Under the pieces are notes generated by a model. The model made no database searches. It was not told where the DNA came from and worked only from the letters and a program-made list of their open reading frames with translations. The position numbers and the translations under genes were made by a program. This document shows, in pieces, positions 1-64,000 of a stretch of 64,000 nt of DNA; within the stretch, counting starts at the first letter, position 1, and each line of letters begins with the position of its first letter. Source of the stretch: an uncultured delta proteobacterium (GTDB lineage Bacteria > Desulfobacterota > RBG-13-43-22); the NCBI GenBank assembly GCA_963790475.1, contig CAWBOS010000001.1:128001-192000 (forward strand). The letters run 5' to 3'.

Positions 1-335
1 GACCCATTCGGTTAACGGCGAAGGTGCCGACCGACACTTACTGGTCCGTATCCGGCTTTCAGGATAATACAGACAATTTTTTCGTTGTTAATGACAGGCA
101 GGTCAAGTCCAACCCCGTAGAAATCATTCTTGTCAGGCAGGGCAGGCAGGTTTCTGAAGCGGGCAATGCGCATATAGTGGTTTCACCAACCGACAGGGGC
201 ATACTGTTCGTCCGACATCTGCTCGTGAGCGATGATAAATACGCCGAACTCAAAATGATCCAGAACGAGTCTTATCTACAAATCGGTGATGCCCCGGGCT
301 CGCCAACTGTACCGACTAAAGAAAGAGAAAATTAG
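1..335 (+). CDS. 5'-partial hypothetical protein, DUF1254-like
   Basis: Frame is open from the window edge; YWSVSGFQDNTDNFFVVNDRQ resembles DUF1254-type proteins. Confidence 0.5.
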   Translation, partial: PIRLTAKVPTDTYWSVSGFQDNTDNFFVVNDRQVKSNPVEIILVRQGRQVSEAGNAHIVVSPTDRGILFVRHLLVSDDKYAELKMIQNESYLQIGDAPGSPTVPTKEREN

Positions 336-418
336 AACTCCCATGTTACCCATAACGTGGACAATCATAATTGAATATTTCAAATCGGTAATCGTTAGTC
401 GACGGGAAATATAAACCA

Positions 419-952
419 TTGGCAAACAAACCAGGGACCCCCATCCTAAATCTCTTGAACTTCTGGAATCGGGGTCACCCATTAAGGGATTCCTCTATAG
501 CGGTGCCCCAGCTCATCAAAGACGGACAGGCCCCAAAGTTAAAGTGGGCTGGACAGTGGAACTCAAGATATGGGTGGGATTTTTTACTGTATGTGGAGAA
601 ACTCGACAAAGATTCCGCACAGATCGTCCAATCCTGGGGGGAGTATAACACTTCAAAAATGAGTTGCCATTGTGAACCGGATTGGGCAAGGGTGCAAAAG
701 GCCAAAGCAACTTATCGTGAAGGGAAGGCGACAATTGAATTTATTACACCCAATCTTCAAAGTCGCATCTTTAAAAGGAAAATGCACACGTTGTCCGGGG
801 AAAACGAAGGATGGGTCAGTAACAACCCCAAAGGCCATGGATATTACGACTTTTCTTATACAGTCAAAAAGAACGAGCCTAATATCATGAAAGGACATTT
901 CATAAGCGGGAAAAACAGTCATCTATTTATTGAAACGAAAAGGATTGATTAG
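419..952 (+). pseudogene. Chimeric hypothetical ORF; N-terminus contains an atuA-derived fragment
   Basis: 486-530 matches 28567-28611 (atuA) at 41/45 nt and follows the GGGGTC at 471; the remainder is unrelated. Confidence 0.5.
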
Positions 953-954
953 TA

Positions 955-1085
955 CGGGGGTTGGGATCAATGCTTAAACCATGACAATTTGAATTATTTA
1001 ATCCGGGGCGTTCTTGAATCGGCCCATTGCTAACCCTGTAGACCCTCGAAGCACCGAACCATCAGGCCACACAACCGACGGGCCC
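955..1085 (+). repeat. Repeat family A copy 1 (3'-truncated, no promoter module)
   Basis: CTTAAACCATGACAATTTGAATTATTTAATCCGGGGCG...GCACCGAACCATCAGGCCAC; another GGGGTC follows at 1095. Confidence 0.9.
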
Positions 1086-1243
1086 TTTTGAAAGGGGGTC
1101 GGGCCACGAGAACAAAATGAACTTACCTGGGATATTGAAAAATTTTCCCCTTTAAATAAGCCTGTAATGAGCTTTTTGAGACAAAAAAAGACAGTTTTCT
1201 CCCGGCCAAAGGAAGAGAAGTCATGGTTGGCGACAAACAGAAA

Positions 1244-2773
1244 TTAAAACCTGTTCTTTTCGGCTGCCGCCCTTTTCCTGGCGATCTGGCCGAAGGCCCA
1301 GGCCTCGGGATAATTGCTTCCCCCTTGATAGAGGAAACCAAAGAATGATCCCAGTTCCCCGGCGGCGTACAGTCCGGGAATTGGCCTGCCGTCGAAATCC
1401 AATACCTGACAGTCACCGTTATGCTTGGGGCCTCCCTGGGTATTTACCAGCGTAAGCCCCAGTTCAACGGCATAATAGGGAGGCGTCTCCAGGGGGGCCA
1501 AAGAGTTTTCTTTTCGGCCGAATTGCGGATCGCGGTTGTCCCGACAGGCGCGATTGAAATCGCGGATCGTTTCTTCCAAGGCACCCGCGTCCGCCCCGAT
1601 CAGGCCGGCTAGGTCGGCTATCTTGTCCGTCTGGAATATCCAGCCTTTGTCGATCTCGGCCAGATTGTCGCTGCTCCAGTCGTAAATCCCGTGGACCAGG
1701 CTGTAACCGACCGGTCCTTCCCATACCTTCTGAATCTGTTCCCGCGTACTGGCAACGGGCCCCCGGCGCCGATAGGCCTCATCAAAGATCATGAAGGCGG
1801 GCAGATTGCGGTATTCCGCGCGTTCGTGGTCAAAGGACAGGATCTCCAAAGGCGCCTTGCGATGAACGAGGTTGGTGTTCTCGGCCATGAATCTTTTCCC
1901 GTATCGGTTAACGAACATGAAGCTGCCCTCCGGCATCGTTATGCCCAAACCGGCTCCCACCGCTGTCCCGAAGGCCTGGCTTGGCTTTTTGGCGCATAGG
2001 GCGCCCCACTCTATCGAGGCCATGTGCCAGAGGGCGGCCCCGGCCTCGGAAGCCAGCTTAATCCCGTCACCGGTGTTTCCCGGTGTCCCCCAGGGGAAAA
2101 TGTAATTCGTCGCCCCGGGAAAATTGAAGTCGGCCAGCATGGACGGATTGTATTCGTATCCGCCACAGGCCAGAATAACTCCCTTGCGGGCCATTATGGT
2201 TATATCCCGTCCATTTTGTCGGGCTTTCAGGCCTCTGACTTCATGGCTTCGCTTGTCCTGGATCAGCTCCCGGGCCTCGGTATTCATCAGAACTTGGATC
2301 TTCTTCTTTTGCACCAGGTTATCCAGAAACTGAAACCCTTTCTGCCCGGTCGGGCTGAAGCGGATGAGCTGAAGTTTTCTGCTCAGAAAGGCGGGAAAAT
2401 AGGTAGGCAACATGGCCCGGATTTTGAACTCCGCTCCCAGTTCGGCCAACAAACGGGGGATCCCCACCATAGCCTCGGCAAAGACACGGATCATCGCCTC
2501 ATCCACTGTGCCGAAAGAAAGGGCGCGGTAATAATTCACGGCCTCCTCGAGGTCATCCGGGATCAGCATGGCCCCGGCACAGACCCCGCTGTTTCCTCCC
2601 GGATATCCTAATTTTTCCATGATCAGCACCTGCGCCCCGGCCTGGTGGGCAGCCAGAGCGGCATTGGCCCCGGCCGCTCCGTACCCGACAATCAGTACAT
2701 CCGTTTTATGGTCGACCGCCCCGGTCAGGGGACCCGTATTCTCCAGGTATTTGTTGTTTCCTTTTTCCGGCAT
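1244..2773 (-). CDS. FAD-binding oxidoreductase (fumarate reductase flavoprotein / 3-ketosteroid dehydrogenase-like family)
   Basis: DVLIVGYGAAG, GGNSGVCAG, GNTGDG, TQGGP, IPGLYAAGE motifs. Confidence 0.88.
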   Translation of the reverse strand: MPEKGNNKYLENTGPLTGAVDHKTDVLIVGYGAAGANAALAAHQAGAQVLIMEKLGYPGGNSGVCAGAMLIPDDLEEAVNYYRALSFGTVDEAMIRVFAEAMVGIPRLLAELGAEFKIRAMLPTYFPAFLSRKLQLIRFSPTGQKGFQFLDNLVQKKKIQVLMNTEARELIQDKRSHEVRGLKARQNGRDITIMARKGVILACGGYEYNPSMLADFNFPGATNYIFPWGTPGNTGDGIKLASEAGAALWHMASIEWGALCAKKPSQAFGTAVGAGLGITMPEGSFMFVNRYGKRFMAENTNLVHRKAPLEILSFDHERAEYRNLPAFMIFDEAYRRRGPVASTREQIQKVWEGPVGYSLVHGIYDWSSDNLAEIDKGWIFQTDKIADLAGLIGADAGALEETIRDFNRACRDNRDPQFGRKENSLAPLETPPYYAVELGLTLVNTQGGPKHNGDCQVLDFDGRPIPGLYAAGELGSFFGFLYQGGSNYPEAWAFGQIARKRAAAEKNRF

Positions 2774-2898
2774 TCTCTCCTCCTTGGGAAAATAGCTTCA
2801 TCGCGGCTGATCCCATTTTTCTCCGACTCACAAAATTCCGGGGAGCCGGATCAGCAGCCGGATGGTCAATTTATGAAAACTCCTTGATAAGAATTTCC

Positions 2899-2941
2899 TT
2901 TCTGATGAAGAGAATATAAGGGAAAGAAAAGAGATGGTCAA
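2899..2941 (-). promoter_or_regulatory. Promoter module (TTGACC-17-TATATT) upstream of the FAD oxidoreductase
   Basis: Minus strand reads TTGACC atctcttttctttccct TATATT ctcttcatcagaaa, the same layout as the 3' end of repeats A/B. Confidence 0.65.
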
Positions 2942-3190
2942 ACAGAAAAAAATGTGGTTTGATAGGCGCGGGGTAACGGAGTCGGGCACAAAAACTAATT
3001 GTCCTGGGAGGGATTAAAGCTATCTGTGCCCTCTATGAATAATATAAAAAGAGAAAAGTAAAAAGGTAAAGGCGGGTTTCCGGCCCGGGGGAGAAATCAG
3101 GGAAGAAGACCATGAGTATCAGATAAGGAATCAGCAGTTATCAGGCCCGACCCTGGAACCGACTGGTTACCATCATAACCTGGAGATCCT

Positions 3191-4681
3191 ATGACTAAAA
3201 ATATCAGCGAACAATTGCAGCCTATTTTCAACGCGAGATCGGTGGCCGTGATCGGGGCTTCGAGTGCTCCCTTCAAGTGGGGTGCGCAAACGGTTCATCG
3301 GCTGATCAACTTTGGCTTCCATGGAGCCGTTTATCCCATCCATCCTAAGGAGAAGGACATTCAGGGACTCAGGGCCTACCCTTCGGTGCTGGACGTAAAG
3401 GAGTGCATCGATCTGGCGGTGATAACCGTGCCGGCGGAACGGGTCCCCCGGTCGATAAAAGAGTGTGTAAAAAAGGGGATCAGGGGCGCCATCATTATTT
3501 CGGCGGATTTCGCGGAAACCGGTGCGCGCGGTCGCGCTCTCCAGGAGGAAACCACGGAAATCGCACGGCAAGGAGGTCTCCGATTCGTGGGACCGAATTG
3601 TTTCGGACTTTTTAATTCCTCCAATGGTTTAAATACCCTTCCGACGGTTCCGGCCAAGGGAGAGATCGGTTTTATCTCTCAGAGCGGTTCCCTGGTGCAC
3701 ATGGTCGCCAGCGTCGCCTCAGCCAAAGGGTATGGGTTTAGTAAGCTGGTCAGCGCGGGGAATCAGGCCGACCTGGACGTCGCCGATTACCTGGAGTTTA
3801 TGGGGGAAGACCCGGAAACAAAATCCATCGTTATCTACCTGGAGGGTTTCAAAGACGGACGGAAATTCCTGAAGGTCGCCAGAGAAATCGCCGCTAAAAA
3901 GCCGGTCGTTATTTACAAGGCCGGGCGCCATCCCGGCAGCAATCGCGTATCCATGTCTCATACCGCCAATATGACCGGAGAGGACCGGGTCTTCGAAGCC
4001 ATGTGCCGCCAGGCCGGACTCATCAGGGCCAACACGCTGCAGGCCACTATGGATATGGCGGCCATATTGACCAAACAGCCCTCCCCCCATGGAAACCGGA
4101 TCGGGATTCAGGGGACCGGCGGCCAGTGCATGATTTTGACGGATACCTGCCTTTCTCTGGGCCTGGAAGTTCCGGAACTATCCGATGAAGAGGCGGAACA
4201 GGTGATATCCGGAATCGATTTTCCGGCCCATGCTCCGTTTCCCAGAAATCCGATTGACTTTGCCGGCAGTCATACGGCCCTGATGGATGCGACCGTCATT
4301 AATAACCTGGCCCGGCTGGACAAGATCGACGCCATCATTTCCTATCGGCCGGTCACCTTTCACCGTGAGTCAAGTGATTCTCCGGAACAGGTCGAGGAGA
4401 TGGACCGGAAAGTCGGAGAGTTATTGGCTGAAGCCCCCTGGAAATATGGGAAACCCCTGATTCTCATCGGCTTTGATCAGGCCATTAAAAACGAGGTGTT
4501 GCGGGGAAGTGAAATAATCGATCAGGCCTTAAAAGAGGCGGGCATATTGAGTTTCCTGACTCTGGAAGATGCGGCCGGGGCCATGCAGGCCCTGGTGAGC
4601 TATGCAAACATTAAAAGTAGAAATCGGGGACCAGACCAAGGGATTAAATTTTCAAAGAATTATACAAGAAGTGATGGGTAA
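3191..4681 (+). CDS. Acetate/acyl-CoA ligase (ADP-forming) alpha subunit, CoA-binding protein
   Basis: SVAVIGAS, GPNCFG, SQSG, SAGNQAD, SHT phospho-His motif, NPID. Confidence 0.9.
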   Translation: MTKNISEQLQPIFNARSVAVIGASSAPFKWGAQTVHRLINFGFHGAVYPIHPKEKDIQGLRAYPSVLDVKECIDLAVITVPAERVPRSIKECVKKGIRGAIIISADFAETGARGRALQEETTEIARQGGLRFVGPNCFGLFNSSNGLNTLPTVPAKGEIGFISQSGSLVHMVASVASAKGYGFSKLVSAGNQADLDVADYLEFMGEDPETKSIVIYLEGFKDGRKFLKVAREIAAKKPVVIYKAGRHPGSNRVSMSHTANMTGEDRVFEAMCRQAGLIRANTLQATMDMAAILTKQPSPHGNRIGIQGTGGQCMILTDTCLSLGLEVPELSDEEAEQVISGIDFPAHAPFPRNPIDFAGSHTALMDATVINNLARLDKIDAIISYRPVTFHRESSDSPEQVEEMDRKVGELLAEAPWKYGKPLILIGFDQAIKNEVLRGSEIIDQALKEAGILSFLTLEDAAGAMQALVSYANIKSRNRGPDQGIKFSKNYTRSDG

Positions 4682-4689
4682 AAGAGACC
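4652..4689 (+). repeat. Short repeat family C copy 1
   Basis: 34/38 nt identical to 12895-12932; both copies lie at gene 3' ends. Confidence 0.75.
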
Positions 4690-4755
4690 TTAAGCCGGCT
4701 TTTTATCCCCAAAAAGAAGCCTTTAAGAGGAATACCGATTCTGTGCAGAGGTAGG

Positions 4756-4776
4756 GGGTCAGGTTCAGAATCTTGC
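4756..4776 (+). repeat. 21-bp junction repeat GGGTCAGGTTCAGAATCTTGC
   Basis: Exact copy at 25279-25299. Confidence 0.8.
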
Positions 4777-4971
4777 ATACTCTAACGTATTAAAGGGGAA
4801 CACCGGGGTAGCAGGTTGATCTTTAAAAGACTGGGCATCCGACCTGGATTCCGGCAGAACTCTATAGAGGGACCCGGCAGCATGTTATAGGGACCAGAAA
4901 GCAACATTCCGCATCTTATGTGGATCCATCTAATTAATGTCGGCTGCCAAAAGAAGGGGAGATAGAACATC

Positions 4972-5565
4972 ATGTCCATCATTTCTGCATGCATTCTCCT
5001 GTTTATGGTGATGGATCCATTCGGGAACACACCTTTCTTCCTGAGTGTTCTCAAAACCGTCCCAAAGGAAAGGCGAAAAAGAGTAATCACCAGAGAACTC
5101 CTGATCGCCTTGCTCATTCTGATGGCGTTCTTTTTTTTAGGCCCATATTTTCTGGGGGTACTGCAGATCTCCGAGTCTTCCCTACGTATTTCAGGTGGTA
5201 TTGTTCTGTTCTTGATCGCAATCAAGATGATATTTGGCGGAACACAAGAAATGTTCAAGGGCACTCCGGAGGGGGAACCCTTGATCGTGCCACTGGCAGT
5301 TCCTGCCATAGCCGGTCCCTCAACGGTGGCTACTATTCTTCTCCTCGTGGCGCAAGAACCGAGCCGTTGGCCGGAGTGGTTGCTATCTCTGTGCCTGGCG
5401 TGGTTGAGCACTGCGTTAATTCTGCTGTCTTCGACAGAACTCGCCAGACTCTTGGGTGAAAGAGGCCTGACTGCGATCGAACGGCTGATGGGACTCCTCC
5501 TGACGGCAATTTCCGTCGAAATGTTTCTGCAAGGAATTCGTCCATTTCTCGGTTCGCATGTTTAA
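4972..5565 (+). CDS. MarC family membrane protein
   Basis: MDPFGN, ISGGIVLFLIA, VPLAVPAIAGP, ERLMGLLL motifs. Confidence 0.93.
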   Translation: MSIISACILLFMVMDPFGNTPFFLSVLKTVPKERRKRVITRELLIALLILMAFFFLGPYFLGVLQISESSLRISGGIVLFLIAIKMIFGGTQEMFKGTPEGEPLIVPLAVPAIAGPSTVATILLLVAQEPSRWPEWLLSLCLAWLSTALILLSSTELARLLGERGLTAIERLMGLLLTAISVEMFLQGIRPFLGSHV

Positions 5566-5594
5566 GTGAACATGCCAACCAAGAGTTGCCCAAG

Positions 5595-5850
5595 TGGAGA
5601 AGGCCATGGGGTCTCGGGGGCAAATTTTAAACCATGACAATTTGAATCATATAATCCGGGGCGTTGTTGAATTGGTATATTGCGAACCCTTAAGACCCCC
5701 AGAGCACCGAACCGTCCGGCCACGCCACCAACGATTCAAAGAATGGTTTTCGATTCCTGCCTGAATGAAGAAGACGCCCTCCGTCCCTTTGGCTTTGCCT
5801 TATTTTTCCCCTTGATTCTGTCTTTTTCTTGATTTAAACTCCTATCATCA
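5595..5850 (+). repeat. Repeat family A copy 2 with promoter TTGATT(5812)-17-TAAACT(5835)
   Basis: GGGGTCTCGGGGGCAAATTTTAAACCATGACAATTTG... through the promoter module. Confidence 0.9.
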
Positions 5851-5881
5851 ATCTTATCAATTCTTATCTACAGTATATTGG

Positions 5882-6148
5882 ATGTTCGGACCCCAAAAAA
5901 ACATCACCGTTAAAATAAAACTCTATGGGGGTCTGGACCGACTCGCTAAAACAGATCACTACGACCCGGAGGCGGGAATTGAGATCCAAATAAAGCAGGG
6001 TGCCCGGCTGAAAAAAGTATTTGAAAAAATCGGTCTGAGCCGGCGCGAATCTGTTGTTTGTTTTGTCAACGGCAAAAACGTCGGTTTTGACGAAAAGCTT
6101 ATGAACAATGATGTTATTTTTTTCATGCGACCCGCATCCGGCGGTTAA
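5882..6148 (+). CDS. MoaD/ThiS family sulfur carrier
   Basis: VKIKLYG start, VNG motif, C-terminal PASGG; adjacent to AOR. Confidence 0.9.
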   Translation: MFGPQKNITVKIKLYGGLDRLAKTDHYDPEAGIEIQIKQGARLKKVFEKIGLSRRESVVCFVNGKNVGFDEKLMNNDVIFFMRPASGG

Positions 6149-6325
6149 CCAGTTTCCATCCGGTAATGGCCTTCTTACCAATAAGCTGTGCTCTCCGCGG
6201 GGAGGAGCAAAAGCGTTGCATACATACGGCAGTCTGTGAGCATTTTGAGCCGACCCCCAATCCGCTGAGGGCGGACCATGGTTATTTAGATACATTTTTG
6301 AGGTTCTCATAACCACTTAGGAGGT

Positions 6326-8296
6326 GTGACGATGTCTGGAGGCTATGTAGGCAAGTATGCTGTTGTTGATTTGTCATCCGGAGCGACGGATATCGTCAAG
6401 TTGTCTGACGATTTTTATCAAAGGTTTCTGACAGGATATGGTCTGGGGGCGGCGGTTATCACCGAACGTCAGAAAGCCGGTATCGATCCGCTTTCACCGG
6501 ATGCTCACCTGGGTTTTTGCTCGGGTCTTTTAACCGGGACAGGGGCGCCTTTTTCAGGCCGGTTCATGGTGGTCGGCAAATCGCCCCTGACCGGCGGCTG
6601 GGGGGATGCGAACTGCGGCGGTCACCTGTCGCGCGAGATCAAGCGGGCCGGTTTTGATGCTGTTTTTTTCACCGGCTGCGCCGATAAACCGGTCTGGGTC
6701 AACATCAATGATCAGGGTGTAGTGATCAAAGACGCGGCAGACCTATGGGGCAAAGACACCGTTGAAACCGAAGAAAAAATTATAAGGCAACTTGGGGATA
6801 AAAAGGTTCGGGTGGCGGCAATCGGGGTGGCCGGAGAGAAGCTTTCCTTAATTTCCGGCGTGGTGACCGAGGGCGGCAGAATTGCCGCCCGCTCAGGCCT
6901 GGGGGCGGTCATGGGCAGCAAAAAGCTGAAAGCGGTCGCTTTCAGTGGCAGCAAAGAGATCCCGGTGGCCCGACCCCAGAGCGTCAAGGACCTGACGTCG
7001 CGATACCTGTCGGATTTTAAGAGAAAGCCGCGACTGATGGACAAAATAAGCATCCGGTTCCTTGATGGTGTCAGCAAAATAATTTCCAAAACCGGTATCC
7101 GCTTTCCGGCCGAACCCGGCACGGTCAGGGAACTCTGGAGCCGCTGGGGCACCTGCGGTCTGACGGTCTATTCGGCCCTGATCGGGGATATGCCTATTCG
7201 CAACTGGGACGGTGCCGGATATGTCGACTACACTTTTGAGATGGCCGACCGGGTATCGGGCGAAAAGGTCATCAAGCAGCAAAAGCGAAAATATGCCTGC
7301 CAGAGCTGTCCGATGGGTTGCGGCGGCCTTATCGATATCGAGGCCGGCCGCTACCAGGGGACCACCGGCCACAAACCGGAATACGAAACAATGGCTGCTT
7401 TCGGGGGGCTGATCATGCACCATGATCTTGCGGCCATAATCGAGCTGAACGAGATGTGCAACCGCGCCGGCATCGACACGATTTCCGTGGGGGGAACGGT
7501 TGCCTTTGCGATCGAATGCTTTGAAAAAGGGCTCATCGACTCAAAGGCGGCCGGCGGACTCGATCTGGGCTGGGGCAAAACCGAAGCGATTGTAAAGCTG
7601 ACCGAGATGATTATCAACCGTGAAGGTTTGGGTGATCTATTGGCCGACGGCGTCAAAGCAGCTTCCGCGAAAATAGGAAACGGTTCGGAGGCCTTTGCCA
7701 TGCACGCCGGGGGTCAGGAGCTTCCCATGCACGATTCCCGGCTCGACCCCGGATATGCCATTGCCTACCAGTGCGAACCGACCCCCGGGCGCCACACCAT
7801 CGCCAGCTACCAGGATGCCGACCTACGGAGCGGAAAGAAACTATTTCCGGAGGTCCAACGCATGTTCAAGAGCGCCGACAACAAAGAAAGCAAAAAGATT
7901 GCGCTGCACACGGCCGCCAGCATATACGCGCAGCTGATCAACTGCAGCGGATTGTGCCTTTTAGGCGTAGACAGCCTGGATTACCCCATGGTCGAATATC
8001 TCAACGCCGTCACCGGTTGGGATCTTCCGGCGGATGAATATTTCAAGACCGGCCGCAGGATTCAGGCTCTGCGCAAGGCATTCAACCTGCGCGAAGGATT
8101 GCGACCAGGGGATGCAAAATTACACCCGCGCGCCCTGGGCAGTCCGCCACAAACCGCCGGGCCGCTCAAAGGCAAGACCATTGATCTCGATTCGCTGCAA
8201 GCCGTCTATTACCGGATTCTGGGATTTGATCCGGCCACCGGTGGTCCCACTCCGGAAACCCTGCAGGAGCTGGAAATAGATCACCTTTTTGCCTGA
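6326..8296 (+). CDS. Aldehyde:ferredoxin oxidoreductase family (tungsten pterin)
   Basis: KSPLTGG, ARSGLGAVMGSKKLKA, CQSCPMGC, PEYET, GIDTIS motifs. Confidence 0.95.
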   Translation: MTMSGGYVGKYAVVDLSSGATDIVKLSDDFYQRFLTGYGLGAAVITERQKAGIDPLSPDAHLGFCSGLLTGTGAPFSGRFMVVGKSPLTGGWGDANCGGHLSREIKRAGFDAVFFTGCADKPVWVNINDQGVVIKDAADLWGKDTVETEEKIIRQLGDKKVRVAAIGVAGEKLSLISGVVTEGGRIAARSGLGAVMGSKKLKAVAFSGSKEIPVARPQSVKDLTSRYLSDFKRKPRLMDKISIRFLDGVSKIISKTGIRFPAEPGTVRELWSRWGTCGLTVYSALIGDMPIRNWDGAGYVDYTFEMADRVSGEKVIKQQKRKYACQSCPMGCGGLIDIEAGRYQGTTGHKPEYETMAAFGGLIMHHDLAAIIELNEMCNRAGIDTISVGGTVAFAIECFEKGLIDSKAAGGLDLGWGKTEAIVKLTEMIINREGLGDLLADGVKAASAKIGNGSEAFAMHAGGQELPMHDSRLDPGYAIAYQCEPTPGRHTIASYQDADLRSGKKLFPEVQRMFKSADNKESKKIALHTAASIYAQLINCSGLCLLGVDSLDYPMVEYLNAVTGWDLPADEYFKTGRRIQALRKAFNLREGLRPGDAKLHPRALGSPPQTAGPLKGKTIDLDSLQAVYYRILGFDPATGGPTPETLQELEIDHLFA

Positions 8297-8548
8297 AAAC
8301 AGGCAGTCTTCAGGGCAGGCCAGAGTCAAGAGGAAAAGGTTCTCCGAAGCAAAAAGGAGAAATTTTTTCTCACATACTTTAAACCCGATAGAACTATCCC
8401 AAGGTCTCCAACGCCATTACCCTTGTTGAAATTTCAAAGGTTGATGTGTCAGCGATAACTTCACTGTACCGGCATGAGGACATAGGGGTTTTCTGAAGGA
8501 AACGGGCCTATGCAGATCCGGAGTTAACCTGCCGGATAAAGCACGACG

Positions 8549-9007
8549 GTGGATTCGGATATAAAAACCTCGAAAGACAGGATGATGATGCGGTTGAGCA
8601 AGCTGATCCTTTGCATGGCTTTTGTGGTGGTCGTGACCGTCGGCTGTGCAGACACTTCGACAGAAGTAAGAAAAATGGCCGCAGATCTCTATGCCAGGAG
8701 CAGCATACCGCAGCCAAAGCCCCCTTACGGGTTCAAATCTGACGGCTGTTCCTGCTTTCCCGATGGGGATTGGGTTGAGTGCTGCGTCGTACACGATCTG
8801 GACTACTGGATAGGCGGCACAAGCGAGGAAAGAGGGAATGCGGATGCAACACTTAAGAAGTGCGTCGCAGATAAAGGCCATCCAATTACCGCTGGCCTTA
8901 TGTACTACGGCGTCCGCATGGGTGGCGTCTGGTGGTTGCCAACCCCTTTTAGGTGGGGTTTCGGCTGGCCCTACCCGCAATCCGGCCCTCCGAGAAAGCC
9001 ATATTGA
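8549..9007 (+). CDS. Secreted/lipoprotein hypothetical with a phospholipase A2-like CCxxHDxxY motif
   Basis: Lipobox-like VTVGC; SDGCS...ECCVVHDLDY...AD motif; true start probably ~8582-8588. Confidence 0.6.
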   Translation: MDSDIKTSKDRMMMRLSKLILCMAFVVVVTVGCADTSTEVRKMAADLYARSSIPQPKPPYGFKSDGCSCFPDGDWVECCVVHDLDYWIGGTSEERGNADATLKKCVADKGHPITAGLMYYGVRMGGVWWLPTPFRWGFGWPYPQSGPPRKPY

Positions 9008-9237
9008 ACCAAATTCCTCTCCATTAAGGTAAAACATGACAAACCATGAGAAAGATCGAGATGCTTTTGATAAGTTAGCGGATGCCTGGAGAAGCCTTCC
9101 GGAGGACCGGCGAAAGCGGATATTTATAGCTCTTCCTGTCTGTGAGCCAAGTCGATTTTCGGATGTCCCTCCTGACCCTGAGGAGTTGAACTTTATCTAA
9201 GAAATCCTTTTTTTAGCACGGCAGTGCATTGACATAT

Positions 9238-9484
9238 GGGAGAAGGGTCAAGTTTACGTTTGACTTTTATTGTGGGGTCTCGAGGTCAGCCATTAAAAGG
9301 CCACGACAAAGTGGGGGAGGTCGGGTCTAGTTTCTTGACATTGTGCAAAAACCAGGGACAGCGCCCGTTTCTTCACCTCCCTTTCTTTTAATGGAGAAGA
9401 AGACGCCATTCGTCTCCTTATCTTTCGATTTGCTTTTCTCCTTGCCCCGGTCCTTTTGTTGCCTTATACTTTTCCCATTCAAAA
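9238..9484 (+). repeat. Repeat family B copy 1 with the shared 5' junction and promoter TTGCCC(9442)-17-TATACT(9465)
   Basis: 9332-9470 is near-identical to 16214-16351; 9238-9290 resembles 25338-25390 and 26278-26330. Confidence 0.9.
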
Positions 9485-9554
9485 CCTAGACTTCTCGGAT
9501 TTTCGGGAGACAGGTGTTTCAAAATTTTTAGTATTAACTGGAGAGGAAAAACCA

Positions 9555-10772
9555 ATGCCTTATGCGGATCTGGACTACAAATTGACCGAAGAACAAAAGG
9601 CCATGAGGGATATGGTCAGGCGTTTTGGCGCTGAAGTTGTAAGGCCTGCGGGTATTGAGCTGGACAACCTGGCCGATCCGGCGGAGGTCATTGCCAAGAA
9701 TTCCAGGCTCTGGGATGTTTTTAAGAAGTTCCGGAAACTGGGACTGCACAAAAGAGGCTTTTCCAAATACTTCGGCGGTATGCTTGAAGATTTGGATCCC
9801 CTGTCCGGATACCTGATAACCGAGGAGTTGGGTTACGCCGATGCCGGTTTGACCATCAGCCTGGGTGTCTCCGGAATGCCCTTTTCTTTCTGCCAATTGT
9901 CCCCTAATCCAAAGCTTCAGTCCCTGGCCCGTGCCTACGTTGAAGATGAGGAAGCAAACCTGATTGGCTGCTGGGGCATAACCGAACCGGATCATGGTTC
10001 GGATTGGAGCCTTGGCGGTGAAGATCCCCAATGCGCTCCTTCCTTACGGGGAGTACTCAAAGGGGACAGATATATTATTAATGGGCAAAAATCGGCCTGG
10101 GTCTCGAACGGCACTATCGCCACTCATTCCACGCTCCACGTTGGTCTGGATCGTTCCAGGGGCATGATGGGGCAGGGGATAGCTATTTGTCCTCTTGACC
10201 TGCCGGGTATTTCCCGCGGCAAACCGCTGAATAAGATCGGCCAACGGCCTTTGAATCAGGGAGAAATATTCTTTGAGGAGGTTGAGTTGCCCCAGGAGTA
10301 TATGATTATCCCGGATTATGCCAAGTTTATTGAGGCGGGGGGCAGGGGTGGACAGCCCCCCATGAGCGGTATGGCCGTGATGTTCGGCGGGCTGGCCAAA
10401 GCTGCCTTAGACGAGGCCCTGCGCTATGCCCGGGAACGCGTCCAGGGGGGTGTGCCCATCTTTGAGCATAAAAATATAAAGCTGAAGCTATTCGAAATGA
10501 TGATGCAGGTTGAGGCCGCTCGTTCTTTTGCCCGCCGGATGTATCTTTATAATGCGGAAAGCGGGGCACCATCCATGCTGCATTCCATGATGGGTAAGTG
10601 GCTGTCGACGGAAACCGCTTTTAAGGTGTCCAGTGAGGCTATTCAAATCTTCGGAGGGAACGGGTTGTCCAAAGAGTATGCCATTGAAAAGATCTTTCGT
10701 GACGCCCGGGCCGGCATGATTGAAGATGGTGTGAATGAGGCCCTGGCTTTGGCCGTTGCCGATCAAATGTAA
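9555..10772 (+). CDS. Acyl-CoA dehydrogenase
   Basis: ITEPDHGSD, INGQKSAWVSNG, RERVQGG, QIFGGNG, FRDARAGMIEDG; GAGAGG RBS before ATG 9555. Confidence 0.93.
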   Translation: MPYADLDYKLTEEQKAMRDMVRRFGAEVVRPAGIELDNLADPAEVIAKNSRLWDVFKKFRKLGLHKRGFSKYFGGMLEDLDPLSGYLITEELGYADAGLTISLGVSGMPFSFCQLSPNPKLQSLARAYVEDEEANLIGCWGITEPDHGSDWSLGGEDPQCAPSLRGVLKGDRYIINGQKSAWVSNGTIATHSTLHVGLDRSRGMMGQGIAICPLDLPGISRGKPLNKIGQRPLNQGEIFFEEVELPQEYMIIPDYAKFIEAGGRGGQPPMSGMAVMFGGLAKAALDEALRYARERVQGGVPIFEHKNIKLKLFEMMMQVEAARSFARRMYLYNAESGAPSMLHSMMGKWLSTETAFKVSSEAIQIFGGNGLSKEYAIEKIFRDARAGMIEDGVNEALALAVADQM

Positions 10773-11382
10773 GGGAGATTATCCGGCAGGGAAATAAAAT
10801 GAAATTGTAATGAAATTGAATGAATGAAATTGGAGTCGGGCCACAGGAACTATTTATATCGCCTTTCGATTCGATCAAAACGGAAAGTGGATCGGAAGCA
10901 CCAAGACCCGGATACACATTATCTCCGGCCCTGGAGACAATGAATTTAGGGGCGTGGCCAAAGTCAGCACACGCGACTTGAAGGATGATGAGATTGGGAC
11001 GTCCGAAGTGCGTCTTGAGGGAAAACGTATCCAGGTTGAGCCATTCTGACATCACGCTTTACGGCGTGACCTTGGGTCAACCTGAGGTGTAGCGTTGCCC
11101 CATACCTGTTTAATGTTTTTGGGTTAAAATCTAAGTAGGGTGTCCCCCGATTTCACATGGCCCCGGGGTCTGGAGATTTACTTGACGAATGGATAAAAAA
11201 GTCAATGATTCGGAAACCGACTACAATGCTTTCCTGGTTTCGGGACACTCTTCAGTGCAAAAAATTGGGAAGATTTTAACAAAAAATAGTAAAAGGATTA
11301 AAATAGGGATCAAAACATTTAAACTGAGAGTCGAATTACTTAAAAAGGGAATCAAAGGAAATATAAAGGATACCTAAAGCAT

Positions 11383-11418
11383 AAAAAAGGCAGGTTCCGA
11401 GATTGAGACCTGCCCTTT
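11383..11418 (-). terminator. Rho-independent terminator
   Basis: GGCAGGT/ACCTGCC stem with an A-tract, downstream of 11435-11680(-). Confidence 0.6.
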
Positions 11419-11434
11419 CCTTTCCGTTCATAGA

Positions 11435-11680
11435 TTAGCCTTTAACGATCAAAAATTGTTCGATCTCCTGGCGAACATCTTCAGGGATAAATCTCAAGGC
11501 TAAGGGAATCCTTGAAAAATCTTCGATCTTTAGCGGGTCATTGACCGATATTACTATTTTCTTGTTTCCAATGACCTGGCAAAAGGTTTGAAGTTGTTCC
11601 TTTAATTCCTCAGCAACTTCTTCAATTTGAAGACCTTCGTGAAGTTCAACCTTAATGGTAATTTGATATTTCCCTGACAT
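11435..11680 (-). CDS. Hypothetical protein
   Basis: 81-aa ORF with a terminator downstream. Confidence 0.5.
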   Translation of the reverse strand: MSGKYQITIKVELHEGLQIEEVAEELKEQLQTFCQVIGNKKIVISVNDPLKIEDFSRIPLALRFIPEDVRQEIEQFLIVKG

Positions 11681-11820
11681 AAGGGCACCTTTCTTTTCAA
11701 AGGCTTCTCATTAAGATTGAAATCATTGAAATTATTGCTCCGGCCAAACAAAGAAGGTCAATCCATAGTTGGAATCGTTTCTTGTTTTATCCAGGTCTTT
11801 CGGTTTAAGCTCATGATTCA

Positions 11821-12099
11821 TTAGCCCTCACTGTCTTCGAAGAATCGCCCGGAATAGGTGAAGGCCTGAGGGGAAAGGGTCAAGCTAAGCCCATTAACTT
11901 TTATATCAATATCCATGCCAAAAGGGGTGTCCTCTTGGCGCATGATCCCATGAACTCCCTTAGCAGCCTGATCCCTTTTGTCGTCTGACTGGAAAGGCTC
12001 CCGGATTAAGGGTTCAAGACCGCCTTCCATTTGGACAAGGAATTTACCGAAAATTTTAGGGGACATTGTTCTGAATTGACTAAAGGGAAGCGGCGTCAA
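11821..12099 (-). CDS. Hypothetical protein (possible fragment abutting repeat A3)
   Basis: ORF only; its start coincides with the repeat junction. Confidence 0.3.
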   Translation of the reverse strand: MTPLPFSQFRTMSPKIFGKFLVQMEGGLEPLIREPFQSDDKRDQAAKGVHGIMRQEDTPFGMDIDIKVNGLSLTLSPQAFTYSGRFFEDSEG

Positions 12100-12330
12100 A
12101 TCTTAAACGGCAATTTGAATTATTTAATCCGGGGCCTTGTTGAATCGGTATATCGCGGACCCTGTAGACCACCAAAGCACCGAACCGTCAGGCCACATGA
12201 CTGACGGGCCTAAGAAGGTCTTTCGATTCCTGCCTGAAGGGAAAAAGGATCACTATCTACTCCCTTGCCTTCACCCCTGCTTTTCCCCTTGACCGAGCCT
12301 TTTCCTTTCCCTATACTCTTTCTATCAAAA
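12091..12330 (+). repeat. Repeat family A copy 3 with promoter TTGACC(12289)-17-TATACT(12312)
   Basis: CGGCGTCAAATCTTAAACGGCAATTTGAATTATTTAATCCGGGG... through TATACTCTTTCTATCAAAA. Confidence 0.92.
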
Positions 12331-12398
12331 AGGGAGTTCTAATCAAAAAAAGCTGTCCCCCTCGGTTTTACACTCCTCAACGGGAAAAAAGGCGATCA

Positions 12399-12890
12399 AT
12401 GGTCTACGTTCTGATGGGAGTTTCGGGGAGCGGAAAAACCACGGTAGGAAAGCTGCTTGCCGAAAAGCTCGGCATTCCTTTTATCGACGCCGACGATTTC
12501 CATCCGACCTCGAATATCGAAAAAATGAGGAACAAGATCCCGCTCAACGATGATGACCGCGCTCCCTGGCTCGCCGCGATCGCCGGGAAAATGCGCGAGG
12601 CAAACGCAGCGCGGGGCGCGGTCGTGGCCTGCTCGGCGCTCAAGGAAAAATACCGGAAATTGCTTAGGGGCGGCAGCCCGGCAATACGTTTCATTTTCCT
12701 AACGGGCGACAGGGAGTTGATCGGCCGTCGCCTTCTGCAGCGGCGCGGCCATTATATGCCGCCAGATCTCCTTGACAGTCAGTTTGCCGCGCTGGAAGCG
12801 CCCGAAGATGGCCTCGCTGTTTCCGCGGATAAGTCGCCTCCTGAAATATGCGATGAAATCATCAAGCGGCTGGATAGGCAAAAAGATTAA
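12399..12890 (+). CDS. gntK: Gluconokinase (GntK/IdnK family)
   Basis: MGVSGSGKTT, DADDFHP, PLNDDDRAPWL, ACSALK, LLDSQFAALE. Confidence 0.93.
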   Translation: MVYVLMGVSGSGKTTVGKLLAEKLGIPFIDADDFHPTSNIEKMRNKIPLNDDDRAPWLAAIAGKMREANAARGAVVACSALKEKYRKLLRGGSPAIRFIFLTGDRELIGRRLLQRRGHYMPPDLLDSQFAALEAPEDGLAVSADKSPPEICDEIIKRLDRQKD

Positions 12891-12894
12891 ACTC

Positions 12895-12932
12895 TCAAAG
12901 AATTATACAAGAAGGGATGGGGGAAAGAGGCC
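12895..12932 (+). repeat. Short repeat family C copy 2
   Basis: 34/38 nt identical to 4652-4689. Confidence 0.75.
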
Positions 12933-13057
12933 ATAAAAGTGAACAATATGACACAAGAAACCATTTGGTCAATAGGTCTTTTTTAAGAACGGAGATTGAC
13001 TTTTTTTGAATGGAGTAGCCCTGCCGGCGGGGTTTTAGGCGTTATTGTCGATTCCGG

Positions 13058-15871
13058 GTGACGATTATGGAGGTATTTATGGGAGAAGAAAATAACATTC
13101 ATGAAATTTCGTCTAAGATCCTCATCGTTGAAGACAGCCCCGTCCAGGTTGAAAAACTGAAGTATAGCCTTGAGAAACATGGTTTTCAGGTTATGGCAGC
13201 CAATAACGGGGTACAGGCTCTGGAGGAGCTTAAGAAGGGATACCGGCCCTTCATAATCGTCAGTGATATTATCATGCCCGAAATGGATGGTTATGAATTC
13301 TGCAAAAAAGTCAGAGAAAATAAAGACCTTGAACATATTCCTGTTATACTTCTAACCATCCTTTCCGAAATGAAGGATATTATCAGGGGGTTGGAGTGTG
13401 GCGCAAACGGCTTCATCATAAAACCCTTCGATGAAAAAAATTTAATATCCCGGATCGAGCAGATGCGGTTAAATGTCGGCTTTCGAGAAAAGACCGATTC
13501 CGATTCCACCATCCGCACATTTTTTTCAGGAGAGAGCTACCAGATCACCGCCGATAAACGGCAGATACTTGAGTTTCTTTTATCCGTTTACGAAGACCTC
13601 TATCGAAACAATAGGGAACTGGTGCGGTTGGACCGTGAGCTGTTGCTGTTGAATGAACATTTGGAAGAGAGGATAGAAGAAAGAACGGCCGCCCTGACAC
13701 AAGAGATCTCTGAGCGCAAACGGGCGGAGGAAGCACTCCGGGAGAGTGAGGAACGATATCGGGAGCTTTTTGAACACATTTCTTCCTGCGTCGCGATTTA
13801 TGAGACCGTGGATGATGGAGCAGATTTCGTCTTCAAAGATTTCAACGATGCCGGGGAGCGAACTGAGAATATCGTCAGAACCCAAGTTATCGGCAAGCGG
13901 GTTACAGAAGTATTTCCAGGAGTCACTGATTTAGGGCTCTTGAATGTCTTACGTAGGGTGTGGCAAACGGGTGAACCGGCACATCATCCGGTGTCATTCT
14001 ACCAGGACCAACGGATTCAGGGATGGCGGGAGAATTATGTCTACCGGCTTCCTTCAGGAGAAATTGTTGTTGTTTATGATGACATTACCCTCCGTAAACA
14101 GGCAGAAGAGGCGCTGCTGGATAGTGAGCGAAAGTACCACCTACTTGTTGATTCAAGCATTGATGCTGTTCTGCTGACTTCTCCTGATGGAGGTATTATC
14201 TCCGCTAATCCGGCCGCCTGTCAAATTTTTGGGTATACGGAAGACGAGATCCGGAAATTGGGACGGGGGGGTATTGTGGATAACTCCGATCCTAATTTGC
14301 CTGCTGCTTTGGAGGAACGCGCCAAAACAGGAAAATTCCGTGGGGAACTGACCTTTGTCCGCAAGGATGATACAAAATTTCCAGGAGATGTATCCACTGC
14401 CATTTTTACAGATAAAGAAGGCCGGATCAGAACAAGCATGGTCATTCGTGACATCACCGGTCAAAAACACATATCGGAGGCGTTGAGAAGAAGTGAGGAG
14501 AGATACCGGACCATTATTGAAAACATTGAAGACGGTTATTATGAGGTGGATCTGGCAGGTAGGTTAACTTTTTTCAATGATGCCATGGCGCGGATCAATG
14601 GATATTCAAGAGAAGAAACGATGGGTATGTCCTTCCGTGATCATAGCGATGCCGAAAACGCCGAAATATTATATAAAGACTTTAACCGAGTTTATCAGAC
14701 CGGAGAGTCTTCCAAAGGAAGCCATTACGAAGTAATTTCCAAAAATGGAGAAAAGAAGAATTTAGAAACCTCCATCTCATTGATAAGAGATTCATCAAAT
14801 AAGCCCATGGGGTTCAGGGGCATTGCCAGGGATGTCACGGAACTCAGGCAGGCCCAGAATGCATTACAAACCAGTGAAGAAAGGTTTCGAATCGCCGCTG
14901 AAAGTTCCAACGATTTTATTTATGAATGGGATCTCAATACGGGTCAAATTGATTGGTTTGGCGACGCCACGGAGAGACTTAATCACCTTTTAAGTGAAAT
15001 TCCTGTTACAGCAACCGACTTTAATAAAATTATTTATCTTGATGATTATACTCTTTTCTTGGAACCCATCCGACGACATCTGAAGCGTGGGGTGCCTTAC
15101 AATGAAGAATTCCGGATCATTGGAAAAGAAGGGAGAATTATTTATGTGAAGGTGGCCGGAATGGGTTTGCGGAACCAAGAAGGGAGAGTCTATAAATGGA
15201 TAGGGGCCATTAGCGATATTTCGGAACGGAAAAAAACAGAGGAAGAACTTAGAAAAAGTTTCGAAAAGCTGCGTATGGCCATGAATGGAATAATCCAAGC
15301 CATGGCCTTGACCGTTGAGACCAGGGACCCTTATACGGCCGGGCACCAGCAGCGGGTGGCCGATCTGGCTCGGGCAATGGCTCAGGAGATGGACCTTGCA
15401 GAAGACCAAGTAGATGCTTTGCGCATGGCCGGTACGGTCCACGACCTGGGCAAAATCGGGATTCCAGCTGAAATCCTCAGCAAGCCTGTTGAGTTAAGTG
15501 ATATTGAATTAAAGTTAATTATGAATCATCCGCAGATTAGTTATAACATTCTCAAAGATATTGATTTTCCCTGGCCGGTGGCTCAGATTGTTTTACAACA
15601 CCATGAAAGGATCAATGGTTCAGGGTATCCTTTGGGGCTGTCCGGGGATGATATTCTTTTGGAGGCCAGGATTCTGACCGTAGCCGATGTGGTAGAAGCC
15701 ATAGCCTCCCACCGGCCCTATCGACCGGCTCATGGGATTGACATAGCCCTTGAAGAAATAGCAATTAACAAGGGGATTTTATATGACCAGAACGCAGTTA
15801 ATGCCTGTTTGAGACTTTTCAATGAGAAGGGATATAAATTTAAAGAACAGGTGACTTGGGCTTCCATTTGA
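13058..15871 (+). CDS. Response regulator / multi-PAS / HD-GYP c-di-GMP phosphodiesterase
   Basis: ILIVEDS...SDIIMPEMDG receiver, four PAS repeats, HDLGK, HHERINGSGYP, HRPYR. Confidence 0.93.
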   Translation: MTIMEVFMGEENNIHEISSKILIVEDSPVQVEKLKYSLEKHGFQVMAANNGVQALEELKKGYRPFIIVSDIIMPEMDGYEFCKKVRENKDLEHIPVILLTILSEMKDIIRGLECGANGFIIKPFDEKNLISRIEQMRLNVGFREKTDSDSTIRTFFSGESYQITADKRQILEFLLSVYEDLYRNNRELVRLDRELLLLNEHLEERIEERTAALTQEISERKRAEEALRESEERYRELFEHISSCVAIYETVDDGADFVFKDFNDAGERTENIVRTQVIGKRVTEVFPGVTDLGLLNVLRRVWQTGEPAHHPVSFYQDQRIQGWRENYVYRLPSGEIVVVYDDITLRKQAEEALLDSERKYHLLVDSSIDAVLLTSPDGGIISANPAACQIFGYTEDEIRKLGRGGIVDNSDPNLPAALEERAKTGKFRGELTFVRKDDTKFPGDVSTAIFTDKEGRIRTSMVIRDITGQKHISEALRRSEERYRTIIENIEDGYYEVDLAGRLTFFNDAMARINGYSREETMGMSFRDHSDAENAEILYKDFNRVYQTGESSKGSHYEVISKNGEKKNLETSISLIRDSSNKPMGFRGIARDVTELRQAQNALQTSEERFRIAAESSNDFIYEWDLNTGQIDWFGDATERLNHLLSEIPVTATDFNKIIYLDDYTLFLEPIRRHLKRGVPYNEEFRIIGKEGRIIYVKVAGMGLRNQEGRVYKWIGAISDISERKKTEEELRKSFEKLRMAMNGIIQAMALTVETRDPYTAGHQQRVADLARAMAQEMDLAEDQVDALRMAGTVHDLGKIGIPAEILSKPVELSDIELKLIMNHPQISYNILKDIDFPWPVAQIVLQHHERINGSGYPLGLSGDDILLEARILTVADVVEAIASHRPYRPAHGIDIALEEIAINKGILYDQNAVNACLRLFNEKGYKFKEQVTWASI

Positions 15872-16199
15872 GTATTGGCCATTCTGTCCCTCTATCAATC
15901 CCCTTATCATTGATTAAATTGGGGTCGGGCCTAATGCCGAATGGATTTAAATGGGCCAGGTGGAGAAATCTTTGGAGAGTCCAGATTCCGGAATACCTGA
16001 CGGCTTCCCTACAGAACATTCTAATCCTGATTCATCATGTCAAAGAACAAAGGCCGGCAGGGGCCAATAGGAGCTTGAAACTAAATCCGAAAAGGTTATT
16101 AATCCGTCTGGCCAATTGTTTTTGGGGAGAATTTCCTTTTAGCTACCTTCCCAAGTCAGTTTTTGCTAACCCTTATGATTCTTAAATTAGATTTTGAGC

Positions 16200-16352
16200 A
16201 ACAGACCCCTGTTTTCTTGACATTCTAAAACCAGGGACAGGGCCCGTTTTTTCACCTCCCTTTCTTTATTAATGGAGAAGAAGACGCCATTCGTCTCCTT
16301 AACCTTCGATTTGCTTTTCTCCTTGCCCCGGTCTTTTTCTTGCCATATACTC
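16200..16352 (+). repeat. Repeat family B copy 2 with promoter TTGCCC(16323)-17-TATACT(16346)
   Basis: TTCTTGACATT...CCAGGGACAG...AATGGAGAAGAAGACGCCATTCGTCTCCTTA, shared with copy B1. Confidence 0.9.
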
Positions 16353-16471
16353 TTATACAGTTGTCCCTTATTAAGGCATTTTACAACAAACCATCCTAAT
16401 CGACTCGTAACTCAGCGGCTGAATTTTGTGTCCTCAATTATCTTCATTTCCTATTAAAGGAGACACCACCA

Positions 16472-16969
16472 ATGAAAGAAAAACATCTGGCAGCTGTTTG
16501 CGGGCTCTATTGCGGCGCCTGCATCATTTATCGGGCGCGTAAAGACGGAAACCATCAGGCTATCGAGCAGATAGCACGGAGGATGTCATCATCCTTCAAT
16601 GTAAAGCCAGAGGACCTTGGGTGCGACGGCTGCCTTGCCGGAGGCCGCCTGACACCCTATTGCCAACAGTGTGCCATCAGGGTTTGTCCTGATAAAAAGC
16701 CGGGAGTGACCCGCTGTTCCGACTGCCCCGATTTTCCTTGTTCTCTTATTACCGATTTCAATAACGACGGCATGCGTCACCATGCCGAGGTATTGGACAA
16801 TTTACGCAAGATCGCTGAATCCGGCGTTGAAAACTGGCTTGGTTCCGAGCAGGAAAGGTGGAGCTGCCCCCATTGCGGCTCTCCTACGGATTGGTATGCA
16901 AAGAGCTGCTTTCACTGCGGGGGAGTTCAGCCCCACCGCCTGCCGTTGCTTCCCAGGGACAAGAAGTAA
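16472..16969 (+). CDS. DUF3795 family Cys-rich protein
   Basis: CGLYCGAC, CDGC, CAIRVC, CSDCPDFPC, C-terminal double zinc ribbon. Confidence 0.85.
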   Translation: MKEKHLAAVCGLYCGACIIYRARKDGNHQAIEQIARRMSSSFNVKPEDLGCDGCLAGGRLTPYCQQCAIRVCPDKKPGVTRCSDCPDFPCSLITDFNNDGMRHHAEVLDNLRKIAESGVENWLGSEQERWSCPHCGSPTDWYAKSCFHCGGVQPHRLPLLPRDKK

Positions 16970-17031
16970 TGAATATCAGTAGAATGCTCAAAAAAAAATG
17001 GTTAAAGGCCAACAGATAGAAAGTTGAAGCT

Positions 17032-17220
17032 ATGTCGAAACCAGAAGAGTCGGTCGTGCGCGAAATGGTAATAATCGGATCGTTTAATTTCACCAGGGCG
17101 GCAGAGGAACGGAATGCTGAAAACCTCTTGATCATTAAATCAAAAGACTTAGCCAAGCCATATATCGAAAACTGGAACCGGCATAAGGGTCATTCTGAGC
17201 CTTATCCGGCCAGGTATTAA
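17032..17220 (+). pseudogene. C-terminal fragment of a phospholipase D-family (Nuc-like) nuclease
   Basis: IIGSFNFTRAAEERNAENLLII is present but the HxK motif and N-terminus are missing. Confidence 0.75.
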
Positions 17221-17230
17221 GGGGGGAACT

Positions 17231-17497
17231 ATGGCTTTATGTAGATGCTTAGAAAATCATGCTTGGCCCAATGGACGGGTCAGGAAGTATATTGGTTATC
17301 TGAAGCCGATTGGATACCCAAAGACTTCTTTAATCTGTGGCCTATGTGATTATCCCGGAGTGATATGGATCGAGAAAGAGGAAGAGTCAGCTTATCGAAG
17401 CGGCCAGAGGATCTTTACTGGCCCTCATGCTTTTACAAGGATGAAAGCTGACAATAACGGAATCTACTCTAAACCGAATTATTTAAAGAATAGATAA
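17231..17497 (+). CDS. Hypothetical Cys-containing protein
   Basis: 88-aa ORF with a GGGGGG RBS. Confidence 0.55.
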   Translation: MALCRCLENHAWPNGRVRKYIGYLKPIGYPKTSLICGLCDYPGVIWIEKEEESAYRSGQRIFTGPHAFTRMKADNNGIYSKPNYLKNR

Positions 17498-17738
17498 TTT
17501 AATATAGCCAAAAAACTAGATCCGAAAGAAGTGATTGACTTCAAAAAACTCTTGATGAGTAACGTTTTACTATTTCATTCGGACAACCTCGATGGAAAAT
17601 CGAGCACGCACCAAAGTCACAGGAGGTAGATTGCTCATTGAGGTTATCAAGATCGAAAGTTGAAATGATAATCATTATTCAACAAGTGAAAAATGCTCAA
17701 ATGTTGCTTTATTTCAAATTCAATAAGAAAGGGAATTA

Positions 17739-18053
17739 ATGCCCCTACCAGAATTTACCAAGAAATTGATAAATGCAAAACTCTCCCAATACTGTATTAA
17801 TCGTATCCCCGAGCATGCCCGTGACAAGGTAAAGTTGATCTTTAATATTAAAGGGAACATAGTTACCCTCATCCTATCGAGACCATATTTTAAGGATCGT
17901 TCCAAATGGGCAGAGAGATCAGTAGCTCAAATTCGTTTTGATAATGACAATAAGAAATGGATGTTATACTTTGTTGACAAGAATGATAAGTGGCATGCAT
18001 ACGACTTGATTCAACCGAGCACCGATTTTGATGATCTTCAAAGGAGGATTTGA
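17739..18053 (+). CDS. DUF3024 family protein, probably C-terminally truncated
   Basis: RIPEHARDKVKL, VAQIRF, WMLY...WHAY; lacks the usual IFWG ending. Confidence 0.75.
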   Translation: MPLPEFTKKLINAKLSQYCINRIPEHARDKVKLIFNIKGNIVTLILSRPYFKDRSKWAERSVAQIRFDNDNKKWMLYFVDKNDKWHAYDLIQPSTDFDDLQRRI

Positions 18054-18238
18054 TTGGAGTCAAAGAGAAGAGGGAGGATGCTTTTGTGTTAATCAAAGCG
18101 ATCCCGGAGGTATACTTGCCTGATATAGTGGAATATTTCCGAATCCTGACCGGGCTTTAAGGAAATTGATAAACCGAATTGATTTGGGAAGTTCTTTCCA
18201 TTGGGGCGTAGGACCATGAACGATAATATGAAAGGAGG

Positions 18239-18814
18239 ATGAATATGAAGATACTCGGTATAATGGGTAGTCCCCGCATCGGGGGTAACAGCGATATTCT
18301 TTTGGATCAGGCCCTGGCAGGTGCTGTAAGCGCTGGGGCTGAGGTGGAAAAAATTATCCTCAATCAAAAGAAAATTTCAGGCTGCCAGGACTGCAAGAAG
18401 TGTAACGAAACAGGTCTCTGCGCCCTTAAGGACGACATGCCGGAAATCCAAAAAAAAATCCTGGAGGCGGATGCCGTCATTCACAGTGTGCCCGTTTATT
18501 TCTGGTCCATGACCGCTCAAATGAAGGCCTACCTGGATAGATGGTGTGCCTTTTTCGATGCCGATTGGAGATGGCATAAGTCGTACTATCCGCAAATGAA
18601 GGGGAAAGGCATCGGATTGATCACGGTTTGCGGAGAAGCTGACGTACACACGGCTGATCCCATCGTCAATTGTTTTAAGCCCACTGCAGACTTCTCCAAA
18701 CTCCGCTGGATCGGGACCGTTATGGCCTCAGCCAGGGAAAAAGGGGAGATCGCCAAGAACAAAACAGCCAAGCAGGAGGCGTATGAGCTCGGCCGCAAGG
18801 CAGCTACTCCCTGA
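18239..18814 (+). CDS. Flavodoxin family / iron-sulfur flavoprotein
   Basis: GSPRIGGNS, CQDCKKC-x5-C, PVYFW, MKAYLDR. Confidence 0.9.
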   Translation: MNMKILGIMGSPRIGGNSDILLDQALAGAVSAGAEVEKIILNQKKISGCQDCKKCNETGLCALKDDMPEIQKKILEADAVIHSVPVYFWSMTAQMKAYLDRWCAFFDADWRWHKSYYPQMKGKGIGLITVCGEADVHTADPIVNCFKPTADFSKLRWIGTVMASAREKGEIAKNKTAKQEAYELGRKAATP

Positions 18815-19293
18815 TCATCGCGGAAGTGTACTGCAATGAGGAATTGAAGAAGGGAATTTGATGGACGACCAGCAGATGACTTATTTTGACCAAGGGGCAA
18901 GTGAGCAGGGGAACCGCCTCTGACCAAAGAAGAAGCCTATATCCAACTGGGCTATAGTGCTTCCCTTTTCAAGGCCATTTTGGATTATGCGAAATAGGAA
19001 GAAGGATGCTAAGGTTTGTTAAGCATGGCGGTACAAAGAAATCACCCCCGGGTACTAAGAGGTTAGCCGGGAGTTCAAAAAAAGGATGCGTTCACTGATG
19101 CTTTGGGGAAAGAAGGAATGGCCTTATGAGTACGAATACTGGAAGAGGCATCGGGGTCTAAAGGGATAGGTGACAGAGATGTATCTGATATTTCTTCCTC
19201 AAACCTCTATTCAAAAATGTTGGAGGTCAATCGCATCATTTAATAGTCTAATTTTTTAATGGGGCGGAAAAAGCTTAGAAAAGGAGAGAAATC

Positions 19294-20133
19294 ATGGGGA
19301 AATTAGAAGGGAAAGTGACCATTGTGACTGGAGCGAGCTGAGGTATCGGTAAAGCCATATCCAAGCTCTTCGCAGCCGAAGGGGCTAAGGTCGTTTGTGC
19401 TGCTCGCACCCTGGACGAAGGGGAGCATGTTTTCGAGGGTTCTCTCAACACGACGGTTTTAGAAATCCAGCAGGCTGGAGGCACTGCTTTAGCCGTACAG
19501 ACCAATACAGCCTCCGAGAATAGCTGTATCAAACTCGTTCAGACTGCCAAGGAAACCTTCGGTCCTGTCGATGTCTTGGTTAATGATGCGGCCCTTACTT
19601 ATTTTATCCCCATTAAAGACATGGGGGTACATCAATGGGATCGTTCCTGGGCGGTCGGTCCACGGGCTGTTTTTATCCTGTCTAAAACGGTGCTGCCGGA
19701 TATGATCGAACGCCGTAGCGGAGCCATCATCAACATTTCTTCCGGTGCAGCGATTGGACCAGGGCGTGGACCTTATCAACCAACTACCCGAAGCAGTACC
19801 AAGTACGGGGCTGAAAAAGCAGCCATAGAGCGTTTCTCTCAAGGACTGGCTGAAGAGGTTTACCCCTATGGTATAACCGTGGCGGCTTTGTCTCCTTCGC
19901 AGGTTGTGGTCACCCCAGGCACGGTCTATTTCAAATTAACCGCTCCTGAAAATCCGGACAGCGAGCCCCCGGAGATCATGGCCAGAGCAACCGTCCTTCT
20001 TGCCACCGAGCCGCTCGACAAAGTTACCGGTCTGGTCACTTATAGCCAGGCCATTCTCAAGGAGTATGGCTGGATCAGCAATGGTAAGGGCATTGGCATC
20101 GACCGACCAGGTAGCGGATACAGCCAGCGGTAG
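19294..20133 (+). pseudogene. SDR oxidoreductase with an internal TGA at 19339-19341
   Basis: MGKLEGKVTIVTGAS*GIG (Arg position of TGASRGIG), in frame with ORF 19576-20133 (YGAEK). Confidence 0.8.
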
Positions 20134-20362
20134 CCGAGGGACAAACAGTTAGGGCCTGTATACCAGATAACCCGTTAATCTGAATCATGTAGATATTTTT
20201 AACTAAAGAGAAGGGAATGGAGGGCTTGAACGCGCTCAAATATGATCTCTTTTATAGGGGATTATTAGCCCAAAGGGGACTTCCTTACAACTAAAAATCT
20301 ATCATAGTCTCTATCAAAAAGAATTTTTAAACCAACCTGGCACTGCCGGAGAGGAGGAATGC

Positions 20363-20812
20363 ATGGGCAAGATGGAATCCATTATTAAATCAGAGGTTCA
20401 GCGTTTGGCAAAGAAAGAGATCCATAAGGCGTCGGCTCCTTTGGCTCAAGATATTCGGTCGTTGAAAAACAAGGTCTCCCAACTTCGTAAGATTGTTTTA
20501 CGGCTCGAACGATCTACAGCTCATCAGAAAAACGTAAAGGGGATAAAAGAGGAAACACTGGAAGCATCACCGGAAGAAGTAAAAGCCTCTCGGTTTTCTC
20601 CCCGGTTGATTCGAAGCCTCCGTAGGCACTTGGGCATTTCCCAGAAGGAGTTAGCCATTCTCGCCGGCGTTTCGGTTGGGGCTGCGCACCTGTGGGAGAC
20701 AGGGAAGTTTAGGCCGAAGGACGAGAAGAAAAGGGTGCTGGTAGCTTTGAGGAAGCTTAGTCGTCGGGAGGTCAGAAGGCTTCTTGAAGATAAAACCGCC
20801 GGGGTACCTTGA
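20363..20812 (+). CDS. XRE-family HTH protein with an N-terminal coiled coil
   Basis: IRSLRRHLGISQKELAILAGVSVGAAHLWETG. Confidence 0.85.
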   Translation: MGKMESIIKSEVQRLAKKEIHKASAPLAQDIRSLKNKVSQLRKIVLRLERSTAHQKNVKGIKEETLEASPEEVKASRFSPRLIRSLRRHLGISQKELAILAGVSVGAAHLWETGKFRPKDEKKRVLVALRKLSRREVRRLLEDKTAGVP

Positions 20813-20827
20813 CGACTGTATGATAAT

Positions 20828-20900
20828 AGCCGGATGACGTGAGACTGTGTCGCCCGGCTCTGCGAGGGCCTGGGGGTGAGATTCCCCCGGGCTACTCGAC
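20828..20900 (+). mobile_element. Group II intron 3' remnant (domains V-VI)
   Basis: AGCCGGATGACGTGAGACTGTGTCGCCCGGCT (DV-like) followed by GGCCTGGGGGTGAGATTCCCCCGGGCTACTCGAC (DVI and the typical AC end); no RT ORF. Confidence 0.8.
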
Positions 20901-21023
20901 TCATTCTTTTTCTATTTACTTTTCCCATTAAAAGACTACGATATAATCACAAATTAAAAAGTTGGGCAAAGTTGCTCTGCGGTAAAACCTCCTGAGGACC
21001 TAAAACGAACGGACTCTACCGAC

Positions 21024-21764
21024 GTGGAACGGGAGATGTCCATCCATCCTGATGACAAAGAACTGGTGAAATCTCATCTTGAAATAGTCCCCCAAGAAGC
21101 TAAACTCCACAACTTGGAATTCCGGATTATCACCAAGGAAGGTGGACACTGTTGGATATTACATTCTTGCCTCCCGGTCCACAATGATCAAGACCAATAC
21201 ATCGGTCGGTCTGGGACGAACCGGGAAATAACCAAAGGAAAGCAGGCCGAGGAGGCGCTGCAACTGGCACACGATGAACTGGAACAGCGTGTGGCTGCAA
21301 GGACGGAGGAGTTGCGGCAGGCCAATAAGGATCTACAGGCAGAAATCACCGAGCGCAAACGAACCGAAGAGGCACTCCTGGAATCCGAAACCCGTCTTCG
21401 GTGGTTGAACGAACATATTCTGAACATGGTCATGGTCCTGTCTCATGATGTCAGGGGGCCATTGATCTCCATCGTCGCCATCTTGCAACTTTTGTTTCGA
21501 GGCTCCTACGGAAAGCTGGATCAAAATCTGGCCAACACCGTCAAGGACCTTTTGTCCCGTTGCCTCCGCCTGCTGGGGACTGCGGAAGATTACATAGGGA
21601 AAGCCTCCATTGTCGACGGCTCAGTAAAAATGGAACGGGAGGTGCTGGACCTGCGACAGGATATCATCGATACCGTGCTGGACGAACTGGCTGACGATAT
21701 CACTAAGAATGAGATTGTGATCGACAATATGGCCCTACATTTCTTTGCGTATTTCGAATGGTAA
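21024..21764 (+). pseudogene. PAS / histidine kinase fragment (no HATPase domain)
   Basis: Partial PAS_3, ELEQRVAART coiled coil, LSHDVRGPL H-box, then truncated. Confidence 0.75.
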
Positions 21765-22041
21765 TCGTTGTTTCGTGTCACTGTGGGTTTAAATAGTTGG
21801 TGTACCCCACAAAGGAGAGCCAAGGTAAATGTTCTTGTTAACAACCGAACCGCGGAGAATGCCCCGCTGATCACCCAGATGATTGCCGAGAAATTCCTTC
21901 ACCAGGTTCCCCGGTCCCCGATCCGCCCAATGAAAAAAGGTTGAGGAAATCCGAATTAAATAACTTTCATTAGCGCCAACAATTCAATTATCGTCTAATA
22001 CCAACCAGTAATAAGGCTAGCAAGGGAAGCCAAGAAAATAA

Positions 22042-22074
22042 AAAAAAGCCCCCGAGAATAAAGGGGGCTTTTTT
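22042..22074. terminator. Bidirectional rho-independent terminator after groEL
   Basis: AAAAAAGCCCCC-N9-GGGGGCTTTTTT. Confidence 0.85.
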
Positions 22075-22096
22075 GCTTACCATAAAGGTTGACGAT

Positions 22097-23753
<1,657 letters not shown>

Positions 23754-23765
23754 TTACTTCCTCCT

Positions 23766-24122
23766 TTATTCTATTACGCCTAAGATGTCTTCTTCTCGCA
23801 TCATTAAAAATTCTTCGCCTTCAATCTTTATTTCGGTCCCGGAATATTTTCCGAATAAAATTTTGTCCCCCACCTTGACATCCAGTGTCAATTTAGTCCC
23901 ATTTTCCAAGATCTTACCTGGCCCTACGGCAATAACCTTGCCTTCTTGGGGTTTTTCCTTGGCGGTATCCGGGATAATAATTCCTCCTTTGGTCTTTTCT
24001 TCTTCCTCAAGCCTTTGGGGTTTTTCCTTGGCGGTATCCGGGATAATAATTCCTCCTTTGGTCTTTTCTTCTTCCTCAAGCCGCTGTACAATGACCCGAT
24101 CATGTAATGGCCTAATTTTCAT
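23766..24122 (-). CDS. groS: Co-chaperonin GroES with a 23-aa internal tandem duplication
   Basis: [24 protein letters not shown] twice, GKYSGTE. Confidence 0.95.
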
Positions 24123-24158
24123 AATGTTCTCTCCTTCTTTAAAGAAATTCTTCGATTT

Positions 24159-24185
24159 TTAGCACTCTATTTAGATGAGTGCTAT
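24159..24185. promoter_or_regulatory. CIRCE operator (HrcA site)
   Basis: TTAGCACTC-N9-GAGTGCTAT directly upstream of groES. Confidence 0.92.
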
Positions 24186-24496
24186 TTTTAATATAAGCAT
24201 AAAATTTTAGAATACAAGTAAAAAATTCAAACCTTTGGAATATCCCCCTTTAGAATATAATTAATCATCTATTGGTATCTTTCTCCATCCCTTCGGGTGC
24301 ACAGGGCATAAGAATGTCCGCTTTGGCCGTATTGAGGCGCACTAAGCCATAACTGCCTTTGGCCGGGACAAACTCTTCTTGGTTAAGGGGTGTGCAGAAG
24401 AAAACTTTACAATTCATCCCGCTTCTTTAAGAAAAAAAACTGATTCTATAACGGGAGTGACGCAGCCTAAGCAGAAGGGTGAGGTCCGGTTTTTCC

Positions 24497-24525
24497 TTGA
24501 CCGATTCTTTGATTTGTCTGATAAT
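24497..24525 (+). promoter_or_regulatory. sigma70-like promoter TTGACC-17-GATAAT
   Basis: Same pyrimidine-rich context as the repeat promoter module; precedes a decayed signal-peptide ORF at ~24558. Confidence 0.5.
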
Positions 24526-24760
24526 TTTGCCAAAAATAATTCAAGGGGGTAAAAATCATGAAAAGAATCCATATTCCGGTCCTAGCCCTCTTACTATTGG
24601 GGGTGGCCTTTTTTCCGATGCGTTGACCTGGTTCTGCGGAAACTATAGGGGAGAGCCTAGACAGCGGGTTAAGCTTACTTTTGAAAAAGTACATGAAGTC
24701 TGGGAATTGGATAAGGAAGAGACCAGCGGCGGCAGTTGCGGTTAAAAGTTTTGAGTGCCC

Positions 24761-24802
24761 GGCTCAAAGCTCACGGCTCATAGCTGATAGCTCATAGCTG
24801 AT
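24761..24802 (+). repeat. Heptamer tandem repeat (RGCTSAH x6)
   Basis: GGCTCAA AGCTCAC GGCTCAT AGCTGAT AGCTCAT AGCTGAT; related units at 25318-25338 and 32620-32640. Confidence 0.8.
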
Positions 24803-24939
24803 AGGAAATAACTTATAGAGACCCTATTGAGGTCGAAAGAAGGGTCTTTCGTTTCCTTCCGGAGACGAAGCCGACCCGGATAAGGAATTCATTGGCTGGT
24901 ATGAGCCTTCTATATTTTAAATGAAATGGAGGTTGAAGC

Positions 24940-25223
24940 ATGAAGGGGAAGGTTAAGCGGAATGCTCCCGAAATTGTTCTAAAAGAAGGTAAACCCTCAG
25001 CCGTAATTCTTGACATTGATGAATATCGAGAAATGTTGGAACGTCTAGAGGATCTCGAAGACTTAAACATGCTCAAGGAAATAAGAAAGACAGAAAAATA
25101 ACAGGTTCAAGTAACGATTGGCGTATAAGAATTGGCGACTATCGTATCATTTACGAGATCGACGATAAATTAAAGACAGCGAGGATTATGAAAGTCCATC
25201 GCCGGGATGTTTATCAAAGATAA
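24940..25223 (+). pseudogene. Collapsed type II toxin-antitoxin locus: Phd/YefM-like antitoxin 5' part plus RelE-like toxin 3' part
   Basis: 24940-25101 EGKPSAVILDIDEYREMLERLEDLED; ~25092-25223 WRIRIGDYRIIYEIDD...HRRDVY with no start codon. Confidence 0.8.
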
Positions 25224-25278
25224 TAAATAGCGTTCCGTTCTTTGAAGAGGCCGATTGTTACAATCTTAGGAGGATCGA

Positions 25279-25392
25279 GGGTCAGGTTCAGAATCTTGCC
25301 CATGCCTTGCAAATTCTAGCTGAAATCTCAAAGCTAATGGAGAAGGGGTCAAGGCCAGGTGTGACTTTTATCATGGGGTCACGGGGTCACCC
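25279..25392 (+). repeat. Cluster of GGGGTC junction motifs
   Basis: 21-mer shared with 4756; GGGGTC at 25345, 25375 and 25383; 5' module shared with 9238 and 26278. Confidence 0.8.
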
Positions 25393-25443
25393 TGATCCTA
25401 CCCCAGTCTAACGCACAGTCACGAATTAGCGGGATTGTAAAAC

Positions 25444-26268
25444 ATGAAAATATTCATCGTTGCGGACATCGAAGGCGCCGTCGGAGTCAGTAAGCGGAGC
25501 CAGTGCTATTTCATGAAGCCGGATTTTCAATACGGCAGGCGATGCCTGACCGACGATGTGAACGCCGTCGTGAAGGGCGCGATCGAAGCCGGGGCGGACC
25601 GCATCGTTGTACGGGACACACATGAGACAGGGCAGAATATCATCAGGGAGAACCTACATCCCGGAGTCGAATACATCGGTGGGCAGCTGGCTCAGCCGTT
25701 CCCGATCCTTGGCGACCCCAGCGGCGCGGATCTGGTTTTTCTCGTGGCCTCCCACGCGCGTTCAGGCAGTTCCGGCGGTTTTTTCGCGCATACTTTTTTC
25801 GGTGGTTTCAGCGAGGTGCGGATAAACGGGAATCCCGTTGGCGAGGCTTTCATTTATGCCGCCACCCTTTCCGAGTGGGGCATCCCGATAGCTTTCAACT
25901 CCGGAGACAGGCAGGCGATCCGTGAGTCCTTGTCAATAGTGCCGTGGCTCAAAACCGTGGAGGTGCCGAAGGAGGAGGAGTATTATTCCGTTCAAGAAGC
26001 GGAGGAAAGAATCTCGGGACTGCGGGAGCAGCTCCGCGCCGGCGCCTTCGAAGCGGTGAAGGGTATCGGAGAAATGAAGTGCCTGGAATTACAACCGGAT
26101 TCATTTTGGGAAGTGGATATTAAAAAGACTGATTTAGCAGAGAAAATAAATGTGGCGGGGGCATCACTGGCCGGCGGGACCCTGAGCTGGTCTGCCCGAA
26201 CATATCTGGAGGGATTCGATACGTTTTTCAAGCTGGTTGAGGCGGCCTTCCTGGCCTACAGTTCATAG
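25444..26268 (+). CDS. M55 family metallopeptidase (DppA-like D-aminopeptidase)
   Basis: MKIFIVADIEG, DTH, HARSG, AHT, GE, SGD motifs. Confidence 0.9.
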   Translation: MKIFIVADIEGAVGVSKRSQCYFMKPDFQYGRRCLTDDVNAVVKGAIEAGADRIVVRDTHETGQNIIRENLHPGVEYIGGQLAQPFPILGDPSGADLVFLVASHARSGSSGGFFAHTFFGGFSEVRINGNPVGEAFIYAATLSEWGIPIAFNSGDRQAIRESLSIVPWLKTVEVPKEEEYYSVQEAEERISGLREQLRAGAFEAVKGIGEMKCLELQPDSFWEVDIKKTDLAEKINVAGASLAGGTLSWSARTYLEGFDTFFKLVEAAFLAYSS

Positions 26269-26277
26269 ATTGAATCT

Positions 26278-26520
26278 TGGGAGAAGGGTCAAGTCTATGG
26301 TTGACTTTTCTTACCGGGTCTCATGGACAAATCTTAAGCCATGGCAATTTGAATCATTTAATCCGGGGCGTTGTTGAATCGGCATATTGCGAACCCTGTG
26401 GACCAGCAAAGTCTCGAACCGTCAGGCCACATGACCGACGGGCTAAAGCAGGCCTTTCGATTCCTGCCTAAATGGAGAAAGGATCACCATCTTCTCCATT
26501 TCCTTCCGCACTATTTTTCT
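26278..26520 (+). repeat. Repeat family A copy 4 (has the fullest 5' module; promoter degenerate)
   Basis: GAGAAGGGTCAAG..TTGACTTTT..GGGTCTCATGGACAAATCTTAAGCCATGGCAATTTG... ; begins 10 nt after the M55 stop. Confidence 0.9.
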
Positions 26521-26613
26521 TCGTGGCCCTCCCTTTTTTTAATAAGCTTACTGTCAATAAGTAATTTTTTATTAAACTGAGTGCCACGACTCAGGGGGTT
26601 GTGTTAAATCTCC

Positions 26614-26642
26614 TTGACAGGCAAAACTATTTTTCATATCGT
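26614..26642 (+). promoter_or_regulatory. sigma70 promoter TTGACA-17-TATCGT
   Basis: Consensus -35 with 17-bp spacing, upstream of the 26704 ORF. Confidence 0.55.
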
Positions 26643-26703
26643 CAAATCACGTAAAAAGGAACTTCTTCTCAACTTTATTGGCTTTTTGCCGGGAGGTATT
26701 TAG

Positions 26704-27750
26704 ATGCGCGGATGGATTTTATTGGGCAGACAAGCTTTGGTTGGGGCTTTGGTTGCGGTGTTCGGATTGGCTTCAATGGATGTGCAGGGTCAGGAGTTGG
26801 TGGCCGACTTCAAAGCGGGACCGCCAACCGGGGTGTATGCCTTCGCGAGCAGCACGCCCAAGCTACTTCCGGATCTGGTCAAGCCCGGTGCAAGTGGCGG
26901 AGCGGTGAACATCGTCGGCCATCTATTCCTGCCACAGGGCAGCGGTAAGGTGCCTGTGGTGTTGCTGATGCATGGCTCGGGTGGCATTTACAATGCGATG
27001 CTCGGTTACTGGCCGAAGCTGCTCAATGCGCAGGGTATAGCGGTCTTTTCACTGGATCGTTTCGGACCGTGGGGCGTGAAAAGCACAACGGACGACCAGT
27101 CGCAGGTACCGTTCGCAGCGGATGTGGCCGACGCCTTTGCCGCCTTGCGTCTGCTTGCCTCCCATCCGCGCATCGACGCCCAGCGCATTGCAATCATGGG
27201 ATTCTCGCGCGGCGGCATTGCGTCCTGGCGCACGGCGGTAGAGCGCATCATTGCCGCACAGCAGTTGCCGGATGGGCTACGCTTCGCGGCGCATATCCAG
27301 TTGTATTCGGCGGGTTGCTCCGGCATTTTCCGGCTGATCGTCAAACCGGGGATTTTTTCCAAGGCCCCCGAACTGTGGATTCATGGCGATGCGGACGACT
27401 ATACACCCATCGGCGCCTGTCGAGACTATTCAAAGCGCATCAGTGAAGCGGGTACCCCGGTCGAATTCATGAGCTTGCCGGGCGTATATCATAAGTTCGA
27501 TGACGACGATCAGCGCCGCATTACCGTGCGGTCCGCACCGCACACCATGGATAATTGCCCGCTGGAGATGGATATCGATACGCTGGCGACCTATGACCAC
27601 AACACCGGCCAGCGATTGTCAGGAATTTCTTACCTGCAGGCCGTCAAAAGCTGCAGCACGCTTGGCGCTACCGTGCAGGGCAACAGTTCTGCGCGGGATA
27701 AGGCGGGGCAGGCGACCGTGGCCTTTCTACGTAAAGTGTTCGGACTCTAA
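26704..27750 (+). CDS. Secreted dienelactone hydrolase-family alpha/beta hydrolase
   Basis: Signal peptide, HGSGG, GFSRGG nucleophile elbow, HGDADDY, YHKFD. Confidence 0.88.
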   Translation: MRGWILLGRQALVGALVAVFGLASMDVQGQELVADFKAGPPTGVYAFASSTPKLLPDLVKPGASGGAVNIVGHLFLPQGSGKVPVVLLMHGSGGIYNAMLGYWPKLLNAQGIAVFSLDRFGPWGVKSTTDDQSQVPFAADVADAFAALRLLASHPRIDAQRIAIMGFSRGGIASWRTAVERIIAAQQLPDGLRFAAHIQLYSAGCSGIFRLIVKPGIFSKAPELWIHGDADDYTPIGACRDYSKRISEAGTPVEFMSLPGVYHKFDDDDQRRITVRSAPHTMDNCPLEMDIDTLATYDHNTGQRLSGISYLQAVKSCSTLGATVQGNSSARDKAGQATVAFLRKVFGL

Positions 27751-27856
27751 CGGCTTCGTGGTGAATCGAGAGGGTTGTAAAATTTCTCATAAGCCAAAAG
27801 GGCGCATTTATTTGGGATCAGGGGTCGGACCACCTGAACTGAAAATTTCATCATTA

Positions 27857-27905
27857 TTTCTCCTTGCTCCGGTCCTTTTCTTGACTTATACTCTTCCCAT
27901 CAAAA
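27857..27905 (+). promoter_or_regulatory. Solo promoter module TTGCTC(27864)-17-TATACT(27887)
   Basis: Near-identical to the 3' end of B1, B2 and A6; GGGGTC at 27821. Confidence 0.8.
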
Positions 27906-27970
27906 ATGAAATTCCGGCCAAAAGATTCTTATTTATCACTCCTTGACGGATTCTTCCAGGGAGGTCAACC

Positions 27971-28437
27971 ATGACCAGTAGCGCCTAAAGAACTCAATCG
28001 CAGGAAATTGGTGGTTTATACGCACCCCAATATTCCTCCGGGTAGTGACGTGCCGAAGCTCGGCTGGCCGGCGCCTCTGGTAGAGTTTGTTTTTGATACA
28101 ACCAGAGCGGTGACCAACCTGGTTTTGAATGGTACTGGCCGAAACTTCCCCGCTGTTGAGAGAGATTGCTCCAAAAGGAGTCATTGCCTATCTCAAGGGA
28201 TTCTATTATGACACCGCTCTCTCGGTGACACCCTATGCGCTTCCGTGTCTTCGGACCCTGGCTGACTCCTCACACATCGTGTTTGGCAGCGATTATCCTT
28301 TTACCCCGGAGCCGGAGTTGTCGATGGGAAAGACGGCGGAAAACCTTCATCGGTATGGGTGCTTTGACAAAGAAGAGCTCATGGCGGTGGAGAGAACCAA
28401 TGCCTTAAAACTTTTTTCCCGGCTCCGCGAGAATTAG
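27971..28437 (+). pseudogene. Amidohydrolase (ACMSD-like decarboxylase) remnant with internal deletions
   Basis: GGAGG+ATG, then VVYTHP...FDTTRAVTNL and, in another frame, FYYDTA...FGSDYPF. Confidence 0.8.
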
Positions 28438-28517
28438 GGTCTGCTGCCGATTAGCCGAATGGGGCCCGGACCAGGGGAAGTAAACTTCACCAAGGTTTAA
28501 ATAATAGGAAGGAAACC

Positions 28518-30311
28518 ATGAAAAGGAAAAAGGCCATACGTATCGGGGGCGCCTCGGCGTTTTTGGGGGATTCCTCCATAGCGGTGCCCCAGCTCATCCA
28601 AGGTGGACAGGTTGATTATATTATCATGGATTATTTGGCCGAAGTGACCATGTCCTATCTGGCCCGGTCGAAGGCCAAACGCTCCCACATGGGCTACGCC
28701 CCTTATTTCGTGGAGGTCACCATGTCCCAAAATATCCGGGAGATCGCCGGAAGGGGAATTAAAATCGTGACTAATGCCGGAGGTATAAATCCCCAGGCCT
28801 GTCGCGACGCCGTTTTGAAGATAGCCGATCATCAGGGGGTCAAGGTCAACATTGCGGTGGTCGAAGGGGACGATCTGATGCCCCGCCACGCGGAACTGGC
28901 GGCCCGTAATATCACCGAAATGAACACCGGGGAACCCTGGCCGGAAAAGATGATGAATATGAACGCCTACCTGGGCGCCCAACCGATCAAAGAAGCCCTG
29001 GATATGGGTGCCGATATCGTGATTACCGGCCGGGTGGTGGACAGCGCCCTGACCCTGGGACCTCTGATGCATGAATTCGGGTGGCCTGAGACCGACTATG
29101 ATCTGCTGGCCGCCGGAAGCCTGGCCGGGCACATCATTGAATGCGGGGCCCAGGCTTCCGGCGGGTTATTCACCGATTGGCAGGAAGTTCCCGACTGGGC
29201 CAATATCGGATACCCGGTAATCGAATGTTACCAAGACGGCCGTTTCGTGGTAACCAAACCGGTTGATACCGGGGGGCTGGTGGTCCCCGCCGCCGTCTCG
29301 GAACAAATGCTTTACGAGATCGGCGATCCCCAGATCTACCTTTTACCGGATGTGACCGGCGATTTTTCGCAAGTCCGGATGAACCAGATAGGGGAAAACC
29401 AGGTGGAAGTCTCCGGGGCCGTCGGCCGGCCTCCGACATCGACCTATAAGGTGTATGGGGCCTTTCATGACGGCTACCGCTGCATTGCCGTATTGCCGGT
29501 GATCGGCATGCAGGCCGTTCAAAAGGCCGAACGTCAGGCCAGGGCCCTTATTGAAAGGACCGAAGCCATTTTCCAAAAACAGAGTTTCGGTAAATACCGG
29601 GCCACGCTGATCGAATGCCTGGGGGCCGAATCCGCCTATGGTCCGCATGCCCGGACCAGAGATACCCGGGAAACCGCCTGTAAAATTTCTTTGGAACATG
29701 ACCTCCGGGAGCCTCTGGAAATCTTTGCCAACGAGGTCTTCGCCCCCACCACATCCATGGCGCCGGGCACCACCGGCTGGTTTGCCGGTAAACCAGCCGT
29801 ATCCCCGGTGATCAAGCTCTTTTCCTTTCTAATTCCCAAAGGGGAAGTCCCTTTTCAGGTCACGGTGGGGGAACAGAAACGGTCTTTCAGGCCGGAACCA
29901 GGGAACACCTTTGATCCGGGCTCGATTGTCCGACCCCGGGTGGAAGACGCCGGACAGGCTCCGGGGGATCTCCTTACCGTTCCTCTGATTCGACTGGCCT
30001 GGGGACGCAGCGGCGATAAGGGGAATTCATGCAATATCGGCATCATCGCCCGGAAGCCGGAATTTCTGCCTTTCATTCGTAAGGCGCTCACCCCCTCGGC
30101 CGTTCATCAATTTATGAACCATGTGTTCGACGGGGCCAAAAATCCGAGAGTGGAGCGATTTGATCTGCCGGGCGTCCGGGCCTTGAACTTCGTACTGCAT
30201 GAATCTCTGGGGGGCGGGCAAGCGGCCTCGTTGCGCCTCGATCCGCTGGCCAAGGGAATGGCCCAGCAACTTCTGGAATTCCCGATCCCCATTCCGGCTT
30301 CGCTGCTTTAA
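28518..30311 (+). CDS. atuA: Acyclic terpene utilization AtuA family (DUF1446)
   Basis: DYLAEVTM, NAGGINP, TGRVVDSA, GHIIECGAQASGG, GRSGDKGN, DPLAKG. Confidence 0.92.
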   Translation: MKRKKAIRIGGASAFLGDSSIAVPQLIQGGQVDYIIMDYLAEVTMSYLARSKAKRSHMGYAPYFVEVTMSQNIREIAGRGIKIVTNAGGINPQACRDAVLKIADHQGVKVNIAVVEGDDLMPRHAELAARNITEMNTGEPWPEKMMNMNAYLGAQPIKEALDMGADIVITGRVVDSALTLGPLMHEFGWPETDYDLLAAGSLAGHIIECGAQASGGLFTDWQEVPDWANIGYPVIECYQDGRFVVTKPVDTGGLVVPAAVSEQMLYEIGDPQIYLLPDVTGDFSQVRMNQIGENQVEVSGAVGRPPTSTYKVYGAFHDGYRCIAVLPVIGMQAVQKAERQARALIERTEAIFQKQSFGKYRATLIECLGAESAYGPHARTRDTRETACKISLEHDLREPLEIFANEVFAPTTSMAPGTTGWFAGKPAVSPVIKLFSFLIPKGEVPFQVTVGEQKRSFRPEPGNTFDPGSIVRPRVEDAGQAPGDLLTVPLIRLAWGRSGDKGNSCNIGIIARKPEFLPFIRKALTPSAVHQFMNHVFDGAKNPRVERFDLPGVRALNFVLHESLGGGQAASLRLDPLAKGMAQQLLEFPIPIPASLL

Positions 30312-30396
30312 GGACCGATTTTTCCCCGGCCGGGGTTATAGTTTTCAATGATAGTCTATTAGAACCCAAGGTGAATTTCCAGGGACGGATGCCCGG

Positions 30397-30720
30397 TCAG
30401 TCCCAATACCCAACTTGTTTGAAGCGGAGGGTCATATTCCCGCATTGGGGACAAAGATAGTTGGTATCCGGTAGAACGAAAACTCCCTTGGGGTAGGCGT
30501 TCCAGGAGAAGACCTTTTTAGCGTCCTTCGAGCTCTTGCCGGAATTTGGCATTTTCTCCTGGAGTGAAGGATCATTGTAGAAGACGACTTTTCCGCTGCA
30601 GGCTTTACACTGGGGATCATTTTCCAGCCAGTTGAGAATTTCCATGTCGCCACCCTGGTAAGCCAGATCGTAGTCGGCGTACTCGACCTCACCACGCCCA
30701 TGAATTTCATCACCACCCAC
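30397..30720 (-). CDS. Hypothetical zinc-ribbon protein, probably a 5'-truncated fragment
   Basis: CKAC and CPQC...GYWD; overlaps the cyclase remnant head-to-head. Confidence 0.45.
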   Translation of the reverse strand: MGGDEIHGRGEVEYADYDLAYQGGDMEILNWLENDPQCKACSGKVVFYNDPSLQEKMPNSGKSSKDAKKVFSWNAYPKGVFVLPDTNYLCPQCGNMTLRFKQVGYWD

Positions 30721-31945
30721 TTTTTAACGCTGGCGCAAGGAGGTAAGCCGGTATTCACTCTTTTCGGACTCCAGCGTTCATCACCGGTGATGGTGATGGT
30801 CCTGGCTCCTCTCGTGGTTATCATTTCCATCATACTCCGACCCATATCAAAATGTATCCGTATGTGGGGGCAAGGACAAGAACCCTCCCTTCAACTTCTA
30901 AGCAGGGCCCGCCAACGTCTCCTGAATGTGCCCTTTCTTATCATTCCTACCCATCTGCTTTTGTGGATTACCCTGCCCGGATTCTTCTTCGGATATGGCA
31001 CCCTCACCGAAAACATAGATGCTCACTCAGCCCTGGTGCTCTGGATAAGAACCGCCATGGTCGGCTTCATCGCCACTGCCTTCGCTTTCTTTTCCACCGA
31101 ATCCCAGGCGCGAAAGTTGCTCATCCCCTATTTTTTCCGCAAGGCCGGCTCGTTGAAATCAAGGGAGCTGCCCGATTGCTCATTAGCAGGAGAATCCGGG
31201 CCGTGTATCGCCTCTCAGGGGGGTGCGGGTGGTCAGCAATGACGAAATCGGGGCACTGGGGGATTCCACAAATACTATGATCGAGGGGCTGGCCGAAAGG
31301 GAAGTAATACGTTCGATGTTCGGCAGGTATGTGTCGCCCGAAATCCGGGACGAAATTCTGAGCGGGCGCATCCCGCTCGAAGGAGAATTGAGGGAAGCCA
31401 CGGTGCTGTTCGCGGATCTGAGGGATTTCACTCCCTTGGTCGAGTCGATGCCGCCGAAGGAGGCGGTGAAGATAATCAACGGGTATTTCCAGGCCATGGA
31501 CGAGGCCATACGTCAACACAATGGACTAATTCTGCAATACATCGGGGATGCGATCCTGGCGGTTTTCGGAGTACCCCTCCCGCGCGCGGATCACCCCGCC
31601 TCAGCGTCACGCGCGGCCCTGGCAATGTGCAGGGAACTCGAAAAATTCAACGCTATGATCGCCCTGGAGGGAAGAAAACCTATCCGTCACGGGATGGGTG
31701 TGAACACCGGCATGGTACTGGCCGCCAATATCGGAAGCCACGATCGGGTGACTTATTCCCTAATCGGGGATGCGGTGAACGTCGCCTCCCGAATTCAGGA
31801 TCTCACCAAAGATTTTGACTACGACATTATTCTGAGCGAGACCACCCGGCAAAGTCTGGGCCAAGAATTCATCCTCAAGAAATTGCCGCCAGCAAGAGTG
31901 AAAGGCAAACAGAACCCGTTAAACCTCTACGCCTTACTTGGCTAA
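30700..31945 (+). pseudogene. Membrane HAMP / class III adenylate-guanylate cyclase, frameshifted and internally deleted
   Basis: TM region changes frame at ~31135; HAMP SNDEIGALG; LFADLRDFT, YIGDA, GDAVNVASR. Confidence 0.82.
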
Positions 31946-32261
31946 GCTTGCATATTTCAAACAGTCATCGCTAACTTTCCGGTCTATCTTCTTATTACAT
32001 TTTTGGGGGTTAGCGATAATCTTGGCTGCCAGGTGCAAATTTTAGGACTGGAAATTAATAGCCCCCGTTTATTAATAAAAAATCAGTTGGGATTTTTTTT
32101 GGTTTGGAAGATAATCTAAATTTAAGATAAATGAGTTGTTATTAGAAAAAAATGATCGGGGTCGGGTTTCCGTTGAACATATTATGCCCTGTGCTTTGAC
32201 GGAAATTGATATTGGTGAGCTTACCAAGGAGGATTGAAAGCTCAATCTGCTCAGGATTCTC

Positions 32262-32531
32262 GTGGATAAAGGCGCTGAGGTCAATGTGGCGAACCAGGAG
32301 GGGATTACAGCTCTTCACCTTTCGTCAGGTAATGGTGCGATCGAATGTGTTCAGTTCCTGATAAATCGCGGAGCCGATGTAACACTCCAAGCGAAAAACG
32401 GAATGACGGCCATGGACATGGCCTTGAAGAATGGTCATGAAGAGACAGCCGAGATATTGAGGGAGGCGATGAAGAAGCAGGAAAGTTGGAAAGCGGGGTC
32501 GGACCAGGCGACCGATTCCGTCCATCCGTAA
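32262..32531 (+). pseudogene. Ankyrin-repeat fragment
   Basis: GAEVN..GITALHL, GADV..GMTAMDMA; ends in a GGGGTC junction (32495). Confidence 0.75.
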
Positions 32532-32594
32532 AAGAGCGGCGGTTTAATTTTACCGTTCAAATGAAAAACCCACTGACGAAGAAGGACGAGGGTC

Positions 32595-32708
32595 GGTCAG
32601 GTCTTGAATTGCATCACATAGCTCAAAGGTCAAAGCTGATAGGACATAGGTAAGAGCTTAAGCCGATTAAGGAGAAAAGTGATGACTTCATAATTTAAGA
32701 TGTGACCC
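32595..32708. mobile_element. Small inverted-repeat-bounded non-coding element
   Basis: GGTCAGGTCTTGAATT (32595-32610) versus AATTTAAGATGTGACC (32692-32707), 13/16 inverted match; encloses heptamer repeats. Confidence 0.5.
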
Positions 32709-32791
32709 TCGTGTTTTTCATCGTCCCTATCCCTAAGGCTTGACCGCCGATTGATGTTCGAGGTAAGATAAACAAAGCCTTAGGAGTCCTT

Positions 32792-33370
32792 ATGCTGAAA
32801 AAAATAATGGTCGGGGCCTTCCAGGCCAATTGCTACATCCTGGGCCATCCCGGAAGCCGGGAAGGGCTAGTGATCGATCCCGGGGCGGAACCCTGGCGCA
32901 TCATACAGGAGATTACCAGGAGCAGTCTGAAAATAATCTACATCCTGATCACCCACGCCCATATGGACCACGTAGGAGGCGTTGGCGAACTCCGCCGGAT
33001 CACCAAGGCCCCGGTCCTCGTCCATGCTCTTGATGGGCCGGGATTGGACGCCCGCCCGGATGGAACCCTTACTGACGGACAGGAGATCACCCTGGGGACT
33101 TACCGGATAAAGGTCATTCACACCCCCGGACATTCTCCGGGAGGGGTATGTTTTCAGACCCCGGGTGCGGTCTTTACCGGGGACACCCTCTTCGCCGGGT
33201 CCATCGGCCGGACTGATTTCCCCGGAGGTGATCATCAAGGATTGATTCAGGGAGTGGTCAGGAAGATCTTTCCCCTGGGAGACGACCTGCGGATCTATCC
33301 GGGACACGGCCCGGCCTCGACCATCGGCCGGGAGCGTCGGACTAATCCCTTTTTCAGAGGGTATAGTTAA
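32792..33370 (+). CDS. MBL-fold metallo-hydrolase (glyoxalase II-like)
   Basis: THAHMDH, TPGHSPG, GDTLF, GRTDFPGG, PGHG. Confidence 0.93.
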   Translation: MLKKIMVGAFQANCYILGHPGSREGLVIDPGAEPWRIIQEITRSSLKIIYILITHAHMDHVGGVGELRRITKAPVLVHALDGPGLDARPDGTLTDGQEITLGTYRIKVIHTPGHSPGGVCFQTPGAVFTGDTLFAGSIGRTDFPGGDHQGLIQGVVRKIFPLGDDLRIYPGHGPASTIGRERRTNPFFRGYS

Positions 33371-33443
33371 GTTTTAAAGGACGTTGTTTCTGAGGCAATC
33401 AAATAAATAAATGAATTTAATAGTTCAGAAGGAGGAGATTACT

Positions 33444-34595
33444 ATGAAAGCAGAAGACGTAAAAACGATCGCCATGATCGGCGCGGGTGACATGGGTCAC
33501 GGAATTGCCGCTGCCTGTTTGATGGGCGGCTATAGAGTATTTTTACGCGATATCGATCAGAAGTTTGTAGATAAGGGAATGGCCGGCATCAAGGCCAGTT
33601 TTGATAAATTCAAGGAAAAGGGCCGAATGACGCCGGAGGCTTATACCGACGCCTTTGCCCGTCTGATCCCGATCGTCGATTTGCAGACGGCGGTGAAGGA
33701 CGCCGATTTTGTCATTGAAGCCGTTCCCGAAAAGCTGCAGCTCAAACAGAGCGTTTTTGCCGACCTGGACAAGTTCGCGCCCAAACAGGCCATTTTGGCC
33801 TCAAACACCTCCAACATCAGTATTACGGACATTGCTTCCGCTACACAGAGACCGGACAAGGTAATCGGCTATCACTTTTTCAATCCGGCCATCCTGATGA
33901 AACTGGTTGAAGTGACCAAGGGCCGGAAGACCTCCGATGAGTCCATCCAGATCGGCTATGATATTGCAAAAAAAATCGGTAAGGTCCCGGTCATTGTGAA
34001 AAAGGACTCGCCCGGCTTTATTTACAACCGGGTTAACGAGCCAACCCTGCTCTTGCTGTCCAAGATTCTGGAAGCGGGACATCCCACACCGGAAGAATTC
34101 GACGCGGCTCTCAAACCCATAATGCCCATGGCGCCGTTTGAGCTGATAGACTATGTCGGTATCGATATCGCCGTCCATGGCCTGGAATATTTTGCCGAGG
34201 TCCTTTCCAAAGAATACAAACCATCCGAGGCGATCCTGTCTTACCTGAAATCGGGGAACCTGGGCAAGAAGACCGGCAGGGGCGTATATGATTGGTCCAA
34301 GGGCCGGCCCATGATCGATCTGTCCAAGGCAACCAAGGAATTTGACCTTAATCATATGGTTGCCCTCCAAGTCAACGAAGCCACCAAGCTTATAGAAGAG
34401 GGCGTGTGCGACGATCCGAAAGAAATCGATCTGGCCATGGCCAACGGCGGCGGCTCGCCCTTCGGTCCCTTTGCGCTGGCGCAAGGCATTGGTTACCTTG
34501 TGCTCTTGGCCAAGCTGGATGAGTTATACAACAAATTCAAACTGGAGATATTCAAACCGACCAAGACGATGCAGGCCGGTCAGATCAAGGTCTGA
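33444..34595 (+). CDS. 3-hydroxyacyl-CoA dehydrogenase family
   Basis: IGAGDMGHG, IEAVPE, SNTS, HFFNP, PGFIYNR; duplicated C-terminal domain. Confidence 0.93.
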   Translation: MKAEDVKTIAMIGAGDMGHGIAAACLMGGYRVFLRDIDQKFVDKGMAGIKASFDKFKEKGRMTPEAYTDAFARLIPIVDLQTAVKDADFVIEAVPEKLQLKQSVFADLDKFAPKQAILASNTSNISITDIASATQRPDKVIGYHFFNPAILMKLVEVTKGRKTSDESIQIGYDIAKKIGKVPVIVKKDSPGFIYNRVNEPTLLLLSKILEAGHPTPEEFDAALKPIMPMAPFELIDYVGIDIAVHGLEYFAEVLSKEYKPSEAILSYLKSGNLGKKTGRGVYDWSKGRPMIDLSKATKEFDLNHMVALQVNEATKLIEEGVCDDPKEIDLAMANGGGSPFGPFALAQGIGYLVLLAKLDELYNKFKLEIFKPTKTMQAGQIKV

Positions 34596-34764
34596 GTAAG
34601 CAGTGTCCGCTATTCCGGTCGTGGAGATGACGCTTTCATCCCCACGACCGAACTATGAATTAAAATAGGAATAAAGGGAAATTTTCTTCATTCTCAATAG
34701 AGTTCAAATCTTTAGTTAAAAAATAAACCAATAAGAACGATGAATTAAATTTTTTTAGGGATTG

Positions 34765-34780
34765 TGGCACCGGATTTGCT
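34765..34780 (+). promoter_or_regulatory. sigma54 (-24/-12) promoter
   Basis: TGGCAC-CGGAT-TTGCT matches TGGCAC-N5-TTGCW; AT-rich upstream region. Confidence 0.75.
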
Positions 34781-34881
34781 TAATACTTATAATTAATTAG
34801 ATGATTCGGTGATCCAATCAAAGAGGCAGCAGAGGTCTAATAAAGCAAATTCAATAAATTTATAATTGAAGGTTAAAGTTA

Positions 34882-35073
34882 ATGGAGCTATTAAAAAAGA
34901 CTGAAGGCACTGGTGAGAAGATAGAGGCATTAAGAAGGGCCTTAATCGGTATTAATAATAAGAGGAGGGAGGCTTTCTTATTACTGAGTGCAATTCCGGA
35001 AGAATATCTGCCTGATATGGTGGAGCATCTTTGGATCCTGAATGGGCTCAATAAAACAGAGAGAATGAATTAG
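34882..35073 (+). CDS. Small hypothetical protein
   Basis: 63-aa ORF downstream of the sigma54 promoter. Confidence 0.4.
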   Translation: MELLKKTEGTGEKIEALRRALIGINNKRREAFLLLSAIPEEYLPDMVEHLWILNGLNKTERMN

Positions 35074-35216
35074 GGATGAGAAATATCTTCCTTGAATTCC
35101 GAAAGTTTTTACCCTGTTGAAAAAAGGCAAGAATTCTTCCTGCATTCTTCCATCGGCAAGGTCGGGGTTTTTCTTCGTCCTTAGATTCCACGATTTCTTT
35201 CCCTCCTGCCCGGCCA

Positions 35217-36158
35217 TTACAATTCATCCAAAACCTGAATGTTTTCCTTAAGCTCCTCGTAAGTGGCCATCGCTACTGCTGTTGTGCCGATAAACGAATG
35301 GTTTAAAACCCATCTTAAGGCGGACCGAAAAGAAGGCTTTTTTTCATCCGGAAAGGCATACGGTCCTGCCGAACAGGTTTTCATGGCGACAATTCCGATG
35401 TTGTTCTTCTCGGCTCTTTGAAGTTCTTTGATCATGCTCGGCTGATTCCATTCGGAGTAACGCCCTGTTTGGGAATGGACTAAGGACCCTTTGTGATTGA
35501 AGGTGGCCATGATGACATCATAAAACAGTTTCTCATTATTAGCTCTTATCATATCAGTCTGATTAGTATGCGTGGAAAATCCACAGGCCCGGATCTTTCC
35601 GGATGTTTTCGCTTTTTCAAAACATTGGAACACCACATCATGATAAATCAAATCGGTCGATTCGGAGTCATGAATCAACATGACATCAATATAGTCTGTC
35701 CGGAGGGCCTTCAAGCTTTGATCAATGGATGAATCCATTTCTTTTTTTATTCTTTCTGCAACCTCAACGGTCTGAATCGATTTCCCCCCGTTACGAATTC
35801 TCAATTTTGACTGAATAACTACCTTATCCCGCATGTTTTTTGTAACTTCTCCAACCATCTCCTCATTTTTTCCATTAAAGTAATGTCGTCCCGTATCAAT
35901 AAAATTCAGGCCTTTTTCCAATCCAATTTTTAAGAGCGCATTATCCAGTGAACGCGTTGCCCCAAAACCAACAGGCCTGACCTGGATCCCCGTTCTTCCC
36001 AGTTTTCGGGCTGCCCCTTTTTCTGAATACCCATAATTTATTGGAAAACTGCTCGCCACCCCTAATCCAATTAATCCTGCGGCTGTTTGTTTTATGAACC
36101 TTTTACGCGAAATTCCATTTTCTTTTTTTGATTCCAGGCGGTCTTTCAATATTCCCAT
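35217..36158 (-). CDS. Aldo/keto reductase with a Tat-like leader
   Basis: SRKRFIK leader, RKLGRTG, FIDTGRHY, LRTDYID, GFSTH, VAMK. Confidence 0.88.
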   Translation of the reverse strand: MGILKDRLESKKENGISRKRFIKQTAAGLIGLGVASSFPINYGYSEKGAARKLGRTGIQVRPVGFGATRSLDNALLKIGLEKGLNFIDTGRHYFNGKNEEMVGEVTKNMRDKVVIQSKLRIRNGGKSIQTVEVAERIKKEMDSSIDQSLKALRTDYIDVMLIHDSESTDLIYHDVVFQCFEKAKTSGKIRACGFSTHTNQTDMIRANNEKLFYDVIMATFNHKGSLVHSQTGRYSEWNQPSMIKELQRAEKNNIGIVAMKTCSAGPYAFPDEKKPSFRSALRWVLNHSFIGTTAVAMATYEELKENIQVLDEL

Positions 36159-36239
36159 CCCCCATCATAATAAAAAGAGTTGATCTGTAGCCGGTAAACC
36201 GTTTTCATTCTGTCTCTTATCTTTCCCCTTTTTTTCTCC

Positions 36240-36268
36240 TTGATCATGTCTTTTGGTTATTTTATACT
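36240..36268 (+). promoter_or_regulatory. Promoter module TTGATC-17-TATACT upstream of the MerB-like gene
   Basis: Same layout and flanks as the repeat B 3' end. Confidence 0.7.
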
Positions 36269-36318
36269 TTCGCCATGAAGAAGCAACTTCTTATTAATTG
36301 GAAAGGAGGAACTAAGGT

Positions 36319-37020
36319 ATGAGTTTGCCAGATATGCTCGGCAGAGTGTACGGAATCGCCCTAAGGCGGTTCGTCGCAACGGGACGGGCTCCGCACTACA
36401 CGGAGATCGCTGAGGAGGCGGGCGTGCCGGTGGAAGAAGGGCGTAAGGCTCTCCATGACCTGATCGATGCGGGAATTCCGGCGATGTGGCTGTATCCCGA
36501 GACGGACCTCATTTGCAGTATCGCGCCCTTCAGCAATCTCCCGACACAATACCGGATCAGCGTCGAGGGCGTGCAGAAATGGTTCGGCCAGTGAGGGTTC
36601 GAATCGCTGGCAGTTAGCTGGCTTTATCCCGGGAAAGTGGTCCGAATCGATGCGCCGTGTCTCGACTGCGGTTCACCGATTCGTGTGGAGATGAAGGACG
36701 GTGCTGTACTGAAAGAGGAGCCGAAGGGAATCATGGGATATGTCGCCGTTCCATTTTCCAAATGGATGCAGGGGTTTCCCTATGCCTGAAGCACCATGAA
36801 CCTCTTCCGGTCGGAAGAGCACATCAGGAGCTGGTCCCGGTTCGTCCCCGCTGCGGAACAAGGCATCGTCCCACTCGCGAACTTGGTCATGCTGTTCTCC
36901 CTGGATATGTTTAAAAAACGGCTTGAACCCGATTACATTGCCCGCAGTGGTCAGTATGTAGGAGAATTCCTATCGGCCATCGCTGAACTGGCCAAAACGA
37001 GACCCTTCTGGCAGATGTGA
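36319..37020 (+). CDS. MerB-like organometallic lyase; predicted selenoprotein with two Sec (U92, U157), 233 aa
   Basis: One frame interrupted only by TGA 36592-36594 (WFGQ-U-GFE) and TGA 36787-36789 (PYA-U-STMNLFRSEEH); N-terminal HTH, APFS, CLDC; strong RBS. Confidence 0.85.
36785..36828 (+). promoter_or_regulatory. Candidate bacterial SECIS hairpin for the second UGA
   Basis: CTCTTCC-GGTC-GGAAGAG (36802-36819), 12 nt after the UGA; outer CCTGA/TCAGG pairing. Confidence 0.7.
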
Positions 37021-37102
37021 AGGACTTTGGTCTGGGGGAATGAGTCGGTCACTTAAAATTCGTACCAAAAAAATAAAACAATAAGTGGCCTAGGTACACA
37101 CC

Positions 37103-37133
37103 AAAGGCAGGGTCAAACGGTCCTGCCTTTCTT
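37103..37133 (+). terminator. Rho-independent terminator
   Basis: AAAGGCAGG/CCTGCCTTT stem followed by CTT. Confidence 0.6.
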
Positions 37134-37320
37134 ACACACAGTTCGAACGGTAATCGATAATTTTTGGAACGATCGCCTTATAGTAATTGTAGGTGAAGTC
37201 TCAAGAAGAGTAATCTTGACCCAATCTGTCAAGCCAACTTCTGTTCAGGAGAAATTAGGATTTGAATCTAACAACACCAAAGCTCATTTGCCTTCAAATT
37301 TGTTGCGGGTTCAAGAGGCC

Positions 37321-37827
37321 ATGAAACCGACACGCGTGTTCATTCACGGATTGGAAAGCTCGAGCCGGGGAACCAAGGGTGTATTTTTCCATGAACGATA
37401 TCCCGACATGATCATCGAGGACTATTTCGGTTTATTTTCCCAGCGGATGGAGAAGCTCGAGGGGCTTCTGGCCAGGGAGGACCATCTTATCCTCGTCGGA
37501 TCCAGCTACGGAGGGCTGATGGCTGCCGTGTATGCCTGTCTGCATGAAGAACGGGTAAAAAAACTCATCCTTCTCGCGCCGGCCCTGAACTCAGAGCCAT
37601 ATCAACCCTGTCTGAAAAAGAAGTTGTCTATGCCCATCACCCTGTTTCACGGCCGTCAGGACGATGTGGTGCCCTTGGCGCCGGTCCGGGCTATCGCCGA
37701 GCGGTGTTTCATGAATCTCAAATTCAACGCGGTAGAAGACGATCATTTTCTGCAAGATACCTTTCCAACCCTGGAGTGGGATAAACTCCTCAGTCTTCAT
37801 AGTGAAACGGAGGACGACCTTAAATAA
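37321..37827 (+). CDS. Alpha/beta hydrolase (YqiA-like esterase)
   Basis: FIHGLES, GSSYGG, LLAPA, HGRQDDVVP, DDH. Confidence 0.88.
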   Translation: MKPTRVFIHGLESSSRGTKGVFFHERYPDMIIEDYFGLFSQRMEKLEGLLAREDHLILVGSSYGGLMAAVYACLHEERVKKLILLAPALNSEPYQPCLKKKLSMPITLFHGRQDDVVPLAPVRAIAERCFMNLKFNAVEDDHFLQDTFPTLEWDKLLSLHSETEDDLK

Positions 37828-37888
37828 TTCAATTGGCTTAAAAAGGGTCTATGATCGGATATTTTTTGAGTATCTTCAGAGAAAAACC

Positions 37889-38341
37889 ATGAATGACTAT
37901 CATCCAAACCGCAAAGAATACGATCCACGAATGCATTCTGCCGAGCATATTTTAAACCAAACGATGGTGCGACTGTTCAACTGCGGGAGAGCGTTCAGTG
38001 CCCATATCGAAAAGAAAAAGTCGAAATGTGATTATCTCTTCGATCGGAATCTTACCGAAGAGGAAATTTGGGCCATTGAAAATAAAGTCAACGAAATTAT
38101 TCAGGCTGATCTTCCAATCAGGGAACACCTTCTGCGCCGTGAAGAAGCCAGCAAAGTCGTTTCACTGGCTAAACTTCCAGACGATGCGGGAGAGGGCGTG
38201 CGAATTGTCAGCATTGGTGATTATGATGTATGCCCTTGCAGTGGCCGGCACGCTTTGACAACGAGAGAAATCGGAACATTCAAGATCATATCCGGTGCTT
38301 ATGCAAATGGCAGCTTACGCATTAGATTTAAACTGGTGTGA
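37889..38341 (+). CDS. Free-standing Ala-tRNA editing domain (AlaX-S-like)
   Basis: HSAEHIL and CPCSGRH zinc-binding motifs. Confidence 0.85.
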   Translation: MNDYHPNRKEYDPRMHSAEHILNQTMVRLFNCGRAFSAHIEKKKSKCDYLFDRNLTEEEIWAIENKVNEIIQADLPIREHLLRREEASKVVSLAKLPDDAGEGVRIVSIGDYDVCPCSGRHALTTREIGTFKIISGAYANGSLRIRFKLV

Positions 38342-39711
38342 GTCATAAATACCTGAAATCGAGGTCAGGTCTCATGAAAAAAATAATTTATTTATCAGCC
38401 CAATATATTAATGGTTTCAGTCTGATGGATCATCGCACCATTAAGATTGAGGGGAGATCTTATCCAGAAAAATATAATAGTGAAGGTCAAAAGGAAAAAG
38501 ATTTTAAGATTTACGGCTACCGATGGGTAATTCTTCTGCTTTTTATTATTATCAACATATTGATGCAGCTTCAGTGGATAACCTTTGCCCCAATCGCCAG
38601 TGAGGCGAAACAATATTATAACGTTCCTGCCCTGCAAATCGACCTCCTTTCTCTGATCTTTATGATCGTTTATATTTTCGTATCCATTCCGGCATCGTAT
38701 ATCATTGACACCCGGGGCATCCGGATCGGCATCGGAACCGGTGCTGCCTTTCTGGGTATCTTTGGAATGATCAAAGGACTCTACGGCGCAAGCTATGAAA
38801 TGGTGGTCATCGCCCAGATCGGGATTGCGGTCGGACAGCCTTTCATTCTGAATGCCGTCACCAAGGTGGGGGTCCGATGGTTTCCCCTGAATGAGCGGGC
38901 GACCCAGGCGGGCCTGGCCGTGCTGGCGCAGTTCGTGGGGATACTTCTGGCGATGGCCCTTACACCGGCTCTCTTCAAAGCATACGGACTGGAAAAGATG
39001 CTGATGATCTACGGAGTGGCCGCCCTTGCCGGTGCCGTGATCTTTATTCTTTTCAACAGGGAATGCCCCCTTACACCTCCCTGTCCTCCCGGCCATGATG
39101 AGCGTATTCCGGTTTTCAACGGACTCAAACACATCTTCAAGCAGAGAGACATGATCTTACTCATCCTCGTGTTCTTCTTAGCGCTGGGGATCTTCAACGC
39201 GGTTGCGACCTGGGTGGAGCAGATCGTTAGCCCGCGCGGATTCACCATTGCCCAGGCCGGGGTCGCCGGAGCGATCATGATGTCAGGCGGCATTGTCGGC
39301 GCGATCATCCTACCGCCTCTTTCCGACAGACTGCGAAAGAGAAAGATCTTTCTTGTCCTCTCGATGATCGGCGTTATTCCTGGTCTCTTGGGAATGACCT
39401 TCACCGGCAGTTATGGACTTCTTATCGCCTCAAGCTTCATATTCGGTTTCTTTCTCATTGGGGGCGGGCCTATCGGCTTCCAGTACGGCGCTGAAATATG
39501 CTATCCGGCGCCTGAGGCCACTTCGCAGGGCCTGCTTCTCCTAGCGGGGCAGATTTCGGGCATCCTCTTCGTCTTCGGCATGGACATGGCAACGGAGCCG
39601 GGTGCCCCTAAGACACCGGCCATGCTCCTCTTCATAGTGTTCGCGGTGGTCTGTGTCCTCCTTGAGCTGATGCTCAGGGAATCCAAGTTGGTAACAACAG
39701 ATGACATTTGA
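38338..39711 (+). CDS. MFS transporter (start may be 38425)
   Basis: YGYRWVIL, WFPLNERATQ, about 12 hydrophobic segments, AEICYPAPEATS. Confidence 0.9.
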   Translation: MSHKYLKSRSGLMKKIIYLSAQYINGFSLMDHRTIKIEGRSYPEKYNSEGQKEKDFKIYGYRWVILLLFIIINILMQLQWITFAPIASEAKQYYNVPALQIDLLSLIFMIVYIFVSIPASYIIDTRGIRIGIGTGAAFLGIFGMIKGLYGASYEMVVIAQIGIAVGQPFILNAVTKVGVRWFPLNERATQAGLAVLAQFVGILLAMALTPALFKAYGLEKMLMIYGVAALAGAVIFILFNRECPLTPPCPPGHDERIPVFNGLKHIFKQRDMILLILVFFLALGIFNAVATWVEQIVSPRGFTIAQAGVAGAIMMSGGIVGAIILPPLSDRLRKRKIFLVLSMIGVIPGLLGMTFTGSYGLLIASSFIFGFFLIGGGPIGFQYGAEICYPAPEATSQGLLLLAGQISGILFVFGMDMATEPGAPKTPAMLLFIVFAVVCVLLELMLRESKLVTTDDI

Positions 39712-40008
39712 TATTCCGGGGGATGGCCAAGAAACTCTTCAATACGCATAAGCAATAAAATTTTCTTTGGGGATTGACTTGAGAAGATTTTTCTGATACG
39801 TTCAAAATTACAATTCTAAGAAATGAAAAACCTCAAAAAGTAACCTTTATCAAGTTCGCAAGAATTTCAACCCTGCTTTTAAATTTTAGGGGGCCGCTTC
39901 TTCGGCCCGTTCGAGGCGACAGATAAGCCCCACCTTTTTTTCGTAATTCATATTTGAGCCTAACCATCGGTATATGATATTTATGAGATAGGCCCAGAAA
40001 GGTGAACC

Positions 40009-40449
40009 ATGTCAGTAATAAATTTTCTGAAAAAAACAGCATACTGGACTGGAGTTTTCCTTTGCATTTTCTCCATCAGTAGGGCATCGGTGTCGCTCGG
40101 CGGTCAGTCCGCAGGAATTGTTCAAAGCGTGAAAGTGACTGCCGGCTGGTATGGATTAAGACATCACAAAAAGCCCACGGCCAATGGACAGAGATTCGAC
40201 ATGTACAAAAACACCCTGGCCCACAGGACATTACCCTTAGGGACTAAGGTCCGGCTTGTCACCCTGGATAATAAAAAATCCGCTGTAGGGGTGGTCAATG
40301 ACCGGGGCCCCTTTACCAAAGGCCGGGACTTGGATGTCTCCTATGCGATGGCCAAGCAACTTGGCTTCGTCAGGAAAGGAGTCGTGAAGCTCTACCTAAG
40401 TACCTTGGAAGGAAATGAGGGAAATAGGGAATCAGGCCAAGGGGGTTGA
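40009..40449 (+). CDS. RlpA-like DPBB lytic transglycosylase
   Basis: TANGQRFD, AHRTLPLGT, VNDRGPF, DVSYAMA. Confidence 0.9.
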   Translation: MSVINFLKKTAYWTGVFLCIFSISRASVSLGGQSAGIVQSVKVTAGWYGLRHHKKPTANGQRFDMYKNTLAHRTLPLGTKVRLVTLDNKKSAVGVVNDRGPFTKGRDLDVSYAMAKQLGFVRKGVVKLYLSTLEGNEGNRESGQGG

Positions 40450-40455
40450 AATAAT

Positions 40456-41139
40456 ATGGGCACCACTATTCACCGCATCCCAATGGGAGTAGGTAATATC
40501 TATATTCTCAGAGACCGGGGCACTGTGGTCATTGACGGTGGCGCCCCTAAAAAGGACAAAGTCTTTTTAAAAAATCTCGAAAAAGCCGCTATTAAACCCG
40601 ATGAAATAAAGTGCATTATTCTTACTCACGGCCACTGGGATCATATCGGATCTGCCGCCGATATTAAAGAGATTACCGGAGCCAAGATCCTTATGCACGA
40701 AGAAGAAAGAAAATGGCTTGAAACGCCTCTAAAAAAAATGCCTCCCGGCGTGACCCCCTGGGGGAAAATCCTGAGTTCCATTCTCTCGGGCCTGACGCTC
40801 CCGTTTATCCTTATCAAACCGGCGAAGGTCGATATCGCCGTTACGGACGATGAATTTTATCTGGAGGATTACGGGATTCCTGGCAGGATCGTTTATACCC
40901 CGGGACACACAACCGGATCGATCAGTATCCTCCTGGATTCGGGTGAGGCCTTTGTGGGAGACCTGGCCATGAACGCCTTTCCCTTACGCACTTCGCCCGG
41001 ATTGCCGGTTTTTGCGGAAGATATGCCCGCCGTACTCGCCAGTTGGAAAAGGCTCCTGGACAAGGGCGTAACAACGATCTACCCCGGCCACGGGCGGCCT
41101 TTCCCTGCAGAAATCATAAAAAAGGCCATAGGCTATTGA
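40456..41139 (+). CDS. MBL-fold metallo-hydrolase
   Basis: THGHWDH, TPGHTTGS, GD, PGHG. Confidence 0.9.
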   Translation: MGTTIHRIPMGVGNIYILRDRGTVVIDGGAPKKDKVFLKNLEKAAIKPDEIKCIILTHGHWDHIGSAADIKEITGAKILMHEEERKWLETPLKKMPPGVTPWGKILSSILSGLTLPFILIKPAKVDIAVTDDEFYLEDYGIPGRIVYTPGHTTGSISILLDSGEAFVGDLAMNAFPLRTSPGLPVFAEDMPAVLASWKRLLDKGVTTIYPGHGRPFPAEIIKKAIGY

Positions 41140-41190
41140 AAAAAAAGGACAGTGGGAGTTCACTTCCCTTTTTAAGTTCTTACCAGGAGA

Positions 41191-41936
41191 ATGCTTATGA
41201 ATGATCAGCGCGTTCAGGTTCCTCAAAAGGCCTGGTACGGAGACTCGGAGATTGAATTGAGTTTTCCTGAAGACTGGCAGGTAAAATACCAGGCCATGCC
41301 GGTTGAAAAAAGACCCAGGGCAAGTCATCAGAGGTTATCTCCACCGAGCAGAACGCCGGGGCAGCGGCCCTGATGGCCGAGTACAACGGTCTGGACCGGT
41401 ATCCGCATATTCAGGAAAAACTGGCCTGGCTGGCCATGCACGCCAAGATTGTCGACGTCATGGCCCAGGCCGGATGCGAGCACCCGACCGTCTATCCGGA
41501 TATTAATCTGGTGGCGCCCAACGTCATGTACACCAATATTGCCAAGTACATGTTTGCCAATGATCAGCATGAGACATCAAAACTGGTCGGGGACATCACC
41601 GGCGGGATCGCCTCCACCGTGTTCACCTACAAAGACTGGATGAATCCTGAGGAAAGACCCCATATCGAGAAATACCTGGCCGGAAAAGACGGCATCCCGA
41701 CCGAAGACCGGCTGAAAGCCATTCGGATGGTCAAGGATCTCATCGGCCACGGCCACGATAATGTAACCATTCATGCGGAAGGCTCTTTGGCCTCCCAAAA
41801 GATGATGATCTATTCCTCGGCAGAATGGAAAAAATACAAAGCCATTGCCAAGAGGATCGCCGGAATTAAGGGTTGGAGAGAGGACGCCCCGGATATGGCG
41901 GACTTGCCGGACTGGCCGGGTGAAAAGATTATTTAA
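41191..41936 (+). pseudogene. Chimeric remnant: lactate racemase (LarA)-like N-terminus joined to a 4-hydroxyphenylacetate 3-hydroxylase / 4-hydroxybutyryl-CoA dehydratase C-terminus
   Basis: VPQKAWYGDSEIELSFPEDWQV, then in another frame AALMAEYNGL..HIQEKL..DITGG..IHAEGS. Confidence 0.7.
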
Positions 41937-41968
41937 GGATTATTAAGGGGAACAGAAAATAGATTGCA

Positions 41969-42149
41969 TTTACCGCAAAGTCGCAAAGATCGCAGAGGAG
42001 AATGTTTTTTGCTTTCCGCTGAGAAGGCGGAAAGCAAAAAGAGCTCTTTGCATTTGCCTGCTCCTCACAGGCAAATGCAAAATCTCTAACTTATCGTACT
42101 CGGCGTTTTTAACGAGCCCTATTTTAATCAGGGCGAGTGGGCGGTCAAA
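41969..42149. repeat. Multi-hairpin intergenic element (REP/MITE-like)
   Basis: Terminal ACCGC/GCGGT; two perfect 14-bp stems (42006-42040, 42047-42081); CGCAAAG/CGCAGAG 9-nt-period repeats. Confidence 0.75.
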
Positions 42150-42341
42150 TTCCTTTTCATAGGGAACCTATTTTATGCTCTCAGCAATAACTGACCGTAT
42201 TTTAAGGGTCGATGCGGTTCGGGGCCATAGAATGGCTTTCGATTAATTAACCAAAGGTATGCCAGGAGCGGGTCAAACACCTTCCGGCATCCTTTTGTTT
42301 CTTCAGGATAACCCCAAACCTCTAAACGAAAGGACAGGGAA

Positions 42342-43505
42342 ATGGATTTTAATTTTACCAACGAACAAATTGAATTACGCCGGAAAGCCAGGGAGTTTGC
42401 TGAAAAAGAAATCGGCCCTATGGCCCATGAACTGGACAGCACTAATGACGTCCCGGCCGAAGGTCTCAACCGTCTTAAAAAGTCCGGATTTTACGCCTAT
42501 GTTGTTCCAAAGGAATACGGCGGCAAAGGCGTATCCTCAATCAATCTGTGTATTCTTCGTGAAGAATTCGCTAAGGTTTCCTCCTTTCTGGATGAGGCTT
42601 TTGTCATGCAGGGTCTGGGAAGTTATCCCATTACTGTTAACGGAACCGAGGAACAGAAGAAAAAATACCTGACACCCCTGGTCGATGGTTCCCGGATGGC
42701 CAACTTCTGTCTCACCGAACGCAGTTCGGGTTCGGATGTGGCCGGTATCCAATCCACGGCCAGATTGGAAGGCGATCATTATGTCCTCAACGGCATTAAA
42801 TGCTATGTTTCCAGACCAGGCGACACGGACATCTCGACCGTTTTCGCCAAGACAGACCCCAAAGCCGGTGGAAAGGGCATATCGGCCTTCATTGTGGACC
42901 GGGCGATCTCGAAGTACCGGGCCGAAACCCGCAAGCTGATTGCCGAAGGGAATATCGGAGAAATCTTTATGGAAGACATGAAGGTCCCCAAGGAAAACCT
43001 TCTGGGTAAGGAGGGTGAAGGTATGCGCATTAGTCTGGGTAATCTGAGCATCTTTCGTCCGACCGTGGGCGCCGCCACACTCGGAATGGCCCACTGCGCT
43101 TTGTCCCTGGCCATAAATCATGCCAGACAGCGTGAAATGTTCGGCCAGAAGCTGGGTGATTTTCAGGTGACTCAGTTCAAGCTGGCGGAAATGAAAATAC
43201 AGCTCGACGCCGCTTCTCTGCTAATCTACCGGGCCGCCTGGCTGGCAGACAATCCCACGAGCGAAAGAACAACCCTGGAGGCCTCAGCCGCCAAATTCTA
43301 CGCCACTGAAATGGCGCACAAAATCGTTGACCAGTCGCTCCAGATCCACGGGGGCATCGGACTGCACAAGACCTCACGCATCGAACACCTTTATCGAGCC
43401 GTGCGTTCTCCTAGGATCTATGAAGGCGCATCCGAAATCCAGCTCCTGGTAGTGGGCCGGGAACTGATGAAACGGGAATACCTGACCAGCGACAATCGGC
43501 TGTAG
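42342..43505 (+). CDS. Acyl-CoA dehydrogenase
   Basis: LTERSSGSD, LNGIK, REMFG, QIHGGIG, IYEGASEIQ. Confidence 0.93.
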   Translation: MDFNFTNEQIELRRKAREFAEKEIGPMAHELDSTNDVPAEGLNRLKKSGFYAYVVPKEYGGKGVSSINLCILREEFAKVSSFLDEAFVMQGLGSYPITVNGTEEQKKKYLTPLVDGSRMANFCLTERSSGSDVAGIQSTARLEGDHYVLNGIKCYVSRPGDTDISTVFAKTDPKAGGKGISAFIVDRAISKYRAETRKLIAEGNIGEIFMEDMKVPKENLLGKEGEGMRISLGNLSIFRPTVGAATLGMAHCALSLAINHARQREMFGQKLGDFQVTQFKLAEMKIQLDAASLLIYRAAWLADNPTSERTTLEASAAKFYATEMAHKIVDQSLQIHGGIGLHKTSRIEHLYRAVRSPRIYEGASEIQLLVVGRELMKREYLTSDNRL

Positions 43506-43526
43506 AAATCATTGGGGTCATGCGCA

Positions 43527-44690
43527 ATGTTTAGCTTAAAAGATAAGGCCGCTATTGTCGGCATTGGAGAAACTGAATATTCCCGGGACGCCGGGGTGAG
43601 TGTTCTCAGCCTAAATCTGCAGGCGGCAAGACGTGCTGTAGAAGATGCCGGGCTTGCTATTAAAGATATTGACGGCCTCCTTCCCAGGGCGGATTTGGTG
43701 AAAACGGATGAGCTTCTCAGCAATTTCGGCATCAAAGACCTGAGATACTCGGTTATCATTCGAATGGGAGGGGCCAGCGCTACGGCCTCCCTGCAAAGTG
43801 CCGCCATGGCTGTAGCCAGCGGCGTGGCTAAAGTGGTACTGTGTGTGTTCGGCTGGAAGGCGGCTTCCGAAACCCGGTTTTCGCGCCGGCCCGTATCCTC
43901 ATCCGGAATATTACGCCAGAGGACGGTCCCCGGCAGTTTCGAGGACCCTTTCGGCAGTTTTGTCCCGGTGCAATATTATGCCCACATGGCCAAAAGGCAT
44001 ATGCATGAGTATGGTACCACCTCCCGTCAGTTCGGGGCAGTGGCTGTGGCCATGCGTAAGCATGCTATTCTCAATCCACAGGCTATCATGAGAAAGCCCA
44101 TGACTATTGAAGACCATCAAAACTCACGAATGATTTCCGAACCTTTCCGGCTTTTTGACTGCTGCCTGGAGAGCGATGGCGCAGCCGCGGTGGTGGTCAC
44201 TTCGGCGGAAAGGGCCTGCGACCTGAAGCAACGTCCTATCCATATTATGGGGGTGGCGGAGGGGCACCCTGATTCCCCTGATTATATTGCCGGACGACCG
44301 GTGCTTACCGAGGTGGGGCTGAAGAAGGCGGCTCCCAAGGCTTTCGCTATGGCCGGCATAACTCCCGGAGATATCGATGTGGCCCAAATTTATGATTGTT
44401 TCACCTATATTGTCATCGTTCAGCTGGAGGACCTGGGTTTCTGCAAGAAGGGGGAAGGGGGTCCTTTTGTGGAGAATGGAAGGATTGAGCTGGGGGGAGA
44501 GCTTCCGGTCAATACCCACGGCGGCCTCCTTTCCCAGGCGCACATCTCGGGTATGAACCATATCGTCGAGGCCGTGCGCCAGTTAAGAGGAGAGGGAGGA
44601 GCCGCCCAGGTAAAGGGCGCCAAAATTGGCCTGGTAACCGGTTATGGCGATTTTGGCGACGGCTCGATTGCTATTTTAAGAGGGGACTGA
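43527..44690 (+). CDS. Thiolase-fold lipid-transfer/Ltp2-like protein
   Basis: AIVGIGET, DCCLESDGA, YDCFT, NTHGGLLSQAH; no Cys at the N-terminal catalytic position (MGGAS). Confidence 0.88.
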   Translation: MFSLKDKAAIVGIGETEYSRDAGVSVLSLNLQAARRAVEDAGLAIKDIDGLLPRADLVKTDELLSNFGIKDLRYSVIIRMGGASATASLQSAAMAVASGVAKVVLCVFGWKAASETRFSRRPVSSSGILRQRTVPGSFEDPFGSFVPVQYYAHMAKRHMHEYGTTSRQFGAVAVAMRKHAILNPQAIMRKPMTIEDHQNSRMISEPFRLFDCCLESDGAAAVVVTSAERACDLKQRPIHIMGVAEGHPDSPDYIAGRPVLTEVGLKKAAPKAFAMAGITPGDIDVAQIYDCFTYIVIVQLEDLGFCKKGEGGPFVENGRIELGGELPVNTHGGLLSQAHISGMNHIVEAVRQLRGEGGAAQVKGAKIGLVTGYGDFGDGSIAILRGD

Positions 44691-44691
44691 T

Positions 44692-45099
44692 ATGACCGAA
44701 TACCAAAAACCGCTTCCTCTTCCTACCCAGGACACCAGGGAATTCTGGGAGGGATGCCGGCGCCACGAACTCCTTATTCAGAAATGCCGAAAATGCGGTG
44801 TCTTTCGCTTTTATCCCCGTCCCATGTGCCCCGAGTGTAATTCGATGGAATGCGAATGGATCAAGGCCGAAGGAAAAGGCCGGGTGTATTCCTGGACCGT
44901 GGCCGTTCGGCAGTTTCACCCTGCCTTTGAAGTCCCCTATGTTATTGCCATTGTGGAGCTGGAAGAGGGAGTGCGGATGACGACCAACGTCATAAACTGC
45001 AAACCTGAAGAACTCTTTGTGGGGATGCCGGCGGAGGTTGTCTTCGAGGATGTTACTGAGGAGACTACGTTACCCAAGTTTAGGCCGATAAAGGATTAA
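44692..45099 (+). CDS. Zn-ribbon OB-fold protein (DUF35)
   Basis: FWEG, CRKC..YPRPMCPEC, PYVIAIVELEEG, LPKFRP. Confidence 0.92.
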   Translation: MTEYQKPLPLPTQDTREFWEGCRRHELLIQKCRKCGVFRFYPRPMCPECNSMECEWIKAEGKGRVYSWTVAVRQFHPAFEVPYVIAIVELEEGVRMTTNVINCKPEELFVGMPAEVVFEDVTEETTLPKFRPIKD

Positions 45100-45249
45100 C
45101 TGGTAGCTCCTTTGAGCAACCTGTAATAAAAGAGTTTTTCAACAAACGGTTAATGACCTGCCCTTACAAGTTGTCATAGGGAGTCTCCGTTGACTTATGA
45201 AAACTCCTGTGGCCCGGAATTGGGATCGGGACACGATGGGAGGTGGGGC

Positions 45250-45945
45250 ATGATCGAAAAAGAGATCGGTTTTATCGCCGGTGATTCTTCGGGAAAAGTC
45301 AGCGCTATTTTTTTGTGTCCTGAAAAACCGCGCTGGCTACTGGTGCTTGCCCATGGCGCCGGCGCAGGCATACGGCAGGCCTTCATGTCCGGTATGGCGC
45401 GGCTTTTGGCCAAGCAGGGAATTGCCAGTTTCCGGTATCAGTTTCCTTATATGGAACAGGGGAAAAATGGACCCGACCCGCAGCCTGTTCTGCTCCGGAC
45501 CGTTCGCTCCGCTGGGGTGGCCGCACGAGAAATCGGAGGAGGTTTACCGATGCTGGCGGGGGGCAAATCATTGGGCGGACGCATGACCTCGACCGCCGCT
45601 TCCCAGGAGGCCCTGACCGGTGTAAAGGGACTGGTCTTCTTTGGATTTCCGCTCCATGCCCCGGGAAAACCCTCCAGCGAACGGGGTGAGCATTTGTTCA
45701 AAATCCCCCTGCCCATGCTTTTTCTGCAAGGGACGCGCGACACCCTGGCTGAACCGGCGCTGATGCGTCCTTTGTGCGCCCGGCTTCAAAGGGGGAGACC
45801 GGTCAGACTCCAGGTCATCGAGGGGGCCGATCATAGCTTCCATGTGCCGAAAAAATCAGGTAGGTCAGACGAAGAGATATTGGAAGAATTGGCCAGGATG
45901 GTCTCGGAATGGACCTCCGACCTGGATCCCGGCAGAACTCCATAG
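45250..45945 (+). CDS. Alpha/beta hydrolase
   Basis: LAHGAGAG, GGKSLGGR, GFPLHAPG, QGTRD, ADHSF. Confidence 0.9.
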   Translation: MIEKEIGFIAGDSSGKVSAIFLCPEKPRWLLVLAHGAGAGIRQAFMSGMARLLAKQGIASFRYQFPYMEQGKNGPDPQPVLLRTVRSAGVAAREIGGGLPMLAGGKSLGGRMTSTAASQEALTGVKGLVFFGFPLHAPGKPSSERGEHLFKIPLPMLFLQGTRDTLAEPALMRPLCARLQRGRPVRLQVIEGADHSFHVPKKSGRSDEEILEELARMVSEWTSDLDPGRTP

Positions 45946-45969
45946 AGGGATCGCCTTTTCAGACCGGCG

Positions 45970-46003
45970 TGGAGAATGAGGTCTGGGAGGCAAATTTTAA
46001 ACC
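45970..46003 (+). repeat. Repeat family A 5' stub
   Basis: TGGAGAATGAGGTCTGGGAGGCAAATTTTAAACC resembles 5595-5633. Confidence 0.6.
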
Positions 46004-46338
46004 TTGCCCTTTGCCCACCGTTAGGATGCCTTAAATTGGCCGGGGACCTTGTGCTCACCTATCCCCGACCAGGGCGAACCTATGAGCCGATATTACGGCT
46101 TCCATATAATGTCTCTCGGGATCTGGAAATACCGGCTTTATTTTAATAAAATACATAGTTCGCCTCATATCTTTTAAAAAACACATCCTTTATCTTAGAA
46201 ATTAAAACTCCCGGCACCAGGTGCGGAGAATAAGGGAGCAGGTATTCTTTTGGCTCAGTTTTTTTGTTGGCAACCTTTACCAAAGTAAACTCAAGGGAAT
46301 GATAATAGCCCCCATTTCTTAAATGAGAGACTTGCCAG

Positions 46339-48234
46339 ATGAGAGATAATGAAAAGACCAAAGACCAACTTATCAAGGAGCTAAATGATCTGCGATGGAG
46401 AGTTGTTGAACTGGAAAAGTCTGAAACCGAGCGCCGGCAGACCGAAGGGGATATTAAAAATTTAGCGAAGTTTCCCTCCGAAAACCCTAATCCTGTGCTA
46501 CGCGTAAATCAAGGGGGTATTGTCCTGTATGCGAACGAAGCCAGTAAAACCCTGTTCCGAGATCGGCAGTGTGAAGTGGGCGGCTATGCTCCTGCATTAT
46601 GGTGCAATTTATTTATTGATGCCTTCAAAGACCAGTCTCAGAGAACCGTTGATGTTCAATTGGGTGAGAAGTTTTATACGTTTGATATTACACCGATCCC
46701 CAATACTGACTATGCCAACCTTTATGGTCGTGACAACACCGAACGCAAACGAGCGGAAGATGAAAACAGGCGCAACGAGGCACGGCTGGAAAGCCTCCTG
46801 AAAATATCTCAGTATCGCGCCGACTCGACCCAAGAGCTTCTGGATTTTGCCCTGGAAGAGGCCATTGCCCTCACAAACAGCAAGATCGGCTATGTTTACT
46901 TCTATGACGAGACCAAGAAAGAGTTCATTCTCAACACTTGGTCCAAAGAAGTCATGAAGCAGTGTACCATTGCCGAGCCCCAGACTGTTTATCACCTTGA
47001 TAAGACCGGGATCTGGGGAGAGGCCGTGAGGCAGGCCAAACCGATCATTGTCAATGATTTCCAGGCGACCCATCCACTAAAAAAGGGATACCCTGAAGGC
47101 CATGCTCCCCTCTATAAGTATATGACCGTTCCCGTTTTTTCCGATGACCGCATCGTGGGAGTTGTAGGCGTGGCCAATAAGGAAACGGACTATGACTTCT
47201 CCGATGTGCGCCAACTCACCCTGCTCATGGACTCGGTCTGGAAAATATTCGAACGCAAGCAGACCGAGGAGGCACTGCGCGAAAGTGAGCAGCGCTACCG
47301 CAGTTTGTTTGAGTCGATGGACGAGGGATTCGCCCTTTGTGAGATGATCTATGACCTACAGGGCAAGCCGATAGACTTCCGTTACCTGGTCGTCAACCCC
47401 GCCTTCGGCAAACTGACGGGCCTGCCGGTTGATCAGCTCGTAGGGCGAACGGTGAAAGAAGTGATCCCAGGGATCGAGTCTTTCTGGATTGAGTCTTTCG
47501 ACAGTGTGGTGCAGAGCGGTCGGGATGAAAGGTTCAACAACCCCGTGGCGGAACTGGGGAAGGATTATGAAGCATACGCCTGGCGCTCGGATGTCGGACG
47601 ATTTGCGGTGGTCTTCAGCGACGTAACGGAGCGCAAACGGGCAGAGGAGACTCTCAAGGCCTTATCTCTCAAAGATGATCTGACCGGCTTATATAACCGC
47701 CGGGGTTTCTTTGCTTTGGCTGAGCAGGGATTGAAGGCGGCGCAACGGATGGGAAAGGAAATGTTACTTATTTATGGAGACTTGGACAATTTTAAGGGGA
47801 TAAATGATGCCATTGGTCACCAAGAAGGCGATCAGGCCTTGATTGATATATCCCATATCCTTAAAGAGACTTTTCGGGAATCAGATATTATCTCCCGCTT
47901 AGGGGGAGATGAATTTGTCATTCTGGCCATGAATAATATTGAGGACGCAGCTGAAATACTGATCAATCGTTTTGAGAAAGTTTTGAGTGACCACGATCTC
48001 CAAAGAAAACGCCCTTACAGGCTCTCCATGAGCCTGGGAATTGTCAATTTTGACCCACAAAGCCCTTGCTCCATCGATGACCTGCTTGCCCAGGCGGACA
48101 AGATGATGTATGAGAATAAACAAAAAAGACAAACCAAGAAAGATAGGATCAAAAAATGGCCCAACCTTTCTCAGGCACATTTCAAACAGCATGGATCGGG
48201 GTCAAATGGATTGTGGGCAAATCTTAAACCATGA
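46339..48234 (+). CDS. PAS/GAF/PAS diguanylate cyclase
   Basis: ENPNPV PAS, GAF, PAS, DDLTGLYNRR, RESD I-site, GGDEF; C-terminus reads into repeat A5. Confidence 0.93.
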   Translation: MRDNEKTKDQLIKELNDLRWRVVELEKSETERRQTEGDIKNLAKFPSENPNPVLRVNQGGIVLYANEASKTLFRDRQCEVGGYAPALWCNLFIDAFKDQSQRTVDVQLGEKFYTFDITPIPNTDYANLYGRDNTERKRAEDENRRNEARLESLLKISQYRADSTQELLDFALEEAIALTNSKIGYVYFYDETKKEFILNTWSKEVMKQCTIAEPQTVYHLDKTGIWGEAVRQAKPIIVNDFQATHPLKKGYPEGHAPLYKYMTVPVFSDDRIVGVVGVANKETDYDFSDVRQLTLLMDSVWKIFERKQTEEALRESEQRYRSLFESMDEGFALCEMIYDLQGKPIDFRYLVVNPAFGKLTGLPVDQLVGRTVKEVIPGIESFWIESFDSVVQSGRDERFNNPVAELGKDYEAYAWRSDVGRFAVVFSDVTERKRAEETLKALSLKDDLTGLYNRRGFFALAEQGLKAAQRMGKEMLLIYGDLDNFKGINDAIGHQEGDQALIDISHILKETFRESDIISRLGGDEFVILAMNNIEDAAEILINRFEKVLSDHDLQRKRPYRLSMSLGIVNFDPQSPCSIDDLLAQADKMMYENKQKRQTKKDRIKKWPNLSQAHFKQHGSGSNGLWANLKP

Positions 48235-48440
48235 CAATTTGAATTATTTATTCCGAGGCGTTGTTGAATTGGCATATCGCGCACCCCGTAGACCCCTGAA
48301 GCACTAAACCGACAGGCCAAAGAAGGTCTTTCGATTCCCGCCTGAATGGAGAAAGGTTCCCCATCTACTTCCTTGCCTTCCGCTCTGTTTTTCACCTTGA
48401 CGGTGTTCTTTTCATTCCCTATACTCTTCTCATCAAAAAA
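48198..48440 (+). repeat. Repeat family A copy 5 with promoter TTGACG(48397)-17-TATACT(48420)
   Basis: GGGGTCAAAT...GGGCAAATCTTAAACCATGACAATTTGAATTATTTA... Confidence 0.92.
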
Positions 48441-48655
48441 AAGGAATTTCTTATCATTCATATCTATGCCCAAAAAAAGAAACTATAAAAAACTATAGCC
48501 GTTTTATCAATAGCATCGTCACAATCGGATTGTGGTCAATATGACAGCTGGAATGGGCCGAGTTTTTCCAATTCAAACCTGTCTTTTGTTCCCGGCGAAG
48601 CGACGTCTGTTTCTTCTTTATCCACGGTCATTGCTTCTGAGTATGGAGGTGAGCT

Positions 48656-48784
48656 ATGGGTGCCGCCCTCGGATATTTTACGGCCAAGACCATTCTCCGA
48701 TTGCACGAAAAGAAGAGTAACTTTACCGTTGTCCCGATGACCGACGGTCAATATAGTGGCATTGGGTTTTCCGGGAATTTCTAA
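48656..48784 (+). pseudogene. 42-aa mini-ORF resembling the C-terminus of PAP2-family proteins
   Basis: GGAGGTGA RBS, then MGAALGYFTAKTILRLHEKK... Confidence 0.4.
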
Positions 48785-48820
48785 ACTGGCGACTCACGAT
48801 TAAAAAAAGGAGGTTTATTG

Positions 48821-49951
48821 ATGGGACCGCTCAAAGGAGTAAAGATAATTGAAGTGGGTGGGATCGGACCGGGACCTTTCTGCGCCATGATGCTCTCTGA
48901 TATGGGAGCAGATATCATTCGTGTGGACCGCAAGGGGGAGCCCGCCAGGTTCGAACCGGAATACGACACCCTGCATCGGGGCCGGCGATCCATCGGTGTT
49001 GATCTCAAGAAACCCGAAGGCGTTGAGCTTCTGCTCCGGTTAGTCGAAAAAGCCGACGCCCTCCAGGAAGGATTCCGGCCTGGCGTTATGGAAAAATTAG
49101 GGATTGGGCCTGAGGTCTGTTTAAAACGAAACCCTAAACTCGTGTACGGCCGAATGACAGGCTGGGGGCAAGAGGGACCCCTCTCCCAGGCCTCCGGGCA
49201 CGATATCAATTATATCGCTTTGACCGGCGCTCTTTACAGTATCGGTCGGCCCGATCAGAACCCGGTGCCGCCCTTGAACCTCATAGGTGATTTCGGCGGC
49301 GGTGGTATGTTGCTGGCCTTTGGTATGGCCTGCGCCCTTTTTGAGACCCAGAGATCAGGCAAGGGCCAGGTCATTGATGCCGCCATGGTGGATGGGTCTG
49401 CAGCCCTCATGACCATGTTCTATGGCCTGAGGGCCGCAGGTCTGTGGACCGATGAGCGCGGTTCTAACTTTCTGGACAGCGGGGCTCACTTTTATGACAC
49501 CTATGAAACCGCAGACGGTAAATGGATATCGGTCGGATCTATTGAACCCCAGTTCTATACCCTCATGCTCCAGCACTCAGGCATCGATGATCCTGAGTTC
49601 CAGGCCCAGAACGACAGGGCCAAGTGGCCTGAACTGAAGAAAAAGATTGCCGGGATATTCAAGACCAGGACGCGGGAGGAATGGTGCGAGATCATGCTGG
49701 GGACCGATGTCTGTTTCGGGCCTGTTCTAACTATGGGAGAGGCTTTGGGGCATCCCCATAACGTGGCCCGAAAGACATTCGTCGAGATTGAAGGGGTGCC
49801 GCAACCGGCCCCTGCGCCGCGTTTCAGCCGGACCAAACCGGAAATTCGGGGACCTGCCCTTGTGGGGCCTCAACACACGGAAACCGCTCTTCTGGACTGG
49901 GGTATTCCCAGGAACGACATCGAAAAACTAAAAGCCGCTGAGGTAATTTAA
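48821..49951 (+). CDS. CaiB/BaiF CoA-transferase III / alpha-methylacyl-CoA racemase
   Basis: [45 protein letters not shown]. Confidence 0.95.
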
Positions 49952-49997
49952 AGAAAAGCATTTTTTATAAAAAAATAAATTAGAGCGAGGTTGTGAT

Positions 49998-50246
49998 ATG
50001 GCAGCATCATCAAGGAATCCTGCCGGGATCCATAGCCTGAAGCTGCTTGACCAGGCTTTTGAAGCCCTGCGAACTTTTCATCCCATGAACAGGGAAGAGG
50101 TCGCTTCCCTGCTGGCCAGAACGGCGGAAGCGGCCAAAGACGGGAAATATGAAATGTTTAAGACCAGCACGATGTATGATGCCACCGCGCGAGACCCGTC
50201 TATGATGGGGGAAGATTCGGAGCAGGTACGAAATATGTTCGGATAA
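49998..50246 (+). CDS. Hypothetical protein, possibly an oxidoreductase fragment
   Basis: 82-aa ORF with a GAGG RBS. Confidence 0.4.
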   Translation: MAASSRNPAGIHSLKLLDQAFEALRTFHPMNREEVASLLARTAEAAKDGKYEMFKTSTMYDATARDPSMMGEDSEQVRNMFG

Positions 50247-50355
50247 CAGGGTATTTTTGAAAGCGGCCTTCTAATGGGTTAGGCACTCCTGAGGCTGTTT
50301 AACCTTTCAGCATCTTTTTTTATTATCGTGTTCGAAACAGGAGAGTAGAATTTCT

Positions 50356-50384
50356 TTGACCAGCCCTGTTATTTTTCGTATACT
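50356..50384 (+). promoter_or_regulatory. Promoter module TTGACC-17-TATACT upstream of the GRE cluster
   Basis: Near-consensus hexamers with 17-bp spacing. Confidence 0.7.
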
Positions 50385-50497
50385 CTTATCCGGCAAAAGA
50401 AAACTTCTCCTATTGAAATGGCAGGGAAGACCAGAAGAAACGTTTGAGCTGATCTTCAACGTTCAATCGTATAATGATCAGCTTGGCAGGGGGGATT

Positions 50498-51501
50498 ATG
50501 GAATAAATAACGGGATTACCCTCGTTACCGGCGCGGCCGGATTCATGGGAAGTCACCTTGTTGAATTCCTTGCCCGAAAAGGGGTCCGTACCAGGGCTTC
50601 CGCCCGTCCGAGAAAGGACACCTCATTTTTTGACCGATTGGGCGTCGAATATGTGCCCGCCGACCTTACCAAGCCTGAAACGCTGTCCCGGCTCTTTGAT
50701 GGCGGCGTCGACCGGGTATTCCACCTGGGAGCGATCTGCAATTTCTCCACACCTTTTGAATCCCTCTATCCGACCAACGTTACCGGCGTTAAACTGATCA
50801 CCGAGCTTGCGCTGAAAAATGGGGTTAAGCGCTATGTTCATGTCGGTTCCACCAGCGTGTACGGGTATTACCAGGGTACGCCGTTCAAAGAAGACAGTCT
50901 CCGTGACCCGCAGGATTCCTACGGGAGGAGCAAACGTGACGGAGAAGACAGGGTCTGGTACCGCATCAAGGAAGGCCTCCCGGCCATCATAACGCGGCCG
51001 TGCACCGTGTACGGGACGCGCTGCAATGACGGTGCCGGCAAGGCTTTTTCGCGTCCCTCCAGCATCAGCGTGATCCCGGGAAACGGCAGGCAGCTTCTTT
51101 CCAACGTCCGGGCGGAAGACGTAGCAGCCGCCGTCTACCATCTCTCGCTCATCGATACCGCTGTCGGGCAGGCCTTTAATCTGGCCGAAGACACCCATCC
51201 GACCCTGGAGGAGGCGCTGGTGATGTCCTCCAGGGCTTTCGGTACCAGGCCGCCAAAATTACACCTGCCACTCTGGCTGGTGAAGGCCGTCGCCCGTGTG
51301 GACGGAGCGGTTTCGAAACGCAAAGGACGAATACCGGACCTGGAGCTGGACGCGGTAAAATATCTCTATGATGACTACATCGTGGATAACAGCAAACTGA
51401 AATCCACGGGATACCGGATGATCTATCCGGATTTCAGGGAATCCATGGAACAGATGGGCCAGTGGTATCGTGCGGGAGCGGGGCAGATCAAGTCAGCATG
51501 A
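50498..51501 (+). CDS. Extended SDR / NAD-dependent epimerase-dehydratase (probable indel just after ATG 50498)
   Basis: VTGAAGFMG, FHLGA, YGRSK, RPCTVYG; the RBS-preceded ATG is out of frame. Confidence 0.88.
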
Positions 51502-51520
51502 ATAAACGGGAGGTGCATTA

Positions 51521-52351
51521 ATGGGACAGATTGTGGTAATTACCGGTTGTGCGGATGGGATGGGGCGTCATGTCGCCGAAATGCTGGCCGCTGCAGGTCA
51601 TTCCGTGGCCGGCTTTGACGTCGATTCCCAGGGCATAGCCTCTCTGGAGAAGGCGCTAAAAGATATCGGTGGTGAGCATCTGCTGGAGACCATCGATATT
51701 ACCGACCGGCCGGCGGTCAAGAAATTTTGCGATCAGGTCCTGGCCCGGTACGGTCATGTCGATACGGTGCTTTCCAATGTGGGAATCGGATTCTTCAGTC
51801 CCTTTGAGGAAGTGAATCTCGAGAAAGCCCTCCAGTGCCTTGAAATTAACGTCATCGGGGCGGCAGCCATTTTTCAGGCTTTCATTCCGTCGATGCGCGA
51901 ACGGCGATCCGGTAAGCTGATCGCCATGTCGTCGCTGGTAGGGCGCATTCCTTTCCCATTTGAATCCATATATTCGGCGAGCAAATTCGCCGTCACAGGG
52001 ATGGTGCTCTCGCTCAAGTACGAGGTGGCTCCCTTCGGCATACAAGTGGCTCTCATAGAACCGGCACAGGTGTCCACGAGTTTTGCAGCTAAAATCCACG
52101 TCCTGCCGCCGGAAGATTCCGTCTACCGGGATCGGGCCCGACGGTTTATTGAGCGGGATAATGAACTCATCAAAACGGCGCCCACGCCTCCCTATGCGGC
52201 CCAGAAGATCATGAAAATCATCGAGGCGGAAAAGCCGTCCTTGTTCAATCAGATCGACTTCATGAGCACTTTTTTCCTGTGGCTCAACCAGTTCCTGCCG
52301 CGACGGATGAGGGACGCGATCCTGGTCAGCCACATGCATATTAAAGTTTGA
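51521..52351 (+). CDS. Classical SDR oxidoreductase
   Basis: ITGCADGMG, NVGIG, YSASK, IEP. Confidence 0.92.
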   Translation: MGQIVVITGCADGMGRHVAEMLAAAGHSVAGFDVDSQGIASLEKALKDIGGEHLLETIDITDRPAVKKFCDQVLARYGHVDTVLSNVGIGFFSPFEEVNLEKALQCLEINVIGAAAIFQAFIPSMRERRSGKLIAMSSLVGRIPFPFESIYSASKFAVTGMVLSLKYEVAPFGIQVALIEPAQVSTSFAAKIHVLPPEDSVYRDRARRFIERDNELIKTAPTPPYAAQKIMKIIEAEKPSLFNQIDFMSTFFLWLNQFLPRRMRDAILVSHMHIKV

Positions 52352-52368
52352 GCTACCGGAGGTATTCC

Positions 52369-54756
52369 ATGGGAACACAACCTGCACTCCGTCAACCCCT
52401 GACGCAGTCCCGCGTCGAAAGGCTCCGCTGGAAGATCATCGAGGCGCCCCAGGAAGTCTGCATCGAGCGCGCCCGATACCTCACCGAATCGATGAGCCTC
52501 CACTGGGACAAGCATCCACTGACTCGGATGAGTCTGGCCTTCGAGCACATCCTGAAAAATATCAGTGTCATTATCCGCGATGACGAGCTCATTGTCGGGT
52601 GCCGCACCTCCAAGCTCAAGGGCGCCCCCCTGTTTCCGGAAAACAAGTCGTTGTGGATTGAGGGAGACCTGGAAAATTTCGATAAACGGGTATTGCAAAG
52701 GGCAATGATCTCGCAGGAAGAAAAAGAAGAACTGGCCGACGACAATTCTTCCCTTCTGGAAAGGGAAAACCGTGGAAGACCGGTTGCAAAAGCTCATGCC
52801 GGAAGATGTGCTGACTGACATGGACAAGTACATCTTCACCATGATGCTCGAGATCACCTACGGGATCGGCCATTTTACCATGGACCACCCGCGGATCCTG
52901 GCCCGCGGTCTTCGCGGCGTCATAGACGATGTCCGAACAAAAGTCGGCGGGGCTCTCCCCGGAAGAGAAGGCCGGTGAAAAGGGGCTCTTTTATGATGCG
53001 GTGATTCGCAGTTGCCGGGCGGCTATCTCTTTTGCGAAGCGCTACAGCGAGCTGGCGCTGGCCATGGCCGCGGCGGAGCGCGACCCCGAGCGGGCGGCGG
53101 AACTCCGGGAAATCGCCCGTGTATGCGGTCGTGTTCCCGAATACCCGGCTGAAACACTCCATGAAGCCATCCAGAGCCTCTACTTTATACACCTGCTGGC
53201 CCAAATTGAATCGGGCGGAAACTCCATATCACTGGGTCGAATCGACCAGATCCTATTCCCTTATTACCGGAAGGATTGGGAAGCCAAACGGGGATCCCCG
53301 GAAAAGGCCCGGGAACTCGTGGCCATGCTCTTTATCAAGACCAACGAGATCTGGAACGTCCTGGAAGAGGCCTTCATCCCCGGCGGAGAGGGCACTGAGG
53401 GCAAGACGACTCAGAATGTCACCGTGGGCGGTGTGGGGTCCGACGGTCGAGACGCGACCAACGATATGAGCTATATCGCCCTGGATGCTTACGCCGACGT
53501 GAGAACCGTGCAGCCCAATTTCGGCGTTCGGGTCTCTCCCGATTGCCCGGAGGAACTGATGCGCCGGGCCGTCGAGTATGACCGCGACGGCGTGCTGATG
53601 CATTTTTTCAATGATGAAGTGATTATCCGGTCGCTGGTACAGGGAGGCCACGCGATTGAAGATGCCAGGGATTATGGTGTGGTGGGCTGTCTGGAGCCGA
53701 GTGCGCAGGGGAAGACTTTCGGGTCCACATTCGCGGTGCAGTTCAACGGCATCAAATGCGTCGAGCTGGCCCTGTCCAACGGGATTGATAATATCTTCGG
53801 GTACCCGAGCGGTATTGAATCGGGGGATCCGGCGGGATTCAAGAATTTCGAGGACCTCTGGAATGCCTATGACCGGCAGGTGCGCCATTTTATTAACCAG
53901 ATGGTTCGGGGAATGGATGTGCTGGACCGCGTGATCGCCGAAACCGTCCCCTCTCCCTTTGCCTCGGCGATGGTCGACGGCTGTCTGGAGAAGGGTGTGG
54001 ACCTGACCAGGGGCGGCGCAGTCTATAATTCCACAGGCGTGCAGCTTATGGGATTTGCCAATGTGGTGGACAGTCTATACGCCGTGAAAAAAGAAGTCTT
54101 CGAAGATAAGCGCTTTACCATGGCCGACCTGACCCAATGGCTGTCGGAGGACTGGCAGGATGCCGAGGACAAACGCGCCTATTTCCTGAACCGCGTTCCA
54201 AAATACGGGAACGACAATGACGATGTCGATGCCCATGGCCGCACGGGTGATGGATCACTTCTGCGACGTCCTGTCGAAATACCGGAACTTCCGGGGAGGG
54301 GCCTTCTGGCCGGGCATCTTCTCTGTTGGTTTCCATATCACCATGGGGGCTTTTACCGGCGCCACACCTGACGGCCGCTTCTCAGGAGACGTACTCGGAA
54401 ACGGCATCACGCCGACGACGGGAAACGCCGTATCCGGTCCGACGGCGATCATGAATTCCGTAGTGAAGCTTCCGGTGGCCCGGGTATTTAACGGCGCCAA
54501 TCTGAATATGCGATTTCAGGGAAAGAAGATCAGCACGGAAAACCTCACGGCTCTCATCAAGACCTATTTCCGTGGCGGCGGTACGCAGGTGCAGTTCAAT
54601 ATGGTCGATTCGGCAACCCTCAGGGAGGCCCAGATGCATCCGGAGAAGCACCGTGATCTGTTCGTCCGGGTCAGCGGTTATTCAGCCGAATTCATCGGCT
54701 TGAGCGAGATAGCCCAGGATGAGATTATAAGCAGGACCGAGTTTGAGATGAATTGA
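52369..54756 (+). CDS. Glycyl radical enzyme (PFL-like family), three +1 frameshifts (~52744, ~52940, ~54233)
   Basis: CIERAR, SLGRIDQ, QNVTVGG, VQPN, VVGCLEP, KYGND, GATPDGR, QFN, VRVSGYS across four ORF pieces. Confidence 0.92.
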
Positions 54757-54811
54757 CATGTTGCTGAAAAAATATTGAGTTTTTGCTCAAACTATCTAAG
54801 GGAGGACGGGA

Positions 54812-55252
54812 ATGAGTATATACTACAAAGACGCCGAGGATCTTTACAAGATATACGGATACTTTTTGGACCGGGTCTTACGGGACGACAAGATCGGGGC
54901 GAAAATGAGCAAGGCCGGCATCATTATAAAATTCAGGTACACGGACCCGGAGGCGGAGATCACCATTGACCTGAAAAATCCGCCGACCAAACAAGGATAC
55001 TACGGCACCTATTATCTGGGGGCCTCCGATCTCAAAGAGGATGTCTGGTCCAGGCAGACGGCCGACTTTTCACACCGGTTCTGGCACGGCCGCGAAAACC
55101 CGATCGCCGGCGTCGCCAGGGGGAAAATCAAGCAGGGCGGGAAGGTGACCGCCATGCTGAAACTTTTACCGGTGATCAAGCCGGCCTTTCAGCTCTTTCC
55201 GGTGGCCCTGCGGGAACTGGGCCTCGACCACCTGATTGTTTCAGAAAAATGA
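54812..55252 (+). CDS. SCP2 sterol-binding domain protein
   Basis: FRYTDPEAEITID...ADFSHRFWHG..NPIAGVARGKIKQGG...LKLLP. Confidence 0.8.
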   Translation: MSIYYKDAEDLYKIYGYFLDRVLRDDKIGAKMSKAGIIIKFRYTDPEAEITIDLKNPPTKQGYYGTYYLGASDLKEDVWSRQTADFSHRFWHGRENPIAGVARGKIKQGGKVTAMLKLLPVIKPAFQLFPVALRELGLDHLIVSEK

Positions 55253-55300
55253 CCTGGTATGTGTTGCTTCTTTTCGCCTGAGATGATCTGATAGGAGAAG

Positions 55301-56869
55301 TTGATGGAAACCAAATACACCTTTGAAGAAAAGAAGATAAGTGGAAACACGATAAGGGCCTATGCCAACCGACCGCAAACGATTCATGAAATGTTCAGCA
55401 AGACCCTACAAACTTACCCCAACCGTGAAGCCGTTAAGTTCGGCGAAATCTCTTTAACCTATACCGAATTGAATCAAAGATTGGATGAATCAGCCTCGTT
55501 TCTCAAAAATGAATTCAATGTGGGGAAAGGGGACCGGGTGGCGGTCTTCCTGAAGAATGACGATGTTTTTCCCATAGCCTTTCTGGCCCTATCGAAGCTT
55601 GGCGCCATCTCGGTCGTCCTGAATACCAGGCTGACCAAGCCGGAATTGGCCTATCAACTGGAGCTGACCAAGCCGGTTGCTGCTGTCGTCGACGACGAAA
55701 CATGGGATAAGGGTTTGGACAACCTGATGAAATTTAAAGTGGAGAGCAGTTCTTTGAGGCGGATATGGGGTAAAGGGGGCACCTGCCCTCCTGCCGCCGG
55801 AAGCGAAGATGATGTCCACACGATTCTTTTCACTTCAGGTACGACGGGGAAACCGAAGGGGGTAAGAATCGTTCACCGCAACTTCATCCATAGCGCCATA
55901 AGGCTTGAACAATACATGGAGATGCTGGGTGCGACCCGTCCTGGGGAGGCGTGCAAAACATTGGTCGTCGCCCCCCTGTTCCACGTGATGGCGCTTCAGG
56001 AGCAATTCCTGCCCAGTATGAAGATGGGGAATACGGTGGTGATGCTCAGCGCCCTTAACATCCAGGCCTTCCTTGAGCTGGTTGAAAAAGAACGGATTGA
56101 TTTCCTGGTCGGATCGCCGGCCATATACCGAATATTGCTGGGATCGGAAGACGTTAAAAAGTATGACTTGAGCTCCATCAAAATTGCCGGCTTTGGCGCA
56201 GCACCCATGTCGCCGGATCTGATGGCGGAAATGAAAAAAGCCTTTGTCAATGCCAAATTCTTCAATGGCTTTGGTCTCACGGAAGCCTCTATATCGCTGG
56301 CTGCCCTGGACCTCGAATGCACGGAAAAGCCCACCTCGATAGGACACCCCAGTCTCGGTTGCGAAGCCAGGATAGTGGATGAAAATATGAGTGAGGCGCC
56401 GAGAGGTGCTGTGGGAGAAATAGCCGTTAAGGGACCCAATGTGGCCGACGGTTATTACCATAATCCGGAGGAAACGGACAAAGTCTTCAGGGAGGGATGG
56501 TTTCTGACGGGCGATTTGGGAAAGATAGACGATGAAGGGTTCTTTTATGTGGTCAGCAGAAAAAAAGATATGATCAATCGCGGCGGGGAGAATGTCTATC
56601 CGGTTGAGGTCGAAAACATCCTCTATCTTCACCCTAAAGTGCTTGAAGTGGCGGTGGTTGGCCTACCGGATAAGGTTATGGGGGAAAAAGTGGCGGCAGC
56701 CATCGTCGCCGTTCCCGGGACAACGCCCACCATTGAGGAGATAAAGGAATACTGCAGCGATAAACTGGCCAAATACAAAATTCCCGAACATATCAGCTTT
56801 GTCGCCTCCCTGCCCAAGAATGCCGGGGGGAAAGTGATAAAGGCGCAACTATTGAAGAATGTTTTTTAA
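55301..56869 (+). CDS. Class I adenylate-forming acyl-CoA synthetase
   Basis: FTSGTTGKPKG, GFGLTE, TGD, RKKDMINRGGENVYPVEVE, PKNAGGK. Confidence 0.93.
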   Translation: MMETKYTFEEKKISGNTIRAYANRPQTIHEMFSKTLQTYPNREAVKFGEISLTYTELNQRLDESASFLKNEFNVGKGDRVAVFLKNDDVFPIAFLALSKLGAISVVLNTRLTKPELAYQLELTKPVAAVVDDETWDKGLDNLMKFKVESSSLRRIWGKGGTCPPAAGSEDDVHTILFTSGTTGKPKGVRIVHRNFIHSAIRLEQYMEMLGATRPGEACKTLVVAPLFHVMALQEQFLPSMKMGNTVVMLSALNIQAFLELVEKERIDFLVGSPAIYRILLGSEDVKKYDLSSIKIAGFGAAPMSPDLMAEMKKAFVNAKFFNGFGLTEASISLAALDLECTEKPTSIGHPSLGCEARIVDENMSEAPRGAVGEIAVKGPNVADGYYHNPEETDKVFREGWFLTGDLGKIDDEGFFYVVSRKKDMINRGGENVYPVEVENILYLHPKVLEVAVVGLPDKVMGEKVAAAIVAVPGTTPTIEEIKEYCSDKLAKYKIPEHISFVASLPKNAGGKVIKAQLLKNVF

Positions 56870-57074
56870 GGGTCGATCTTAAACCATGACAATTTAAATT
56901 ATTTAATCCGGGGGTTGGTTGGATTGATTTATCACGAACCGTATAGACCCCCGATTCTTGCCTGAATGGAAAAAGGATCACCATCTACTCCCTTGCCTTC
57001 ACCCCCCAGTTTAATCGCCCCTTCTTTTCTCCTTGCCCCGGTCTTTTTCTTGCCTTATACTCTTCCCATCAAAA
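56870..57074 (+). repeat. Repeat family A copy 6 (internal deletion) with promoter TTGCCC(57033)-17-TATACT(57056)
   Basis: GGGTCGATCTTAAACCATGACAATTTAAATTATTTAATCCGGGG begins immediately after the TAA stop. Confidence 0.92.
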
Positions 57075-57317
57075 TAAAAATTCCTATGAAGAAAAAAGGG
57101 AAGAAGGTCTAATTTTCAATATGAGATTACGAAATAATGATAAATCAAATGAGTATGTACGATTCCTCTGAAGTAAGCCCTCCTGAAAGCGTAAAATGAA
57201 AAAGATGGACCGCACTAATAAAATGCGCCGGAAGGCCGCTGATCTCAAATTGTCGGTTTCCAAATGGACTGTGGCCAGGAAAACTCCAAACCTGTGGCCC
57301 AGGGTCGAAGGGACCGA

Positions 57318-58493
57318 ATGAACAAAATCAGAAAAATGCTTTGGAATCTGATCACCAGTGGTCTGCCGGGCAGCGAAAATATCGAGGTGCTTCGTAAGGT
57401 GGTCCTGCAGAACCTCATGTTCCTGTTGGCAGCCCCTAGCCTCATCCTTTTTATCTTTATCGCCTATGCGAAAGGGGAAATTCTGCTGGTGGCAATCGAC
57501 TCGACGGCCGTGACATTTTTGATCGCCTTGTTCGTCGGCCTGCGAAAGACCGGCAACTATAGGAGGACCGGAGCGCTCGGAACAACGGCCGCCGGCCTTT
57601 TGTTTACTTTCCAAATCGCCGACGGCGGCGTGGGCCATACCGTTTTGATCTGGTCTTTGATCTATCCCTTGGTTGCCCTCTTTCTGCTAGGCCTTAAGCG
57701 AGGGGGCCAAATGTCCTTGTTGCTTCTGGGGTTGGCAATCGCGATTATCATCCTCGGGAAAGAGGTCTCCTGGTTGGCGGTTTACCCGACAGATCTTATC
57801 GTTCGTTACCTGGCGGTCTATATCCTCATCTTTTTCTTCTCATTTGCGATGGAAAAGGTTCATTCCCAGGTCCGGGGCCGGATGGAAACATCAAACCTGG
57901 ATCTTCAGGGTGCACTGGCCAAAGTCCGGGAAGGAGCCTCGGCATTGGCCGAAGCCAATCGGGAGCTGCGGGTGGAGATCACCGAACGCAAGCGGGCCGA
58001 GGAAGCCCTCAAGACCTTGTCCCTTAAGGATGATCTAACCGGCCTCTATAACCGTCGGGGGTTTTTTACTTTGGCCGAACAGGGCTTGAAATCGGCTCAA
58101 AGGATGGGAACAGAAATGTTGCTCGTTTTTGGAGACCTGGATAATTTGAAAGGAATTAATGATACCTTCGGCCATAAAGAAGGGGACCAAGCCTTGGTGG
58201 ATATTTCACAGATACTTAGGGAATCCTTTCGGGAGTCGGATATCATCGCCCGCAATGGGGGGGATGAATTTGTCGTTCTGGCCATGAAAAGCTCTGAGAC
58301 CTCCCCGGAGAAACTGATCAACCGCTTCGAGCAGGTTTTAAATAACCATCATCTCCAGACAGAGCGCTCCCATAAACTCTCCATGACCTTTGGTATTGCC
58401 TGTTTTGATCCCCGAAATCCATGTTCCATCGATACCCTGCTTGCACAGGCAGACAAATTGATGTATGAGGATAAGCAAAAAAAGGGTAGATAG
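57318..58493 (+). CDS. Membrane-anchored diguanylate cyclase
   Basis: 5-6 TM helices, DDLTGLYNRR, RESD, GGDEF. Confidence 0.92.
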   Translation: MNKIRKMLWNLITSGLPGSENIEVLRKVVLQNLMFLLAAPSLILFIFIAYAKGEILLVAIDSTAVTFLIALFVGLRKTGNYRRTGALGTTAAGLLFTFQIADGGVGHTVLIWSLIYPLVALFLLGLKRGGQMSLLLLGLAIAIIILGKEVSWLAVYPTDLIVRYLAVYILIFFFSFAMEKVHSQVRGRMETSNLDLQGALAKVREGASALAEANRELRVEITERKRAEEALKTLSLKDDLTGLYNRRGFFTLAEQGLKSAQRMGTEMLLVFGDLDNLKGINDTFGHKEGDQALVDISQILRESFRESDIIARNGGDEFVVLAMKSSETSPEKLINRFEQVLNNHHLQTERSHKLSMTFGIACFDPRNPCSIDTLLAQADKLMYEDKQKKGR

Positions 58494-58546
58494 GCTCAGA
58501 TTTTTTGCCTCCTCTTTTTCTTATGCGCATTTCTAACTGAGCGGAT

Positions 58547-58724
58547 CGGGGGCGAATCTTAAACCATGATTAGTTGAATTATATAATCCGGGGTGTTGTT
58601 AAATTGGTATGTTTCTAACTTATAGACCCCCAAAGCGCCGGCAGGCCAGACGACGGGCGGGCCCAAGAAGGTCTTTCGATTCCTGAATGTAAAAATGGAA
58701 ACCGGCGCCTATTTTCCCTTGACC
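58547..58724 (+). repeat. Repeat family A copy 7 (divergent; -35 TTGACC kept, -10 lost)
   Basis: GGGGGCGAATCTTAAACCATGATTAGTTGAATTATATAATCCGGGG...AAGAAGGTCTTTCGATTCCTG. Confidence 0.85.
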
Positions 58725-58803
58725 AAGCATGGAGGGGCCTAAATGACTTCAGATAGGGCAAAGCCCGTGCACGTCGTTCCAAGACTAGGAGAAAAATAGG
58801 TCT

Positions 58804-59394
58804 GTGACCAGAGAGACCGAGCCATTGCGCCGCGATGCGCTGCGAGTGACAGAAGAAGGGAAACCGGCACTTCTTCTCCGGACTATTTTGGGCTCAATGG
58901 AGGTAACTGTCCTTATGCTGGACGGGAAAACGATCCGGTTTGAGACCGTGAAGGAAATTTCATTGCGACATCCTATGACCGTCCCTTCTTTTAACCAACG
59001 AAAAGTTCTTAATTTGTTTCTCGACCTCTCACTCCAGAAAGGTTATCTCTTTCACCCCGACCAGGAATTAACCTATGGCCGGCCAACAGAGGAGGGACCC
59101 CCTCGATGCACCTTCGACCATTCTGAACTTTCGCTGGAGAAGGGTTCGTTAGGCTGTTCAAAATGTCGAGCTTACGTTTGTCAATGCGGAAGATGTCTTT
59201 GCGGTCATTCGGGGATGAACTACCTCGGGCAGGCCTTTAGCCGTCCTCCTCTTCCTATCCTCCGGGAAGAAAGACTGGAGTATATTCGGGTGGTGAGGTT
59301 TTGCGATTTAAACATCCAGCCAGTCATTCCAGCCAAAAAAACAAAACTCCTGTATTTAGTTAAGGCCCAAAGATCTTTGAGACGGTCTGTTTAA
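58804..59394 (+). CDS. Hypothetical Cys-rich (zinc-binding) protein
   Basis: C..H, CSKC, CQCGRCLC. Confidence 0.55.
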   Translation: MTRETEPLRRDALRVTEEGKPALLLRTILGSMEVTVLMLDGKTIRFETVKEISLRHPMTVPSFNQRKVLNLFLDLSLQKGYLFHPDQELTYGRPTEEGPPRCTFDHSELSLEKGSLGCSKCRAYVCQCGRCLCGHSGMNYLGQAFSRPPLPILREERLEYIRVVRFCDLNIQPVIPAKKTKLLYLVKAQRSLRRSV

Positions 59395-59577
59395 GGACAC
59401 AGTCGTTACCCTCGGACGATTCTGGATCAGGTATTAAGGTGGATCCGGAAAAGTCTTATGTTGACAACTACGAAGAGGCCTGGTTATGGTGACCCAGGTC
59501 GGCAATGATTTTCGGAAAATAATATATATTCCAACCTTAACCTTGTACCTTAGCCCTTCAGATTAGGAGGAGGGACC

Positions 59578-61977
59578 GTGAAAAACCAAATATCAGATGA
59601 GATGCGCGTAAACTCGCCTTTGGGCCGGCGTTTACCGGATTCTTCCGGAGCGCCGGTGGGGGTGGTCAGGCTTGATCCGGAAAAGTCTTATGTCGGGATC
59701 GGGGAACTGCTGAGACAGGTCATCGATGAATCCAGTCAGGAGGCCTGGGATAAGATCAAGGCCAAGATTGATTACACCTATGAAGGCCTGGACTTTGCCC
59801 TGGCCCCTTTGAATGAAGAAACAGGGTTTGAAAAAGAAATCAAAGATCGACTGAGCAAGGGACAGAAACTCCTTTTTAAACCCAACTTAGTCAGTACTTC
59901 CAACATCGATCCTCAAACCCATGGTCGCGGCCTGGGGAACACGGCCTGCACCGAATGGCCTTTCATCGCCGCCCTGATGCGCTGGTTTCATGACCGAAGG
60001 GGGGTTCGCTATCATCAAATGGCCATCGGAGAAGCGGCCACGGTCATGGCCGCCTTGGCCGGGTATTTCTCCATGATTAATCCGGAAGGAAAAACAATCA
60101 CCACCGAAGCCGTCATCGAGGGCCGGTCCGGCAGTTTTTATGGAGGTTGGGGGTTTTATTTTGCCCGGAAATATCTGGCCGGGTGTCCCCGGTCTGATCC
60201 GAAAGATGATCCGATGCTGGGCCATGAGAGCAGTACGGCCGGATTATACACCCCACCGGGATATGTGGACCAGGAGCTGATGACTATCGACCTGAACCGG
60301 ATCTCCGACGATGCCGCCAAAGGCCGTGAAATTCCAGTGCCCGGAGGCGTCAACTTCAATGCTATTACCCTTCACAAGGCTATAATCGGGGGTGATCCGG
60401 CTGACCCCCGGGACCGGAAGGCCTACCCGGGATGTATTCTGGTCAATGTGCCCAAACTGAAGGTCCATACTAATTCCCTCTTCACCAATATCATCAAGAA
60501 CCTGGGCATCGGTCTCTATCCCATGCAGTTTTCGAGAGGCGGCGATTGCTGCTGGGAGTACGCTAATCCCCATCATCCGATCCCCGGGATGAAAGGGGGC
60601 ATTCCCCATGAAGTCTGGGTCCCGGAAATGAATTTGGAGACTTGTCTCCCCCAATTGGATCAATCCGGAAAATTGAGCTTGAGAAAGACCGGAGGCCTTA
60701 CCGGGACCATGGTCGATATCGTTAAAGCCGTACAAAACCAGGATATCTTCATGATCCATATCGTCGATGCCATCGAAGCGACCAACCTGGACCATACCGG
60801 TACGGACATGGCCAGGAAAGAACCGGAAGGTCTGGTTATTGCCGGTCTGGACCCGGTGGCCGCGGATCTGTTTTCGGCCAGATATATTTTCAGCAATGTA
60901 CCGCTGGAAGAGGCCATAAAGGTCCCCATAGATGACGGAGCCGGCGGCCGTTTTCCCCAAGCTGTACCCCTGCCGTCTGTAGAGGGAACCAACATCATCA
61001 CCGGAAAGGATTATGATTGTCCGTTAGCCCGTGAGGACTGCTTTGAGCAAGCCGAGGTGCGGGGATTGGGAAAGAGAGCTTACCATGTGGTAGGCCGGGA
61101 TACGGTTACCGACAGCCCGCTGATTTCCCTTGACGGGCACTTTGGTATGGTGAAAGACGGGGCTTTTGCAGATGTTATTACCAAGGCCCTCTATTTCGAT
61201 ATCTTTAAGTTTCCCTGGGATCTTCAAAAAACCGCCTTTGGTTATTTGTCGGCCGTCGATCAGTTGACCGGCTCGTCACTGAAAAAGACCTTTCTAAAGG
61301 CCTTCGACGAGAACGGCGACGGGGTGGTCAGCTACTGGGAAAAGGGCCAAAAAGGGGTGGGGTCCATTGCCCTTTACATGGGGGGGTATTCGACTTCCTG
61401 CCTGGGCGCTGAACCTTTAGGCTTTATCTCCGGACGGGTTAAAACCCAAATGAAGAGGCTCAAACTCGTTGATCCCCAGAGAAACAGCCATGGGTATGAT
61501 TTTCTCAGGGAATTTTCCTTCGGCGGGGTCTGTCTGGCGGCTTTCAGGATGTCACAGATTGAAATGGAGAGACCGGACCCCTTTGTTCCCGAACTGACCT
61601 TTGGTAAAGGAAAGTGGCCCAGCTTCCAGACGGCCAAGTTTTTTTCTTTGGGCATGGCGCTTTACGGTCAAGGCTTTCCTTTCCAAACCGGGTTTCCCAG
61701 CCTCTATGGTGCGGCCGTCTATTATGCGGATTTGACCCAGAGAGAAGGCAAATATTTGGGCGGCTCCGGGCGGTTGCCCGATCCCGAAAAACTAAGACAA
61801 TACGTGGCCACTGTTCAAAAGGGACAGGATCAGCCTATGGATTTCATTTTTTATGTCCCCCCCGGTTATGAAAGTCTCGGAGGAGCACCCCTGCCGAATG
61901 TGGAGGCAACGGAAGACCCGGCCAGGATTTTGACCGTATCTTTCCGGGGCGGTCAAGAGATTTGGGGAGACGTTTAA
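59578..61977 (+). CDS. Large DUF362 domain protein
   Basis: LFKPNLV, IGEA, VNVPKLKVH, IKNLGIG, IVDAI, DPVAAD. Confidence 0.85.
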   Translation: MKNQISDEMRVNSPLGRRLPDSSGAPVGVVRLDPEKSYVGIGELLRQVIDESSQEAWDKIKAKIDYTYEGLDFALAPLNEETGFEKEIKDRLSKGQKLLFKPNLVSTSNIDPQTHGRGLGNTACTEWPFIAALMRWFHDRRGVRYHQMAIGEAATVMAALAGYFSMINPEGKTITTEAVIEGRSGSFYGGWGFYFARKYLAGCPRSDPKDDPMLGHESSTAGLYTPPGYVDQELMTIDLNRISDDAAKGREIPVPGGVNFNAITLHKAIIGGDPADPRDRKAYPGCILVNVPKLKVHTNSLFTNIIKNLGIGLYPMQFSRGGDCCWEYANPHHPIPGMKGGIPHEVWVPEMNLETCLPQLDQSGKLSLRKTGGLTGTMVDIVKAVQNQDIFMIHIVDAIEATNLDHTGTDMARKEPEGLVIAGLDPVAADLFSARYIFSNVPLEEAIKVPIDDGAGGRFPQAVPLPSVEGTNIITGKDYDCPLAREDCFEQAEVRGLGKRAYHVVGRDTVTDSPLISLDGHFGMVKDGAFADVITKALYFDIFKFPWDLQKTAFGYLSAVDQLTGSSLKKTFLKAFDENGDGVVSYWEKGQKGVGSIALYMGGYSTSCLGAEPLGFISGRVKTQMKRLKLVDPQRNSHGYDFLREFSFGGVCLAAFRMSQIEMERPDPFVPELTFGKGKWPSFQTAKFFSLGMALYGQGFPFQTGFPSLYGAAVYYADLTQREGKYLGGSGRLPDPEKLRQYVATVQKGQDQPMDFIFYVPPGYESLGGAPLPNVEATEDPARILTVSFRGGQEIWGDV

Positions 61978-62080
61978 ACGAGGCAAAAGTCAAAATGCCC
62001 CGGCAAGAGATAACCCTTTCGGTTCGTAAAATTTCCGGGCGTATGTTCCTATCAAATATTGAATTAAAGGAGATCGATAT

Positions 62081-63130
62081 ATGCAGTATAGAAGGTTAGG
62101 GAAGACAGGGCTTGAAATCTCGGTTATCGGGTTCGGATCAATAGCTGTCAGGGGCGCTGAGGCGGTAAGAGAGATGCTGGTTGAGGGAAAGAGGGTAGGT
62201 ATAAATTATGTTGATACGGCCCGCTCCTATGGCCGGAGCGAGGAGATGCTCGGCAAGGCCATGAAGGAACTCCGCCAGGATTTTTTTATTTGCAGCCGGA
62301 CCCAGAGCCGGGATTATGACCGCGCCCAAAAGGACCTGGCCACCAGCTTGGAGATGCTTCAGACAGACCATATAGATATCTATCAGATTCACCAGCTCAA
62401 CAACGAAGAGGACCTGGCCAGGGTCCTTCGTGATGACGGGGTGGCCCCCTTGCTGCAAAAGGCCAAGGAGGACGGCCGGATTCGATTCACCGGAGTCAGC
62501 AGTCATCATCTGGACGCGGCGGGCAAAGCGGTGGCCACGGGCCTGTTCGACACACTGGTTATCCCCTTCAGTCCGGTTGAATATTCGGCCAAACACCTTC
62601 AACTCCTTCAGATATGCAAAGACCTGGATGTGGGGGTCGTGGCCATGAAACCCTTATCAGGCGGGAATTTTGTCAATCGCGTAGCCGACACCTTGTCTTT
62701 TATCCTGCAGCATGATCTGGCTTCGGCCATTACCGGCACCGGCCAAATCGAGGAACTCCGGGAAAACGCGGCCGCCGGTTCCAATCTCCGCATATTGACC
62801 CTGGCTGATTTTGATTCTCTGATGGACGAAGCCTCCCTGCTCGGCCGGTCTTTCTGCCGGCGCTGCGGCTATTGCCTGCCCTGTGACGAGGAAATTCCGA
62901 TCCGCGACATCATGATGTCCGAGGCCTATATCCGGGGTAACGCAAACCTGGTGGCCATGTTTGGCGGGGCGGAGGGCCTGGGGAGATTCAAAGACGCGCT
63001 GGCGCGATGCACCAGTTGTGGTCAATGTGTGGAACGCTGCCCCTATGACCTCCCCATTCCTGATCTGATGCCCAGGAAGGTAATTTTTTTCGAGGAGGTA
63101 TTGGCTCAAGTCACTAAGGCGAAAAGCTAA
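62081..63130 (+). CDS. Aldo/keto reductase with a C-terminal 4Fe-4S dicluster
   Basis: YRRLGKTG, DTARSYG, AMKPLSGG, CRRCGYCLPC, CTSCGQCVERCP. Confidence 0.93.
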   Translation: MQYRRLGKTGLEISVIGFGSIAVRGAEAVREMLVEGKRVGINYVDTARSYGRSEEMLGKAMKELRQDFFICSRTQSRDYDRAQKDLATSLEMLQTDHIDIYQIHQLNNEEDLARVLRDDGVAPLLQKAKEDGRIRFTGVSSHHLDAAGKAVATGLFDTLVIPFSPVEYSAKHLQLLQICKDLDVGVVAMKPLSGGNFVNRVADTLSFILQHDLASAITGTGQIEELRENAAAGSNLRILTLADFDSLMDEASLLGRSFCRRCGYCLPCDEEIPIRDIMMSEAYIRGNANLVAMFGGAEGLGRFKDALARCTSCGQCVERCPYDLPIPDLMPRKVIFFEEVLAQVTKAKS

Positions 63131-63147
63131 TATTTAGAAGGATAGTT

Positions 63148-64000
63148 TTGCCACCCGATTTAAAAAAAAGGGGAAATCAGGTTCAACCTGCGGAAGTTCA
63201 GACCCATCCCTCCTTGGCAACAGGGCCGATCCGGGGTTGGGTAGGGCCGTTTATCTCGTTGAGGAATCCAGATTTTCGATGGTTTTTGGTTGCCATATCA
63301 GGTTTTTTTAATGGGATGCAAATGGGAGTGGTCGCTCAGGGCTGGCTGGTTTACACGCTGACTGACTCCGCTCTGGCACTTGGACTCATCTCAGTCGCCT
63401 GGGGTTTTCCTTTGATACTGTTTTCCCTTTTCGGGGGGATGGTAGCGGACCGAATGCCCAAAAGAAATCTGATCATCGTTACCCAGGGGGTTGTTTGTTT
63501 TCTTTCCTTGATAATGGCTGTTCTGGTAACAACGGGATTGGTCCGATTTTGGCACCTGATACTCGGCTCTGTCTTGTCAGGGACGATAATGGCCTTTAGT
63601 CTTCCGGCTCGTCAGGCCTTTATCAGTGAGGTGGTCAGCCAGTGGGAACTGCTTAACGCCATTGCCCTCAATTCAGCGGTCATGAATGTCTGCCGGATCG
63701 TTTCTCCGGCCCTGGCCGGTATTCTGTTGAAACTGATAGGAATACCAGGCGTTTATTGGATCATTTTCACTTCGTATTCTGTTGGAGCTATTTTTCTAAC
63801 CCGGATAAGGTCAAGGGCTGTGCCTCCCGAAAGGCCGATCATATCTAAAAGGGAACAACTCCTCTCCGGTTTGCATTACGTTCGCGGTCAGGCCATTCTT
63901 CTTATCCTTATGGTTATTGCTTTTGTCGCTCTGATAGTTGGTTCGCCTTATCAGATGCTGATGCCTGTTTTCGCCCGGGACGTATTCAAAGCTGGTGGAA
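63148..64000 (+). CDS. MFS transporter (DHA3/MFS_3-like), 3'-partial
   Basis: Frame translated by hand: SLRNPDFRW..QGWLVYTLTDSALALG..GGMVADRMPKR..PARQAFI..NAIALNS; runs off the window. Confidence 0.88.
   Translation, partial: MPPDLKKRGNQVQPAEVQTHPSLATGPIRGWVGPFISLRNPDFRWFLVAISGFFNGMQMGVVAQGWLVYTLTDSALALGLISVAWGFPLILFSLFGGMVADRMPKRNLIIVTQGVVCFLSLIMAVLVTTGLVRFWHLILGSVLSGTIMAFSLPARQAFISEVVSQWELLNAIALNSAVMNVCRIVSPALAGILLKLIGIPGVYWIIFTSYSVGAIFLTRIRSRAVPPERPIISKREQLLSGLHYVRGQAILLILMVIAFVALIVGSPYQMLMPVFARDVFKAGG

Follow-up and report, generated by a model that had tools for sequence, protein, structure and literature searches.

Short GGGGTC motifs recur at or near gene boundaries along a 64,000-nt stretch of DNA (hereafter, the window) from an uncultured delta proteobacterium (genome G000; contig CAWBOS010000001.1, here C1, positions 128,001 to 192,000). 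Do these motifs mark points where genes were joined, cut or exchanged? An earlier note had read them as strand-biased junctions of a very large array that carries metabolic and signalling cargo and is served by an HUH/Y1 transposase in trans. All 15 of its exact + strand GGGGTC positions are present, and the exact 21-mer that it saw recurring at 4756 and 25279 was confirmed. The window contains 53 GGGGTC matches versus 48.64 ± 6.44 in shuffled sequences (33 of 100 shuffles reach 53), divided 27 to 26 between the + and - strands, and the whole-genome tally is 1988 GGGGTC and 2058 GACCCC. An excess was seen in intergenic DNA (16,572 nt, 25.9% of the window, on the basis of a curated list of 51 ORFs), which holds 13 of the 27 + strand matches (binomial p = 0.014); 30 words of the same composition average 3.6 there, and the overlapping words CGGGGT, GGTCGG, GGGTCG and GTCGGG are likewise high. 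The + strand hexamer is enriched between genes because it belongs to longer repeats. The intergenic + versus - count (13:8, p = 0.38) was not significant. The presumed strand bias was thus found neither overall nor between genes, and the presumed enrichment held for the intergenic + strand word only. By comparison, GGGGTCGGRCC with at most one mismatch occurs 12 times in the window versus 4.08 ± 1.84, a count reached by 0 of 100 shuffles. The hexamer itself is not special, and the real signal is GGGGTCGGRCC(A)..., the outer 11-30 nt of a TIRtron terminal inverted repeat (TIR). The 20 sites of the earlier note were assigned accordingly:

1095, 2978, 10832, 15921, 27821, 32158 and 32495: TIR-type (GGGGTCGGRCC-type) sites, n = 7
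5608, 9274, 25345/25375/25383, 48198 and 56870: at or near the edge of a ~300-nt repeat, the head, n = 7
4755: the 21-mer, n = 1
471, 4626, 11165, 18056 and 43514: inside a gene or without longer context, n = 5

The two copies of the 21-mer are as follows:

4755-4776, + strand: copy 1, GGGGTCAGGTTCAGAATCTTGC, 74 nt past the CoA-ligase gene stop, fitting the published GGGGWSAS
25279-25299, + strand: copy 2, an exact repeat

TIRtrons and their proteins, the TIRYTs, were described by Di Nocera, De Gregorio and Rocco 2013 (PMC3733652) and form subclass 2.1 of Quentin et al. 2018 (PMC6006769). In the available text of these papers, a TIRtron is one gene enclosed by inverted repeats rather than a direct array; the names used are TIR, TIRtron and TIRYT, and the consensus GGGGWSAS fits 'the majority' of TIRs (PMC3733652; PMC6006769). 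This bears out the earlier note's point that a GGGG(A/T)C-type terminal repeat accompanies a subclass of Y1/HUH enzymes (PMC3733652; PMC6006769). The terms 'STIR' and 'stiron', offered as established, could not be upheld: among the papers listed, the literature search gave no relevant use, and none in bacteria for HUH transposases. Our word GGGGTCGG fits GGGGWSAS at 7 of 8 positions (position 7 is G, not A); all 8 are matched by the 21-mer at 4755 and by the paralog end at C12:179921 (GGGGTCAG). A search returned 48 loci, 35 of which were examined. In 15 of the 35, an ORF of 263-264 aa has GGTCGGRCC about 110-116 nt 5′ of its ATG and the reverse complement 16-19 nt 3′ of its stop, so that the suggested search for Y1 genes flanked by inverted end motifs proved positive among intact relatives of the truncated Y1 gene next to the window. 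When left and right ends were aligned, the terminal repeat measured ~30 nt and was imperfect. The sequence beyond it was not conserved, and the element is ~0.93 kb long. Intact TIRYT relatives score 35-39 bits with Pfam Y1_Tnp (cut-off 23), and their best NCBIfam family is REP_Tyr_transpos (REP-associated tyrosine transposase) at 69-73 bits, below the equivalog cut-off of 80. The proteins are ~120 aa longer than the Y1 domain, and Pfam at E <= 0.01 gives Y1_Tnp alone; a C-terminal helix-turn-helix-like extension is described for subclass 2.1 (PMC6006769, in part). These features identify the GGGGTCGGRCC-type sequence as the terminal inverted repeat of a TIRtron predicted to encode a RAYT-like Y1 HUH protein (TIRYT).

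Within the window, with its 51 ORFs, seven ends were found, mostly stubs of 11-36 nt: a left end standing alone, a miniature relic with both ends, and five short stubs.

1095-1236, + strand: solo TIRtron left-end relic, GGGGTCGGGCCACG..., aligning along the entire left end to a decayed start codon
2978-3154: geneless miniature TIRtron with inverted TIR-like ends 177 nt apart, GGAGTCGGGC... (+, 2978) and AGGGTCGGGCC (-, 3144-3154)
10832-10853, + strand: TIR stub GGAGTCGGGCCACAGGAAC..., one mismatch, 60 nt past the acyl-CoA dehydrogenase gene stop
10854-11068, + strand: 5′-truncated gene copy, 94% identical to the 3′ part of a gene at C1:122891-123105
15921-15931, + strand: TIR core stub GGGGTCGGGCC, 50 nt past the response-regulator/PAS/HD gene stop
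27821-27856, + strand: 36-nt TIR stub GGGGTCGGACCACCTGAAC..., 71 nt past a stop codon and adjoining a P2 promoter module
32158-32168, + strand: short stub GGGGTCGGG, 27 nt 5′ of an ankyrin relic
32185-32479, + strand: internally deleted ankyrin pseudogene; of a 262-aa gene, ~55 nt from the 5′ region and the final 250 nt remain
32495-32505, + strand: TIR core GGGGTCGGACC, 16 nt beyond the ankyrin homology; the stop is lost, so the ORF runs through

Every unpaired end is co-directional with the genes, and 47 of the 51 ORFs lie on one strand. Four of the five short stubs begin 16-71 nt beyond the point where the upstream coding sequence ends, and the one at 32158 lies 213 nt past a stop. A miniature multi-copy element beginning at 32495 was rejected, the 160-nt stretch being single-copy in G000.

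Several ORFs had been thought to lose their C-terminus at the motif. One gene copy is genuinely cut there, that at 10854-11068, to which the 22-nt stub at 10832 is joined by its inner side. In two cases the idea fails. The ankyrin ORF supposedly cut at 32495 still has its natural C-terminus, and what it has lost is internal; the 262-aa gene is intact in G005:C30, and it has ends on both sides in G000 and in G005. The GGDEF domain of the diguanylate cyclase supposedly cut at 48198 is complete, and the ORF continues for ~30 codons into a head. An assignment of ORF 419-952 as an AtuA fragment was rejected, the match covering 16 residues (45 nt) only.

The window is part of a variable island, at about C1:119-206 kb, in which gene fragments abound, and TIRYT/TIRtron relics stand at both borders of its region. 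Outside the window lie the following relics:

C1:119023 and C1:122457: solo TIRtron left ends
C1:125070-125792: truncated TIRYT gene just outside the window, Y1_Tnp 22.5 bits, with the NHIHLL (HUH) motif and the Tyr region kept
C1:125811: right end after the truncated TIRYT gene, inverted

G000 yielded no intact TIRYT of the matching subfamily, only TIRtron relics; among 13 genus relatives, three match TIRYT at E <= 1e-20, and all copies are partial or stop-containing. G000 has an intact 285-aa Y1 paralog (C12:179921) with a GGGGTCAG-type end, and this protein could be the enzyme acting in trans. The proposal of such an enzyme has a candidate in this intact paralog, and not in the matching subfamily.

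A separate second feature, the head, accounts for seven of the 20 sites. It is a ~300-nt, genus-restricted intergenic repeat, the commonest in the window; its 5′ edge reads GGGKTC in degenerate form, and it finishes in a sigma-70-like promoter. Its copies, variants and separate modules are:

958-1094, + strand: head copy 1, cut off by the element relic at 1095 (nhmmer hit C1:128955-129186)
5606-5863, + strand: head copy 2, GGGGTC at 5608, 3′ promoter-like TTG...-N17-TATA..
9228-9493, + strand: variant head in which a hairpin module and GGGGTC (9274) come first and an inverted repeat and the P2 promoter module follow
12084-12340, + strand: head copy 3, P2 promoter TTGACC-17-TATACT at 12289-12317
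16227-16374, + strand: variant head with P2 module, 90% identical to 9331-9473
25329-25388, + strand: hairpin module, then tandem GGGGTCAC GGGGTCAC (25345, 25375, 25383)
26269-26565, + strand: head copy 4, preceded by a hairpin module and beginning right after the M55 peptidase gene stop
27857-27915, + strand: P2 promoter module TTGCTC-17-TATACT, 90% identical to 57026-57084
36233-36291, + strand: solitary P2 promoter module
48198-48448, + strand: head copy 5, GGGGTC at 48198, P2 TTGACG-17-TATACT at 48397-48425; the cyclase ORF enters by ~30 codons
56870-57084, + strand: head copy 6, opening with GGGTCGATCTTAAACC one base past the AMP-ligase gene stop
58538-58700, + strand: head copy 7, 5′ part only

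The GGGTC edge was exact in 6 of 11 copies inspected, and most intergenic repeat families in the window open with a GGGKTC-type word directly 3′ of the upstream gene. The P2 module matches sigma-70 at 10 of 12 positions, has a conserved inverted repeat upstream and is present, often in many copies, in 13 of 13 same-genus genomes; most likely the head supplies predicted promoters to downstream genes. A second promoter within the head (TTGAAT-17-TATAGA, read by eye) was rejected, as the scanner missed it and it is without T at position 6. Comparison of the head with TIRtron ends or with the G043-G045 arrays detected no homology (best E 2.6). Head and TIRtron resemble each other only in the GGGKTC edge, which is degenerate, and in 12 nt that look alike by eye. 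No conserved RNA structure was detected in the head on either strand (consensus energies -0.08 and -2.92 kcal/mol, no compensatory pairs), and Rfam (gathering thresholds) and tRNA searches of the window gave no matches.

Genome-wide, GGGTCGGRCC has 73 matches in G000 versus about 20 expected, and about 20 of the 73 are TIR-like beyond the core; C1, with 4% of the genome, carries 12 of the 73 (p = 3.5e-5). On 27 occasions GGGGTCGG follows a co-directional stop codon by no more than 150 nt, while 56 words of the same composition, itself included, average 7.2, the next highest reaching 14. Sites between co-directional genes run 27 with the genes and 11 against (p = 0.014), a moderate bias. Replication-strand bias was rejected as the cause of the uniform orientation, with 32 of 63 sites on the G-rich strand and both strands intermixed on the complete G044 chromosome. 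Single-stranded DNA folding of ends and heads was no better than in shuffles (z -0.6 to +0.3), with no hairpin.

End clusters were seen in five genomes other than G000, and related genomes hold 5-15 same-strand ends with cargo between them. Clusters of 15, 8, 7 and 5 occur in G043, G045 and G044, and in G010:C29 8 of 8 intergenic ends lie on the gene strand, 24-119 nt past stops. The sharp junction evidence stems from G043, an order-level relative, and not from the window. In the G043 array, whose cargo is small ORFs on both strands, including toxin-antitoxin genes, seven homology starts lie 1-9 nt ahead of an end and at least nine homology stops lie 4-19 nt ahead of the next end. Its units are near-identical (97-100%) and permuted in order, A-B-C versus B-A-C. 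The 15 heads of G043 correspond to the right end together with the 3′ terminus of the TIRYT gene, and every one breaks off at the same inner point. Genes at the edge of this array encode a methyltransferase and a flippase, and no integrase is found there. G000 and G010 share scattered gene-sized blocks at 83-95% identity; their boundaries coincide with gene boundaries and are therefore not independent evidence. These results indicate that the motif-enzyme link and the arrays are real, and the earlier reading as a whole is partly supported. Same-strand clusters with genes between them do exist in relatives. The window itself could not be sustained as an actively mobilised cargo array, given 7 of 20 sites of TIR type, heads without TIRtron homology and no intact matching TIRYT in G000.

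The explanation we favour, about equally likely in our judgement to hold or to fail, is that a TIRYT acting in trans would insert TIR-ended units, in one orientation, beside gene 3′ ends or existing ends. Later deletions and exchanges would leave orphan ends behind, so that the outer edge of each end would be a junction of unrelated DNA. We observed the identity, placement and orientation of the ends, the junctions in one related array, and the same cargo gene bracketed in two species; the acting enzyme, the strandedness of the reaction and a transfer of the window's long metabolic genes by ends are what we infer. A passive history is unlikely, though a serious contender: independent TIRtron insertions in a tolerant island would have decayed, with IS-type adjacent deletions of the gene and one end, while genes between ends would be residents that never moved and heads would have spread by ordinary segmental duplication. 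Many pseudogenes and fragments in the region (SDR, GroEL, amidohydrolase, HpaB, glycyl-radical enzyme, PAS/HisKA) agree with it, as do the two-ended and gene-bearing TIRtron relics, the partial or stop-containing enzyme copies in 3 of 13 genus relatives, and the stub fused to a truncated gene at 10832, as an adjacent deletion would give. In one case a head copy and the 3′ portion of a GGDEF gene were clearly duplicated together (47626-48354 and 57981-58695, 71%). However, random decay predicts both orientations, and the clusters are 15/15, 8/8, 8/8 and 7/7 same-strand with no replichore effect; the permuted near-identical units with breakpoints at the end's edge, and the sharp inner boundary common to 15 G043 heads, also speak against it. 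That single inner cut point is unaccounted for by the explanation we favour as well.

It seems to us quite unlikely that a TIRYT cassette system exists in which units of a ~30-110-nt end plus cargo would be excised and inserted where an existing end has its GGGG outer edge. If true, it would mean same-strand toxin-antitoxin arrays in some Desulfatiglandales-type genomes, promoter-equipped metabolic and signalling genes as cargo in this genus, and an integron-like shuffling device that uses an HUH nuclease in place of a tyrosine recombinase. Improbable is the claim that the window belongs to a very large, active array of integron type, whose cassettes of an end plus metabolic or signalling cargo would be excised and inserted in trans by a Y1/HUH enzyme at directly repeated GGGGTC sites. 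The relatives' arrays and junctions, the ankyrin gene bracketed in two species, the strand uniformity of the 51 ORFs, the gene-sized mosaic blocks scattered between species and the GGGKTC-type openings of most repeat families would suit it; yet the 51 ORFs come with just 7 TIR-type sites, a TIRtron origin of the heads could not be demonstrated and their edge is often inexact, the matching enzyme is not intact in G000, and TIRYT biochemistry is absent from the available literature text (PMC3733652; PMC6006769). That motif and heads are selected host regulatory DNA (terminator-proximal or operator/promoter), with the transposon-end likeness secondary, is very improbable. The P2 module, with its sigma-70 match, upstream inverted repeat and presence in all 13 same-genus genomes, would be expected on that account, and the ends sit where REPs do, which are able to affect mRNA ends (PMC3733652, in part); but GGGGTCGGRCC is demonstrably a mobile-element end in many orders, neither conserved RNA structure in the head nor hairpins in the ends were detected, and promoters would be explained, not permuted units or truncated genes. 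A classical integron, with attC sites and an IntI integrase, is scarcely credible. Co-oriented genes with a repeat between them recall one, and toxin-antitoxin cargo, typical of chromosomal integrons, occurs in the G043 array. The integron-integrase model TIGR02249 nevertheless gave at best 105 bits versus a cut-off of 265, with none on C1, and 14 of 14 control genomes give similar sub-threshold matches; the G043 array edge without integrase and the lack of hairpin potential point the same way.

TIRYTs are common in genomes, and the available text of the literature reports neither activity nor biological role for them (PMC3733652; PMC6006769). If orphan ends mark exchange points of accessory genes, this would give the enzyme class a function, provide a second, mechanistically unrelated cassette-like shuffling route beside integrons, and partly explain the mosaic accessory genome of these sediment anaerobes. 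On a modest reading, GGGGTCGGRCC-type stubs help annotators find rearrangement scars, truncated genes and island borders.

An integron cassette array consists of co-oriented units with one site each, attC sites (imperfect inverted repeats that form hairpins) and an IntI integrase. The arrays described here resemble it in co-oriented units with one ~30-110-nt site each, in permuted and duplicated units, in the toxin-antitoxin cargo of relatives and in junctions at a fixed point of the site; they differ in having no IntI, no attC hairpin and an associated enzyme of the HUH class. A literature search linking RAYT to integron cassettes, or Desulfatiglans to integrons, found nothing relevant among the papers listed. 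IS200/IS605 elements have subterminal hairpins at dissimilar ends and a strong replication-strand orientation bias, and ISCR-type elements (IS91/ISCR one-ended capture) can carry adjacent DNA. Common to both and to our ends are HUH enzymes at element ends and strand- and orientation-specific insertion by a short target, whereas the ends here are inverted, without subterminal hairpins or TnpB, and on the G-rich strand in 32 of 63 cases; the NCBIfam IS200 model scores 20 bits versus a cut-off of 55. REP/REPIN sequences with RAYT (Bertels and Rainey 2011, PMC3116915) likewise involve a single domesticated or low-copy Y1 enzyme and short extragenic repeats mainly 3′ of genes, but REPs are, in the available text, hairpin palindromes with a GTAG (or CGTC) tag, usually in inverted doublets (PMC3116915), and the ends here are same-strand singles without hairpin potential or, in alignments, GTAG. 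Relative to the available descriptions of TIRtrons, the consensus here has G at position 7 (GGGGTCGG) and the published GGGGWSAS has A; in their available text the papers describe grouped TIRs (PMC3733652; PMC6006769) but neither cargo-bearing same-strand arrays nor outer-edge junctions nor orphan right ends cut at one inner point, all of which are seen here. Shared with the published TIRtrons and TIRYTs are a RAYT-like Y1 HUH protein that exceeds RAYTs in length, a gene set at fixed distances between terminal inverted repeats that open with a GGGG word near GGGGWSAS, and a moderately abundant family of ends whose copies stand single, paired or grouped.

The 15 listed GGGGTC positions were all confirmed in the window, as was the exact 21-mer repeat at 4756 and 25279. 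The earlier note had read this hexamer as a strand-biased mark of gene junctions, and we compared it with 100 dinucleotide-preserving shuffles of the window. Results showed 53 copies (27 on the + strand, 26 on the − strand) against an expected 48.64 ± 6.44, and 33 of the 100 shuffles reached 53; genome-wide, GGGGTC occurs 1988 times and GACCCC 2058 times. With a near-expected count and an even strand split, the hexamer as such is neither enriched over the window nor strand-biased, and both of these claims fall. For its placement, 51 ORFs that were Pfam-supported or long (47 on the + strand, 4 on the − strand) were taken as genes, and the remaining 25.9% of the window was counted as intergenic. 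On the + strand 13 of 27 copies were intergenic (p 0.014; mean 3.6 for 30 same-composition words), so an intergenic enrichment held on that strand, but the strand asymmetry of 13:8 was not significant. Words overlapping GGGGTC were also high in intergenic DNA, which pointed to a longer word. The junction signal is real by way of that word; the hexamer alone is too short.

At a subset of sites the longer word reads GGGGTCGG(G/A)CC(A), the end of a TIRtron, a ~0.93-kb element with a Y1 HUH gene. As far as the consulted parts of the two papers go, RAYT-like genes flanked by terminal inverted repeats (TIRs) are named TIRYT or TIRtrons, their TIRs mostly fit GGGGWSAS, and TIR families occur single, dimeric or grouped (PMC6006769, PMC3733652). 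The association of GGGG-type repeats with a Y1 subclass, as given in the earlier note, therefore stands as TIRYT/TIRtron (PMC3733652, PMC6006769), but nothing relevant was found under the name "stiron" among the papers listed for it; the earlier note evidently meant TIRtrons and used wrong names.

A Pfam Y1_Tnp search of the source genome gave 20 matches, including a weak one at C1:125157-125372, 2.2 kb upstream of the window on the same contig. The match belongs to a 240-aa ORF (C1:125070-125792) beginning at profile position 45, in which the HUH and Tyr regions are preserved; directly behind its stop comes the longer word in reverse complement. Further relics on this contig were as follows.

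C1:119023, solo left end: word, promoter-like hexamers, then seven codons of the TIRYT gene start
C1:122457, solo left end with the same order of word, promoter-like hexamers and seven codons of the TIRYT gene start
C1:119171-119338, TIRYT C-terminal relic

An intact TIRYT of the matching subfamily was not found in the source genome, and TIRYT matches at E <= 1e-20 in 3 of 13 other same-genus genomes were all partial or carried stops. Scanning one genome per species yielded 48 TIRYT loci, titled Desulfatiglandales, Desulfobacteria, Syntrophales and others, of which 35 (L030-L064) were examined and 13 with partial matches were left out. The Y1_Tnp genes between inverted repeats that the earlier note had proposed to look for do exist in relatives: 15 of the 35 loci carry both ends around an ORF of 263-264 aa, GGTCGGRCC preceding the ATG by 110-116 nt and its inverse following the stop at 16-19 nt. 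The inverted repeat is ~30 nt long and imperfect, and the alignment showed no conservation beyond its GGGG edge. In Pfam the protein exceeds the Y1_Tnp cut-off (35-39 bits against 23); among NCBIfam families, REP-associated tyrosine transposase scores best (69-73 bits, below the equivalog cut-off of 80). Two other Y1 paralogs in the source genome are further TIRtron-like genes. One, of 328 aa (C6:806252-806572 region), lies between inverted GGGACGTTGTTCA. The other, intact and of 285 aa (C12:179921-180778), is preceded at a distance of 54 nt by a GGGGTCAG-type end that has four further copies, its GGGGTCAGGTCTATACTG-type end recurring at C6:545411, C12:141692, C12:145881 and C15:99822; it is a candidate source of an enzyme acting in trans.

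Genome-wide, GGGTCGGRCC has 73 matches against ~20 expected from base composition, and contig C1, 4% of the genome, holds 12 of them (p 3.5e-5). The TIR word makes up a small family, with 14 copies of the 12-mer GGGGTCGGGCCA where other words reach 70-150. The commonest 12-mers include a palindromic family of CCGGCGAAAGCCGG / GCCGGAATCCAG type (~70-150 copies) and what looks like a CRISPR array (~66-71 repeats). At most 150 nt after a co-directional stop, GGGGTCGG was found 27 times, against a control mean of 7.2 and a next highest value of 14 in a set of 56 words, GGGGTCGG included. The neighbours of 65 intergenic sites were co-directional on both sides in 27 cases, co/anti in 14, anti/co in 13 and both opposed in 11 (27 vs 11, p 0.014). 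Replication-strand bias was considered as a cause of this orientation and rejected, because the G-rich strand carries 32 of 63 sites (two tRNA-derived matches dropped), an even split.

Within the window, the 11-mer GGGGTCGGRCC with at most one mismatch has 12 matches against 4.08 ± 1.84 expected, a number reached in 0 of 100 shuffles; the six matches inside genes are probably chance. The following ends were recognized.

window 1095-1236, left end, aligned over its whole length; 1095 lies 143 nt after the preceding + strand stop
window 2978 (+) and 3144-3154 (−), miniature element, an inverted pair 177 nt apart
window 10832, 22-nt TIR stub with one mismatch, 60 nt after the preceding + strand stop

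Fused to the stub at 10832 is a copy, truncated at its 5' end (10854-11068, 94%), of the gene at C1:122891-123105. Sites 15921, 27821, 32158 and 32495 share 8-36 nt of the TIRtron end; 15921 and 27821 lie 50 and 71 nt after the preceding + strand stop, and 32495 lies 16 nt past the point where ankyrin homology ends. Of the sites listed in the earlier note, about a third are TIRtron ends, another third are at or near the edges of a separate, genus-specific repeat that bears a promoter, the head, and a quarter have no longer context.

Of the genes that the earlier note gave as cut at the motif, two proved otherwise. A related genome (G005:C30) holds an intact 262-aa ankyrin gene, of which the window copy retains ~55 nt of 5' region and the last 250 nt, with the natural C-terminus kept, the stop lost and the frame continuing through the motif. 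With the C-terminus present and the middle missing, the gene has suffered an internal deletion and was not cut at 32495. Nor is the diguanylate cyclase (46339-48234) truncated there: its GGDEF domain is complete, ~30 codons run into the head, and a paralog stops earlier. Two further cases are less clear: the CoA ligase, whose Pfam domains are complete but where a 61-nt segment (4633-4693) crosses the stops of two unrelated genes, and DUF3024, matched over profile positions 1-98 of 112, where the GGAGTC at 18056 lacks a TIR extension. Pfam coverage revealed further fragments at window 19576-20133, 21024-21764, 22097-23062 (−), 28129-28437, 41373-41936 and 52929-54371, a list that comprises the following.

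SDR, from profile position 81
PAS/HisKA without the ATPase
Cpn60, 241-489 of 490
amidohydrolase, last 73 positions
HpaB, C-terminal domain only
PFL-like glycyl-radical enzyme, profile 189-611 of 647

Several small repeats were also seen. A perfect 68-nt tandem duplication (23946-24082, two copies, 100%) lies beside broken chaperonin genes; the 61-nt segment near the CoA ligase stop (4633-4693 vs 12876-12936, 82%) takes in the stop codons of two unrelated genes whose registers differ; and a 45-nt scrap of AtuA 5' coding sequence (471-530 vs 28567-28611, 91%) lies 10 nt after GGGGTC at 471, inside a questionable 177-aa ORF that matches nothing in Pfam.

The head is an intergenic repeat of ~250-300 nt with seven window copies, all on the + strand. 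Its nhmmer profile has 29 matches in the genome; the 8 that cover at least 150 positions all fall within the 123-187 kb stretch of C1, on the + strand, and the remainder cover only the 3' part. That part contains an inverted repeat and a TTGAC.-17-TATACT site, scored 10/12 by the promoter scanner at 12289 and 48397; at the third scanned copy (26313) TTGACA-17-TATCGT was returned instead. Neither a conserved RNA structure in the head core nor an Rfam match for the head was found. The 5' edge starts at most ~45 nt from the upstream stop and carries GGGTC in 6 of 11 inspected copies, with one-mismatch variants in the rest. This degenerate edge accounts for listed sites 5608, 48198 and 56870, and a related hairpin module together with the head edge for 9274 and 25345-25383. 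The head profile gave no match to TIRtron loci or to the arrays of G043-G045, three other TIRYT-bearing genomes (best E 2.6), so kinship of heads with TIRtron ends is unproven. The promoter module occurs in the window at the following places.

window 9435-9493, 12282-12340, 16316-16374, 27857-27915, 36233-36291, 48390-48448 and 57026-57084, ~60-90-nt promoter module

Its -35, spacer and TATACT are conserved, and an inverted repeat of AATGGAGAA...TTCTCCATT type lies upstream of them. About 20 more copies are dispersed on both strands of the source genome, and copies are often clustered in same-genus genomes. Found in 13/13 same-genus genomes, 3/7 from other genera of the family and 0/20 from other families, the module has the look of a promoter cassette that was propagated or strongly conserved.

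Same-genus genomes match the window at 86-93% identity only in gene-sized blocks, on other contigs or in another order. One such contig (G010:C29, L082-L084, 10001-51769) is a gene-by-gene mosaic of 0.5-1.8-kb blocks with 83-95% identity to the source genome, mapping in scrambled order to at least nine places on C1, C6, C12 and C13. Its ORFs are all on one strand, all 8 of 8 intergenic GGGGTCGG sites lie on the gene strand 24-119 nt after a stop, and the unit order is stop, end, promoter module, next ORF. The 11-mer exceeded its reversed control in 5/5 TIRYT-bearing genomes, and same-strand clusters occurred in three.

G041, 11-mer 27, reversed control 15
G042, 4 and 0
G043, 33 and 9; same-strand clusters of 15 sites in 31 kb (single-strand chance 6e-5) and 5 in 27 kb (0.06)
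G044, 35 and 12; same-strand cluster of 7 sites in 29 kb (0.016)
G045, 19 and 6; same-strand cluster of 8 sites in 23 kb (0.008)

On the complete G044 chromosome, both site strands are intermixed over the whole length.

In the G043:C18 array the repeat is a ~110-nt unit, sharp at GGGG on its outer edge and sharp on its inner edge. Small ORFs of either strand lie between the units, among them PIN/Phd and PIN/VapB pairs and a DDE transposase; the array edges hold a methyltransferase and a flippase and no integrase. The G045:C721 and G044 arrays resemble it, with tandem duplications of the edge word. In self-comparison of the G043 array, the start of a homology falls 1-9 nt ahead of an end in seven cases, its stop falls 4-19 nt ahead of the next end in at least nine, and units with 97-100% identity are arranged A-B-C at one location and B-A-C at a second. 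These breakpoints and permuted units show that the outer edge is a real junction. The unit profile matched the right end and gene 3' end of the TIRYT relic in the source genome (C1:125820-125716, E 3.5e-10) but not the left-end relics, which identifies the G043 units as orphan right ends that are all cut at a single inner position; no simple model accounts for this. A perfect 56-nt-period tandem array (100%) also lies inside the G043:C18 array (L085/L086, 19070-19682 of the reverse-complemented 40 kb). Around the intact G005 ankyrin gene, one end lies 450 nt before the gene, and three end starts follow in tandem from 112 nt past its stop, all pointing in the gene direction; the same cargo gene is thus bracketed by ends in two species.

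An integron was rejected as an alternative: the best integrase score in the source genome is 105 against a cut-off of 265 bits, with none on C1, and ends and heads lack the hairpin potential of attC-like sites. Of the array proposed in the earlier note, the part that stands is in relatives, where same-strand orphan-end arrays with cargo and outer-edge junctions were observed. We infer that the TIR-end mechanism may have moved the long metabolic and signalling genes of the window, as the proposal would have it.

TIRtrons are a known but barely studied kind of element. In the consulted parts of the published accounts, a TIRtron is one gene between inverted repeats, and cargo arrays are not described there (PMC6006769, PMC3733652). 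A description of same-strand orphan-end arrays with cargo and outer-edge junctions was not found in the searched literature.

Follow-up and report, generated by a model that had tools for sequence, protein, structure and literature searches.

The window analyzed here, a 64,000-nt stretch of the genome of an uncultured delta proteobacterium, is probably a recombination-driven cassette region that resembles the promoter/stem-loop cassettes (PeSLs) of T4-type phages and is not an integron, its dispersed repeat A being a composite of a junction scar and a portable promoter. The repeat had been noticed in a sequence-only reading of the window; that observation is confirmed, and the interpretation then given, of an integron-like platform with a promoter at each junction or the left end of a mobile element, is partly supported.

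Direct-repeat (families D1-D12) and profile searches recovered the seven A copies, the stub and the two B copies where they had been described (Table 1); the window coordinates of the A and B copies derive from a seven-copy profile search of the whole genome, and gene calls are crude longest-ORF calls. All A and B copies lie on the + strand, as claimed, however, this does not extend to the promoter module P, of which three isolated copies had been overlooked, one of them on the - strand. The repeats start 0-50 nt past the preceding stop codon, in agreement with their reported position close behind stops, and A5 is overlapped by the end of the upstream ORF. The repeat is not a single unit but is built of separable modules, of which the genome holds 3 (T, a 5′ hairpin piece), 12 (M1, the 5′ ~150 nt) and 141 (P, the 3′ ~75 nt) copies. 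The -35 and -10 boxes with their 17-nt spacer stand as described in A2, A3, A5, A6, B1 and B2, and intact boxes are absent from A1, A4 and A7. A consensus promoter scan of window positions 1-20000 lists 12289-12317, 9442-9470 and 16323-16351, the A2 boxes falling below its threshold; A2 also contains a TTTAAA, 18 nt, TATAAT match at 5626-5655.

Table 1 Repeat modules and gene stubs in the window, with the genes that adjoin them
Feature	Position	Strand	Composition	Adjoining genes
A1	953-1180	+	M1 (evidently decayed NERD-UvrD 5′ stub), then GGGGTCGGGCCAC motif; P decayed	Stop at 952 before; gene after on opposite strand
P-only module	2880-2950	-	TTGACC, 17 nt, TATATT	Faces FAD-binding oxidoreductase gene 1244-2773 (-), 107 nt downstream
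A2	5587-5861	+	M1 + M2 + P (TTGATT, 17 nt, TAAACT)	MarC gene before (stop 5565); moaD/ThiS-like 5882-6148 and AOR 6326-8296 after
B1	9230-9488	+	T (9230-9291) + M2 variant + P (TTGCCC, 17 nt, TATACT); profile match 9390-9484	
A3	12057-12349	+	M1 + M2 + P (TTGACC, 17 nt, TATACT); profile match 12057-12347	Kinase-like gene 12399-12890 after 50 nt
B2	16227-16356	+	M2 variant + P (TTGCCC, 17 nt, TATACT); profile match 16271-16356	Upstream of DUF3795 gene 16472-16969
NERD-UvrD helicase gene stub	24815-24910	+	Frameshifted, less decayed, ~codons 20-50	
T piece alone (third T copy, isolated)	25333-25392	+		Upstream of M55 peptidase gene 25444-26268
A4	26271-26577	+	Longest form: T + M1 + M2 + decayed P; profile match 26294-26577	Starts 3 nt past stop (26268) of M55 peptidase gene
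P-only module	27856-27924	+	TTGCTC, 17 nt, TATACT; GGGGTCGGACCAC motif just before	Upstream of AtuA gene 28518-30311
P-only module	36229-36298	+		Upstream of small ORFs 36319-36594 and 36657-36914
Stub of M1 5′ end	45976-46006	+	31 nt; family D11	Starts 31 nt past stop of hydrolase gene 45190-45945
A5	48172-48458	+	M1 (16-nt deletion) + M2 + P (TTGACG, 17 nt, TATACT)	GGDEF gene 46339-48234 terminates within A5; CoA-transferase gene 48818-49951 downstream
A6	56865-57093	+	M1 (stub part deleted) + M2 + P (TTGCCC, 17 nt, TATACT); profile match 56865-57090	Begins at stop (56869) of AMP-ligase gene 55301-56869
A7	58523-58724	+	M1 + partial M2; intact P missing	Preceded by ORF 57264-58493, paralogous (78% over 300 nt; D5) to the gene that precedes A5

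P is a sigma70-type promoter module (TTGAcc, 17 nt, TATACT) whose information content is highest at TTTTT, cTTGA and TATAcT, and it also has a T-tract and a conserved leader of ~30 nt. Its copies in the genome are distributed over both strands (83 + and 58 -), 14 of them within crude ORFs; for the 127 intergenic copies, the downstream ORF is co-oriented with P in 116, and the gene on the upstream side points the same way as P in 65 and the other way in 62. The earlier view of the promoter as special to the array is not borne out, since P occurs genome-wide in an orientation set by the downstream gene. The proposal that each junction supplies a promoter fares better, in that a promoter-like module of sigma70 type faces the next gene, and P at the window junctions most likely starts transcription of that gene at a predicted site ~7 nt after TATACT. 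Sigma70-like matches as such are common, with 35 in the first 20 kb and 21 expected from shuffles. All 21 genomes examined from the class contain P, with 3-143 matches per genome, and five genomes from elsewhere in the phylum gave one partial match, in one of them. Within the class, P appears to serve unrelated genes at more than 100 places in a genome. The copies are clustered, forming 55 neighbor pairs less than 10 kb apart against 27.6 ± 4.2 at random (maximum 40 in 1000 trials), and 42 of these pairs are co-oriented.

The 5′ part of the repeat has a different origin. M1, whose 12 copies are all on the + strand, 10 of them on the 256-kb contig that carries the window (C1), evidently derives, in decayed form, from a NERD-UvrD helicase gene (its upstream region and ~33 initial codons), as judged from an alignment of M1 to the stubs that goes via intermediate copies. 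A model built solely from 14 stubs found in relatives gave 26 matches, among them 8 of the 12 M1 copies, all on the + strand and in register; the best match has an E-value of 2.9e-6, whereas 7 of the 8 recovered copies match weakly when taken singly (E-values of 0.02 to 1.6), and the case for this homology rests on the intermediates and on joint recovery. The same relatives-only model detects the stub at 24815-24910 (E 1.2e-4), which is still readable as protein (..RRVFRFL.., ..FIGWYEP..). An intact helicase gene with NERD and UvrD domains is present in sister genomes and absent from the genome of the window. The primary sequence of the 5′ half of M1 is strongly conserved, beyond what a neutral scar would show, so that this half may itself be functional.

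The repeat family also forms co-oriented arrays in sister genomes, where stubs of varied length border small toxin-antitoxin and defense cassettes beside the intact helicase gene, with inserts of 0.6-3 kb between stubs. Contig G003:C31 holds 14 stubs and G009:C32 five, each with the intact gene; the cassettes common to both are ordered differently, and the homologous blocks terminate at stubs. The 3′ breakpoints of the stubs range from 116 to 316 nt by cassette type, and the 5′ limits vary too.

The window itself is a patchwork of gene-sized blocks whose 84-94% identical counterparts in relatives lie at unlinked places, which strengthens its reading as a shuffled cassette region, and the genes between junctions are as unrelated as had been claimed. 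With blocks defined by at least 84% identity over at least 400 nt, 25 of 48 matches (8 of the 25 being GroEL, for which high similarity between genomes is expected regardless) and 16 of 44 matches qualified in two window comparisons, against 0 of 20 and 0 of 12 in two control regions, where identity to relatives was at most 82%. The acyl-CoA dehydrogenase unit 9489-10778 recurs at 93-94% identity in two other genomes, where its flanks are unrelated, and the homology begins at 9489, immediately past the P module of B1. The A2 unit is common to G004:C46 at 84-94% from 5697 on, block 36222-37144 has a 92% identical counterpart on G009:C8, and G004:C39 has three window genes inside 5 kb in changed order. 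No presence/absence polymorphism bordered by A repeats was observed directly, and metagenome contigs over 42001-62000, each shorter than ~500 nt, showed no joint at any repeat. Even scattering in both orientations with conserved synteny in relatives had been named as the pattern that would speak against a capture array; P copies do lie on both strands, however, conserved synteny was not found.

Alternatively, P could be the fixed promoter/operator of a single large regulon or class of sigma factor, kept by selection and not copied; the A copies would then be a long control region duplicated locally in the ordinary way, and gene movement would not involve the repeats. We consider this unlikely, albeit in keeping with the class-wide conservation of P, which is strongest at -35 and -10 and includes the leader, and with the independent variation of its positions around one consensus. 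No linked subfamilies were found among the P copies (7 of 2346 column pairs above the shuffle maximum, mostly neighboring columns), a pattern to which selection on a common functional consensus is at least as well suited as recent copying. Of 14 homologues in the genome of the window with at least 70% identity to P-downstream ORFs of relatives, 4 have P, many times the ~2% that chance would give, which points to partial inheritance with the gene. The other 10 are without P, however, and 15 of 48 P-downstream ORFs of relatives have no homologue in the genome of the window; P evidently undergoes turnover. A regulon is also at odds with the functional diversity of the downstream genes, with homology blocks between genomes that terminate exactly at P, and with the clustering of P, seen in several genomes, into arrays that are co-oriented and shuffled, and it leaves the stub-derived half of the repeat unexplained.

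Chromosomal integrons (IntI, attC) share with the window and the sister arrays co-oriented repeats immediately past stop codons, between unrelated genes, as well as toxin-antitoxin cassettes whose order varies between genomes. Site-specific cassette insertion at the repeats by a dedicated recombinase encoded elsewhere is nevertheless very unlikely. All 19 tyrosine-recombinase matches in the genome lie on contigs other than C1, none was found on G003:C31, G009:C32 or G008:C30, and the nearest one in G016 is ~155 kb off; the statement that the window is neither CRISPR nor attC and encodes no integrase was right, and it holds for the whole 256-kb contig. Nor do the repeats contain an attC-like fold, core sites or a conserved hairpin: the consensus fold has -5.3 kcal/mol with an unfavorable covariation term, and 1 of 16 predicted pairs shows a compensatory change. 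Furthermore, breakpoints are cassette-specific, and, in contrast to integron cassettes, every junction comes with a promoter.

In the other suggestion, the copies are left ends shed repeatedly by a transposon or MITE (Correia-like or REP/RAYT-type) with an outward promoter; this is highly improbable. Dispersed repeats that bear promoters in this way are known from other bacteria (cited in PMC3575422), and a weak Y1-transposase-like ORF is located at C1:125070-125792, ~3 kb before the window; however, it adjoins no copy, being separated from the one at C1:123140 by a gene and an opposite-strand ORF. The direct-repeat search revealed no inverted repeats, terminal ones included, within the repeats, the upstream limit differs from copy to copy, P follows the orientation of the downstream gene, and M1 derives from the 5′ end of a gene. 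A structured cis-regulatory RNA (leader, riboswitch) or small RNA gene in M1, which would suit its conserved 5′ half and its direct lead into a ribosome-binding site and start codon at C1:123140 and the orthologous site in G004, can be given almost no credence in view of the poor consensus fold and of a search in which no Rfam family exceeded threshold.

In the recombination-driven cassette region that we favor, each cassette type would arise by one illegitimate joint and would therefore have its own stub breakpoint. Cassettes would then be moved, copied and reordered through homologous recombination between repeated stubs and promoter modules, including exchange among species of the genus, with no involvement of a dedicated recombinase. 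The presumed direction of events in the window is that a single joint, from stub through a ribosome-binding site remnant to P, was copied along the array.

Among known systems, genomic islands of the dusA type insert into a gene at its 5′ end, for which they supply a substitute; they are large, and their tyrosine integrase acts at a fixed crossover site. The repeated 5′ fragments of one target gene beside an intact copy are reminiscent of these islands, whereas the inserts here are 0.6-3 kb long with variable breakpoints and no integrase. Promoter reuse through putative mobile promoters was reportedly described by Matus-Garcia, Nijveen and van Passel in 2012. Such promoters are highly similar upstream sequences before unrelated genes, common to related taxa (commentary PMC3575422), a description that also fits, for example, 27857-27915 and 57026-57084 (family D4), which are 90% identical over 59 nt with unrelated genes downstream. 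In contrast to those promoters, which mostly occur as pairs (PMC3575422), P has 141 copies, includes the -10 box and a leader, is class-wide and forms clustered co-oriented arrays. Correia and ERIC elements (named in PMC3575422) are likewise short intergenic repeats that supply promoters to neighboring genes, but they have terminal inverted repeats and occur in either orientation, whereas P lacks such repeats and follows the downstream gene.

The closest counterpart is the PeSL, characterized by Arbiol et al. 2010 (PMC2839356) as a conserved intergenic motif of ~100 bp that runs from the stop codon of the preceding gene to a strong sigma70-like promoter, the -35 box of which follows a T/A-rich stretch. 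PeSLs are concentrated in hyperplastic regions of T4-type phages rich in variable genes, and homologous recombination between the motifs, by which the promoter travels with each gene, was proposed as the motor (PMC2839356). The window shares the intergenic motif with its sigma70-like promoter, the setting among variable genes and the proposed recombination motor. It differs in that its promoter is not accompanied by a convincing terminator stem-loop, the T hairpin being found in three copies only, one of which folds better than shuffles. As compared with that account of PeSLs (PMC2839356), the window case resides in a bacterial chromosome and not in a phage, and its repeat additionally holds the scar of a gene stub.

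The dispersed repeat of the window is about 290 nt long, with substitutions and indels between copies in a seven-copy alignment, and comprises four modules, i.e., a 5′ hairpin piece (T), a 5′ part (M1), a middle part (M2) and a 3′ sigma70-type promoter module (P). Direct-repeat detection, which yielded families D1–D12 in the window, and a seven-copy profile search both recovered, in place and all on the + strand, the seven copies of repeat A (A1–A7) and the two of its sister repeat B (B1, B2) that the sequence-only reading had reported. The −35 box, 17-nt spacer and −10 box are intact in A2, A3, A5, A6, B1 and B2, as that reading held, and a consensus promoter scan recovered three of the four box-bearing copies in the first 20 kb. 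A predicted promoter module of this kind is present at six of the nine A/B junctions and at three further junctions, in keeping with the earlier picture of promoters at the joints between unrelated genes. A genome-wide profile search with the repeat returned 66 matches in two groups: the 3′ ~110 positions match across the whole genome on either strand, and matches to the 5′ ~170 positions are almost confined to 123–187 kb of contig C1, which carries the window. Rfam gave no matches at gathering thresholds, and a scan for tRNA and tmRNA was also negative.

Modules of the repeat and other features (window positions unless a contig is named)
Feature	Length or position	Strand	Remark
T	60 nt		hairpin piece; 3 copies in the genome, all inside the window
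M1	~150 nt		
M2	~50 nt		
P	~75 nt		
P copy	2880–2950	minus	ahead of a minus-strand gene
Third intergenic motif	1096–1108, 27822–27834; C1:119023, 122457, 125809, 203912, 205889 and others		
D4 copies	27857–27915, 57026–57084		
D7 copies	9388–9473, 16269–16354		
Cpn60/GroEL gene	22097–24162	minus	two ORFs, 22097–23062 and 23100–23750
Direct duplication in Cpn60/GroEL region	23946–24013, 24015–24082		perfect, 68 nt
PFL-like (glycyl-radical) gene	52348–54371		two parts, 52348–52818 and 52929–54371

Module P is not special to the array but occurs genome-wide: by iterated profile search, the 6.34-Mb genome contains 141 copies, of which 83 lie on the + and 58 on the − strand. Conservation peaks at a T-tract, cTTGA and TATAcT, the latter two separated by exactly 17 positions, and is moderate in the spacer and in a ~30-nt stretch downstream. 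Fourteen copies lie within crude ORFs. Among the 127 remaining, intergenic copies the downstream ORF is co-oriented in 116, and the upstream neighbor points the same way in 65 and the other way in 62. Since its orientation follows the downstream ORF and not the upstream gene, we infer from sequence that P acts as a promoter and is not a randomly inserted element. The sequence 5′ of P is mostly unique, with further homology in only 19 of the 141 copies. No linked subfamilies, a sign of master-copy proliferation, were found among the copies, a pattern compatible with either an ancient radiation or selection for a shared functional consensus.

A sequence-only covariance model detected P in all 21 genomes of the family, which also make up the order and class sets, with 28–143 matches per genome within the genus and 3–19 in other genera. 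Outside the family, five near-complete genomes from other families of the phylum gave one partial match. The copies cluster in a co-oriented manner, and comparable clusters occur in relatives. Nine copies of P were counted in the window, and in the clustering analysis it has the densest 64-kb stretch, with 10 copies. In the loci of relatives, 48 ORFs lie directly 3′ of P. The source genome (G000) lacks a homologue for 15 of them and has one at ≥70% identity for 14, four of these with P in front. The module is hence partly inherited with its genes, far above chance, yet often gained or lost.

M1 is present in 12 copies in G000, all on the + strand and ten of them on C1, and its model matches 14 of the 21 genomes in co-oriented clusters. 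In three such clusters in relatives (G016:C4, G009:C32 and G003:C31) the repeated unit consists of the upstream region, the start codon and the first 24–117 codons of one ORF, which when intact encodes a 625-aa protein with NERD and UvrD-helicase domains and is followed by an RraA-like gene. Small genes lie as cargo between these helicase stubs, i.e., DUF433/DUF5615, PemK/MazF-like, Fic, a PLD-like nuclease and an ATPase with DUF234. M1 is homologous to the stubs: the two align through intermediate copies (in G016, G004 and G010, and at C12:918945), between a GTTGAAT motif upstream and the codons that specify KVFRFL. This homology is further supported by a profile made exclusively from 14 stubs in relatives. 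Its 26 matches in G000 include eight of the 12 M1 copies, all in register and on the expected strand, with an E-value of 2.9e-6 for the best and individually weak values for the others; it also picked out, at 24815–24910, a less decayed stub that is readable as protein over one frameshift. No intact or full-length NERD-UvrD gene was found in G000 by tblastn. M1 has no conserved RNA fold (consensus of eight copies, −5.3 kcal/mol with a covariation term of +0.94).

All A-type copies share a common stub end (~codon 33) and a common continuation, M2, which is homologous to the RBS and start region located 3′ of the stub both at C1:123140 and at the orthologous sites in G004 and G010; at these sites the stub region leads straight into a 406-aa acyl-CoA-dehydrogenase-like gene. 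The common end and the homology of M2 argue for one ancestral joint, in the order stub, RBS remnant and P, that was later copied to give repeat A. M1 carries a promoter-like site of its own (TTTAAA, 18 nt, TATAAT; 5626–5655 in A2, with a score of 10 of 12), found also at the matching place in A7 and at C1:123140. It could drive the 406-aa gene at C1:123140, where P is absent, and it may be a reason for the strong conservation of the 5′ half of M1. Two genes, 46339–48234 and 57264–58493, that are paralogous on the basis of nucleotide repeat D5 (the latter as a GGDEF-gene paralogue) precede A5 and A7, respectively; in the former the original stop is changed, and the ORF runs into A5 to end at a TGA inside M1. 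The Pfam results cover window ORFs other than 57264–58493, 58804–59394, 59578–61977, 62081–63130 and 63148–63999. A helicase homologue with 43% identity is present in a Syntrophaceae MAG, on a 7.6-kb contig without stubs. Among the matches listed in a literature search, the titles and opening lines of abstracts name no NERD/UvrD stub arrays.

The relatives G003 and G009 share the intact helicase gene and its downstream neighbor at 95% identity, and carry 14 and five stubs, respectively. Common cassettes appear in different order, and the common blocks start or end in stubs. The stub 3′ ends lie at 116, 131, 176, 190, 204, 230, 250, 269, 281, 294, 304 and 316 nt, coincide only for stubs that precede the same cassette, and the 5′ limits are of several types. 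These varied breakpoints speak against one fixed crossover site and fit one illegitimate event per cassette type, followed by spread through homology. In G003, the helicase and RraA genes are followed by about 14 kb (C31, 26974–41222) that is absent from G009 and contains large minus-strand ORFs (1081, 611, 611 and 306 aa) together with a further three helicase stubs. Some stubs in G003 and G009 also have, on their 3′ side, a third conserved motif of intergenic regions (GGGGTCGGGCCAC, then GAAC and often ACTGTCAAT). In G000, this motif has 30 matches against ~6 expected, 14 of them outside crude ORFs and seven of these on C1.

The window itself is a mosaic, in which genes match relatives as gene-sized blocks on unlinked contigs. 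Blocks with ≥84% identity over ≥400 nt account for 25 of the 48 matches listed for 20–40 kb, eight of them to GroEL, and 16 of the 44 listed for 40–60 kb, compared with 0 of 20 and 0 of 12 in two control regions searched against the same five genomes, where the top identity is 80–82%. The high block identities probably stem from interspecies transfer. An acyl-CoA dehydrogenase unit (9489–10778) is 93–94% identical in G011 and G012, where its flanks are entirely unrelated, and its homology break in G000 coincides exactly with the 3′ end of P. Within 6 kb, a contig of G004 (C46) has the order M2 and P, moaD, AOR, M1-like copy, gene, second M1-like copy and 406-aa gene, and these pieces are spread, rearranged, over 13 kb in G000; another contig (C39) holds three window genes in other order with P ahead of the first. 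Metagenome contigs from four runs on 42001–62000 listed two joints (55252/55287 and 60041/60135), neither at a repeat, from pieces of at most ~500 nt at depth 2–5 with partial cover, too short for polymorphic joints.

The 215 nt at 10854–11068, after the acyl-CoA dehydrogenase gene, are 94% identical to C1:122891–123105, the 3′ end of a 152-aa gene located before the M1 copy at C1:123140, and are a displaced fragment of that junction. An element of ~270 nt (15941–16208) lies directly 5′ of B2 and overlaps a 109-aa ORF that has no Pfam match; it is 97% identical to C12:125985–126252 and 86–87% identical to four further sites, three in G008 and one in G005. Several genes in the window are split. 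The Cpn60/GroEL gene is 85–92% identical to intact copies in relatives, and HpaB, SDR and HisKA occur as fragments. The split of the PFL-like gene may be an assembly error and not mark a pseudogene, since contigs of run X1 have one base fewer at 52935 and one at 54236; as some frameshifts may have this source, broken genes were not taken as evidence of decay.

Taken together, the data best support a cassette region driven by recombination, in which the repeated joints would provide homology for shuffling and, through P, promoters for captured genes; homologous recombination is the probable motor. The most interesting result lies partly beyond the window, i.e., a class-wide, putative portable promoter and the helicase-stub cassette arrays that are the source of the window's repeat. 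A more far-reaching proposal, which we consider improbable, is that the stub arrays are a dedicated integrase-free capture system. In that case, the 5′ end of the NERD-UvrD gene, perhaps rendered recombinogenic by the NERD-UvrD product itself, would be favored as a landing site, at which small cassettes would pile up, shuffle and spread between species; in lineages like G000, a fusion of stub and portable promoter would extend this to metabolic genes beyond defence and toxin-antitoxin cassettes. If the best-supported reading of a cassette region holds, one uncultured sediment lineage would combine a portable promoter with integrase-free cassette arrays, usually seen apart; one promoter module would serve more than 100 times in each genome and would have persisted as long as the bacterial class itself, the array borders would be scars of one gene's 5′ end, and there would be a concrete, testable answer to how newly acquired genes gain expression. 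For a group that lacks genetic tools, P is also a ready candidate part, and if it reflects only a regulon, it would still represent, in uncultured bacteria, a clean promoter class of very large size.

The sequence-only reading had proposed an integron-like platform. The notion of captured genes is broadly right, and co-oriented repeats do bound unrelated cassettes as in integrons; however, the analogy fails on every mechanistic feature tested. Integrons have an adjoining IntI-type tyrosine recombinase, attC sites, which are imperfect palindromes with conserved core sites that fold as hairpins, and promoterless cassettes on one common promoter. Here, none of the 19 Pfam PF00589 matches in G000 is on C1, and no tyrosine recombinase was found on G003:C31, G009:C32 or G008:C30, with only one on G016:C4, ~155 kb from the array. 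The consensus fold of eight copies is not attC-like, a check by eye showed no core-site motifs, and neither of the only two inverted pairs in the window lies inside a repeat copy, in agreement with the earlier exclusion of attC. Furthermore, integron cassettes are promoterless, whereas the junctions here mostly have their own predicted promoter module. An island of the dusA type, which targets a gene's 5′ end at a fixed crossover point by means of an integrase, is opposed by stub ends that vary from 116 to 316 nt and by arrays free of an integrase. REP/RAYT systems have short palindromic units flanking a Y1 transposase; the only Y1-like match on C1 (23.8 bits, C1:125157–125372) adjoins no copy. 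A 240-aa ORF at C1:125070–125792, 2.2 kb before the window, has this weak Y1 (IS200-like) match, and about ten strong IS200/IS605 transposase copies occur elsewhere in G000, on C10 and C12. MITEs and Correia-like elements, with terminal inverted repeats and target-site duplication, are dismissed because the copies contain no inverted repeat and differ in their 5′ limits.

The closest likeness of the cassette region is to the PeSLs of T4-type phages, which are proposed to serve as repeats for shuffling and as promoters (PMC2839356). A further mark of PeSLs is the formation of circles by recombination between neighboring motifs. P resembles them as a conserved ~100-bp intergenic motif with a predicted sigma70-type promoter. 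It is likewise enriched in variable regions, and differences between relatives end at the motif, as seen from the densest stretch of P, the mosaic blocks and the breaks at the end of P and at stubs. For the stem-loop terminator of PeSLs, the T piece is a weak candidate (fold z-scores of −0.8, −0.4 and −2.8 for its three copies). Putative mobile promoters have been defined as stretches of ≥50 nt with ≥80% identity that precede non-homologous genes (PMC3575422). The copies of D4 (90% over 59 nt) and D7 (93% over 86 nt) reach these values, and their downstream genes are unrelated, with ORF 57264–58493, after the second D4 copy, outside the Pfam scan. The window array can also be regarded as an extreme case of the 'promoter reuse' described there, and, if the reading is true, the phage PeSL idea of an expression signal that is also a recombination handle would reach bacterial chromosomes and metabolic genes.
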